Below are positions 1 to 64,000 of a stretch of 64,000 nt of DNA, one piece after another; position 1 is the stretch's first letter; every line of letters starts with the position of its first letter. Source of the stretch: Euprymna scolopes (Eukaryota); the NCBI GenBank assembly GCA_053919585.1, contig CM132795.1; one strand, given 5' to 3'. The position numbers and the translations under genes are program-made. The notes under the pieces are model-generated. The model had not been told where the DNA came from, did no database searches, and saw only the letters and a program-made list of their open reading frames with translations.

Positions 1-1765
1 TGTGAAGTAGGCCCTTATTCCATACCTTATCGAAGGCCTTCGGTATGTCAAGAGCAATTACCCTGGAAAGGAAACCTTTGTCAAGAAATTCACATATCCT
101 ATGTGATATAATTGCTAGCACATCTGCTGTAGATCTTGCAGAGCGGAAACCATATTGCATTTCACTAAGGTTGTTTCTGTTGAGGTGGTTGACTATATTT
201 AATATGGATTCCAACAACTTGCTCATGACACACAGGAGACTTATTGGTCTATACTGAGAGGGAGATGATTTTCACCTGAATTCTTAAATACATGGCATAC
301 TGATGAGGTTTTCCAAGGTGTGGGGAAGCACTTCTCCTTAAGGCAACGCTTAAAGTTTTGTAAGTATTGGGGCAAGTTCTGGTTTGAGCTTTTCAGCACT
401 ATAACTGGAATGCCGTCAGGGTCAGTTGCTTTACTGGAATCGAGGTTCTTGATTAGCTTGGCGACCTCACGCACAGATATTTGTATGTTGCATAGCGTGT
501 TGTCTGTTATAGGAGGAAATACAGGGAGTTAATGGCCATTGTCGCATAGGGTAAAATTAGCTGCAAAGTTTTTGGCAAATAGTCTGGTGCTGACAAGATG
601 ACCTCAGGTCCATTGATGATAGTTGGAATACACTTCTGTTCAAGATCCTGTTTACTATTTGCCAGAACTGGTGGAGCCACTGCTCAGCTACTTTTGATTT
701 AACAGGCTGAGTATATAGCTTTCTTGCATTTTTTTATTACTCTTTTAGTGGTTGCTGGCAGTCCTGAAAGCAGCTTTAGTCTCAGTACATCTATTACGTT
801 GGTAGCTATGGAAAGCGATTTCTGTGCGCGATGGCAGCAGCACATTCAGGGGAGAACATGGCTGGCTGTTAGGTTTTTGGAATTTTTTGGATGGTATGAA
901 TCGGTTTATGCCTACAATTAACCATTTGGTCAGGTTTGATACTATAGGGGACACATCCTTTTTAAATATGGAATGCAGAAGTAGGTCAGATATGAATGTA
1001 CGGAAGCTATCCCAGTCAGCCATAGAGTATCACTATACAGTACGGTGGAGAGGTACGTTTGAAGACTTATTTCATTTTTATCTTAACTGCAACAACAGTG
1101 GTCAGAGGAGATAGAATGAAACATGAACACAGCTCAGGGGAAGTTGTGAGGAAAAGGTCTAGAAGGCTTGCATATTGATTGGTAGTATCGGGCACACGGG
1201 TGGGTTCGTGAACAATCTGAGTGAGGTCATAGGCAATGGCAAAATCATGATAAAACCTCCCATCGTCATCGGTTTTATTTGAGTGGGTCAACCATTCCAC
1301 ATTATGGACATTGAAGTCACCGCAAATGTGAATGTTAGCCGAAGGATGAGCAGACAGGATGTGGTCAATTTTCTCGGGTATGCTCTTAAAGATAGTAACC
1401 CCACTGTTGCGGGGGCGATAGAGGGCAAATATAAATGCAGTGGTGTAAGCTAGTTCAACCCGGAAGCACATAAGGTAAATTAGGGTCTTCTCTGGAGATA
1501 TCCCTACCACGTGGAAAGCCATCTTTGATGTAGGCACATTCTATGCCCATGGCGATTTGGGGGGTCAGATTTAGAGGTTAAGTTAGAGTATCCTTTAATT
1601 ATGAATTAGTCTAGAGAAGTGGTTGGCCCTATGCCAGTTTCACTTAGAGTGAATGTCCGGTTTCATCTCCTGCAATTGTTTCAACCTCTGGAAGGTTAGA
1701 ACGTAGACCCCCTAATGTTGGAGACCTGGTATTAAGGGTCTACGTTGGAGGATGGGGTTCTAGGT
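1..1765 (-). mobile_element. Decayed non-LTR retrotransposon (CR1/Jockey group), APE endonuclease plus start of RT, running off the window
   Basis: Minus ORFs show APE motifs (LYRP, ICGDFNVH, EPTR, LDLFLT; 1067-1537) followed by RT N-terminal motifs (KATDPDGIP, FPTPWK, YRPISL, ALD..KAFDKVW at 1-60). Several frameshifts and stops. Confidence 0.9.
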
Positions 1766-3087
1766 TTTTCGTGTTTCTTTTTTGCCAATTTTTACATTCT
1801 AATTGCATAGTATAAAGATTTTTGAATGAAATTTGAGACTGTTTTTACAGTCCTGGTATGCTTCATTACATATAGCAGTATGTGAATCTTATGTTAAATC
1901 GGATAAAACTACATTGGAATGGCAGTACTTTCCTTGAAGTACTGTACATACTCTTGACCCTCAGATGTGTATCTCATCTGAGCGTTTCAGTAGACATGAC
2001 ATCACGTACCTTTTTGAGTCTTTGGTGGGACTCTGCATAATGGATAATTAGCGTGTTGATCAATAAGGTTCAATTTTTGGCCAAGTAGATCTGTTAAACT
2101 GAAGTATAAATGTCCTAAAATACAAAATACTTAACCATTATGTAATTTAATCGCACCATAATTAAAATGCCCGAAATAAATTTGTATAAAATATTAAGCA
2201 GCTGAACCTGTAAAAATTCCATGGAATGAGAAATATTTGACTTTTCTGAATAGTGCAAAAACTAGTTTTTTGGACCGAAAACTAACACAAATTTTAAGTT
2301 TATCACCATTTCTATGGAAATTTCCATTCCATTCTATTTTAAATATAGAACTGATCCAAATGATGGAAATTAATAAGTACTAATAACTACTTGGAAAGTA
2401 ATGTAACATAGTTTAATATGAAATTAAAAAAAAAAACGCCTTGTGAAAGAAAATTTACTAAAGTTAGCACTTCTTGGCAGACAATGTTCTTTTGCCAGAT
2501 TTTTCCCCCTCTTTTATTACGTAATATTTCGCTGACTTTTTTTCTTTTTTTTTGTAAAGAACTGCATGTCGAAATTACAAGTTCGTTTCTCACACCATTA
2601 CAGCAATGATCATGATATTCGAAAATGAGGCTATATCAAAGGGAGGTCACTTATATTCTTGTCTAGGGTTGCCAGATTGTCCTCAAGGCCAGATTCTGTG
2701 AATTTGGTATTTCTAAAGTAGTTTAGCCTTCAAAATTCTAGTTACGCTTTTTCAAATAACGTAAGGACTAAAGAAAGCAGAACATAATTTTCTGTATTTT
2801 ATATAAACGACTCGAATGTTTTAGAATTCGAAATGAAGATGGATAATTTGTATTCAGACTTGTTCTAATTTCATATTGGTTTCGGCCAATGTGACCTCCA
2901 ACATATTGTCTGACTCTATAATCTACACAATTACGAACAGCTTTATTTAATTCATGGGAATAGCTTGCTCTAATTCTGTCAGCCATGATCTGGTGGAAAT
3001 GTAAAGTAATTCGTAATAGCATTCTTGATAGTGCCCTTATTAATCAAAGCAAAGGTTGGCCTCTAAACTTTATACTACGCCCAGCAG

Positions 3088-3505
3088 CTCGTATGACTTT
3101 AGATATCTAGTGGTAAAGCCTCGATTGAGGGAATGTGGAGTTTCCCTTTAATTACCATTGCTCTCAAGTCCACTTTAGCCTGGAGTGGTAATTCCTAATG
3201 GGGTATCTGGTGTTAACAGATCAAGCCGCTTTGATAAAAAAAATGCACCAAACATTTTTCTCCTTGAAAAACTATCATTCTGTAAAGTCAAAAACAATTT
3301 TCCACTAATAAAACAAATATTTCGGTATGTAAAACCTATAAAGTCTAGTAATTTTTCTAAAATTACTGCAGTTGGCATTAAAAAAAACTCGGAAAGATTT
3401 GATATTAACCATAAAGCAAACAAAACTTATTTTTCAAGATAGAAAACTTGAAGACAAGAAACCATTTCCGAAATTACTGAATTCAGCATTAAATAACCCA
3501 AAACT
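3088..3505 (+). mobile_element. Old diverged copy of the window's SINE-like family
   Basis: Matches the family core (gaatgtggag...ttaattaccattgctc..aagtccact....cctggagtggta) and tail (attcagcattaaataacc) seen at 14392 and 54592. Confidence 0.6.
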
Positions 3506-3906
3506 GATTTTCTGTTCAACAAAAGCAACTATACCTAGCAACCATTACCTGCAATTTCATACTAAATATCAATACATTTGTTTATTCTCTATTAAATATT
3601 AACCTATTTAAGAAGGGTCATTTTGTTACTCTTCCCCACAAAAAAAGTGAAAAGAATAAAACATGCGACATGTTAGATTTCTATTAAAATAACTTTTCTA
3701 CAAAATTCGATCAAGCTGCAGGAAATCGCTTATTGTGCATCCATTTTTCCTCATCTGCTTTCAATGTTACTGAAATATAGCTGTTGAACAATGTTCAAAG
3801 TCTCCCTTTACTGACTCCCTCCTCTTCATGATCATGAAGTCAGATCTTGATTTACGTGGATAATGATAGGCATCTTTTAATATGTAACTTTCCTGAATTC
3901 ATTGTA

Positions 3907-3950
<44 letters not shown>

Positions 3951-5601
3951 CAAACAGCTGCCAACTAATAATGCATTTCAGGATTTTGTTCTAATTTTCT
4001 TCCTTACAAATGTATTTTCCAATTTTCTTTTACTCTCCAAATTCCTAGTTCATTCATTCAGGAAAATATAGCGATATGTAGACCTAAATATAGAAATAAA
4101 ACGGTTTCCCATTACCTTGTATTATTCAGAAGGTATTGTCAAATTTTATTACATTAAATCTGGTACCTCTGTTTAGCATATTTAAAGGGTATAAGGCAAC
4201 CAGATCTTTCGGTATGGTTAATGTTTTAACCATTTTAGTATTTACTTTTTCATTTGGTTATATTTACTTTACTGGAAGACCGAAACCGAACTAAATAGAC
4301 ATTTTTTTATTTTTTTTAAAGCCTTTATTAATGAAAATCGGCTCATGAATTACGTTATAGAGCTTTAAAACTGGTTGGTTGAATTTAGCAATTGAAAATT
4401 TACCACTTATATAATTAAAATATTTCTAACACCAAAATATTGATTTTCTTTTTATATTAAATGTTTTAGTACATTTTTTTTTTCTGTGTATAAAAATAAC
4501 AAATGTTAATTGCATATTGTCCATATTTTGGAACGTTCACATTGTTGAAAGGAATACGGGATTTCTTCTCTTTGGCGTTTGATCTTCCCGAATTCCTTTT
4601 AAAGTCCTCTGACCGTTGTAATGGCAATCTAGGAGGAATAAGAATGAAATCTGGTCGAATTTGTTGAACTGAAATTCAGCGCAACAAACTACGGTTTGGT
4701 CTTTATCTTTTTCTCGCTTACTCAGTTTCGCTTTTACAGTCTTATTTTTTGTTCTGGTCATTCGAGTGGGAGGTTATGTCGCTTAGATCCTGTTTCTCGG
4801 ATGTTACATAGCTTTGAGTCCGCCCATTGATTAATTATTGGAATAGTAAAAAGAATATAGGAAGAAAAAACTTCGTTTTCATCAAAATCGTCAAATTCTT
4901 ACTGTTATAATTTTGGTTTCACTACAAAACCATATGCAACTTGCACCACTAGCAAAGTCTATCTAAAGCAGAAGTAAAACTATCCCATCAGTTTTTGTGA
5001 TTCCCGTCTGTCTCACCTCTGTGCATCTCCAAACTTTAGCGTTTTCCTACTTAACGGATTTATAGACATGTGGCTTAGAATTATATATTGGAATATATAG
5101 TTTATTAAATTTTTTAATTTAATTATCACAATTGTGAGGAGGGGTAACTGTTATTCCTAAATGAGTTGGTTAGCCGATCAGTCGCGACCTCATTCAACAA
5201 TAGCTGGGTTGGGATTTTCTTCAAGTGAAAAAGAAACCTTGGATTATGTCTAAACCTAATACGCTTCTGTTTAGTGTTGAAATTCGTTGTGCACGACGTT
5301 ATAACAGACCTGTGTATTTCGAATGTCAATTGATCATAGGTTTGATTCCTTATTTTACTAGATGTTGAGTATGGGTTTATTTTTCATAAAGAATATCCCT
5401 TGATTGAATTTAGTTTATATCCTACACCTGAGACTGCAGTGTTTGTTTATGGCATAGAACAATTTGAATAGGTTAGCTTTGAAGAGGTAGATTATTTTTG
5501 TATTAAAGTCTGATTTTCATAAATTTTTGTAGAATGACCATTTGAATTTACACTTTTTGCATAAAAATGTAATATGAATGGATCCAACTCAGTTCATTTT
5601 A

Positions 5602-5850
5602 TACTGCATAATCACGTTGACACACCGGTTCCCGTCAGATCACCGAAGTTAAGCCACGTTGAGCCTGGCCATTGCTAAAATGGGTGACCAATCTGGAAAA
5701 AGTTGCAAAAACATAACATCTCCCCTAACGGGAATATACATGCAACTGGGGACCGCATGTGAATTTCATACTCCCATGAAACTTCCTCCTTTGGAGGAAG
5801 CCGATTAAACCCAAATAGGGTTGGTGCTGACTACACGCACACAACTCTGT
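5602..5850 (+). pseudogene. 5S rRNA-derived sequence with a non-5S extension (5S pseudogene or SINE3-type element)
   Basis: 5602-5706 aligns to metazoan 5S rRNA (cacgttga.acaccggtt..cgtc.gatcaccgaagttaagc.acgt.gagcc.gg...atgggtgacc...tgg.aa) with internal promoter box A and box C recognisable but mutated. No intact terminal helix; ~150 bp of unrelated GC-richer body follows. Confidence 0.8.
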
Positions 5851-7499
5851 TGACTGAATGTGAACTGGTGATATTAATCTTTTTTCCAGATACACTAACC
5901 AATCTTTACTTTCGGTATCTTAAGTTTCAAATTAAATGAGCATTTGCATTGCTGAACTTGTTGACTATTGATGCTGCTTTGGTCGCCTGTTAGTCATTAT
6001 CGTCTGGGTCTCTAAGATCAAGAGATTAGGCCATTCCTGTACTGACTTGCTCACTGTTGATTTTGTGGTGGCTGATAAGTTCTGTGCAGTTGTAGGAGGT
6101 CCACTTTCCTAAGCCTTGCCTTCTCTGAGGAGTTTATTGCTAACCGCCTGAGGCACCCTCACCAGAGAATACCGACGGGGCTGCCCTGGTACTTTTTGCA
6201 GGTTAGTTCCCATCCTGACGCGCCAACTTCTCAACCTCACTTTCCGACCATGGTGTCTTAGTTCTTTTAGTGGGAGAGAACTAAATACCCTCTTGATAAG
6301 TGGCGACTTTTTTTCAGGAAATTATTTTAGAAACAATTTCAGATCCTTCCAAAATTTTGTAGGGTAAATAATTGACTCTAATCTTTAGATCATGTAATCT
6401 AAGGAAGGATGGTGATCTAAGTGCTGCCGTAATACATTAATGCGGTATAGAAAGCTGTAAATTGTCATGTTGCTCTTTTAATAGACGAATATTACAAGAT
6501 ATCTCTTCAGAGGAACAATTGAGAGAAGTTTCTTTGTTCATCAGATTTGCATTCGATATGTTATTTCTAGTCAACATTTTTCTCATGAAAACATTAAACT
6601 TGAATATATTGTATAATTTGTGTGAAAAGGAAGAATTATTTTGGAACCTTTTGCGTACACTTTAAAAAATTCCGGGCAGTATTTTCATTAACACTTTTAA
6701 TATCAAATTCTGTTCAATATTTGTTCTCATAGTTCCCCAAAAGCAATATATCTGAATTCATTTAGTAAAAAGTTCCATGGTATTAATCTGATCTAGCAAG
6801 GAATTAACTAAATTATTCTAATAAAGATTTTCAATTTAGTTTTTTAAATTTACTTTGACGCGATATGTACAGTTTAAGAAATTTACCTAACTTAGAAGTT
6901 TTCTGTAAAATGTTTCATCCTATCAAAAATGAAAGGATGTATGTTTGTCAGTCTGTCACGCTTAAGTTATAAACAGGATTTTCATTCGACTGTCAAGCTT
7001 TGCTGAACGCCTAGAATCAACGCATCTTCAGAATATCCTTTACAAAATTAAATTAACAATATTGAAATGTTGAAATGCATATGATGGCCAATTTTCTTGT
7101 CTTAAAATATAATACTCAACTGGAACATGAAGGGAAGTGATGAAAATATTTTCCTTTTAAAAGTAGTTCAATAATTGCTGAGTGTATCATTAGTCGAAAA
7201 AATGAATTATAGATAATTCTTAGTTTTTAGTATAGAAAAGCATTCCACTATACGTTCGTAAGACCTGTTTATATTGGGTCAGTCTTCCAGACTAACATCC
7301 TGCCTAAATTGAGGAGGAAAATGGCTGTTTTCACTCTGGTTTCACCATTAGAACAAGGCAAACTCTTGATTTTCAGTTAAAGTTGTTTTTTTTTTTTTTT
7401 TTTTTTTTCTTTTATTGCAGCTTTTGTTCCTTTTTATGGGATTTTCACTGCAAGGTGTCTAGAGGATTAATACCTTTCGGATCTGTCATTAGGGAAATT

Positions 7500-7620
7500 A
7501 TTTGTGCCCTATGGGATAGCAAAGATACTCAACAAACTTGAACACTCATATACTAGCCTTCCTGATGGAAACCTGATACTGTATTCGACACCTATCACTA
7601 ACAGGCATTTAGCAGAGCAA
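7500..7620 (+). mobile_element. Small RTE-like RT remnant
   Basis: Translates as YGIAKILNKL...SLPDGN, resembling the RTE RT segment YGIP.KI....PDG.T. Confidence 0.3.
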
Positions 7621-10129
7621 TAGGAAACTCTTCTGATCTATGGCTGTATGATAGTTCTCACTATCAAGCCTTGTTAAATGATCACGATAGAAATGCAGTG
7701 TTATTAGTTTTTCCTACTTATGCTATTTATGTCCCCTTTTCTAACAAGGTGAATTACAAGTAAGCACTTCAAAGCTCTGATCAAGACATGATCTGCTCAC
7801 AGCCTCATTTCATGTGTACTCCTCACTCTATTCTAGATACTTGAAAGTCCTTTGAGAAGTGATAGGGTTCTGTGGTCTTTTGACAGCTGGTAGCTGAATA
7901 TTTTTGCTATTTTTGTTTTTAGCCTGGCACCAATTTATTTTCTTCCATAACAGTTACTTGGGATGCCAGCAGGGCATCAAATATAAGTAGTGATATGCTT
8001 CCAAGAAAAACCCAGACTTGTTATACTTCTACAAAGAAATCAAGGCGATTAATTTCTAAGTCTAGAAAAAAAATACTTACTCCTAGTCTATCATATTTAA
8101 GCATTATTATTGGTGCACTTAATTTTGAAATAGTATTTCCTTTAAGAGCTTGGCATTCAAAGAATAGAAACTAGCAAAGATGGTCTTTTCTGATAAAATG
8201 ATGGATAATGATCCACTGACGTATGGTGAGTTTGAAGGTATGTATATTAGATTTCAAAATTCTTCCCCATCGTCTCTTCCATTAATTTGTTCATTCTAAA
8301 ATGGCATTTGCAAGTTCTAAACATGTTACCTGACCATATGATCAGATTCCCTTTTTTTTTCATATTTACATAGAAAATCATAACATCACTAAATTCACAG
8401 ATTGAATGGACGCATCTTAAGAATTGATCCGCATTTTTTTTTTAACTAAAGGGTCAGCTAACCCTCTTCACCCCAATATTTTGCCGTCTATTTCCAACTC
8501 ATTGCAGTTTATTCTGAAATGGGTTTATGCAAACGGCTCAAGAGAATCTGCATTATAAATTAAGGTTGACTTTCTTGTAACGTTGGCAGGGAAACTGAAA
8601 ATATATTTTGGAAGTAATCTTCCTACAAAATGTGACGGCTCTTAATTTTAAGATAAAGACTATCAAAACAATCTAACTTTACTTTCAACCGTAAGAATTT
8701 TTCCTATGGTTTGTTATTCAGATGATTTGTATTGCTGAAAGTTTGAATGTAACTATTTGGTAAGAGTAGACAAGAAAATTTGTAATATAATAGAGGTATT
8801 TCTGATATTCCAAAAAAAAATTATTTGGAAAAAGGTGAAGATTTTACAAGGCTAGGATAGTCTACACCAATAGTTCATCCGATTGTAAAATTATAAAGAC
8901 TAAATATTAAATGACAAATCCCCTACTTAGAAAAAGGGTAATTTTTGTATAAAAGATAAAAATTAGATATAGCTTAAATGAGAAACACGGGCTTGAGAAT
9001 AGGCATATTCCTAGTTTGCATGAAAAGACCTTGATAAAATAGGCAAAGAAATGTTTAGTTTGTGTATAGTAGCTCCTTATGCGTTAATGGGATTGTGGCT
9101 CGTTTGGGGGTGAGAAAAAAAACTGTAGCGCATACATTCTCTGTGTGTGTGTGTGTGTGTGTGCAGACACATCAGAGGGATTTTTAAATCCCTTGACAGA
9201 TTTTATCTTGGAAGATCTTTCCTGAATGTTCAATTCCACACAGAATGTGCCGTCAAGGTTTAAATTAATCTGTTTTCATCCAAGATGTCATCTTGGAGAT
9301 ATGATCAACCAGAATCAAAATAACACATGAAACTTTTAGACAAGTGATAGATATCACACTAAATCAACTGATTGAAAACAGCAAAATTACTTGGGTGGAT
9401 TCTTGATATCACAACTTATGCTGTAAATCCGTTAAATTAATGGAAAATGTCCTAAATCGTTGGAAACGCGCACTTTTTTTTTCAATTGGGAGATATTCAA
9501 TTTTCTGATTATGTTCACTTCAGCAACATTGTGAAAAGGATCTTAAATTATAGATGAGCAAATAATCCAAATTTTCAGTAAAAATTGTTTCGATTTCAGT
9601 ATGCTCTAGAAGAGAATCGAGACGGAAAAATGTAGAAATTATTCAAAGCAAAGAAAACTGGCACATGTTCTCAAAAACAAATCAACGAATGACAAAGTAA
9701 TCGGTCTTTATTGCTTGTTTATAGAACTGTTAACGGGAAAAATCGACTTTACTTATATATCTATACGCCTATGAATTCGTTTTTTTGTTTTTTTTTGTGT
9801 GCATTGATATTCATATTAAGAATATTTTATGTATAAGAAAATACAATTTTATATGGGTTGTGGAGTTGCATTCACTATCCAAAGATCTAGCTAATTAGTA
9901 TTTTTAAACATTCATTTTAATTCCCGATTAGTTTTTTTTTTTTTTTTTTTTTTTTTTTCCGGTTTTCTTATGGGATGATCCTTAGTTAACTATTACATGT
10001 AATTATATTCATGCAGATATTCTACATGATTTATACTTGCATAATATTTGTAAAAAGTTTGGTCAACACAATTTTTTCCATATTTATGTATACGTATTTT
10101 TGTTTAATCAAGAAAAGTGAACATCTGTA

Positions 10130-10662
10130 TACATTTTTCTACGCAATAACTGTCAATTTACAGTTTACAGACTCGAAATTTGATATGCAGGGTACTGAGA
10201 TTTGAGAAAATCTTTATAATCCATGTTCAGTCAGAAATTTGGCTGTTAAGGGGTCAAAGTTCAACGATTTGACCTTTGAGATCTCTAGTGAACTCCTCCG
10301 CCAATTTTGGGTCTAAACACTTGAAATTTTAGATATAGGTTCCTTGGATATAGATCAAACTTAACTTGATTTGAGCCCAAAACAAATAAGGGGGTCATAA
10401 TAGAAATCAAAGTTACGAAAAAAAGACCGCTTTTATGCTCAACATACATCCAAACCCTCGGGCTGAAATGTATGTAATGGAGGCATGTATGTAATGGAGG
10501 CTAGGTGCGAACGCAGACCCCACAACTTTTATGAACCCCCGTTCTGCCAGATCAAGCATAACCATTTTTGATCCTCGATACATCTATGTAATCATTTTTT
10601 TTAAATAGCCATCCATATAGGAGCCTATTCGTGACCAGACGTTCAGCTTTATATATGTATAT
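10130..10662 (-). mobile_element. Non-autonomous Helitron-like element fragment
   Basis: 10500-10660 is homologous to 50730-50890 (cgaacgcagacc..acaa..tt..atgaacc.ccgttctgccagatca...catataggagcctattcgtgac); 10130-10400 is related to the repeat units at 18080-18660. Confidence 0.6.
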
Positions 10663-11730
10663 ACACACTAAGGACTGAAAACTGGTCCTATCTGACAATT
10701 TAGGATGTTTTCCTAGAACACACTCAAATGTCCATTGAGAAATGTGAACAAGACTTTATTGTAAACAGTTATAAACTTTCTTAGCATGTTGTCCATAAAA
10801 AGTAGAAATAACTCCTAATGTATTATTATGCAAGAAGATCTTACTTTAAGAGCTAACAAAATAGTTGAATTGGTATGAATGGAAACTGCTTTGCTGAGCC
10901 ATCCAATGATTTTGCTGACTTACGGTCGTTAGAGACTTTATGCAAACTAGCTCCCCTCAAATACAGATCCAAAATATGCGTACATTAAATTTTTTGTTAA
11001 TATTTTCCCTTAACATTTTTGAGACACATACTATATATTGCTCGGACTTAAATTTGTTAAAACATCTATGCTTTTTAATATTGCTAAATTTGAAAAAATG
11101 TGTTCCTTATAAAATATACTGAATATTTAACTAAAATATAATTCTTTACTTGGCTGAATAAAAAAAAAAAAAATACAGATGTCTGCTTCTCGTCTTGAAA
11201 ACTGGCAATCTAACACCAAAACTGGTCAAGATGATGGCCATGTATCTCATTTTTCTTTTGTTATGTAACTCAAACACCTCAAGGGCCTACTTCTCAAATT
11301 CTACAGCATACTAATTTAGACAGTTATATGGCATACTATCATATACGTTGGTACTTGCAGGTCAGAGCCTCCTCAAGCCTATCAGTCAGACACTGAAAGC
11401 AATTTTTACTTGGATATATTGCTCAAAGATTTTCAGCAGGCAATTGAACCTTTCTCACAATGAAAATAATCGAGTAACACTGTCTTAACTTTCAGCAACC
11501 TACACCCAACGGTGTGAGACCTTCAAATATTTTTTATAAAGAGCTTTGGTTACATTTCGTATAGGAGTTTGTTCTTTTGAATATAAGCTTTATAACTATG
11601 TAGCTTTGAAAATTCTGCAGTAGTTTTGTATTCAATTCCAGAAAATATAGATGCGAAATATGTATTTGTTTTGGGAAAATAAACCATTTATGGATAATTT
11701 GGCAATCCAGATTACCCCGTCTCTGAAAAA

Positions 11731-11776
<46 letters not shown>

Positions 11777-14049
11777 CTAATAACAAAAACATCCCTCAAT
11801 TATTGCAAATGCCAACATTAAAGTATTTTTCATCAAATGCTTTTTCTACCCATGCAATAAAAAACACGGCATACATTTTTCATTGCTTCCTAACTTACAA
11901 CTTTTATAATTAATTCCTTTATTTGCATCACAAATTTACAATGACAGGATTTGCAAATTAGGTCCAAATAGTTGACGAGTAGTGGGTGGAGTCGAAAGTG
12001 ATGAGGGATTTTCATGGAAATCGCTCCAGACAAGACATGAAGCTACCTGATGTAAGGCGATATCAAAATACAAAGTAAAAAAAAAAATTACAGCAAACAA
12101 TACTGGTGAGATGATTCCAATCTAGGAAAACAGCAATGTTTCCTCTTTTGTCAGAAACATCGCTCATGGAACGTGAACTAAAGGACAAAATAAGGGAAAC
12201 TAGTTACAAGGTTGCCTTAAACCCAAGATTCTTATCTAACTCTAAAATATATCATTACAAATGCATTTAGTTTGAAGCTTAAGAATATATCAAATATGCC
12301 CCAAATTGTTTCTTTTTAATGACTTAACATGGGGTCGCTTTTCAAGGATAAGGGTTAATGGGTATACATTAGTTATTTACAAAAATTTTTTTGTGGGTAT
12401 GTTAGTTTTGGCTGGCTTTGGAGGGTGAGGGGGGATTTTTTTCTGAGTAAATTTCAGTAGTGAGAATTTACTGGCATATTGGGCTGGAGTTCCAGATGAC
12501 AATTTGTTTAATGCCACAGTGCTCCAGCCCCCCCTTGCTAGTGTTCCCAGACAGTGTTGCTTCTATGGAGGCTGCTGGGACGGCAGTGGATACAACTTGA
12601 TTAACTTGGAAAAATGACAACTTGTTATAGGCGATATTAATATTAATTTCTGCTAATAGATGTAGATATTAAGATGCCACTATATATACATATTTAAGTA
12701 TTTAATTATTTCTACTTGCACAAAACATTTGTAAACATTGAAACAAAACTGTTCTTTTGAATAATTTAGTTAGCTGCTAGTTCGTGTTAGTTTGAAAATG
12801 GGTCAAAGTACCTGTGCATATATGAAAACAAGTTTACAGAAGACCATTTAATTTGATAAATGCTTAAATTGTATCCCTTTAAGTGGAAGCTGGCAAAAAC
12901 CTCTTCAGAAGTCTTAGTTCCTCATTAAGAACTAATCTGTCTTAATCCCACCCCACCCCCTAAAAAAACTCTTCACAGCTGGAACAAATGCATTTGATCT
13001 CCAAATTTGTAATTTTAAACTTGGAGAAACCACCTAATCGGATAGCTCCCAAACGAGTATGAAAAGACCAGAAACAGTGAAGTGATGGAAGACTATATAA
13101 GAACTTGATTATTCAAGAGGATGGCTCAACAAATAGTTGTTTACATTACTTGAAAAAGGAGTTTGCAACATAATTAACAGATGGGCTGATCTGTAAAAAA
13201 AAAAAAAAAAAGGGAAACTTCTATGAATGTGAAGAGGTTGAAAAAGGAAAGGCTTTTGCTGTTGTAGCATGACTAGATTTTTCTGAAAGTTTTACAGAGG
13301 GAGTGAGTTTCCTCCGTGCTTGCATTTTCTAAAAGCTTAAAATATATACTTTAATTTTCATTTTCATTTTTGAGTGAAAATACTTTGCTTTTCAATTTTC
13401 GGTTTTCCCTAAAACTTTATTTGGAAGGAAGATACAAAACCATTTTTTTTTTTTCGTGGTAACATGTACGGACATAAAATCGCGTATTATGGTTTATAAA
13501 TGTACAATTTTACACTTGATCTGAAATATTATGGATTGGCTTTACCAATTTAACAATATACTCCGTGCTAGCACATTTACATGTTTTCTGTAGTCTCACA
13601 CTTCAGTTTAAAGTAGCTTTCCTTCTGCACAAAATGCGCATATTAAATGGACGCAGCTTAAGGACATTCGTTCTTTAAGTAACCTTTCCTTAGAAGCTAA
13701 ATACATTTTTTCTTTTGCCCTACTGAGTTTAATGACAATTCAACATTTTTGCCAGTACAAAAACAAATTGAAGTATTTTTAGTATTGTCAGCCCATGCTT
13801 GCACTTTCCAAAACCTAAAACTATAAAGATGTTAATGTTAATTTTTGAGTGAAAATAACTTTTTTTATTATTTGGAATATATAAAGCAATGCAAATGCCT
13901 CCGGAGCTCTAAATCGGTTCTAATCAAGATATGCTTGGAGGTTACCCACAAGAGATCTTAAGATGGACATTTAGATTTTGCTATTCAATAAGTACCAAAA
14001 AATAACTACTTGTAAATAGTTTAGTACCAGAGAAAGTCTGAAAATAGCA

Positions 14050-15000
14050 GAAATGTTAATTACGATAAACTAAAGAGGATGAGATTCCCCTGATAAATTG
14101 AATTCATATTTTTCATATTTGGTTCAACGTCTATTTTCTATGCCTTTGTGTATTGGGTGGCTTGGAGAAAAGTTAGTTTAGAACTCTATTTCTTCATCTT
14201 TTTTTTTTTTTCCTCTTTATGTCAAATGTATTACTTCTGGCCATGTTTTCTTTGCCCTTTCTTTGCTATCTTAACTGATCTTCAGCTAACCCAAAAATTG
14301 TCCTCCATTCTTTTCATGTGACCACACCAACGAAATATTCTATTCTGCATACGTCTCCTATACTATCAGGGTTTAATCTTCCTCATAGCTCGGTCCTGGA
14401 TATGACCTAAAACTATATCCGATGGTGAGGCTCCACCTTGCGGGCCTTGGAGTGTGGAGCCACCATTGCTTCCAGGTCCACTCTGACCCGGAGTGGTAGT
14501 ACCTGTTAGGGGTCCCAACTATGGCTTAAATAGAATGCGACTTAAAAAAAAAACAAATATACTCCATTAAAAATCGTTCCTCAAAATAACTAGATTCGGC
14601 ATTAAATAACCTGAAAAGGGTTGATATGCCGTAAAACAACCAACCAATCCTCATAGCTCATCAAATCTAAGCCTTTTAAGATTCTTACACATCCAACACT
14701 TACATCAGCTCCTACTAGTCACATTTCTATTTCATGCAAATATGAAATTTTCCTTCTGTTGTCTTATAACGGTCTGTTGGGTAATGATAGCAGGAGTTCC
14801 CTGAACTTGTAATTTTTTCTATTAGAATCTGTAATTCCGGCGCATGTATGTATCCAACACTTGCAAATGCCACAAGAAATCGGGTTGTTCTTAGATCCCC
14901 ATCTTCAAACCGGGAAGTGGGAACGTTTCTTTCCAGGTGCTTTCCAACACAATCATTGATCCTTTCTTTGGTTTTGATAACACTCTGACCTTTTATATTT
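14050..15000 (-). mobile_element. RTE-like LINE 3' fragment carrying a nested SINE
   Basis: Minus strand near 14305-14345 reads RWCGHMKRME, the LRWFGHV.RM-type LINE C-terminal motif. The segment is absent from the duplicate at 19290-19620. Confidence 0.55.
14392..14647 (+). mobile_element. SINE-like element with 12-bp TSD
   Basis: TSD tcctcatagctc at 14380-14391 and 14648-14659; (CAAC)n tail; highly similar to copies at 48835, 49056 and 54592. Confidence 0.9.
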
Positions 15001-16946
15001 CATAGATTTCCTTCAATTTAACTTAACATCTAGAGGTTCCATTGTTTCACGGACAATTTAAATCTACATAAATGACTTCTGCCATACAATCCTTATGAAT
15101 TTCTCTGGGGACAGCTTTATACTATAATCTAGCAAGAGCTCATGTACCACCTAATAAAAATGGATAGATTGATATGACAGTTAACAGAACCCATCTAGTA
15201 GTAGCCTTACCTGAAATCTCCAGGGTTGGTTGGTATTTTTAATGGCATGTGTCTTGGTAGCTCCTTTAATGCCATAAAAGGTTATTTATCATGGATCTAT
15301 AGCTTTGATTTGTATTCCAACATAAAGCATGAAATAGTAACTCCATTTAACACAAGACAAACTATGAGCATTTAAGGTTTGAATAACTTAAAAGAATAAA
15401 CTGAATGTGCGTGTTGTCATCTTTCAAAATAATACAGGATAAAGCTGAGAAAATGTTTATTTCTGGTTTGGTTTTGTTGGTAGAGTAGCGGCCACAAAAG
15501 TTTACCAGCTTTTAACAGCAAAAACGAGGGAGTTCTTGCTTGACTGCACCTGTCTTGTTTCCTTAGTGTCTTGTTTCCCTCCACTCTAGTTTACAAAAAG
15601 TTCTGGGTTTTTATCTTAGCAGCTCCCAAATTGGTTAAATTTTATGCTTTGACCAGATTGGTGAGTCGAGCCTTTGTGACAGCTGACAAGTAAACATCCG
15701 GTTGGGAGTTTTACTTCATGAATTCCCACACATCATTAGGTATAGGTTATTTTTTAGTAGCATCGAGTCGTACTGGTTTCTAGAAAAAAAAATCGTACAG
15801 TGATGGAAATATCACTCACATGAGAGTGGGTAGAGATTTTCTCGATTTTTCTCTTCTGCATATGAATTGTCATACAATTAATGTACTATATTTTTTAGTT
15901 GCTTCCTGTATTTTTCCCGGCTCAACAAGCCGACCTTATCCTTCATTAGTATTACAAAAACTGGCTGACTCGCATGTAATCGTTAAGGTGTAGAGATCGT
16001 TGCAAAGGAGACAAGGATGAGGAAAACAAATTCAACTTGCTATTTCAGGTTTGAACAAGATATTTCTCCTCCAGCCTCATGTAACTTCTGTGATGTCACA
16101 ACCCATCTCTAACGCGATTCTCTCTGTGCAAGTATTTATCTTTCCTTTTTCTTTGCCGTCACCTCACTCACGGCTGTTATTCGCATACAGCTGCCATACG
16201 GTCTGTTACATGTATAATTTAGTTTCTTTACTCATTAGGTATACTGAATTTTAGCAATATGTACCATGTGATGGAATAAGCATTTGCTCTTTCAAACAAA
16301 TGTTCTGTAGTAAAGACGCCCCAAATACAAAACCAAATCCTTTTAACTTTTTTTTTTTTTTTTTTTTTTTCAAATATTGAGTATTCATTTAATTACTGCC
16401 CTGATAGCTTTTGATATCTATGACCTTAAGTTAGTAATTTATTTTTATATTCTGCTAGTGTTACCTTTTTTATAAGACTAGCAAATATATACTCTCCGGT
16501 CGCATATTTCATTTAAGTTGGGTGAATTACATAAATATGAAAGACTAAAAATTATTTTGGGCTATCAAAATGCTATTTATGTTTACCTATTAGGTTTTTT
16601 TATTTATTTTTTTATTTTTTTTATCATTGCTTATGTTTGAAATGACAAATCAAATCTGACGTCACTTTCGAACTATAAATTTAAGGTAAGGTCTTAAGCT
16701 CTACAAGCAAAATAGGTCAGTTAGTGTTCGTAAGGTTTTCGTTCCACTCACAGCCTTCACTCTAGGAATTCATTTACTGTTAATAGAATCTTCTCCTTTA
16801 TATTAAAAATAAAGATTTGAGATGTCGAAATGAGACAATTTACACAATGTATTGTATTTACAAAATAATTGAGGGATACTAAGAATCTTTATTACATGTA
16901 ATATTGTGTCCATTTCTGAATAATTGTTTAACAAAATTAAAAACTT

Positions 16947-16990
<44 letters not shown>

Positions 16991-17939
16991 GTTTCTAGTT
17001 GTTTGGAAAACTTTTAATAACATTTTTCTATTTTTTTTTACTTACAATTTAACAGTTGACTTTAAATCTTGCAACTTGTGTTAATTATTTCGTTTTTATA
17101 TTAATTTTTTGTCAATTTTATGAAATTGGAATTTTAATATCCAGTGTTAAAACGTTTTCTGTAATTTATTTTTTCATGTACTTTTATCTTTCAGCATATT
17201 CTTGTCCATTTTGTTTGCATACATCAATATGTGCTACCAACTTCATGTTCAGGGTTTGATCTACCCCAAATCTTTAATATTAAGGCATGCAACTTGTCCA
17301 AGATTAAAGGTTGATTTTAATGAACATGAAGTTTTACAAAAACAATGTTAATTAGCTTGTTTCCTGTGCGAACATTTTAATCATTAGATCTTGTATTTCT
17401 GTTCAGTATTGTATAGGTATATATATAGGTATATAGGCAAAGACAAAATCTATAAACATAGCAAATGTCAGTATGAACAAAATATTTAATTTAAATTTCA
17501 AAAGCTTAGAGTAATTTGCTATTGTTGATATCTAAGGATATTTTGGATCATTTTTAAGCGAAACTATATTACTTTTATGGTACTACCATTATGGGTAAGA
17601 ATAGTGTTCTTTTATGAGGAAATCTCATTTGATTTTGCTTTCTAGCAGTGTTATTGCATGTTCTGATTTCAGGAGACCATTCAGAGATTAGTGTATGTCA
17701 AAAGGAAATTGTGACAATTGGCTCTTCACTTTCAACCAAAACACTTGTATAGACTAGCAAAAATGTAACTTGTCTCCATGACGAGTCACCACAATTTTAC
17801 ATTAAATAATTACATAATATATTGAACTGCAGCTGGTTGAACATCCTCACGATGACAGTCTTATAGGAGTCTTTAGTTGGTATTGGTTTCGATCACGCTA
17901 CAGAACTACTCAAGGATGTTGTGGTTAAATATATTTACT

Positions 17940-18708
17940 ACTAGCAGTTCCGCTTTGCTTTGCTCGGGCTCTATGTACTGTGCATAACTTTATGTGCATA
18001 TGTATTTAAAGTGTGCATCTGTACCGTAATGCCTTTTCTATATAATAGGCTTCCTTAACTACCATAGAGAAAAGCTGGTAGACACCAGAGGACAATTTTT
18101 TTTTAACTTTGACCCGAATTTTGACCCCCTTAACATTTGTTTAAGGATCGAATCAGATTAAAATGTTTGACCCATGTACAAGTTACCTAAATCTAAAATT
18201 TCAAGTGTTTAGACTCAAAATTGGCAGAAGAATTTGGTAGAGCCTGCAAAGGTCAACTCTTGCAACTCTGACCTCTTGACAGCGACATTTTTGCCTAAAA
18301 ACTGATTAAAAAGCTTGCTATAAATCTGGCTACCCTTTATGAAAAATTTCAAATATTAAGACCAAAATTTGGCGGAGTAATTTGGTAGACCACAGACGTC
18401 AATTTTTTAACTTTAATCCAAACTTTGACCCCATAGCATTGTTTTGGGGTCAAATCAAATTATAAAGTAAGATCCATGGCCAAGCAATGTGAAGTGTTTA
18501 GACCCAAAATTAGAAGAGCGGTTTGGTAGTTTTCAAAAGTCAAATAACTGAACATTGACCCCCTTAACATCAAAATTTCTGGTCGAAACCCGATTAAAAG
18601 ATTCCCAAATCTCAATACCTCGTATATCAATTTTCATGTCTGTAGACCGAAAATTGAGTTATTTTTGTAAGGAAAGCATGCACACAACTCTCTTATAGAT
18701 ATATAGAT
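17940..18708 (-). mobile_element. Non-autonomous Helitron-like element with internal tandem units
   Basis: Left end actagc (CTAG 3' terminus on minus strand with a GC-richer subterminal stretch); right end tatatagat; internal repeated units (aagtgtttagac.caaaatt; ctttgacccc). Confidence 0.6.
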
Positions 18709-18863
18709 TTTGGACTTTCATCTCAGAATTTGTGCTTGAAGTCGTCAGTCTAAACTCCCGACTCAAAATTTGCTTTTAATATAGTATAATGCTGAGAACC
18801 GTTTCAAGTTGAACTTTTGTCTTGCCTGGTCTGTGCAAGTTTCACGACTTAAAAGGATTTATT

Positions 18864-19240
18864 TTATACTATCAGTTTGAGACTTACCTCCATGACGTGT
18901 ACACGAGCTTCAATTAGGTATTTTATCAAAAATGATTGACTGTTTTCAATAGCCATCAAGTGAAGGAATTTATTCATCTTGGACATTCGAACGCGGTTTT
19001 TCGTTAGAAAAATGTTCAAGAACAGATAATTTAATCCATTTATCAATTTTGGCAATTGTTCTCACAATTTTCATCCTGACTTCAGTGGCAACCAGGCATT
19101 TTATTACAGAACTTGCAGTCTGTTGGACGATGGTCAGAAGTCTGCACAGCTATACTGGGATTGTCTTTGCTTTGTGCTGCAGGAGTCCTTCTGAAAGACG
19201 TAATCTCCTCCATCCAGTGTTTCACCACATTCATTAGCAT
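18864..19240 (-). mobile_element. Possible hAT transposase remnant
   Basis: LNIFLTKNRVRMS resembles the hAT C-terminal dimerisation motif; a CKFC pair lies upstream on the same strand. Short and decayed. Confidence 0.25.
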
Positions 19241-19260
19241 CTGATATTTTGTTTACTTTT

Positions 19261-19654
19261 GTCGAGCTTTTTAATTTTGCCTGAACACTAAAAATTTAAA
19301 GATGTTAATGTTCTTTGTTAATTTTTGAGTGAAAATAGCTTTGCTTTTACATTTTTTTTAAAGAAATATTTGGAAGATATAAACCAATGCAAATGCTCCT
19401 GAATCGGTTCTGATCAAGATATGATCGGAGGTTACTCACAAGAGACCTTTGATGGACATTAGATTTTTCTATTCAACACGTACCAAAAATAACTACTTGT
19501 TAATAGTTTAGTACCAGAGAAAGTCTGAAAATCGATTTCCTTCGATTTACCTTAACATCTAGAGATTCCATTGTTCCATGGACAAACACTAAATCTACAT
19601 AAATGACTTCTGCCATACAAGCATGTCGAGTTTTTAAAATTTTGCCTGAACACT
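19261..19654 (+). repeat. Copy 2 of the local duplication, bracketed by ~30-bp direct repeats
   Basis: gtcgag.ttttt.aattttgcctgaacact at 19261-19289 and 19625-19654 flank a copy of 13810-14045 joined to 15003-15089. Confidence 0.85.
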
Positions 19655-19659
19655 CTGTA

Positions 19660-22230
19660 CTCGAGTACAACAGGTACCCAAAAAGGGGCACAAAAGGTGC
19701 CTAAAACCCAACAGCAACTGACTGGTTGGAGGGCAGTCGCTTGACATATCGAGTATAGGGTGTCGCCTTCATCCAGACTAGGAAAACGGACAGAAATGGA
19801 AAATACTTCAGGCTCCTGCAATGTGGCCGGAATCACTTAGATAATCGGGCAACTAAATACCATGCACATAAGTATCGTAGCACTTGAGTGTCCCGATCAT
19901 TGCCAACAGAGAAATATCGCAAAGATCTCTACTGGAAAGACCTAGAGTCCTTAGAAACGATTCGCTTGTGGGATGAAACAAACCCCTGTAAGTAAAAACC
20001 ACAGGGACATGCCTCACCAGAGTCAGGACCAACTCCTAAAAGGTTTAACAGGGCCGCGTTAAATAGGGGAACTCGTACTTGACAACATTCCCCTGAAAAG
20101 CAGTCGAGGACGTCGTCGCCGATGACTGCTACATCAAGGACATACTGTATGCTCCACAAACCGCGACCAAATCCGGCTTGAGGAAACTCTGTTATCGGAA
20201 CCCCAGGCTCAAGAACCTCAAAGCCCTTCTGACAAAGAAAGCCAGTGAGATGGTCGGAAACATGGTTATGACGGACGCATCATGGGTCACCCCACAACGC
20301 TGTACAATGTGGCTCAAACTCTCGATGGAACTACATCATCCCTGGCAACCAAGATCAAGCCCACCTCAACGACCCCTAGCATTTCGAACTTTGGTACTCG
20401 GAAGCCTACACCTGAGATTCATATCTCTGATGTAGAGCCTGGGGAAAACCCCATCAGGGTGTCTGAGCCAATAATGACTCCTAAGTATCATTTTCCGGAG
20501 CGAGATCAGCTCCATCCAAAGATGAAATCAAGGCCTCCCTCCACCTCGCAGTTGCTTCTGTCTTATGCACCATCTGGCCCTTCACTGTGGTGGGGGTGAT
20601 TCACCAGGTTCAGAGCATTTCAGAACAGAACACTCCGGGTAACCTCATGTACAATCCCTAATGTTGCTGAAACAAACAACTTCTCATACCTACTCTGCCT
20701 CATCAAAGGAATCAAAGTTGCCAATGAAGGCAACCCCAACTCCCCCGTCCGAGACAGCCACATGAAAAAAGCCGACAGTCCTTTGGGAGCCTGAGCCACC
20801 TGCAAATGTGGTTTCTCACGTTAATATCGATTGCCCTATGTGTATTAAGGCGCACATTGCCCAAGACCAACAAATGCAGGAGCTGGGGCATAGCATATCC
20901 CCACCAGAGCTCAATGCACTGCTGTGGCTTTAACGGAGCAGAATGCAACTCGCAGTCATGGACCACCTTGCGGTGTGGAAAAGAAAGGATCCCCCTCCAG
21001 TCCAAACTGACCCCAAGCAGTCCAAAAGAATCCGTGACCCCTAAGCCTCGGACCGATTGTGCACCACAGACGAACTCCGCTGCGGCTAGGTGTACGTTTT
21101 TTAGCCTTGTTGGACATGATGATGGCGAAAGACCGAGATTTAGTGGGGTTCATCACCATGCCCGATCTCGTCAGAGCTAGCTCCACCATCTCAAACTTAA
21201 CTTGCATACCCTCCAGAATCTGGGCGAGGAGAGTAAGGTCATCAGCATATGCCAATGCCCTGACCCCATTGGATAAGCAAGCTTGGGCATGGACAAGGAA
21301 AGAACCTCATCCATGACCATATTGAAAAGCAGAGGTGACAAAGGGTCGCCCTGGCAAACGCAACGGGATGGGTGAAAACCCGGTTTCCATACATGCTGCT
21401 CACAGCATAACTCGCCCGGATGTACCACACCAGGGGACTGGCATCCAGCAACTTCAGAATAAGGGAGACTCTAGATTAGATGAGTAGGGGAGGTTTCACA
21501 AAGTAACATGAGGTTTAAGGTGGCTGTCACTAGTTTACACCTCTGCAAGGCCTCATCGGCTGAGACACTGTAGACTGGGCGAGGAGCCGTGCATGGCCTT
21601 CAGGGAACTCTCAACCTCTTCCTCACAGAGAGGGGCCAGCACAGACCACCATTAGACTGCGCTGGTCTTGTGTCCGGCTCGCCGGGTGCGGAAAACTTCT
21701 GCTCTCAGATGTCCACAGACCCCTCCAGAAGACGTCGTTCGGCAAGCAATGTTGCCTCCCATCTACCAGTGAGGACTGCGTCTGCATTCCTTCCTCTTAA
21801 CACTATAGTCATTGAATGGCAGCATAAGCCACCCTCCTCGACGTCTCTTGTCACACTTCGGGGCACCAGTCACAGACCTAGGTTTAGATCCTTTCCTCCC
21901 GTGAGACTGACTCTTGCGAGTCGGCCTCCCAGACCGCTTGTGACAAAGCGGCCGGCTCGATCTTAGTGCATCGTCCCCCTTCCCTTCAGAGGACAAAAGG
22001 TAGCGTGGGAGGAAGGTATCGATCTGCCCGGTTACCACATCCAGGTCGGTACCCTGGTGGATTAAACCAAGTATCCGCCGCAATTCGACGTGAGCCTGAT
22101 CCAAGGATGAATCAAGCTCCCAAACAACCTTGTCAACCTGATACTCCAACTTCCGCTGCCAACTCTGATCTTCCATGACAGAACTCCACGAATCGCAAAC
22201 CACTCCAGTCAAATAACTCAAATATGAAGA
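19660..22230 (-). mobile_element. Decayed R2-like non-LTR retrotransposon (RT, CCHC knuckle, restriction-like endonuclease)
   Basis: QGDPLSPLLFNMVMDEVL and AYADDL (RT); ESLSHIVQRCGVTH..RHN (CCHC/RHN); PDLV...DVAVIGD (RLE). Multiple frameshifts. Confidence 0.88.
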
Positions 22231-23844
22231 CCGGCTTTGAAATGCAAACTTAGGACCGATATTGTTATTCATAAATTATATAAACATCTCAATATAATAG
22301 GAAGATAATTAAAATAGAGCGGTCTGCACGGTTTCCTTACCAGAAACTAATTGTTCTATTAAGCATTTGCACACTGTGTACTGGGTGAGTATGACCAGGG
22401 AGTTAAATATACAGTACTAGGATCTCCACTCAAGATCAGATATCTTTGTGGCAAACGATGTACTGCATTTTATGTGACAGATGGTGTAGATATTTACCTT
22501 TTATCCAACATTGAAGATGTTTGCCAGCTTTTCCAGCTCCATATGTTATCGAATGTATGCACTCATAAAGAGGTCTAAGCAGCCTCATCGATTTTTCCCA
22601 AATAAAGCACATAAGATGATTACCAATGAACTAACTACTTTTCTGCATTTGACTTTACGTTAGTCTTCTGACTCTTAAGAAATTGAATGCCTTGATTTTT
22701 GCCACCAAAATCTTACATTGGCAGCTGCGGTTTCGGTTTTCTGTCTTTTAATGGACAACTGCATTTTCTCGACATAGGTCAGCTTTTAAAGAGTGGCAGC
22801 TTTCTGAAAGGTAAAACTGTAAGTCACTTCACTAAATTTTTTTTTTTTTTTTTAAATAGGCCACGGTACTCCACTTCCGGGTGGTATCACCAGTCTCTTT
22901 CGCTGCTAGGTTATTTCGGTGTGGTATTAGTTTGATCTGTCTTGCTCATGGCAATAGCAGGAAGGGTATTTGCTGTATAGCACGTTTGGGACAATCTGTG
23001 TCCTTGATGCTGTCAGTATCAGCAGTGCTGTCTTTGTCCTTCCATGATGTCAATCTTCATACTCGATTACAATCCGTATGTTGTTGAAACCAGCTCGGTC
23101 AAGCAGTATAGGATAACATCCCCTAGCATGACTTTTTTTTTCCTTTTTTTTTTTTTATTTTACAATTGAGCTGATTGTTTGCAGAATTTCTCATTTACTG
23201 CCCTCACCCACGGTAAATGAAGATATATTGGACATTTAGTCAACTTAACTTTAATTTGGGAAGACTCCTTTTCTTTGCATGACTGGCCAAATTACATCAA
23301 TAGGGTAACCATTCCAAGATAGAGTATCGGTAACCATTTTCAAGTTCTCAACCTATCCCAATTTGAAGAAATTAGAGTATGTTAGTCCAAATAATTTTTT
23401 TTTTGCTTTTAGAGCAAAATGAATCTCAACGTGTATATAGGCCTGTAAATATGGATTTATGGTACATTGTAACGAAACTAGATGTTTTTGTTACCAAATA
23501 TATCAAGGAAAGCTATGAGTTACACTCTCCTGCATTAGTATGTTAAGGCGGGATGCATTCTACAAGGGGAAGATATTTGCCCCCGTTTGCTTATTAGTCA
23601 CATCGGAAATAGGCTCTGGATTTTATGGGTTCAGATAGTAACTGTTCTTCTTGGAAATCCGCAAATGTTCGCCATTATCGGTTCCAGGAATGAGCCTATG
23701 GATACACATTTCTGATATATTACATCATTAAAATTGAATTCAAAAGATGTAGTGGCAAATTTCGGCAGCTCAACAAAAAACGAGTTTTACTTCAATCATG
23801 AACAAGTCTTTCCTTCATTTTATTTATTTATATATATACATATA

Positions 23845-26230
23845 TTGCTTTGAAAAGTATGAATGGAGTCATTATGGGTGAGAAAAAAAAAAAGAAACTG
23901 GAAATTGTAGAGACAGATCGACTAAAAAAAAGAATTATAGGTAAAAAAAAAAAATCGAACAAAAAAGGATCCATACGAAATTTCGTGTGTAAACAAAAAA
24001 TAAAATTAAGGGATCTAGAGGTTAACCTTTCGACCGACACTTTTCAATAGATCTCGTCGGTAAGTTGCATTAAATTAACGAATGAGAATGGAAAAAGGGG
24101 AGGAGATGAAGTCGAGGAAAAAAAATATATATATAATTAAGAAAATCCGTTGTCTACAAATAAGTAGACAAAACAGAAAAACCAGCGTACGTGTAGACTT
24201 TTATTTTTTTTTATTTTTATTTTTTTCTTTAAATAACTCTCATTTATGTGAAATTTCTTTTTTTTTTGTCTACATAAAGCTGGTTTGCGCATCAGCACAC
24301 TGACGGCCTCCAAGATGTTGAGGTGCTGTTTGTTCCGAGCTTTATGTAAAATGCGAGAACATTCATCAGAATATGCTTGGCCACAAGTTTTATTTTCGTA
24401 CAAATGAACACCAATTGACGATTCGAGAACTGGTGGTCGTCCGGATGTATTCCGTAAAGGCCCGGATGTATTCCTTAAAGGCCCGGATGATATAAAAAGC
24501 TTGCGTAAATACCCAGGAACGTGTTCTGCCACTCTGACCCCTAAACGTTGAAAAGTTCGACCCACGTAGTCAGCATCGCACCGACATCTAAACTCATATT
24601 ATTAAACTATTTTGTAGCGTGGGAAGTACATCTTTTTTAAACGCTGGGAAGGCAGTTTTGATACACAGCACTACTCGGGGTTGCACCGCGTAAAAAGAGT
24701 GGGGAAACAACCGAAGTGATCTTGCTAACAAAAACCCTACTAATTGAACCTATGTAGGGGAGCTTCAAATAAACCGGACATTTAGCCGGACCGGAAAGAG
24801 GCTTAGTGTTAAAACTAGTAAGTTTTTGGCGAATATGCTTAGAAATTATACCACCAGGGAAACCATTTTTAATAAGCATGTCCGGTATTTTAAGTTCCTC
24901 AAGTTTGCTTGGCGAGCATATCATGAGTGCACGGTGGACCAAGGTCTTTAACTTATCTTCCTGTTCATAGGGGCAAAGGAATCCCAACTAATATACAACC
25001 CTGTAAAGGTAGGTTTCCTGTATATAGTTGTATTAAACCGATTCCCTATCCTTTCTACAAGGACATCCAAAAAGGGTAAAGAGTAATTCTGCTCTTCCTC
25101 CATAGTAAACTTAAGTGCCGGGTGGAGACTGTTTAATTTCAGAAAAAAATCACTTCATGGCGGCACTTGAAAATGACAAGTGTCATCTACATAACGCCAA
25201 TAACGAACAGGTCTAGAAACCTGAGTAAACAATAAGCATTCCTGAAAGCCTAAGAAAATATTGGCCAGGATAGGACCCAAAGGACTACCCATGGCCACAC
25301 CATCTACCTGTTGATACATTACGTCATTAAAGCTAAAACAGACCGACTTGGTAGCTAGTTCCATGAATTCAAGGAAAATATTCTCCGGAAAATCCGGAGG
25401 GGTTAATGTACTATGATAGAGCATATCCGAACAAATTTGAATAGTTTCATCAAGGAGTATATTAGTGAAAAGATTGGTAACGTCGAAAGAACATAGGAAA
25501 GTTGTTTCTGAATTCAAATCAAGTCCACGCATAGTGGCAGCGAAACGAAAAGAATCCGCAATGCAGTTACCCGAGAATTCCTTTAGTACAGGCTCAAGAA
25601 TCTCTGACAACCATTTTGCCAGTTCATGCTGGGGTGAACCGATTATGGAAAGAATGGGTCTTAAAGGGACCTCGTTCTTGTGGATCTTTGGTAGCCCGTA
25701 CATTCTGGGTCGTTGTGAACCCACGGGCCGGATTCTATCATAAGTATCTTTACTAATAAATTTCCTCCTATGTATTTGAAGAAACCGTTTCTGGAGTTTT
25801 ACTTCAGTGTTCTAAGTGCTATCAACCGATGTGTCGCCAAGCCTTTTAAATTTGGATTTATCCTTTAAAATATCCAACATTTTTCTGATATAATCATTCG
25901 TATTAAGGATAACGACACCCGCACCTTTATCCGGCTTAGTGATGTAAATATCCTTATTAGTTTTAAGGAGTTTGGCGGCTTGATGGTGGATTTTAGTCCA
26001 TACAAACTCACGAGCATTGATAGGGGAGTTCGTGAACTTGTGCGCCAGTTCAGCTAACCTAGCCTTCATATACAAAAAATCCTCGTTGGAACGAGGCTCA
26101 TGATGTTTGAGCTGCGAGTTTAATATTTCGAATTCAGCAAAGGTACTTTCCCTATCGATCATTCGGGGGGGGATGCCGACATCCAACCCTCTGGCTAATA
26201 CAACTTTTTCGTTATGGGAAAGAGTGATAC
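23845..26230 (-). mobile_element. Penelope-like element 1 (Penelope/Poseidon type; RT + C-terminal GIY-YIG), 5'-truncated
   Basis: KPDKGAGVVIL, YGLPKIHK..PLRPI, SFDVTNLFT, GVAMGSPLGPILANIF, RYVDD, FLDV, YEF.CRCDADYVGRT..RL..RVAEH, LEA. Flanked by TA-rich microsatellites. Confidence 0.93.
24012..24062 (-). ncRNA. Minimal type I hammerhead ribozyme motif (U3-A8 core) in the PLE-1 terminal repeat
   Basis: Minus strand: accgac-ga-GATCTA-TTGAAAA-g-tgtcggt-c-GAAA-ggttaacc-TC-TAGATC. 6-bp stem I, palindromic stem III, CUC cleavage triplet, loop II complementary to upstream accgac. Confidence 0.8.
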
Positions 26231-26273
26231 CTGTTTATATATCTATATATATAGATATATATATATATATAGA

Positions 26274-26315
<42 letters not shown>

Positions 26316-26339
26316 ATCTCACTTATTGAATATATTAAA

Positions 26340-27265
26340 TTGGTCCCCTGACTTATCAGAAAGGGATCTGTTTTCAGTTGCACCCGTTCGTCCGGACGAT
26401 TGCCAGATAGCCATCCATTAGGTTTTTCTGAAATTTTTTAAAAATTCAATTTCATTAAATAGATGTGCACACTAATATTTTTTTTTTTTTTTTTTTTTTT
26501 TTTCTTTCCTCAAATTCTCGTGTCCCTATGGCACTCAAGAGGCCAAAAATGAAGTTTTGCGGCATAACTTTTGATCCATAAGATTTTTTTTTTTTTACTT
26601 GGCCAAAATGTAAAGCCCATTGTTAATATATATCTATTATGAGTGACCCTGGCAAAATTCTATTTTGCATCTCTGGGGACGTCTAGTGCTAAAAACACCC
26701 TTTTTGTGGCTTTTTTTTTCATATTTCTCAAACTTGATATGCATGTTCAACTCAAATATAGATGTTAAGGCCTGAAAATGCACGGTTATCCATTTACACT
26801 GGGATTCGGCGTCCACAAGGGCTCAAAATATGTCAAGAAAATGCCTCAAAATGACGCTTTTTGCCCCATAGCATTTGATCCATCCATTAGATTTTCCTGA
26901 AACTTGACCGAAATGTGGAGGCCATTGTTCTTAAAAGTTCTGGTTCGCATCCCTCTGGGACTTTTAGTGCTTAAAAACATGCCGTTTTGGAACTTTTTTT
27001 CATATTACTCAAACTTTTTCTATATAGTGCTTTTCCATGGTGCGGAATTCAAATATGTCTTAAAGCGTAAAACTGCACCATTTGTCCATTTACACTAGGA
27101 TTCAGCGTTACCAGGAGCTCAAGACGTCAGAAATGTCCCAACATGTCAAAAAATGACACTTTTTACCCTATAACTTTTGCCCCATCCATTAGATTTTTCT
27201 GAAACTTGGCGAAAATGTGAAAGGAACACTGGCCTTTCACACTTCTCATTCATTTCTTCATTTTT

Positions 27266-27297
<32 letters not shown>

Positions 27298-27333
27298 CAG
27301 CACCATAGGGGGACCACGCATGCGCAGCTTGTT
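26340..27333. mobile_element. Helentron-associated (HINE/DINE-1-like) non-autonomous element with ~300-bp internal repeats
   Basis: Subterminal inverted repeats ggtcccct (26342) / agggggacc (27307), a ccgttcgtcc motif near the left end, TT flanks, and three internal units (cata.c.tttga.ccat...gattttt..gaaactt). Confidence 0.6.
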
Positions 27334-28084
27334 ATTGGTCACTATTACATGCATAATAGCAATGTCATTGCTGTTAAAACTTCGATATTTGGGTAGTTTT
27401 AATTAATGCTACTAGTATTTGGAGTTTGATTATCAGTGTTTAAAAGTATTTGAGCCTACAGTAACTATGGCCACTACATCAGCCAGTTCTTTCCTAAAGA
27501 AAATTAGGTTGTAAATGATCCATACCAAAACGAGTAAGCATGAATTTTGTTCAATAAAAGTCTATTAGAAACATAACTCACCAATGTAGATCAGTTATTT
27601 TATGGAAGTTGAAAATATTGTGAAGCTTATAAGAATCTATCATAAAATAAAAGCATTATGAATTAAATCACATTGAAAAAATTTCTGTCGATTCCATAAA
27701 TATTATTTGGATACTTTGTACTATTGTCCTCATCTTGAATGTTATTTTCACAATGTTTGGTCGATGTAACATCCAACTTTCTTCAGGGGAAATCTTTCTA
27801 CTGAACACTGCAATTTGCATGGAATTTCAAACAGAACTTTTTTATTTAATGCACGGGTGTACATATTTTCGATCTGTTCGACAGGAGTTGGTAGAAGTCC
27901 TAAATATTTCGCATTTGTATTTTGAGGATCGGACAAATATAGGATTGAATTTAAATTTTGAATTTGCAACAGAATCTTACAAAGTACTTTATAAACTACA
28001 AAACGGGTCCTTGTAACCACTTGTAGTACGAATATTTAGCCTTAAACCTGTTTCGAGATGCACCATCTTACAACTAATTATATA

Positions 28085-29100
28085 TACCTATTACATTATT
28101 TTTTGCGGGTAACAAAACTTTATTATAGCTATGAAAAATAAGAATGATTTTTTTTTTATCCATGATAAAAAGAACGGAGAGGAAATATTTAATGAAAGGA
28201 AAAAAATAGATAATGGGGTAAAGTCGGTCGATCAGGTTTTGCCCTCACTTTTCAAAAGCCAAATCGAGGTTTTTCTTTATTACTACAGGGAAACGAATTT
28301 AAACGTTGGCAGCGAATAAAATAAAATTATCGAGGTGAAGAGAAAGGAACGACTAAAATAAATCTATCGTTATATGGGGAGAAAACTCCTTAGAGACAAA
28401 TCACGTGGAAACCTAAAAGACAATCCTTCTGCTTAGAGAGGTCTCCTTAACCGGGTGTGAATAGTCTCCAAGACCTTAAAATGAAATAACGAGTGAGCGT
28501 GACTCGGGATAGAAAACGAGTCACTGCTGAAATTCATTGCACATCGCGGTTTAAACAAATGGTCAGTTATAGCGGAACCATATGTATTGCTCAAAATGTC
28601 CGTTGATTGGTAGATTTCATTCCGGATTTTACTAGGTACGTGTTGGACGCGGCTATCTAACCTGAGGGTTGTTCTGCCCATGTAGTTGGTACTGCAACTA
28701 CATTTAAATTGATAAATAACATTTATATGACGGGGGTGGGCAGAACGTCCTTTTGAGGGGACGGCAATAATGGTTTGTCGTAAACACCACACGTACATTA
28801 GAAGCAAAATAGCAATGTTCTATAGCTGAGTTGATGTTTGGCGAATTTTGCAATTACTATCTCTAACCAAGGTAAACGAATGTAAAGTGGACATTTAGCT
28901 GCCATCTTAGACTTTATTTGGGAAAAATTATTTTCCTTTTTATGACGGAGTTAATCACATCAAGAGGGTACCCATTATTGGACAAAGTATTAGTAATCAT
29001 TTTTATTTCTTCATCCAATTTAGATTGTGAACAAATCGTGAGGGCACGATGTGTTAAGGTCCAAATCAAATTATCGTTAGGCAAAATGAATCTCGCGTTG
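28085..29100 (-). mobile_element. Penelope-like element 2, 3' fragment (thumb + GIY-YIG + terminal repeat)
   Basis: LTHRALTICS....NGYP; VIYQFKCSCSTNYMGRTT.RL..RVQHVP; LET. Confidence 0.88.
28223..28270 (-). ncRNA. Degenerate hammerhead motif (U3-A8 core, G12 mutated)
   Basis: Minus strand: cctcg-at-ttggctt-TTGAAAA-g-tgaggg-c-aAAA-cctga-TC-gaccga. Same position in the element and same architecture as the 24012 motif; probably inactive. Confidence 0.5.
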
Positions 29101-29908
29101 TATACAACCTATTTATTACTACATATCTAGTAATATTGCGACACTTCCTATTATATTTGCATTCTTTGAACTACTGTTCTCATCTTTGGTCGATTCAACC
29201 TCCTTTCCTTGGCAATCAATTCTCATGTAAAAGTGAAACATAGTATTGAAGTTCTCAGCTAAGATTTAGAACATTTTTGATATAAAAGATAAAAACGATA
29301 TTCATCTGAATAATAACTCGTAAAATTGGATGGTTTCTCTCAACTTGGTTGGATGCCATTAAATCTCTTGATCAATACTGCAATACTTCATAGGTTTTCA
29401 TTGTTGGTCTGATTTATTCATCAAATATAAAGCGATAATAATTCATCTCAATGCGGGAGTTATTGCATAAATACTTGTTACTTGATATGACAAGATTTTC
29501 ATTTAAACAAATCTGACTTTATCTCTTATTTGTCAGAAACAAAAAAACAGGACAAATTAATTTCAGAAAATCAAATGTTAAAACTTGACTTTTTCGCATA
29601 AAGTATTTTCTTACACTTCTGTTTGATTCATTTCCACAATAAAATGGAAGATATAAAATAAAATATGAAATTAAGTTTAATGTAGAAAATAATGAAAATA
29701 TTATGATTTATTAAACCTTTCAACATTTTTCGCGCCACACTTTACTCCAAATGTTACTTCATTTAAATATCTTCCTGTGAATAAGTCATTAGTATGGGCT
29801 CCTCATTTTATCCATTTTGGCATAAGTTTCTACTAATGGGTCTGGAGACTGGTATTACCGACTATTGAACTCCAAAGACACACACACACACACACACACA
29901 CACGCATA

Positions 29909-32900
29909 TAGTTCTGGTCAAAATCATAAGACCACTTAAGTAAGCGTTTATGCATATTATCTAATTTTTAATCAAACAAATGGTTGAAACCATTGCCAAA
30001 AGGGAAAATCTGATGGAAAAAAAAAAATGTACTTGTACTTGAAATGACATTCACCCTGGAGGAGTTGAGTCGGCTTCATGAAGATGCACATCTCGTATAG
30101 CTGCGGCCCAAGCCCGACGATCGGACGCATGATCCCGAGTGAACAACAGCCAGTCACGTCTCCAACGAGACAGGCTATAGATGAGCGGGCCCGAAATAAG
30201 CTCAGCGTCGGCTTTGATAGTCCCGAGCCACGTTCTTAGCTGGCCACCGACACGTTTTTTCCAGCCAGGTAGAGGACGTGGGGAGATAGCCTCGTGGATT
30301 AAGACCCCTGCATCACAGCGAGAGGCATGGCCGAACCATCGAAGGCGTCGGGCCCGCAGTAGGTCAGTAATTGCCTGAAGATTGCAGCGACGCTGGACTT
30401 CTTTGTTGGCGACGAAATCCAGGGGATGGACATGGAGAATGCGGCGGAGATTGTAGTGGTCGAAAACTTCTACGCGTCGCAGATCCGCTTTCCGTATGGG
30501 CCAGGTCTCGCATCCATACAAAAGTATTGAGCGGACGAGGGCCTGGTAGATTCGTATTTTTGTCCTCAGACGTATTTCAGGCCGTGACCATAATCGCCTT
30601 TGGAGTCGACAAAAGGCAGTTCGTGCGGCATCAATGCGCGTTTCAATCTCATTCATGCCTTGACCGGTACCAATGAACGTGCAGCCCAGGTATTTGAAGC
30701 TATCCGTCTCCTCGAGGGTTTCCCCGTTGAGAGTGACGGAGGACCTTTCTGCTTGGGGGATGCCAGCCGATAGAATCTTCGTCTTGCTGGCGTTGATTCT
30801 CATGCCGATGGCAGCTGCCTTCTCCTGGATTCGGTTCAGCACCGTCTGTATGTCTCTGTAGCTCTCCCCGAGAACCGCAATATCGTCCATGTAGTCCAAA
30901 TCAGTGAGATGAAAGTTACGCCCTACCACGACGCCAGGATATCCAGGCAGCGCCTGCTCCATGATCCAATCAATAGCGTAATTGAAAAGGGTGGGCGAGA
31001 GCGCGCATCCCTGGCGGACACCACTGCTGACGTTGAAGAAAGAGGAGTCCTGGCCATAACAGCGGACACGCGTGCGAGTCCGATGGTAGTAGGCCTTGAT
31101 CAAGTTGAGTGGCTTCGGGGGGATACCATCTGCTTCCATCACTCTCCACAGGGTACCGCGGTCGACAGTCAAAAGCGGCAGCGAAGTCGATAAAGCATAC
31201 GATTGTACGTTGTTGGTAGCACCAGCGCTGTTCCAAGGCTCGCCTCAGCGTAAATACTTGGTCGACGCATCCGCGGCCAGGTCGGAATCCGCATTGGTTA
31301 GGACGAGTCCTTCTGTCCCTTTCGTATTGAAACTGTCTCAGAATGAGGATAGTGAAGACTTTGGCAGCGACATCTATAAGGCTGATGCCTCTGTAGTTAC
31401 TACATGTCCGTTTGTCACCCTTCTTAAAAAGGGGAAGAAGAATGGCGTCACTCCAATCTTGGGGAATCTCCCCACTATTCCAAATCTCAGAAATCAGCTG
31501 GTGTAGGCGAGGGGTTAATTCATCGATTCCGGTCTTGTAGACCTCAGCCGGGATACCGTCCTCGCCTGGAGCTTTGTTATTCTTCAACTTGGCAATGACG
31601 GCTCTGATTTCTTCATGGCTGGAGGTATCCGACGAGCAATCGTAGAGATCTGCAGCAGTGGGGGTGTTTTGACCTGGTATTGTAGGTGGAGTCTGATGGT
31701 TCAGGAGTTCACGGAAGTGCTCGTGCCACCGATCCAATTGTGCGTTTAGCTCGGTAATGATTTCACCTCCACTGCTGTGGATGGATTCGCTCACGGATGA
31801 CCTCGTCTGTGTGCTGGACTTCAATAGTTGATATAACTTGCAGGAGTCCCCTACCGAGGCCGCATATTCCATGTCAGTTGCAATATTGTGCCAGTAAACA
31901 TTGCGGGCAGAGTGCGTTGTTTCTCGGCAAAGGCGACGATAGTTGGCATCTCCGTTGAGTCTGGCACGTTTAGCCTCCTCACCCAATTTCACCGTTCGAC
32001 TTGAGATCCAGTCCTTTTGACAAAGTTTTGTGAAACCCACGGTGTTGGCCGCTGCTTCAGTGACGTCCTTTTTGAGTGCTTTCCATATTTCTTCCACCGA
32101 TTCTTCTGGTTGTAAACCATTGAATCGGTTGCGTAGGTCCAGTCTAAACTGAGTCGCAGTGTCGTCTACTTTCAGCTTCGTGATATCAAGACGTTTTTGA
32201 CGGGAAACGTGTTAGTTGGCCTTCAGTCGCATTGTGAGCTTGGCTATAACAGGGACATGATCCGATCCATGGGTATTTCCTGTTTCAGCACCTCTGTAAG
32301 CGCGGCAGTCACGCATATTGCTTACCCAGCGTTTGCATATCAAAATGTAATCTATCTGGTTCGCCGTGACACCGTCATTCGAGTACCACGTCACCAGATG
32401 ATTTGGATGCTGAAACTTCGTATTGGAGACAATGAGGTGATTGTTCAGATGAGACGTTTGCCATTGGCACAGCTATTCCCGACGCCAAATGGGCCCAGCG
32501 TAGATCTTGTTTGAGCATCCGCCTTGCCAGTTCTGCCATTCCAATCACCTGCTATGACAAACATGTCGCCGGCGGCGGTTCCGTTGACGGCAGCTTGTAA
32601 TTCGTTGTTGAAGGTATCCTTTATAGCATCGGCTGAGTCTAGCGTGGGTGCATAGACTGCGATGACATACGTTGTGGATAACTCCTTTTAGCCGAATTCG
32701 GGCAAGACGAGGGGAAATGGGTTCCCAGTCCAAAAGATTTTTGGAAAAAAAATGAAATCTGCTTGATTCGAAACCTTAACCCTGGTCTAATAATTTTTTA
32801 AAAAACATTTTCACCTGATCAAAATAAGATCACTGATAATTTATCTAACAAAAGGCAATTATAAATTACTAAAAAGGGTCTCGGCATTTAGTATAGCCTC

Positions 32901-34165
32901 CATTATTACGAATTACTTCAAAAATTCTCTCGGCATATTTGCAACTAAGTTTATTAATTGCGAAGGAATTTTATCCCATCTACTGAAAACTGAATCAGAA
33001 AGTTCCTTTATCGAATCATACTGGGTTCCATCCTTGACCACTTCTTTGCCATCCATCCCCAAAGATTTTCAATTGGATTGAGGTCTGGAAAACATGCTGG
33101 ATGATCTAACAATTCTATATTATTTGAAAAGTATTCTCGTGCTTGTCGAGAAGTGTCTATAGCAGCGTTGTCTTGCTGGAAAATCCAATTTCTTCCACAC
33201 AGACGTGGACCTTCAGTCCTGATAGAAGCATTTTCAGGCATTGAAATGTACTTCAATGATGTTTGCCGGCCTTTCCCTGCTTACAACTTTAGGGTCCCAG
33301 CTGACGAAAGTACCCCAGATCATTAAAGACCCTCCTCCACTATGCCGAGTTGAAAAAGTCTTTGGGCAAATTTTTATCATGCCAATGGTGTTGAAATCCA
33401 TCTGGACCATCTCGATTAAACTTTTTCCCATTGGAGAAAATTACATTTTCCCAATTCTCTTCATCCCAAGTCTGGTATTTGGCAGCATATTTTAGTCGAT
33501 TAGTTTTGTGCTGTTCAAGAAGACGTGGTTTCTGCAGTCGCTTTGATTGAAACCCCCTTCATTTTCAGATGCCTTCTGATGGTTTTAGGACTACATTCTG
33601 CTGCTGTTTGGCTTTTCAATCGACTTGAGCTCATACTGGAGTTTTTTAACTTCTGATACAGCGATCCAGTGAGGGGGTTATATTTTTTTGGTCGACCTTG
33701 ACTCTTTTTCTGCCCAAATTGATCTGGATTTCTTAAATGTTACCGTTTTGCTACGATTCACTTCGTTTGCAATGGATCTATGGGAGAGTCCACCCCTATT
33801 AAGCTCAAAGATCCTTCCTCTCTCGAACTCTGATAATGGTTTCCCTTTTGCCATTTATAATTTAGTAAGATGTTTTTTTTTTTTTGTTTTTTTTTTAATC
33901 CACTTACAAGTTGCTTTTTGTAACATAGAAAGCTTTTCGTATTCATTTTTCAAAACTAGCCGATTTTATTAAATTGGTCTTATTATTTTGACCAGGTGAA
34001 AAATTTTGTTTTTTAAAAAATTAGATCAGGGTTAAGGTTTCGAATCAAGCAGATATTTTTCCATATTTTCCCTTTTAGCAATGGTTTCAACCATTTGTTT
34101 GATTAAAACTTTGATATTATGCGTGAACGCTTACTGAAGTGGTCTTATGATTTTGGCCAGGACTA
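29909..34165 (-). mobile_element. Tc1/Tc3-like DNA transposon with ~200-bp TIRs; left TIR split by an RTE insertion
   Basis: TIRs (29909-30028 + 32742-32833) versus 33975-34165, each with inner and outer direct repeats (g.tcaaaat..taaga.c). Transposase from MAKGKPLSEFERGRI (33854) through KKFN.DGPDG, WIFQQDNAAI and PDLNPIENLWG. TA flanks. Confidence 0.92.
30029..32735 (-). mobile_element. RTE-clade LINE, relatively young, 5'-truncated
   Basis: Long ORFs 30970-32097 and 30051-31172 with KAPGEDGIP, NYRGISL, FIDFAAAFD, GVRQGCALSP, LRWFGH; APE end NQIDYIL/GSDH; (CAAGTA)n tail; tggaaaaaaaatg duplicated at both sides. Confidence 0.95.
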
Positions 34166-34199
34166 ATATATATATATATATATATAATATATATATATA

Positions 34200-35150
34200 T
34201 ATTGATGTACAAACTTTTAGTTTTAAAAAGTATAAATGGAGTCATTAGAATTTTGGAGAAAATCGATGCAGGGAGAAAAATACACTAAAAATAGCCAAGA
34301 CTATTCGACTAAAATAATAAAGAACCTCGAGGTATTTTTCGTCCGACACTTATCAAGAGATTACGTCGGCAGCGATTAAAATAAAACAATTTACACAATT
34401 GAAAAATGGAGGGGTGAAACCAAAACAATAAATAAAACTACACGGTGAATTAAATGAATGAATAACCAGTGATATATCGTCCATATTTCAGAACCTAGGA
34501 CAAAATTTTAAAAAGTTGCCTGCAAATAAGTGCAGAAACAAATGACGCAATGTAGGCATATTTTCCCGGTAAATCACCTCTTTAAACAGGTCTAATTTAT
34601 GCAGCGGCTCCTTTTGCCTACAGAGCGATGGTTTGCGCATTAGTACAGTTACGGTTTCCAAAATATTGATGCTTGGAACGAACCTTGTATTACAATAAAA
34701 CATGTGAAGCATATTAGGATTGCTGTTTTCGCATTGTACACAAGTGCGCACCAACTGATGACTCATGAATCGGTGAGCGCCCGGATGTGCTCCGTAAATA
34801 CCCAGAAGTGTTCTGTGAACGCCTGGTTGTGTTCAATGTTTTTATTCTAGACCTTCTGGACTTTTGAAAACACGCAGGGACATGTTGTGCCAATCTGCCT
34901 CCCAGCCGTTAAAACGTACGACCCACATAGTCAGCATCATTATGACATTTAAATTGACATATAACTAAACTTTTTTGTAGTGTGGGAAGTGTATCTTTCT
35001 TAAAAGCTGGGAAGGCAGTTTTAGTGCCGAACACCGCACGAGGCTGCACCGCATAGAAACAGTGAGATACAACAGAGGTAAGAGTGGGGAGAACGGACTT
35101 GACCAAGGAAGTTTATTAATCCCATTTTTATTCAAATGTGGTCGCCCTAG
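34200..35150 (-). mobile_element. Penelope-like element 3, 3' fragment related to PLE-1
   Basis: VICQFKCHNDADYVGRTF; LETVTVLMRKPSLCRQKE; terminal region similar to 23845-24062; abuts (TA)n at 34165-34202. Confidence 0.88.
34323..34369 (-). ncRNA. Minimal hammerhead motif (U3-A8 core) in the PLE-3 terminal repeat
   Basis: Minus strand: ccgac-gt-AATCTC-TTGATAA-g-tgtcgga-c-GAAA-aatacc-TC-GAGGTT. Stem I shows compensatory changes relative to the 24012 copy; stem III is decayed. Confidence 0.72.
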
Positions 35151-35159
35151 CAGAGGAGT

Positions 35160-35760
35160 TTTCCAGAAATACGCTGTTAAGTTTGTTTATTCTATCACAA
35201 GAATATTGTAATATTGAAACATTTATCTGAATCTTTCACACTCGGCCAGGTTTGAGCGATCATTACTCCAAATTACACCCCATACCATAACCGAGAAACC
35301 TATATTCCAGCATTGGCTACAGAGCCTTCATACCCATACTGTTCAATTGCTGGAGAAATAATGTAAGTCCTGATAACATTAGTCCAAAAGGTCATAGGTC
35401 TCTCCACCATCTCACGAGCCCAATCTTTTCTGTGCTTGATATTGGCAGGATGAAGTGTCCTTACAGTTCTACTATAGTAGTTTAACTTTTAGAGGTACCC
35501 CTCAGCTATTCTGGAACCGATACCAACTTGTTGCAATGTTAGAGGCTTTGCACCGAGGAGGCTATTCATTTTTCACAAGATGCAAGGTTCTTTCAAAGGG
35601 CCTGGGGCGACCTGGATAAGGATTTGTGTATTTTGTCCTCTCTTGTGATTAAGATTTCCTGCTATTTTGTGTTATGACCACATTCAGGTTGATCCACAAT
35701 TTGTCCTTGCAGAAATTCTGATAGGTCTGATGCTCATTTGGTTCATGGCATGCTTCAATG
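35160..35760 (-). mobile_element. Tc1-like transposase remnant
   Basis: Minus translation contains PGRPR, LHPANIKHRKDWAREMV and MVWGVI. Confidence 0.65.
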
Positions 35761-35875
35761 TTAAGAGTATCTCATTAATATTGCGTTTAACATATTACAG
35801 CACTTATCTATAAATATAAATAAGCATATATTAATTTTAAGGAAAATGATATTGCTGCTTATTTTGTCATGTCTG

Positions 35876-36688
35876 TGTTTCAACTTTTTGTACAAGCATT
35901 TAAAAATTGTAGACTCTTGAAAATATAGTATTTTATTACTATTCATCTTATGATTAACATTTTTTATTTCAGGTTCAAATGAACAGCTACAGCAGGAATT
36001 AGAATACACCTAAAGCCTGATTGTCACAGCTAGTATGTCAAAAATGTAATCTGGACGTGAGGACACTTTAGAAGAACGATAGACAATAAAATTCTGTTTT
36101 AAACTTGGAAAAAAATGAAAGGAAAATGAAATGATCAGACTGCTTTTGGACCATCTTGCATGAATCGAGCATCGCTTTTTAAGTAGCATAGGAGATTCAA
36201 GGAAAGCAGGGAGTCAGTGATGAGGTGAGAGGAGTATGGAAGTCTGAACATCGGAGTTGATTGGCCTAATTTAGAATTTAATGGATAGGGAATCATGTGT
36301 CTAGACAATATCTGCAGTTTGTGTAGAAACTGTACACACTTCATGATAAACTGAATAAAGTTTCGACACTTTATTCCAAGAGTGCAGTACATAACTCTGT
36401 CAGACTTCGACCAAGATGGGAATCAAGACGGTTTCTCACCTTCCCTGGGACTTTTTTCTAAGCTCAAGGAAAACCTTAAAGGCTGTCCTTATGAGACAAT
36501 TGAGATGAAAGATGCTGTTACGAGGGTCTTTGACAGGCTCACAGAAAGACTTCCATGACGGCTTCCAGAATTTGAACAGTAGAAGTGCATTGCAGCCAGA
36601 GCAGATTACTTCGAAAGGGAGTAGTTTCATGTGTTATCAATAAGTGCCCATACAAAAAAGCCTGGAAACTTATTGAAGGCATCTCATG
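35876..36688 (+). mobile_element. Internally deleted mariner element
   Basis: Mariner N-terminal motifs (IKFCFKLGK, RFKE.RESV) and C-terminal remnants (LKENLKGC, CIAA..DYFEG); inverted ends (tttttgtacaagcattt / aagtgcccatacaaaaaa). Confidence 0.75.
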
Positions 36689-37049
36689 CTTGTTTGGTCA
36701 GAACATTAGTCTCATAGTATTCAAGATACATCGAATATCCTAACTTTTTACAAAGACCACTATGGATGTGTCTTATGCTTTCTTAAATCCAACATGTGGT
36801 CCAAGGAAATTCAGCGCAAAATAACTTCCGTAGCTTAAGAGTTGCATTCCAGTTTTAAATGAAAGTTGTGAACTTTTTATTAATAAAGGAAAATAAATTT
36901 AAAATGAATTGTAAATATTTCTAAATACTTGTAAAACATCCACATTGATGCAACATGGTGGCGATGGTGAAGACAAACATTATATACACATCTGAGACCA
37001 GAATTAAAATGTTCTCATGTGCCTGTAGAAGAGGTAGTAATGAGGTAAT

Positions 37050-39190
37050 AAGCAAATACTTTTCCGTTGTAATGCAAATCAAATATTAAACAATACGAAA
37101 AAAATTTTCCTTATCCAATTTTTAGTCGACATGCAAACGATCAAATGTTGGGCTCGAGTGTGAGTACGAACTCGTATTTGCAAACGTTTCCAACTATCCT
37201 GAGTGAAGTCATAAACCTGAATTTATTGCCGAGGTCGATTAAGAACTTCTGAAATAATTTTAATATATCCACTTAGAATGAACTTGACCGAGAGTCGGTT
37301 AACGTGCTAAAATAGTTTCGATAATGGGAAAGTATAAGTAGCAAGTTGAAACTGCACAGATGGCAGTTGAATATATTTCAGAAGTTTTGTCCTATTTGAT
37401 TGAATGTTAGTGGAAGGAGCTAAGAGGTGAAATGACGAGAGATACTTTATTTTTTCTATTTCAGATTCACTTATACTTGAGGGATATTCCGGCCCTGATA
37501 AAGGTTTAAAAAAAGTTCTAGTCATATCTATATGTGTTTGCAGAAACGCATTCTTCCATTTGATTATGTATATGGCATTACTAGTTTTTAGTTACGTCAG
37601 CTATGATTGACCATAGTTTTCGTCAGTAGGGGAATTAGTTTTTCGTCTACTTATAATTAGGGTGTATCTAGTTATAATAAAATTAATTTGTGTTTAGTTA
37701 TGGCGATTAGAGTATTTAATCTGATGGATCTAGCTTTAGTAACTCCTGCATCTTGGGACACGTGAGGCAGTTTAAGTATCTGATCATTTTAGATCAGAAG
37801 CCAGATCCACAGCGTCCCTCCAGTTTCTTTGTTGCAATCAAATCTCTTTAGTCGGTTTCCGTTTTATTTCATCAGGAGCCCATTGGAGCACTTGATTGTT
37901 GATTCCCTCTAGGGCCAATCTTAGGGTATGTCATAAACGTCGTTTGCAGTTAATGATGCTAACACTGTAGTTTGAAGCTATTAATTACGGTATAATGTCG
38001 GTAAGTGTCGCATAGGATATGCTGAGTTAGGTACGGTAGTAACTTTACAATGCTGGATCTGTAAGGGCAGTCACCTTTAAAATTAAGTAGGCTTGAATCT
38101 TTGCTTTTAGATTATTTTGTATGGGTACCTCATGAACTGTATCGGCTTTTATGTTAAGGAAAGGAATTTTATTTTGTACTAAATTTCACGCGAAATATCG
38201 ACCACTTTTAAATATCTTAAGGGTAGGTTAGCTAATCTTTTTCAAAATATCAACACACCTAACGTATAGTTTAGAAATACTATTAGAAGTTTGTATCTGG
38301 ATTGAACATGTAGAATTCAGAACTGGTTGAAAGCCGATCCAATTGAGACTGTCGATCTCTGTAAACTTCAATTAGAGCCATGGAAGGTGACCTCATGGGG
38401 CAAAAATTAGTGTACATAGTGGTAGATTATTTTGAATGCGGGTTTAGTTATAATTTAATACGTAAAGTTTAAGCCTCGTGTATTGGCACATTTGTAAATG
38501 GATTCAGGGAAGCTAATACTTATTAGTCTGTACGGAATAAAGCATATCTAGTAAGTGTTCTAAGGATTTTACATTGTAGGTAAGGGTGAGATAATGATTA
38601 ATTCGTTGAAGGTTTCTACTAGTTCGTGTATTGGTGTAGAGATTGAGATATGAAACGGTAGTAAGGTTCGTGTACACACACAATTTTAAGCTTTATGGAA
38701 TCGATATGTGCATTATTCGTTGTGAATTTACCTGTTTTAGCTGGTCAGTGGGATCTCGTATTTAGATGTCTTCATTAAAATTTTCCTAGTTTGGAGTTCT
38801 TTAATGGTTATCAGCACGATATCTTTACGCCATATCTTGGAAGAAAAAACTTTCGATAGTACACTTGCAATAAGTATAACATGAAATATATGCAGGTGCA
38901 GTTGTCTATAGCAGGACGTACCAGTACCTTTTTATAGGACATATGTCTGACTGTCCGGAGCTTTTAAGTTTGAAAGGCTTTCGTAATAGTTGCTGTGAGA
39001 AAATATTGTGTTCAAAATAGAAGATAAAGATACTGAAGTGCAGTTTGACGAGAACCTGTGAAGGTGGGTGGTCGAGCGATGTACTTGAAGTGTGGTGCCA
39101 TGAAATGTGAGAACATTGGCCTCGAAATCCGGCTTGCTTAATTCTGAGATTTTTGGAGTTCTTCAAACTTGGTATTTAAGCAGAAAGACA
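37050..39190 (-). pseudogene. Unidentified decayed coding-like tract
   Basis: Minus strand is A/C-rich with long, nearly open frames (e.g. 37307-37525; DQILKLPHVSQDAGVTKARSIRLNTLIAITKHKL; RPMFSHFMAPHFKYIARPPTFTGSRQTALQYLYLL). No family recognised. Confidence 0.3.
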
Positions 39191-39199
39191 TTTGGTTTA

Positions 39200-39782
39200 C
39201 GAAATATTTTTATGCAGCGTTTCCGAGGGGAGGGTCTGTATGGATCCACTTGCGTACAACCCTTTTTAACCACTTTTATTTGGACGTTGAAAAGTTACAG
39301 ATTTATTCTCCATACGTCATTACAAAAAGTTTTTAATTATTTATATACGTTGAAAAAAATGTACATTCTGAAACGATTGGAACATATCAGTGATGTCTTC
39401 CCACTTCATTGATGGTTTCGGTCGTTCGAAAAATACCATCTCCCTGGATTGACCCAACTAACGTTGATCGGGTTCCGACCTGTTTCCCAATCTCTTGCTA
39501 CGAATTCGTAAAAGTATGGTCCATCTTGTTTGCACGGAAAATAACGTGAGGTAAACAAATCACCCAAAGTCGTGTCGTTTAAAAGAAACCTGAATGTTAG
39601 CTGATGCTCAAGAATATACAGGATATCTAAAAGAATTGTACGCGTCTACTCGCATTAAAAATGTCGATAAAAGCTTCATGAATATAAACAAATGCAATAA
39701 AATGTTTGCAAATTTTAAAACTAAATTAACAGCGTTATCTAGCCAATAATAGAAAGACGACTACACTTTGAGACTCCCTGTA
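39200..39782 (-). mobile_element. Tc1/mariner-superfamily remnant
   Basis: Terminus tacagggagtctc on the minus strand at 39782 and a GPYFYE motif, as in the GPYFFE segment of Tc1/mariner transposases. Confidence 0.45.
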
Positions 39783-40238
39783 TTTAATCAAATGTTCTCA
39801 CAAATCAAAACTTAAAAGTTTGGAGTGATCTTTGTTCAATTAATATCCGTTATTTGCATATGTGAATTAAGTCTAGTTTCTGAAAACTAGACTCGTCAGT
39901 GATAACGTTTATAATTCATCAAAGATAGTTTTCTCGGTGGCTTTATTCAAATGGTTTCCATTGTAAAATGCTTTGATATATTAGCAGCGGTCTTTTTTTT
40001 GTTTGTTTGTTTTTTTTAAGAAAAATTAAGAATTTTCAATGTCAAGAAAAAACTACATTTTTAATTAAAAATATTAATAAAATTATATTTAATGTCAAAT
40101 TATATTTTTCCATAAAAATTAACTCTGTCTATTGAACCATGAAAGTATTGAATTGATCTAAATTTAGTGAACTTTTTTTACTTTTAAGGAAATCCGGGTT
40201 CCTCTTAATCGGTCTTTCAAACGAAAATGTTTTTCCTC

Positions 40239-40357
40239 GGTCTTGGATATCTTAGTCAGTCCAGTGCTGAGGCTCCGAATTTTGGAGATTTTAAGTGTGG
40301 AGTCGTATCTTAACCATTTCTCCCAGGTCCACTTTGGTCCGGAGTAATCGTACCTGT
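40239..40357 (+). mobile_element. Diverged fragment of the SINE-like family
   Basis: ggtcttggatat...gaggctcc...gtgtggag...ctcccaggtccact.tg..ccggagt...gtacctgt. Confidence 0.7.
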
Positions 40358-40409
40358 CTCTTATACTAAAACTTATACCTCCTTCACCTAAAGACCATCT
40401 TTCCCAGAT

Positions 40410-43400
40410 CTATTTTTTTTTGTTTATTTTTAACTCTTTCAACCTTGTCCATTGGAGTCAAGAATTTTCCAACTGCATATCATCGAAATGCAGGAACCGG
40501 ATTGTCATGGATAATGACTAATTATGCCTTATAATTCTGGTGCCTGGTCGTCCACAAATGACAGGAAACACTACACTACAACATCTAACAGTGTCTAGCC
40601 ACTACTGTCAATCAGCTGGTCACATGCCATGTTATTTATAGATTTCCAACTATATTATTGTTTGATTCTTCTATCAAAACATCAACCGCCTTTCACTTTT
40701 CCTCATCCATATTTGAAACCGATGGCTACGGGTCAATCATGTAAATAAAATGAACACTATTTCTTGTGCCAGCACCAGTATCTGAATTTTCTAAAATTCG
40801 CAAATGCTAAATTCTCTTCTGGAATGTATATTGGTCAGTCTCCTCTTTTCAACCAAACTGAATAGGATATTCTCTCCACCTTTGGTAAATACCAAAGTTA
40901 AGTTGGACTTTGTATTGGAGCTCGGGAAAATACAAGAGAAAATTTTAAGCAAAAGGGCAAGCGTCGGACAATTATCAGAATCCGATTCTAACACATGAGT
41001 TTTGCAAATATGCCATTTTTAAGTAGAGGCAGATTGTCGCCTCTTATCAGGTTTATCCAATGACAGTAAAAGCTTAATGTTAATCTGGTGACAAAAGGAA
41101 AAAAATGAAAATGTGACATTGACAAGTGCTGAACAGAAAACAATCGACATAAGAAATATACAAAACATTCAGTTCAATCGCAATTCCTCAGGAAATGCAA
41201 GTGGATTTTTATTGAAGCTCAAGCCTATGCACATAATTTCCGATCATTTTTCAAATGAGACATGTGGATGGGACAAGACATATGCAGGGAACATGTGTGT
41301 GACAAAGATCCATTTCAGACTGAAGATGAACGCTGAGAAAAAAGTTATGGAAAACATCTTGAATTCTCGGATATGTGACCTCTACAAAGGGGAAAGTGAA
41401 ATTAGGCAATTTGCACAAACAATATAACCTTCACAGAAAAAATTGTTATAACAATAACAACCCCCACATAGTGGACCAACAAGAGAGGAATCCTTTGATT
41501 TAATTGAAATACTTGCAAGTGAATCCAAATGAATAATCAAATTTCCAAAACTGCCTATGAAATGCTTTATATGAAGCTGGAGATAAATTCAAGCAACAAA
41601 TGTTGAAACAAGATGAACTAAATGTTACAAAAACTACAGTAGTTATCAGAAAATGCCAAATGTAATGTTGAATACCAAAATAATATGCTCCAAAAATACA
41701 ATCTCCTCATAAAAAACAAGAACATAACAATTATTCCAATTATATCAGATCTCATAACAAACCAAAATAAAGCTAAATCATGCGTAACACAATATTTCAA
41801 TAGAATATTAAAAACAAATCTTTGTGGACAGATTTTTTCCTCCAAATGTTTGGATGTCGTATGCTTAATGGAAACCATGATCATAAAAAATTGTACCTCC
41901 TACTATTTTATACAGTTGATTGACGTATTTATAGCATGAATAGTAAACTAGGGGACAAATTGCATACCTTAAGTATATAAAGAGGAACTGAAATTTATTT
42001 TTTAGCACTACTTATCAAGACCCAAACGCCTCTTGATTAAATGAATGTCATGTAATTGAAGACTTGGAGTAAACGCGGATCAACAAGAATTTAATTCCAT
42101 TAGATTTGTAACCTGGAAAGTAGTCTCATGGTATTGTTTCATAGAAAGGCAGTTTCGGGAAAGAAACCTTACTCATGGAAGTTTACTTTTCAACATTATC
42201 CCAGAAGCTAAAAGCCTCGTCAGAATTTAAGTATCTTGACAATATTCCAAGAAGAAACATGGCAGAAATACAAATAATCGATCTTAAAGAAACTATGAAA
42301 ATTCTTAAAAGCATTCGGTTAGAATTTTTAAGTAGCAAATGATTTGTAAGAATGATGCATATCTGCTAATAACAAATGAGAAAAATTTTAATATGCAACA
42401 AAAATTAAATACTAATGGAGCATCAGGTGTTACATGGCTAATGATGAATAGTAAAATTTACAAAAGCAAATCCTCGTGGGCAAGAACATGCTTGCAATTT
42501 TATCAACGCTATGCACGACCATCTGTTCCATCCAATCAGAAAAAGATCATTATCAAAATCTTCAAACAAAATGGTTGGGAGTTTAATTAGTCAAAGGAAA
42601 TAGGGAGAAGTAGAAAAAAATGCCACATTTGGAAAAATAACTCTTGCTTCTAAAACCACATACTTGCATCCAGCAACAAGATTATATTCCGCAATAGAGC
42701 GGTGCCATCAAATTACATTCATGGCTTACATGTGAAAGGTACATCACGGCAGATGAAGAAATAAATACTTAATGTTATTTTAAGAAATGCCTCCATATCA
42801 AGGAAGAAATATAATTGAAGGGCCAAAATGCGCACAACAAATGTCACACAACACTAGAACCAAAAATAAAATATCAAAAAGATCACCCAATCTAATCACC
42901 TTTGCAAAAACGCTTAAATGCTCAATTTTACATAAAAAAATTATACCCCCCCATACAATATAAATAGTTGAACTGTTTCAAGACTGTCCGAGATAATTGA
43001 AATAGTACGTGATGAAAGTACTCGTACAATTGCCCTTTTCCGTTTTTATTTTTATTTATTTTTTTTTTTAGACAATAAGGACTAAGCTTCTTTGAATTAT
43101 CAAGGAATCAATAACTGAAAATGATTCATTAAAAAAAAAAAAACTGAAGCCAAAACCCTATGAGAACAAGATAGCTGAAAAAACCCAATGCATCTGACAA
43201 AAAGAAAAATCGGAGTATAATAAAAATCGTAGATGACACCTCGCAGAACTTGTACCAAAAATAAGCATTACGAAACTCTTTCAACTCTCAAGATACAATT
43301 AATATAATCCGTCTTTACGAAAAGGGAATTCTATGAATTTATTACGGAAACTCACGCCGCTTTGTCATGACGATGTTTCTAACGAATTCAATCATCCCCA

Positions 43401-45180
43401 GGGTACCCTTTCTATATAAAACAATGATTCTGCAGAAAAGTTAGAAATCTCTAGAGGTAAACCATAGTAATATCTTTATTCAAACTCGGAAAATATAATC
43501 AAACACTTGTCCCACTAAAACCTGTTTCAAGTCTATCAAAACACGTTTCAATAACTTGAAACAACCTGCATATGTAAGGTGTAGAAAAGGGTGCTCAATG
43601 GAAGGCTATCATAGTACTTTTTAAATCGAATCGAAAACTAGAATTGCAATCGGATTTCAGAAAAGAAGCATTAGAATTCTTTTTTGGAGAATACAGAATT
43701 GAGATCCGAGACCTTGGATTGAAAAGCTTGGAACATTCCAGTCCAAACATCTTTAGAAATCCAGAAGTTTAAAGTATCAGCAGAAACTAATTTTTTTTTT
43801 TTTTTTTACATAAGCTGAACAACGGATTAAAAGTATCTTATTAGCGACCCTTTTCAGGATCAAAATAGCATTGTGACAAAACTCGATTCTGTAATCAATT
43901 GGTCACTGCATGTGAATGATTTGCTGACAATCAAAATATACGCACATCCGTAGATTATAAGAATGCTTGAATAAGATCCGAAATGAATTGAAGAAACTGT
44001 TTCAACTTATCGAAAACAAACGAAGTATCTACATGTTTACAATCTTTATAAGACTATAGAAAAATAAGAATTTCTGTCTTATAGGAAATTGACATTTACA
44101 TTGAAACTTCATTCTGATGAAGGACTATGAATTTGCTGATTGAAACTCCATGCAAATCGCTACGACCCTTACACCACCACCACGAAAATAGGGGGTTTGC
44201 ACCCTAATGCATTAAAATTCGATTCTGATGACTGAGCAATTTCACTTTGACCCTTTCAGCTAGAAAGATCGGAGAGGCCCTATCTAATTGCCAGAATCAA
44301 TGTGAATAAGGCTATCATCTGTATACAATTTTCTTAGAGCAATGTATTGTAGGCGTTTTGTTTTTGTTTTTAAATGATGCAATCTTCTCAGAATTACTCT
44401 TAGAATGAATTTTTACAATGTATTCTAGAATACATAATTATCTAGCCTATGCAATTTCATTTGCCAACTTTAATTAGTATTAAATACCCCATAGATGGTT
44501 GATATGCCGTAAACCGAACTAATCTGGTTTTTATGATGCAATAATATCCTACTTCAAAAATTAGGAACAATTTGACACAAACTCGCACTGTTTTCTGCAC
44601 GGCCCTGAAGACCCTCTTTGAAAAGGAAGGAAATGAAATTCCTCTACAAATAAGATGCAAATTTATCGCTCAATCTGAAAAATGTCCATTAAACCCTGCC
44701 TAAGATTACGTTAATATATGGAGGACTGTAATCACGTACACTAATCACATTTTACAAAAACTGCAATATCTTGGCAATTACAATAATACGCGTGTATACT
44801 TTGTCAACAAGGTAAAAGGACAAAATATGCAATTACATTTCAATATGAATTTTGAAATAAAACGTTGCTAAAAGTACATATCTCAATCTAAATATTGATA
44901 ATCTAACATGCTTTCTTAAACACAACAACGGAGAAGCAACTACCAAAATGTTAATATTAAGCACATAGGCTGTAGATATATCTAGTTCGGGAAATGATGG
45001 AAAATAGGACTGATGAATAATTTATAAAACTACAAAGGAGATAACCCTCCTAGCTTTGTTGGTCACCATCTTTAATTTTCTTGATTCCAATGGCCAGGGT
45101 AATAAGACGGGCGTTTAAGAACGCCATCGGAATTTTAATTTTCATTATAATTATCCCGTTTGTGAAACCATTGTAATTGC
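40410..45180 (+). pseudogene. Putative endogenous viral element / env-like pseudogene resembling a class III fusion glycoprotein
   Basis: Sustained A-rich plus strand with long frames broken by few stops; hydrophobic start (LFLTLSTLSIG); CGW..YAGNMC...ICDLYKGE(S)E...TI*PSQKNC; LSTLCTTICSIQ; YLHPATRLYSAIERC; several N-x-S/T sequons; terminal hydrophobic AIGILIFIIIIPFV. Family assignment is by remembered motif spacing only. Confidence 0.45.
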
Positions 45181-47539
45181 CTTTTATATTTAAAACATGA
45201 ACATTATTGGCTGTTTTCAGATAATTTTGGATTATTGAAACATTTTTTATGGTTGTTGTATGCACTAACATTGTTTTTTTTATTTTTTACCTGTATCTAT
45301 TAAGTGATGCATTGTTTTAATGCTTCATAACTGCATGATGAATTATGTAACCTTGTATATGCTCCCTGTTGGGTATTATTGTAAAATAAAATCTTTTTGT
45401 TTCTAAACAAGACCATTTAGTTAATTCTACCCATCCTTTTTCATTTATTTTAGCAGGATGCAGGAATATTGTTTTATCTTGGAAAGGATAAAATTGGCAT
45501 TTTGTGTATGGCGTTATCTTTTATCATTAACTTTATATTCCGCCTTATATATATATACACGATTTTTTTTTTTTACATCTGCGCAATTCGACACAAAGAA
45601 ACCTGATCTGAGTTGCACATGTGTAAATCCTATTATATGCAATACCCTGACATATGTACACATTTTTCTCATAATGGCATGGACCATATTCCACAAATGT
45701 ATAACTTGTATTTTGCATACAAGTTTTCCATGACATATGTGCAATACATAGTATTGTATTTTGCAATTTTATATCTAAATTTATATTTTCAAAAATGTTA
45801 CTTTCACAACCAGTAAATTTTTCTTTAATATTTGAAAATTTGGGGCATAATTTCTGTGGTATCTTTGAATTTCGCTCCTTCTAAATAACTGAAATATTTT
45901 GAGTTCTAGTTTCCTTACGTTTACGTCACATCTTTTAATTCAGATGTCATTTTGGTCTTGGTTTGGCTGCAAAAAGATTTTATAATGCTTTGTAATATAG
46001 GGTGATGAAAAAAATATATTTTTTACTCTGCCGTTCACTTTTGTACAATTAAGTTACCATGATCTATTTGCATAAAAGCAAGCTGTTTAAAATATGCTCT
46101 AAATGGACACGACGGAATTTGATGTAAGCTGCGCATGTACAAAATTGTTGATCACTTTCTTCTGAAGATTCCTGATGTTTGCCATAATTCCCATTAATTT
46201 CACTAATTGTTTAATCGTTGTGGTACACAATATGGAGGTGTGTTCACATCTTGCTTTTCGATGTCACACAGTAACATTGAAATTTTCGAATAAATAAAAT
46301 ATCTGCAAAAGGTTACTTTGATCATGACGTGTTGGCAAGGAATATTTTTCTAATATATTTTGCAAAATGTTAACTATTATATTCTGAAGAGTTTTATATA
46401 AAGTGGGTTCTGTTCATTTTCTTAAATGATAAATTGAAGAAATTGACCTTGCAAAAACATTTATACAAAATTGTTTTAGAAATCTAAAATTTTGCTTCGA
46501 GGTTTTATATATAACTTGACAAAATACTTTTTAGGGTTGTGCTTAACTAACTCCGATATTTGTGTCAAACTTAGATTTTAAACCAAAATGTCTCTGACCT
46601 GTTTGAGTACTGGCAAGTCTAATTTGGGAAATACATTACATAATCACAAAAGTAGCTGTAGAGATAGCTGTTTATCGACCAGCCTTTTAGATTGGTTAGC
46701 ACCAGTTTTGATACTGGTCCAGTCTTGAACCTGGTAGATTATCAGTATAATACAATTTTATGAGAAATATTGTAACGTAGTCTTTCTATTTTATTTGTAT
46801 TTCTGACTGAAAATGTTCCGACTGAAGATCATGTAGTACTTGAACGTTTTTGCAGTATCAGGAGTCCGTTTTTGTTTTCGATTTATGTTGGGAATTTATA
46901 CCTGACGAATATGCAAATATCTTTTTGTAATTATTTTCATTTCGTTGTTTTACTTTATACGAAACTGAGAAAGGACGATTACATGGAAAGATAACTTTGA
47001 TAGTTGCCTTTTTTTTCTTTTTTTGTTAAACTCCCTTTTCATTCTAATGACCGTAGAGATATGTGCTTTTGAAAAGCTTAAATAATACACCTGATTCATT
47101 AGAGCATGTTTTTGACCATCTCAACTGGATCTTTATAGGAAGCAAGACAGCTTTTTGAAGTATTCTTTTGAAAACCTAAAATAGTTTTGAACTTCCTTTT
47201 CATCAGATTTGTCTGAAACAAGCCTTTATGAAATTCAGTACAGTTCCAGCAAGCCCGACCATGAAAAACGAGGAATTTAAGCCGTCTTGAGTGTAATGGA
47301 ATTAGTTTTTATATCTAGAATTCACTTGAAGGTTTTAAGCTTCGTATAGAAATGCAATACTAAGTGAATTTTTTTTTTCCTCAAAATATTTTGTAAAAAG
47401 AAAAGTAAACATTTTCATGCACAATGTATGCTACATGAATTTTTATTCCAGTCCGTCAATCCCCCCCCCTCCCAGTAGTTAGTCGCTTGTCCAGACTGTT
47501 CCACGATATAACACTAAATCATTTTTCTGTTTTAGTGTT

Positions 47540-47800
47540 CTATATATGGAAAATAGATTGGGGGTGGAAGGATCTGAATGCTCAACGTTTCGTCCAATTT
47601 ATGCGGGCTTCTTTGAGAGGGTCAGAAGATTTGGGTGGAGGAGCCGCATGTTTTTTTATGTAAATTAGATGCCTATATAGATTTTATCAGGGAAAATAAT
47701 AAATTAGCGTAGTGATTTGAAAGATTACGTCTAAAAATAGTCATAAAATAAATATGTTGATAAAATGATAAATTAATTGGGCTAAAATATCAGATTTAAA
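47540..47800 (-). repeat. Solo Penelope-type terminal repeat with degenerate hammerhead
   Basis: Reverse complement aligns to 55735-55895; contains ctc-tcaaagaa-gcccg-cataaat-tggac-GAAA-cg-TT-gag. Confidence 0.7.
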
Positions 47801-47820
47801 AGATTGCATCCGGAAATATA

Positions 47821-48640
47821 ACTTACTTGAGCCCCTGGAGAGGCATAGGCCATTCACAACTGCCCACCAACGTCCACGGTGCTGGGCGATTTGCTCCTAC
47901 TCCCTCCAGGAGTAGCCGGTCAGCTTAGTGTCTGCCTCCAGGTGTTTTTTGGTCGGCCTCTTTTCCTCTTTCCCTGAGGGTTCCAGGTAAGGGCCTGGCG
48001 TGCGATATTCGTTTGTTTCCTCAGGGTGTGCCCGATCCATCTCCTTCGTCTGATCTCTTCTGCTGGTACTTGGTTCTCTCCCAGAGATCTGCATTACTGA
48101 TGGTAGTTGGCCAGTGGATCCTTAGCATTTTTTAAAGGCACGAGTTTATGAAAGCCTGCACTCTTCCGATGGTGGTCCTTGTTCTCTGTTTCTGCTCCAT
48201 ACAGTAGTACTGATTTGATGTTGGAATTGAACAATCAGATTTTTGTGCGAGAGTTGATGAGGTTGGATCGCCAGATGTTCTTGAGGGCTATGAAAGATGC
48301 TCTTGCTTTTCCGATACGGGTCTTAATGTCTGTATCGGTTCCTCCCTGCTGGTTGATCACTCCCAAGGTATGTGACGGTCTCAACCTCTTCCAAGTTTTT
48401 GTTGCCCAACTCCACTGCATTTTTGCTGAATGCATTAATTTTCAGGATCTTGGTCTTGTTAGGGTGTATGTGGAGGCCAACTTGAGAAGCGTGGACTGTC
48501 AGTCTAGAGGTCTTGCTCTGCATTTGTTGTTGCTTGTGGGAGAGCAGAGCGAGATCAGCGAAGTCAAGGTCATCCAGCTGAGTCCAGAGGGTCCACTGGA
48601 TTCCATCTCTCTGTCCATCCGTTGTCCGCCTCATTACCCA
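47821..48640 (-). mobile_element. RTE-clade LINE 3' fragment
   Basis: GIQWTLWTQLDDLDFAD, DIKTRIGKARASF, RWIGH; (AAGT)n tail at 47821. Confidence 0.9.
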
Positions 48641-48645
48641 GTCAA

Positions 48646-49512
48646 TCTAGAACCCCATCTTCCAACGTAGACCTGGTGCTACCAGATCAGGCTGCCTATT
48701 GGCTTTCTGAGACGAAATGCACATACATCGATTTCTGTTTTTGTTTTCTACTCTATTTTGTAAAACTTATGTTCTACAAAAACAAAACAAAATAAACAGC
48801 CCCTTCCCTCCCCTTTTTTCTTTCCCTACTTCCCGGTCCTGGATATGTCCTTAAACTATATCTGATGGTGAGGTCCTAGTTTGCGGGCTTTGGGGAGCGT
48901 GGAGTCACCCTTTAATTGCCATTGCTCCCAGGTCCACTCTGACCTGGAGTGGTAGTACCTGTTAGGGTCCCAACTATGGGTTAAATAGAAAGAAAAAAAT
49001 ACATTCTATTAAAAAACTATTCTTCAAAATCTGGTCAGATTCCACTTTACCCAGTGGTCCTGGATATGCCCTTAAACTATATCCGATGGTGAAGCCCCAG
49101 CTTGTGGGCTTTGGAGTGTGGAGCCACCCCTTAATTGCCATTGTTCCCAGGTCTATTCTGACCCAGAGTGGTAGTACCTGTTAGGGTCCCAACTATGGGT
49201 TAAATAGAAACTTTTTAAAAAAAAAAAAAAAAATCAAATGTTCTATTAAACTTTTTCTTCAAAATCACTGGATCGGCATTAAATGACCTAGAAAAGGTTG
49301 ATATGCCGTAAAACAATCAATCCAACGTAGACCCCTACTACCATGTCTCCTTCAACATCAGGAATCTACGTTCCAACATTCCAGAGGTTGAAACTGAATT
49401 ACAGGAGATGAAACCGGACATATTCTTTCTCAGCGAAACTGGAATAGGGCCGACCACTTCCCTAGATGAGTTCATAATTAACGGATACTCCAACTAAACA
49501 TCTAAATCTGAT
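48646..49512 (+). mobile_element. 5' fragment of the same LINE family as 1-1765, split by an insertion
   Basis: 48646-48673 and 49321-49512 match the reverse complement of ~1565-1762 (NIRNLRSN...LSETG APE start). Confidence 0.85.
48674..49320 (+). mobile_element. Composite insertion: ~160 bp unrelated leader + two tandem SINE-like units, 13-bp TSD
   Basis: TSD tccaacgtagacc at 48661-48673 and 49321-49333; SINE units begin at 48835 and 49056. Confidence 0.85.
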
Positions 49513-50159
49513 TTATTTTACTACAATCGCCAGTTTTTTTTATATGGGAATTGCTGATTGTGCCGAATAATGGGGTTAGTTTTGCGATGGTTCGTGATAT
49601 CTTATGGGTGACGCTGCTAATGCCAGAGATGATGGGCGTATTGGATTGCTATTTTTGTTTTTTAGGTAGACCATATAAGGTCGGAATTTTGGAATGATAT
49701 TCTATATAGGTAGTCCATATTTTAATTTCTGTAAAACCTAAATAAGACAGGTATTCAAATAACAAAACTAACCTCTTTAACAATTAGGGATCTAACACGT
49801 AAAATTATGACTAATACCAACACTAATATCTAGGCCGAAATATATTCCATACCCTACCTTGTTTGTGGAACAATATACGTAGAAACACAATGTAATTTTA
49901 AAAGAATATATGAACACGAGAGATGTGAAAAACAATGACCTCAAAGCTATATTTTGTCACATAGAGAACGACCACCATTTTAATTTTAACAAAGCGACTT
50001 TCCTTAAAGACATAACATATCTGCACGACGTTTGAGTCAACTATAACCTCCCAATCCCGCAATATACTTAAACAAAGGGGTTTTCCCATGTTGCTCACTA
50101 TCTGTCGAAAATAATTATTGAAGAGAATAACTTAGATATAGGTTACACATTATATATAT

Positions 50160-50892
50160 ACTAGCAAAAGTACCGGCCGTTGATTGGGTTCAAAAACAGC
50201 CTACAGAAAATGGACTCTGATTTAGGAAAGTATGATAGGTTATGAAAAGGAAGGGCTGTAAAGAGATAGTTTCGAATTTGGGGGCGGGTATCAAAACCAA
50301 AGCAAAATATGATGAAAGTAAAAATAAAATAGATAAACGCCATAATTTATTATACCATACCTGTTCATACTGAAACACTTATCACAATATTCTGTGGATC
50401 TATATTAAAAAAAACTTGTTAAACTTTGTGACATATCTCTATTCTATGGAGGTCAGGCGCGAACGAACGCCCCATAATTTTATAATACCATATTTCTTAA
50501 AATTGAAACATAATTATCAAAGAATACTTACGCAGATAGATATGAAGTTTTTATTAAAGTTTGTGCCTATTTCCACTCTATGGAGGCCAACCACGAACGC
50601 AGACCCCACAATTTTATTATGCCATCCCTATTTAAGTTAAAACATACTTATCAAAGTATTATGTACATCTATATGAAAAACATTGGTAAACGTTTTTTAA
50701 TTTTTAAATTTATTTCCATACTTTGTCGACCAGGCGCAAACGCAGACCTCACAATTTTAATGAACCACCGTTCTGCCAGATCACATATCCATTCCTGTGT
50801 CTCGATACATCTATCATTATGTGATCGTTTTTCTATAATAGTCACCCATATAGGAGCCTATTCGTGACAAGACAGAGCTTTGTATATATAGT
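50160..50892 (-). mobile_element. Non-autonomous Helitron-like element with three internal repeats
   Basis: actagc terminus with subterminal ccggccgttg; three cgaacg.a.acc.ca.aatttt units (50455, 50590, 50735); homologous to 10500-10660. Confidence 0.65.
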
Positions 50893-51019
50893 GATTGTCA
50901 CTTCTTGACAGAAGACCATCTTTCTCTTGTTTTATTGTTGACTCATTCATTTTCATGTATTTTTGAAATTTTTTAAAAATTTATATACACATATATACAC
51001 TTATACATATATACATGTG

Positions 51020-54000
51020 GAGATGTGATCAAGATATATCAATTCCTATTTTCTGTGGGAACGAAGGTGGCTCCTCAGATCAGCCCTGCTATTACAATCT
51101 GTTGCAAAGGTCATACTTAAGCTGAGATTGAGGGATGCCAACTGGTGCTGCTCTACTGTGGAGGCTCATATGACGCTTCAGACCTCCACTCGATTTACAG
51201 ACTACAGAGCAAACAGAACATCTGTACCCTGCAATGTTTTCCCCATCAAAGATTGATCTCCATGTGAACGGGTAAAGTCATTTTATCACATAAATCAAGT
51301 GTGGTTCTGCATGAAATCCTCCAACAGACCTGATATATCTGACATTTTCTTCCGGATATCACACTTCATTTTTGCATGCTCATATTTTTTCTTAAAACTA
51401 TCACAGCCATGATAGACCAAGGAGCGCCACTTTTTAGGATCATTGGAAGCACTTTCCCAACTGGACACGTCAATACCAACAGCTTTAAGATTATCTTTGT
51501 TTTCCTTAAAGCGTTTCCTCGGTTTATATTGTGGATGCTTTCCTTGTGTAATTTCACCATAGAACAGGCGCTTTGGCAATCTATTGTCGTCCATCCTTGT
51601 CAGATGTCCAGCCCACCTTATCTCGATATAAGGTTTGTCAGCTCGCATAAGAACTTCCATATCAGGTATAAAAGTGCTCCACCTGATGCCAGAATGTCTC
51701 TGGAATTTCTGGTGCACTCTCTCCATGACTTTTGTGTCTACCATAAGTTGTCCAGGCCTCAGAAGCGTAAAGCAGGGATTGTAAAATACAAGACTGATAG
51801 ACACTGATCTTTGTATGAATAGTTATACCCCTGTCAGACCATACTCGCTTCTCTAAGCCACCAAAAGCCTTAGTGGCAGGCTGTATCCTATAGTTGACCT
51901 CAGCATCCAGGGTTCCATCTCTGGCTAGAGTACTACCCAAACACACAAATGTGTCAATCACGGCAAGTCTCTGGTTGTTGACAAATATTTGGTTCCACAT
52001 AAAAACTACCGCGGGGAGGTGTGAACATGACCTTAGTCTTAAGACAAATAGTAAGCCCAAAAGACGCACAGGCCCCCGAAAACAGATCCATGATACCCTG
52101 CATATCCATCTCACCATGGGCCACAAGATCGGCGTCATCCGCATAAAGCAATTCACAAACCAGGTGCTGAAAGGTCCTTGTAAAAGCATAAAAACGACGA
52201 AGATCAAAGACCCTGCCTGTGGTTCTGAAATGCAAATAAACACGTAGAGAACATTCCCTAAAGGCATACGATAACATAGTTGCAAAATAAATTGAAAAAG
52301 TGTAGGTGCTAGGATATCACTCTGCTTCACATCATTGTCAACCGAGATGGGTTCTGATGGGCATCCGTTGAAGTTCAGACGAGCCTTCATATTTGTGTGG
52401 AGCTCCCTGAGTAATCATAGAAATTGAGGTGGACATCCCAACTTCCCCATAATTATCCATAGGGCACTTCTGTTCACCGTATCAAAAGACTTAGTCAAAT
52501 CAACCAAACCCTGATAAAGAGGAACATGGTGTCCAGTACATTTCTCCTGCAACTTCCGAGCAGATATCATGTCTGTGGTTCCTCTGCCCGAACAAAAGCC
52601 ACTTTGGCTTTCTGGAATGACGGATGGACAAATATACTTTAACAATCTATTGAGTAGAACTCTGGAAAATACTTTGCCAACTGCTTCCAACAAATTTATC
52701 CCACGATAACTTCCACAGTCGGTCCTAGAGCCCCTTTCTCTTGTACAGTGATAGAAGAATTGCATCAACCCAATCCTGATGGACGGGAACACCCCTCCAG
52801 ACATCGGTGATAAGATGAAGAATTTCATGAACAAGTTTATCACCCCCATGTAAGAGGACTTCCACAGGAATACCATCAAGCCCTGGAGCCCTCCCAACGT
52901 TCACTTTCTTGATTGCATCTCTAATTTCATTCTCGGATGGGAACACAGAAATTTCATGGATAAGCTTCTGTTGTGATTAAAATTCATTGATGACGTCTTC
53001 ATCGACATTAGAGGGGTTGTAAAAGAGATCAGAATAATGCTCGGTCCAACGAAGGAGCATCTTGTTAGGATCCTTTATAAGGGCAATCCCATCACTTGAG
53101 AGTAGGGGAGATGTAGAGTGTTTGAGGACAAATCTTTAAGCAAATGGTACATGCGTTTGAGGTCTTTACAATTAAGTCATCTGGATTTGGTTGGCGACTT
53201 TAGCCCACCACTAATTCATTTGGTGGAGTCGCTTTTGGAAAATACCCTTGTTTGCTTTAAGTGACTGTTGGGGGGACTCTCTACCTCCATGACAGGCAGA
53301 CATCTTATGATGCAACTCATTTTTAGCACTTAAGAGTTGAGTAATTTCAGAATCATTATCATCAAACCATTCCTGATGTTTAGATTTGCAGAAGCCAAGA
53401 ACATCCTTACTTATTTCATAGATTGTATTTTTAAAATACGCCTACGAGCCATCAAAATCAGCAGAATTAACTACGGATCAAAGCTTTTCACATACACTTG
53501 GATCATCCAGCCTGGACACATCAACCTGCCTGGGAATCCCAACACCACCAAACCTACACTTCCTCCTTATACAGATTTTCAATTTCCCACGTACCAAAAA
53601 GTGATCTGTGCCGCATTCAGCTCCACACATAACCTGCACGCTACAAATCTGCCTTCCTGGAAATAATGTAATCAATTGACCTTGTTTATAAGCCTCTTTG
53701 TTGCTGAAGAAAGTGTTACAAGGTCAAACTGAGTGCATAGATGAACATGCAGACCATTACTGTTGACCCTACCTTGACCAAACCGGCCGAGTGAGTCCCA
53801 GGTGTGATGATCCTTGCCAACCCTTGCATTTAGATCACCCATGAGTAAGATCTCAGATAAAGGAATAGAGGAAATGGTACGACTGAGATCTTGGTAAAAC
53901 GCTGTGATGGTATCTTCATGACCCATGGTAGGGGCATATACAGATAAAATCGTCATATACCTACTGTGTGCAAGAGGGAAGCGCATCATAATTCTGCCAC

Positions 54001-55337
54001 TTACACAAATCCCCTTCACCAAATCAGAACGCACAGCAAAGCCAATTCAACCTTCTCAGCCCCGATGGTTTTCTTGTCTCGGCCCAATGGTTTTCCTTTC
54101 CAAGAATGGTGTATCCAGAGCCCACTTCCACCAATTGATCCTCACCACTCAATCGTGTTTCAAACAATGCCGCAATTTTTATGCTGTACCTAGTGAGCTC
54201 TCTTGCAACAATAGCTGTCCTACGCTCAGGTCTATCACTATCCAGGACATCTAGCAAAGTTCTCACATTCCACATAGCAACAGTTAGGTTATTCCTCTCT
54301 TGATAAAATTTTGATTTTCCTTGTTTATTTTTCTTCAACTTTATCTTGTTTCTCCTGCAAATATAGAGCAGCCACCGACCACAGGAAGCCGACCAGCTAA
54401 TAAAAAGGTAGACAATTTATAGGTCACCTTTTCTAGACCCTTCCCAAATTTATGGGTGAGCAGTGTATCCCTAGAAAAAACTGCTCAGCCGCCAGATCAC
54501 CCCCAAAGTTGCTTCCATCCTGTAAGCGATTTAGTCGATGTTAGATAAATCACTGGCCGCCTATTTGCAGCAACGTACTTCCAGCCCGTTAGGCCCTGTC
54601 GGTTGAGCATTAGAATACGCCGACTGCCCCCCTGCAGAGGGTAGAAGTCCCCCAATGGGGGTCCTGGATATGACCTTAAACTATATCCAGTGGTGAGGCC
54701 CCACCTTGTGGGCTTTGGGGAGTGTGGAGCAACCCTTTAATTACCATTGTTCCCAGGTGTACTCTGACCCGGAGTGGTAGTACCTGTTAGGGTCCCAACT
54801 ATGGGTTAAATAGAATCTGACGTAAAAAAATATACTCCATTAAAAATCGTTCCTCTAAATAACTAGATTCGGCATTAAATAACCTGAAAAAGGTTGATAT
54901 GCCGTAAAACAATCAATCAACCAACCAACCAATCCAGCCCATTAAGCCTGTGCACGTCGTCACTCACCTATCGCCATAGGACTTTTTTTGTTTCTTCGAA
55001 AGATATCTGCACATAACGATCGCGACACAACCTGCTTGTACTACACATTGTATCCTCTCGCACCCTACCACTGGTTGCAGTGACAAACTGAAATAGTGAG
55101 ATGACTGAGCAGTGGCATAGTGTGAATATTTTCTCACGCGGTTTTAACCTCTCCAGCAGCTGGACATATATATATGTTTGCTTATGTGTATGTGTGTATA
55201 TCTCCCTAGTTCTCACAATATAGTAACCCTCCAGAACTTGAGATGGAGGCTAACAGGTACTATACCTTGTCCAAGGGTGACCTGAAACTATGCAAGGCAG
55301 AGGCGTTCATCTCCCTGGGGTAGTAGGTATACCCGCA
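51020..55337 (-). mobile_element. Near full-length decayed RTE (BovB-like) LINE including 5' UTR
   Basis: WNVRTL, LMGDLNARVG, CGTDH (APE); RAPGLDGIP, YRGINLL, VDLTKSFDTV, LLYADD, RWAGH...RLPK.LFYGE (RT); structured 5' UTR (ctgagcag...ctgctca; ctagaaaaggtgacct); starts beside (TA)n. Confidence 0.92.
54592..54932 (+). mobile_element. Longest SINE-like copy, nested in the RTE 5' UTR
   Basis: Imperfect TSD tccagcccRtta at 54580-54591 and 54933-54944; ~65-bp extra 5' head relative to the other copies; (CAAY)n tail. Confidence 0.9.
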
Positions 55338-55341
55338 TACA

Positions 55342-55389
<48 letters not shown>

Positions 55390-55393
<4 letters not shown>

Positions 55394-55922
55394 CATTCGT
55401 AATTTCACTTCATTTTTTTTTAATTTACTGTATTTTATTTTACCACTGTCTATTTTTAGACGCCATCTTTCAAGTTACTACGCTATGTTATCCCAATTCA
55501 ATTTTCTCTAATTTTTAAAAACTCCCTGCATAATCTCGCTTCATTTTATATTTTTATTTATTAAATCTATCAGTTATATTTGCGGACGCAATCTTTTAAA
55601 TCTCTATATTTTAGCCCAGTTAATTTTCTCATCTGAGTTTATCAATTTATTTTATTACATTATTTTTAGAAGAAATCATTCAAATCGCTACGCTAGTTTA
55701 CTCCAATTTATTTTCTCTAATCATAGAATATATGTATATAGGCATCTAATTTACAGAAAGAAAACATGCTGCCCCCCCATCATTATATATATCCCCAAAT
55801 CTTCCGACCCTCGTCAATGACTATCCCTCTTGAAAAAGTCCGCATAAATCGGGCGAAACGTTGAGCATTCAGGTCCTTCCAATCTATTTTTCATATCGGA
55901 TTTTATCCATCTTAAAAACGAT
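55390..55922 (+). repeat. Solo Penelope-type terminal repeat between (TA)n tracts
   Basis: Homologous to 47540-47800 (inverted); contains a hammerhead motif; flanked by (TA)n on both sides. Confidence 0.65.
55827..55865 (+). ncRNA. Type I hammerhead motif with 5-bp stem II and U3-A8 core
   Basis: CTC-TTGAAAA-a-GTCCG-cataaat-CGGGC-GAAA-cg-TT-GAG; palindromic minimal stem III (ACGU). Confidence 0.65.
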
Positions 55923-55950
55923 CATATATATATATATATAATATATATAT

Positions 55951-58578
55951 ATTGCGGAGTACAAAATTTTATTATGGCTATGTAAAGACTAAATTCAAAC
56001 TTGTTTAAAAACATTATTTTAGATTGTGAAATTAAAAAATAAAAATGAATGTGTCAGCTGACCGGTTTCGAAGCTCGCTCAACAGAGCTAAAATCGAGCT
56101 TAATTACGTTTTAAAAAGAAAAGGGGGGAACAATGAATCTGAGATGAAAAAGTAGGGGGGAATATATGTATAAAAAAAGGGGGATTAATTATTAAATAGA
56201 AACTAAGATTCTTTTTGTTTGCAAAGAGGTCTCAGTCTTGATATAGTTTCTAGAATTTTGAGATGGTAAAGAGTGCGACTTACTAAGGATGGAAAAAAAG
56301 TCAGCACAAAATTCAAAGCACAAATACGATTATTTATAAGGTGCTCTCATAGAGGAGCCATGGGTATTGTTCAAAACGTCCGAAGGTAGGTAGTTTCCAT
56401 TTCGAATTTTGGAGGGAACATGTTGTTTTACCCTATTATCTAATCTTTGAGACGTCCGCCCGACGTAGCGCACACCGCAGCTACATTTAAATAAATAACT
56501 AATAGAATGTTATGGTGGGGGGGGGAGAACGTCTTTACAAATTGAAGACAAAATGGGTTTACAAGAAAAAACACGAGTATTTGATGCAAAATAACATTGT
56601 TGTATGACAGAAGAAATTTGCTTGGCAAATCTTTCACTAACATCACCTAGCCAAGGTAGGCGTAGGTAGATAGGGCATTTGTCGACAGATGTCCGTTTAA
56701 TTTTATTGAAATTAGAAATTTTATTTTTAATTGTAGATTTCACGATTTGCAATGGAAAACCATTATTGCAAAGAGTCTTGGTAATAAATTTGACTTCATT
56801 TAATTTATCTGAACATATCATACAAGCTCTATGGATAAGGGTGTTAAGATGTTTTTGTTTGGTGGGGCAAAAAGAGTCCCAACGTGTGTAAAGACTAGTG
56901 AATGTAGGTTTACGGTAGATGGAAGTACATCTAGAAAAGGAAGGGAAGAATTACTTTCCTTTTCTATAGTAAATTTTAGAACTGGGTGAATATTATTAGG
57001 GGATGCAAAAAAGGTATCTGCTTCCGTTTCATTCTTGAACAGACAAAAAGTGTCAACATAATGAAAATAAATATCTGGTTTTTGAAAGCCAGATAAAAGA
57101 CTCTTTTCGTGGAAACCTACGAAAATATTTGCCAGAGCTGGTCTCGGGAGAACCCATCGAAACACCATTTATCCGCCTGTACATAATGTTATTAAAACTG
57201 AATTCGACCGATATGGTGGCGAATTCCATAAGTTCCACAAAAATATTCTCAGGAAAAAGGGGAGTTGGGAGTTGACTGCGATAAAGGGTATCGGCACATA
57301 TCAAGTCTCTTAGAGTGGAACGCAGGTAAATAGGCTTTCAATATCAAAAGAACACAAATTTGTCAGTCTGAGTATAATTCTGCATAAATTTAGCAAAAGA
57401 AAAAGAATCTTTAATGCAGAAAGAACTATACTCTTCCAAAACTGGTTCTAAAATATTAGTAAGCTATTTGGCTACTTTGTTGGGCGGAACCTATCATGGA
57501 TAATATCGGTCTTAAAGGTAACCAACTCTTATGGGTTTTAGGTAAACCATAGAGACGGGGACGTAATGAACCAGTCGGTCTGATTAAATCAGAAATGGAA
57601 GAATAAAGAGCTCCACTCTTCACCCATTTAACCAGACGTTTTTGGAATCAAGATTGAATAGATACAGTAGAGTCGTGTGTCTCTACCGGACCTAGCTGTT
57701 CAAATTTAGAGGTGTCATTGAGAATTGTCATCATTTTATTGATATAATCCTGGTGGTCAAGTATAACACCAGAGCCTTTGTCCGGTTTAGTGATAGTAAG
57801 AAATTTATTCTAGCGTAGTGTTTTGATAACATGGAAATGTTCATTACGCCATTTGGATTCACTAAACGAGACGTGTGTACCTGCATATGAATGAGAAATA
57901 TCATTAAATTTCGCCTTAAGGTCACTAACCTTACTGTCGGAAACAGGGGAAAGTGTTGCTAATTGAGCAAAAAAGACTTCGAATTCAGAATAAATCTCTT
58001 CACGTTTGGGGTTAGAAGGGGGAATGCAGAAGTCCAACCCATGTGAAAGTATATTCAATTCGGGTTGGGACAACTGCGGGGAAGAGATATTAAGGATATT
58101 TCTAGAAATATCCGGGCTAGTCGAGCAACCATATTTTTTTAATATTAAATGTTGCAATTTATTCTGAGGTTTTGACTTCAACCTGGAAAGGCTGCGTTCG
58201 TGTATTCTTGCAACATAACGAATAAATTGTATTTTATCAAACAAGGATAAACTGCCTACATAATTTCTCCATAATTCAGAGTACTTCTTTCTCAAGTACG
58301 CCAGATCGCAAGAAAGTTTAGACAAAAAATTGGAGATAAATGCATCTTCAATCTTTTGTCCAGGATGTAAATTAGCTCTTTATTTTAAAAAAAAAAAAGA
58401 GGGACAGACTTTATTGCTCTGGCACATATATAAAAAGGATTGGTTATTCTGCATAGTTCTTATTTTACTCCTATTTTCAACAATGAATTTAATCAAAACC
58501 GGTCAGCTGACACATTCATTTTTAATTTCACAATCTAAAATGTTTTCGAACAAGTTTAAATTTAGTCTTTACATGGCC

Positions 58579-58580
<2 letters not shown>
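55951..58580 (-). mobile_element. Penelope-like element 4, near full-length, with inverted partial terminal repeat
   Basis: N-terminal ORF 57810-58325 (LSHGLDFC), KPDKG, YGLPKTHK, GVSMGSP, YVD, LPFLDV, GIY-YIG remnant; 58493-58580 is an inverted copy of 55974-56070; (TA)n at both ends. Confidence 0.92.
56054..56101 (-). ncRNA. Minimal hammerhead motif (C3-G8 core, A6 mutated) in the PLE-4 terminal repeat
   Basis: Minus strand: aagctcg-att-TTAGCT-CTGtTGA-g-cgagctt-c-GAAA-ccgg-TC-AGCTGA. Palindromic stem III, GUC triplet, 7-nt loop II perfectly complementary to upstream aagctcg. Confidence 0.75.
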
Positions 58581-58618
<38 letters not shown>

Positions 58619-58662
58619 TGTGATGAAAGACCCTCATAACCTTTAAGCCTGCAAACTTTTTC

Positions 58663-58693
<31 letters not shown>

Positions 58694-59113
58694 GAAAAAA
58701 TAAATTCTAAAAACATGCGATATAAGTCTTATTTGTTCATTAAAAATTTATGGTTTTAACAATTTCTTTAAAAGCAAATTGTTCGTACTACTGTTCTACT
58801 TCTCAGTCCTTGCAGATACACACCTGGTGAATGTTACATCACTGAAAATAATGAATAATAGTCTGAATCTATGTAAGTTATCAATCCTCATCTTAAATTG
58901 TGAAAAAATCTCGGAAAAAGCACTTTTGTACAATATTTAATTTGATTTTGTATAGTTAAATTTTTACTATTGGCTAATTTTTGTAAAATTTTGTCACCTT
59001 CATAAGAAAATTGTATGAAATTGTAAATGTTATCCCCTTTGGGAAATTTTGTGGAAAATAAATTTTTTGCAAACAAGGCTTCTTAGTTTTCATTTCTGCA
59101 CCCCCTCCTCCTC

Positions 59114-59154
<41 letters not shown>

Positions 59155-59782
59155 TAACCTTGATAATAACATTGTAGAATATTTGAGCTTGAACCGGCCC
59201 AAATAAAACGATTATCAAATTTCATCGTTAATGATGCCACAAGCCTTTAGCACCTTTCAGTCAATAACTCTTTGAACTCTATATTCATACATTTTAATAT
59301 TTTTAACTGACTTGTACAGGAGTTTTTCTCGACCTGAAAGATTTTTCCAATTTCTAAAAGATGGTTCTAATAGTGCAAGGAGCCATCGAAATGGCCCCTT
59401 TTTGTGGTTGGAAAAACGATTACAAGGCCAGCTAAAAACCTGGTTTAGAATGGAGAAAAAGAATACTGACTGATCTTGGATTCTCCCTTTATGAGCTGGA
59501 ACAATAATTGGCTAATACTTGTGTCAAGTACTGCAGTGAACCGTCACATTTAGTCGGTATTCATTCAGAATGCAGTAAATTCTCTTAATGGAACTCTCCC
59601 ACAACTCCAGGCTTAATTCCAATACAAGTACGAGTGTTACATGAAAAGGCTGTCCCCTTATGTAAGACATACTAGATAAGTGAAAATGATATTAGGATGA
59701 GGTTAGAATCGAACCCTGTAGGCAAGTGTTAAATAGAAAATGGAATGTTAGAATAAACATTGGACTGAATTTCTATTAGAAA

Positions 59783-59826
59783 TAGTTAATTATTTTTAGT
59801 TAATTATTTTTAGTTAATTATTTTCA
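59783..59826. repeat. 14-bp tandem repeat, about three copies
   Basis: (tagttaattatttt)x3. Confidence 0.9.
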
Positions 59827-61268
59827 GAAAGAGTCGATTGTCTATTCTTCTAGAAATCTGGATATTAAATGTCAGTTAAAACCAATGCACAATGTGAGTT
59901 AAAATATATTTAAAACTACGTTAGAATAAGAATTGAGGATTCTTTGTTTGCCAAAAGTTTGTGGGACGGACACGTGTAGAAAATGTGATAGTCACGTAGG
60001 TAAACACAGTTCTGGCGTCATAAACAAAGATTTCTCAATATAGGAATCTGAGGGTTCGAAGTTAGAGTTGATGAAAATCAGATATTCAGATCACACGGTG
60101 ATAGTCAGTTGGAGAGGTGAGCCCTTTAGAAGCGAAGGGAGGAAAAATAAACCATGTAAATCAAAGTTTGAATTCCTGACATCACCGATCGGTTGATTGA
60201 AGAATAAAGAAACCATTTTGTCTCGTGTCGTCATTCTTCTTTACAACAGAAAAGGTAAAAGTTTTAATCTTGTAACGAACTTTGTAACTCTTTCCAAGTA
60301 TTATGTGCCCCCTCCCTCATAATAACGAATCGCCCCTCCTCTAATATGTGTTAGAACTGTTGCATCATAAATCTCAGTCCATATTAATATAAACTCCTGC
60401 CAATATGAGCCCCCTGCTACACAACGCGAGTTAGTCAGTTCAAAGTTTGAAGAAATGGTGACGCATGTACAATTTGTCAAGCATCTATACATTGATACAA
60501 TAGCGAGTGTTATTGTGTCACGCTTACTTCGAGGGGGGGGCTGTCGTTTATGACTTACCATTTCTTTTGATAATTTCACAAAATTTTTCCGAAGTTTCGG
60601 TTTTGATTAAAGCTGATGCACCCAAGTCTGATAGCTATATTTCTAGTTGTGAAATCAGAACTTTATAAGAATCGATAGAAAATAGACTAATATATACGAA
60701 ATCTGCATAAATTAAAATATATTTAAGCGTATTTTACGACCAAGCTACGCCAGGTGTCTCTACTAGCTTATATAAATACTTAAGTCGTTTTAATAAGAGC
60801 TACAATATAAGGCATCTCCATTTATGCTGAACATCCACAGAATTTCAACATCAATATGGTACAGATAGTTTGCTGTGGAATTTCCACCGGTCCTGTTAGT
60901 ACAATACTATTGTTTTAAGATTTAGTTTTATGATAAAGAATGTATTCATGTAAAGTTTCCAATTTCTAATATTTTACTAACGATTTTCAGTTTAGAATGA
61001 TTACATAAAAATGTCTTAGTTCCTGAATTCTGTTTGCATCATTCACACATTGAAGTCTTGGACACCCTTCTCTTTACTCTTTATGTGAACTGTACTTTTC
61101 AATTTCACTGAAAAATCCTTTCCTGTGTGCTCATTCATTCAACCTCTATGCCATAACCATAAGTGCTTTTGGAATGATGGCTTCCTGCATTTGCACTTTT
61201 CTATTTCTAGAACTTCAAAATGCATGAAATTGTCTCTCACCTTTTGGAACTTGGAGACTCATTTTTAA

Positions 61269-61351
61269 CTTTAATGAATGCAAATGATATAGAAATCCAT
61301 GTAAAGATTAAAAAAAAACATGGATTTCTATATCATTTGCATTCATTAAAG
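61269..61351. repeat. Perfect 34-bp inverted repeat with 15-nt spacer
   Basis: ctttaatgaatgcaaatgatatagaaatccatgt (61269-61302) and its exact reverse complement (61318-61351). Confidence 0.95.
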
Positions 61352-63550
61352 ATTAAAAAAAACGCTGAAACTTAGTTAATTTTAAGTTTTCGTGTGGAGA
61401 AAATGTAATACCCACGTGTAGAAGTCTTGCAATGTGTGCAAATTGTTCGTAGAGAGAAACTTTTTTTTTCTTTGAGCATATAAAGCTTTATTTCGGCTGA
61501 AACAAACTGACGAATCAAGATACTGACGTCACAATTCAACACTCGTATGTTTTGTATTTGTCCACTAATTCATAAAGGTGGGTTTGAGGGTTTTAAAATT
61601 TGTTTTTAGTGAACAGGGGTCCAATGGAACTAGTTCAGTTCCAATAAAATTGATAAAATCTGAACTGGAAATCCAGAAATTAGACACATACTTGAGATTT
61701 TCTGAAAAGAGGACATAATTCATAATTCCAGCCTAATGCTATTTACCTCTACAAAAGAGGTTATGTATTTGGCTGGATTTGTCGCAACTTGTGTACAGCT
61801 TAACATCCACATCGCTTGATCAAGTATAACTAGTGACAGACTAAAATCTTGTCATAAGTTTTGTTCGTTTCCTCCTATGTAATAAATTTACTTGTAACCA
61901 ATTAACCTGAGATATTTTTATCATGAATATTAAAGTTTCAGATTACGATTTACAAAACTTAGTTTTCCGTTTAAAAGCCCCAAATGTCAAACAATTCAAA
62001 TGCAAGCATGCTAGTTTTTAAAGAATTTAACCCCCCCCCGCCCCCAAAAAAAGCCTAAAAAACTATAGAAACTGTTTAATTGTTGAGTGAATTATTAAAC
62101 TTAGAACAGAGGGAGGAGTAATTGACTCTAACCTTAAATCTTCGTATTTAAATATTAGTACTAATTGGCAATTTAATGACTGCTCCGGTATTTCCGTTCA
62201 TTTCCATAAATAGCAATCAGAACCATTTGGATAGATATAGAGCCTTTCTTCTACAAGTCCCCTACTCAATTTGTTTAGTTTTCTTAGATGCCTTTGTTCA
62301 ATTCAGTTGGATATTTCATTTTCATTAATAACCGTGTATGTTGAACAGACGCATCTCAACCATTTTATTTGTTCTATCTTCTGTTAGGAATTACTTAGTC
62401 CAAGCATTCAACAGATAAATTTAAAGGACTGACAGAAAAGTTAAGCACTCAAGTCATCCATTTTTATTTAGTTTTAGAGAAAAAAAACTTACCAAATAAG
62501 AATGTCACAGAATAAATGATGGAAGAAAAGTGCTAAAAATATTTGAACCAATCTGGCAGAAAAGTGGATTTTTCTTCCTTTAAACATCTCCGGAGACTAA
62601 GTCCATTAGTTGAACCAGACAAACAAACACTCTGACACTAACCATAATCACATAATTGGCTTCAATAAAAATAAAATTTCTTAGAAATACTTAGAGACGT
62701 TGCTACCATTTATGCAAATACTTTTTTCCAGGCCTGTTTCTGTACACTTTTTTTCTGCCAAACTGGACTATATTTGTTACTAAAGTCAAAAATTCAACTG
62801 GAAGTTTCAATTTGTCAAACGCGTTTCTTCGCAGCAGAATTAATGGTTACTGAATGTTCCCAGGACATAAAGGAAACATGGTCATCAACATCACTCAAAT
62901 GCGAGTAAAATATGTATAATTATTAAAATATTAACGGATCATCATAATTTTGTACCTTAATCTGTATAATTTACTGTCAATAATACTTTGAAATAAGACC
63001 TGAAACAAATGTGCTTCATATATAATCACACATGTAATATCTGATTTTGGGGGTCTAAATGCCGGGTTCTATTAAGAAATGACTTTTTAAAAAAATATTC
63101 GTCGGCTAAATATTTAAATTCAACGAGTGTTATTTCACATTTCCATTGTTTTTAAAACTATACATAGCCTTGCTATAAGAATATTGACATTAAAAACGAA
63201 TGTCACCTGTTAAAATATTTCTTTTTAAAATGGTACTGTTTTAGTCAATTTAACTTTTGGAACAATTTCTTTCAAAATAGTCGAAATTTTATATATTAGA
63301 AATATCGGATTAACCACCAATAAGCATACTTGCTGATTAAAGGAACGCTTTAAATGTGGAAGCTGATAAAATACGTACTAGTATGAACTGACTTTGAAAC
63401 AAGCATGAGAAATTAAAAATTCCTTGAAATAAGTTACTAAACTAATTGATCGAATATCTATATTATATTGCCAAACTCGAGCAGAACTAAAACCTCGAGA
63501 TTCAATGACTTTAAAGCAAATTTAGTTCCTCTCAAGGCGGTTATTGCTCT

Positions 63551-63968
63551 TCACATAGAAGACGAGAGCTGTACCAAAGAATTTGAACTGTTTGAGTTTT
63601 TCAAAATGCTTTTCGGTTTAATGAGTTTGAATTCTGGAAAGAGCTTAGGACGATCGTGCCTCGGGATTGTCAGCATGAATCCATTTCGTTGATTGCATTT
63701 GTGAACCAGCAAGATTTCGGGTTGGTTACCTTGACACTGAAAATATCAAGGATCCAGTTGCATGTGAAATTCTAGAAAGTTTGCTTAGAACACAAAGTAA
63801 TGGACAGAAACATTATTATGGCTACATCTTTTTAGTTTTGATTAAAATGCTTGATTACCAAATGCAGAGACTCTTTTCATTAGAGCTCTGAGTGGGGTAA
63901 CTCTAACATTACCTTCTTTCCCTGTTGGGCCATTAATCCACTGACTGACCTAATGACTAGTTTCCATC
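63551..63968 (-). CDS. Two putative exons of an unidentified host gene or pseudogene (63968-63913 and 63736-63551)
   Basis: Both follow ttttcag acceptors, the first ends at a gtaatg donor, and splicing keeps one open frame: WKLVIRSVSGLMAQQGKK|CQGNQPEILL...KPKSILKNS...SSM*. No homology recognised. Confidence 0.35.
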
Positions 63969-64000
63969 CTGAAAATGAAGTTACTTGTTGATTCTCGGTG

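What the first reader, a model, noticed from the sequence alone, without database searches (positions are those of the whole stretch)
24012..56101. Covarying pseudoknot on minimal hammerhead ribozymes in four Penelope terminal repeats
Seen: all four PLEs carry, at the same place downstream of the endonuclease, a hammerhead with helix II reduced to about one G-C pair. In each, the loop is complementary to a strand 2-3 nt 5' of stem I, and the paired sequences differ between families: accgac/gtcggt (24012-24062), ccgac/gtcgg (34323-34369), cctcg/tgagg (28223-28270), aagctcg/cgagctt (56054-56101). Established: PLEs encode minimal type I hammerheads with palindromic stem III that can cleave as dimers, and natural hammerheads need a loop II-stem I tertiary contact. 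Inference: here a 5-7-bp Watson-Crick pseudoknot supplies that contact, defining a structural subclass. I cannot check whether it is already described.
Basis: partly seen in the sequence, partly recalled or inferred. Interest (0 to 1): 0.8.

Follow-up and report, generated by a model that had tools for sequence, protein, structure and literature searches.

The report
Split-helix pseudoknot hammerhead in Penelope retroelements
Four decayed Penelope-like retrotransposon copies carry a small hammerhead ribozyme motif whose usual second hairpin is replaced by one G-C pair plus a 7-base loop that pairs with a strand just upstream; relatives from about a dozen other sources show the same pairing with compensating changes, so it looks like a real, lineage-specific variant of a known ribozyme.

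Summary
All four sites lie 75-250 nt downstream of GIY-YIG endonuclease remnants of decayed Penelope-like elements (PLEs). Each has a hammerhead core, then G, a 6-7-nt loop, C and GAAA. The loop is complementary to a 7-nt strand 1-4 nt upstream of stem I.

Only copies A and D keep a complete fold. B and C have lost stem I/III, and every copy deviates in the core (U3-A8; G12A in C; A6U in D).

I found the same architecture in 19 further copies from about 11 other sources, nine of the 23 copies having a canonical CUGANGA core. On a 19-sequence alignment:
- 92% of cells pair, against 24-48% in slid registers.
- 5 of 7 pseudoknot pairs show changes on both sides.

All carriers form one clade in the RT tree (support 98), nested among PLEs with the published long-helix-II minimal hammerhead.

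The helix most likely stacks on G10.1-C11.1 and so rebuilds a 7-8-bp helix II while tethering stem I. Stem III is a loopless palindrome, which implies dimers.

Watson-Crick pseudoknots, including one with a 1-bp stem II, were shown for other hammerheads in 2011. Reviews describe PLE hammerheads as lacking tertiary contacts. My rating is a new variant of a known kind; cleavage activity is untested.

The parts
24012..24061 (-). Copy A hammerhead, complete fold. P5 24061-24055; linker 24054; stem I 5' strand 24053-24048; core UUGAAAA 24047-24041; G10.1 24040; loop 24039-24033; C11.1 24032; GAAA 24031-24028; palindromic stem III 24027-20; U16.1 and C17 24019-18; stem I 3' strand 24017-12.
   Evidence: The covariance model scores it 42.1 bits.
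24137..26222 (-). Copy A PLE body: RT and endonuclease ORF remnants, broken by stops and frameshifts.
   Evidence: RVT_1 match. YGLPKIHK and DKG motifs and tblastn links to copies C and D. The endonuclease piece is homologous to a GIY-YIG ORF.
34322..34370 (-). Copy B hammerhead remnant. P5, core UUGAUAA, G-loop-C and GAAA are intact. The stem III palindrome is interrupted by 2 nt and there is no stem I 3' strand.
   Evidence: The model scores it 42.1 bits.
34488..34965 (-). Copy B endonuclease-region remnants.
   Evidence: tblastn hits of pieces A1 and C1.
28237..28271 (-). Copy C hammerhead remnant. P5 CCUCG 28269-65; core UUGAAAA 28255-49; G; 6-nt loop 28247-42; C; AAAA (G12->A). The 3' half has decayed.
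   Evidence: The model scores it 27.4 bits.
28433..29090 (-). Copy C endonuclease and linker remnants.
   Evidence: Homology to a GIY-YIG ORF with E 2e-16.
56054..56101 (-). Copy D hammerhead, complete fold with a 7/7 Watson-Crick pseudoknot. The core CUGUUGA has U at position 6. Stem III is CCGG and the cleavage site is UC.
   Evidence: The model scores it 29.1 bits.
56267..58325 (-). Copy D PLE body: RT and endonuclease remnants with stops.
   Evidence: tblastn. It groups inside the variant clade in the RT tree.
58493..58616 (+). Inverted partial copy of D's 3' end. It begins at the GAAA of the hammerhead and ends in (TA)n.
   Evidence: blastn 78% identity over 149 nt; sequences.

Best explanation
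These are the 3'-UTR hammerhead motifs of one clade of canonical Penelope-like retroelements (RT followed by a C-terminal GIY-YIG endonuclease).

In this clade the usual 7-8-bp helix II hairpin is replaced by a single G10.1-C11.1 pair closing a 7-nt loop. Six to seven loop bases pair with a strand (P5) lying 1-4 nt upstream of stem I.

Inferred mechanism:
- The P5/loop helix stacks directly on G10.1-C11.1, because its last pair adjoins C11.1. This rebuilds a helix II of normal PLE length as an H-type pseudoknot.
- The first loop base (usually U) acts as a one-nucleotide bridge across the deep groove.
- The short P5-stem I linker holds stems I and II side by side, which is the role played by loop-loop contacts in other hammerheads.
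- Stem III is a loopless palindrome (AGCU, CCGG, AAGCUU, GGUUAACC and others), so two copies must pair to form it. Cleavage follows U16.1-H17 in a dimer, processing PLE transcripts.

What is shown: the motif, its position, the pairing and its covariation, and its restriction to one clade. What is inferred: coaxial stacking, dimer cleavage and biological role.

The window's own four copies are decayed relics. Copy A is the only one that might still be active.
For: - Same architecture in 23 parsed copies from the window plus about 11 other sources, 9 of them with a canonical C3/G8 core.
- Tool count on alignment A5: 92.4% of cells paired against 80.1% in shuffles (0/500). Six of 9 pairs change on both sides (2/500). 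Covariation score is 0.459 against 0.217 (0/500). Slid registers pair at 24-48%. In the pseudoknot helix, 5 of 7 pairs change on both sides; position 3 shows UA, CG, AU and GC.
- My own slide control: 147/161 cells paired at register 0 against 42-74 when slid.
- G-U pairs are far commoner than A-C (19 cells against 3), which points to pairing in the sense-strand RNA.
- Stem I covaries across lineages and stem III is always a perfect palindrome.
- The motif lies 100-250 nt after ORFs with Pfam GIY-YIG hits.
- All 15 carriers form one clade, SH-aLRT 98, nested among PLEs with a conventional long helix II.
- Precedent: a hammerhead with a 1-bp stem II plus a 6-bp pseudoknot depends on that pseudoknot (PMC3088659).
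Against: - No cleavage data exist for any member.
- Independent lineages are few. About 5 distinct pseudoknot sequences exist, and 11 copies share UCUGACG/UGUCAGA.
- The structure was derived from the same sequences on which it was counted.
- Thermodynamic folding alone is not significant (z from -1.3 to +1.1).
- No Rfam hammerhead model matches. The same is true of conventional PLE hammerheads.
- All four window copies carry core or stem defects.
- In vitro, a PLE hammerhead elsewhere needed the element's protein and was dispensable for insertion (PMC11167929).
Confidence: 0.78

Rival explanations
1. The P5/loop hairpin is real RNA structure but is not part of the catalytic fold. It could be a competing 'off' conformer that gates cleavage. 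It could instead be a recognition hairpin for the element's RT/endonuclease near the internal reverse-transcription start site.
For: - It is the strongest helix in nested MFE folds of A, D and L083.
- PLE proteins bind the 3' region, and the PAc hammerhead was protein-assisted and dispensable for insertion in vitro (PMC11167929).
Against: - The helix is compatible with stems I and III rather than exclusive of them.
- It abuts C11.1 with zero spacer and restores exactly the helix II length of conventional PLE hammerheads.
- Helix II would otherwise be a single base pair. Hammerheads tolerate that only with a compensating pseudoknot (PMC3088659).
Confidence: 0.12
2. The pairing forms in trans within the obligate dimer, with P5 of one copy pairing with the loop of the other. 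It would then be a second dimerisation interface rather than an intramolecular pseudoknot.
For: - Loopless palindromic stem III implies dimers.
- Head-to-head copy pairs occur in L023, L053, L083 and L085.
Against: - The short, conserved 1-4-nt tether to stem I fits an intramolecular arrangement.
- Covariation cannot distinguish cis from trans pairing.
Confidence: 0.08
3. The motif is a chance resemblance in AT-rich retroelement tails and has no function.
For: - The core pattern alone is at chance level in the window.
- The window copies have core defects.
Against: - The full descriptor never occurred in 300 simulated windows.
- The motif is conserved at the same place in about 11 other sources with canonical cores, covarying stem I and a covarying pseudoknot.
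Confidence: 0.02

Closest known systems
Minimal type I hammerheads of Penelope-like elements (Cervera & de la Pena 2014, PMC4209133; Lunse, Weinberg & Breaker 2017)
   Same: - Type I topology and location in the PLE 3' or pseudo-LTR region.
- Short stem I (5-6 bp).
- Loopless palindromic stem III, implying dimeric cleavage.
- U3-A8 core covariation, already reported there.
- A total helix II length of 7-8 bp.
   Different: - The published motifs have a contiguous 6-8-bp helix II hairpin, usually with an extra base after A9, and are described as lacking tertiary contacts.
- Here helix II is 1 bp plus a loop paired to an upstream strand.
- I saw the conventional form in the more distant PLE loci.
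[quoted passage not shown] 2011, PMC3088659)
   Same: - A single G10.1-C11.1 pair.
- A 6-bp Watson-Crick helix joining the stem I side to the stem II side.
- The pseudoknot was shown there to be essential, by disrupting and compensatory mutants.
   Different: - That ribozyme is a circular permutation from bacteria or metagenomes. The 3' tail after stem II pairs with loop I, and stem III is a stable hairpin, so it acts as a monomer.
- Here a 5' tail pairs with loop II, the host is a eukaryotic retroelement, and stem III needs a dimer.
Type-SGC non-circularly permuted hammerheads (PMC10085705)
   Same: One strand of stem I is joined to one strand of stem II by a linker of about 3 nt, and a helix brings stems I and II together.
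   Different: The order of the conserved blocks is permuted there. Here the block order is the ordinary type I order, and only the 5' strand of helix II is displaced.
Type III hammerheads of HDV-like circular RNAs, and a Drosophila pseudoobscura hammerhead, with loop 1-loop 2 pseudoknots (PMC7936874)
   Same: Watson-Crick pairing replaces the usual non-canonical loop-loop contact.
   Different: These are type III hammerheads with long helices I and II retained. The pseudoknot is an addition to helix II, not a substitute for it.

Membership tests
Hammerhead ribozyme | CUGANGA core strand | tested here: inconclusive
   Nine of the 23 parsed copies (eight from other sources plus window copy D) have C at position 3 and G at position 8; the eight relatives have a canonical CUGA[AUG]GA. 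In the window, A, B and C have UUGAWAA; U3-A8 is a paired variant reported in PLE hammerheads (PMC4209133). D has CUGUUGA, a U at the invariant A6.
Hammerhead ribozyme | GAAA strand preceded by C11.1, which pairs with G10.1 | tested here: met
   G-C in 15 of 19 sequences and G-U in 3. GAAA is present in A, B and D. C has AAAA (G12->A), which removes the general base.
Hammerhead ribozyme | Three helices around the core, and a cleavage site U16.1-H17 | tested here: met
   - Stem I is 5-6 bp and covaries across lineages.
- Stem III is a palindrome flanked by A15.1 and U16.1.
- H17 is U, C or A.
- These hold in 16 of 23 copies, including window A and D.
- Helix II is non-standard: 1 bp plus the pseudoknot.
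Hammerhead ribozyme | Self-cleavage | not testable with these tools
Hammerhead ribozyme | Match to a curated Rfam hammerhead model | tested here: not met
   There is no hit at E<=10 in the window or in relatives with canonical cores. This is uninformative, because conventional PLE minimal hammerheads are missed too.
Penelope-like element (canonical, C-terminal endonuclease) | PLE-type RT followed by a GIY-YIG endonuclease | tested here: met
   - RVT_1 hit plus YGLPKIHK and DKG motifs in copy A.
- More than 1,200 RT relatives.
- GIY-YIG above the Pfam cut-off in the ORFs of L083, L085 and L089, with window pieces homologous to them.
- The window ORFs themselves are broken.
Penelope-like element (canonical, C-terminal endonuclease) | Hammerhead inside pseudo-LTRs, or tandem or inverted copy arrangement | tested here: inconclusive
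   The window has no second repeat with a full motif. D has an inverted partial 3' end. Relatives L023, L053, L083 and L085 show head-to-head pairs.
Pseudoknot-stabilised hammerheads (Perreault 2011) | At least 4 Watson-Crick pairs linking the stem I side and the stem II side, supported by covariation | tested here: met
   The helix is 5-7 bp, and 5 of 7 pairs change on both sides. Pairing is 91% in this helix against 24-48% in slid registers.
Pseudoknot-stabilised hammerheads (Perreault 2011) | Cleavage rate depends on the pseudoknot | not testable with these tools
   This needs disrupting and compensatory mutants.

The most novel reading that the evidence does not exclude
One PLE clade, found in cnidarian and other invertebrate-associated assemblies, has rewired the hammerhead. 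The 5' strand of helix II has moved upstream of stem I. The result is a roughly 50-nt ribozyme whose helix II is an H-type pseudoknot that also tethers stem I.

This would be an undescribed natural hammerhead topology. It would contradict the view that PLE hammerheads lack tertiary stabilisation. It could also act as a switch, because availability of the upstream strand would gate cleavage.
Probability: 0.45. Interest if true: 0.6.

Novelty: new variant of a known kind. Interest (0 to 1): 0.47.

Why it matters
PLE hammerheads are numerous in animal genomes, but their role is still unclear. They are weakly active in vitro and are described as lacking tertiary contacts.

A clade in which helix II is rebuilt as a pseudoknot tied to stem I would show that selection maintains a pre-organised catalytic fold in at least some PLEs. 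It would give a very compact natural scaffold for ribozyme engineering. It would also supply a search descriptor for motifs that current descriptors and Rfam models miss.

Tried and rejected
- **Rfam.** Scans of the window and of relatives found no hammerhead. I rejected this as evidence either way once conventional PLE hammerheads were also missed.
- **Thermodynamic folding.** z-scores were not significant.
- **MAFFT alignments A3 and A4.** These misaligned the upstream strand because linker lengths differ. Trimming each sequence to start at P5 fixed this, giving A5.
- **Relatives of copies C and D.** The endonuclease piece of C found only two proteins, and no DNA was available for either. 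The endonuclease piece of A found one short contig.
- **Viral contigs.** No relatives.
- **Covariance model R1.** It models the pseudoknot as nested pairs, and I searched 620 kb with it. It found only copies already known, at 25 bits or more, against noise at 19 bits or less. No new lineages emerged.
- **Lunse et al. 2017 and Arkhipova et al. 2017.** Neither could be read.
- **Consensus or repaired sequences.** I built none.
Full report
**What is in the window**

All four sites read as hammerhead-like motifs on the minus strand. Written 5' to 3', each has:
- a 7-nt strand, which I call P5;
- a 1-4-nt linker;
- the 5' strand of stem I;
- a seven-base core;
- G, a 6-7-nt loop, then C;
- GAAA (AAAA in copy C).

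Copies A and D then continue with a palindrome, U-H, and the 3' strand of stem I.

Only nine bases separate the two core strands, so helix II can be no more than the G10.1-C11.1 pair. The loop is complementary to P5:
- A: ACCGACG with UGUCGGU (6 Watson-Crick pairs plus G-U).
- B: GCCGACG with UGUCGGA.
- C: CCUCG with UGAGG.
- D: AAGCUCG with CGAGCUU (7 of 7 Watson-Crick).

**Context**

The four motifs lie downstream of broken ORF pieces that are 30-63% identical to one another. These pieces carry PLE signatures (YGLPKIHK, DKG, GIY...YxGRT). The endonuclease pieces of A and C align to an ORF with a Pfam GIY-YIG hit. The elements are therefore four decayed, 5'-truncated PLE copies of different families.

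The long ORFs at 30051-32097 and 51295-54338 are unrelated LINE-type elements.

Only A and D keep a complete hammerhead fold.
- B has a 2-nt interruption in its stem III palindrome and no stem I partner.
- C has G12->A and a decayed 3' half.
- A, B and C have U3 and A8.
- D has U at position 6.

'Terminal repeat' is not verified, because no second repeat with a full motif exists in the window. D has an inverted partial 3' end at 58493-58616 that begins at the GAAA.

**Is it more than chance?**

The core pattern alone is not enriched: 3 hits against 1.56 expected. A 5-bp complement somewhere in an 18-nt upstream window is also common. The complete descriptor is different. It gives 2 hits in the window and none in 300 simulated windows.

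**Relatives**

An RT alignment retrieved 80 metagenome loci and 26 loci from contaminated MAGs. Eight large ENA or NCBI contigs were also fetched.

The same 'G-N7-C' architecture with an upstream complement appears in 19 further copies from about 11 sources. Of the 23 copies in all, nine have C at position 3 and G at position 8. Examples are L002, L083, L084, L085, L086 and a Xenia genome copy, L088.

More distant PLEs (37-47% RT identity) instead carry the published minimal hammerhead. That form has an extra base after A9, a 7-8-bp helix II hairpin, and a stem III of CG, CATG, AU or UA.

**Covariation**

I used a 19-sequence alignment whose register I checked by eye (A5). The pair-counting tool gave these results:
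- 92.4% of cells paired, against 80.1% in shuffles (0/500).
- Six of nine pairs with changes on both sides (2/500).
- Covariation score 0.459 against 0.217 (0/500).
- 24-48% pairing when partners are slid.

Within the pseudoknot, five of seven pairs change on both sides. Position 3 shows UA, CG, AU and GC.

My own slide control gave 147 of 161 cells paired at the true register, against 42-74 elsewhere.

G-U cells outnumber A-C cells 19 to 3, which favours pairing in the sense RNA.

Two caveats apply. Only about five distinct lineages contribute the variation. The structure was also derived from the same sequences on which it was counted.

Stem I covaries freely across lineages, and stem III is always a perfect loopless palindrome. 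The core pair at positions 3 and 8 is C-G in 7 sequences of alignment A5, U-A in 7 and U-G in 5, and is never unpaired. U3-A8 was already reported for PLE hammerheads (PMC4209133).

**Phylogeny**

On an RT tree, all 15 elements with the variant form one clade (SH-aLRT 98). The clade includes window A, window D and the Xenia copy, and it is nested among PLEs with the conventional motif.

For some loci the RT and the hammerhead are merely in the same locus and are not proven to belong to the same copy.

Linker length tracks subclades. It is 1-2 nt in the group containing A. It is 3-4 nt in L002, L083, L084 and D.

**How it probably works (inference)**

- The last pseudoknot pair adjoins C11.1 with no spacer, so the helix can stack on G10.1-C11.1.
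- This would give a composite helix II of 7-8 bp, the length reported for ordinary PLE hammerheads.
- The first loop base would then be a one-nucleotide bridge across the deep groove of a 6-7-bp helix. This is the classical H-type pseudoknot geometry (my own knowledge, not tested here).
- P5 leaves the distal end of this helix and enters the distal end of the 5-6-bp stem I after 1-4 nt. That holds stems I and II parallel.
- The loopless palindromic stem III requires a second copy, as established for PLE hammerheads (PMC4209133; PMC6765202).

**Comparison with the literature**

Perreault et al. 2011 showed Watson-Crick pseudoknots in about 40% of hammerheads of all three types. [quoted passage not shown] The principle is therefore known.

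Reviews written after the PLE papers still describe PLE hammerheads as lacking tertiary interactions (PMC6155905; PMC7761336). None of the 14 papers that mention Penelope-like elements, hammerhead and pseudoknot together describes this arrangement. I could not read Lunse et al. 2017.

Rfam 15 has no model that detects either this variant or the ordinary PLE motif.

**Verdict**

This is a real, clade-specific structural variant of the PLE hammerhead, and probably undescribed. It uses a known stabilising principle. Its activity is untested, and the four window copies are relics.

Noticed in passing
alignment A5, columns 18 and 23; window 24047/24042, 34356/34351, 28255/28250: The core pair at positions 3 and 8 runs C-G (7 sequences), U-G (5) and U-A (7), with no C-A or other mismatch. 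This looks like a stepwise compensatory path. U3-A8 was already reported in Schistosoma PLE hammerheads (PMC4209133).
   Followed up: partly
window 58493-58616 (+) against 56071-55923 (-): An inverted partial copy of element D's 3' end starts inside the hammerhead at GAAA, not at the cleavage site. Both copies end in (TA)n. This fits the inverted-truncated-copy and (TA)n-target habits described for PLEs.
   Followed up: partly
window 26213-26318, 55259-55403 and 55924-55952: (TA)n microsatellites abut the truncated 5' end of PLE copy A and the 3' end of copy D. They produce spurious weak miRNA-family hits in Rfam.
   Followed up: no
window 23163-23777 (-): A further PLE RT fragment lies just downstream of hammerhead A. 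It may be a nested or tandem remnant. No hammerhead was found downstream of it.
   Followed up: no
window 5599-5714 (+): There is a 5S rRNA match just above the Rfam threshold (43.4 bits against 38), with mismatches in the terminal helix. It may be a pseudogene or a 5S-derived repeat.
   Followed up: no
window 30051-32097 (-), 51295-54338 (-), 33008-33256 (-): Two LINE-type elements are present (RVT_1 with DUF6451; a weak Exo_endo_phos_2 hit with RVT_1), and a DDE_3 transposase fragment lies between PLE copies B and C. The region is a transposon graveyard.
   Followed up: no
L023 (4743- / 6702+), L053 (4266- / 6666+), L083 (9870- / 11621+), L085 (9495- / 11848+): In relatives the variant hammerheads occur as head-to-head inverted pairs about 2 kb apart, flanking the ORF. 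This would place two dimerisation-competent motifs on opposite strands rather than on one transcript.
   Followed up: no
loci L090-L115: PLE RT sequences with eukaryote-type hammerheads sit in contigs deposited as bacterial MAGs (Poribacteria, Stappiaceae, Bacteroidota and others). These are almost certainly host-genome contamination of the bins.
   Followed up: no
L001 (Logan SRR27666059 contig, 906 nt): This contig is 93% identical in protein to copy A's endonuclease region. It ends in an A-run just after the ORF and upstream of where the hammerhead would be. It could be a polyadenylated transcript or just the genomic A-rich stretch.
   Followed up: partly
L088 8625-8680 (-), Xenia sp. genome: This copy has a canonical core and an 8-nt loop. 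Its pseudoknot sequence is different again (GCACAC with GUCUGC) and has one central C-C mismatch. It is the most divergent member and branches at the base of the variant clade.
   Followed up: partly
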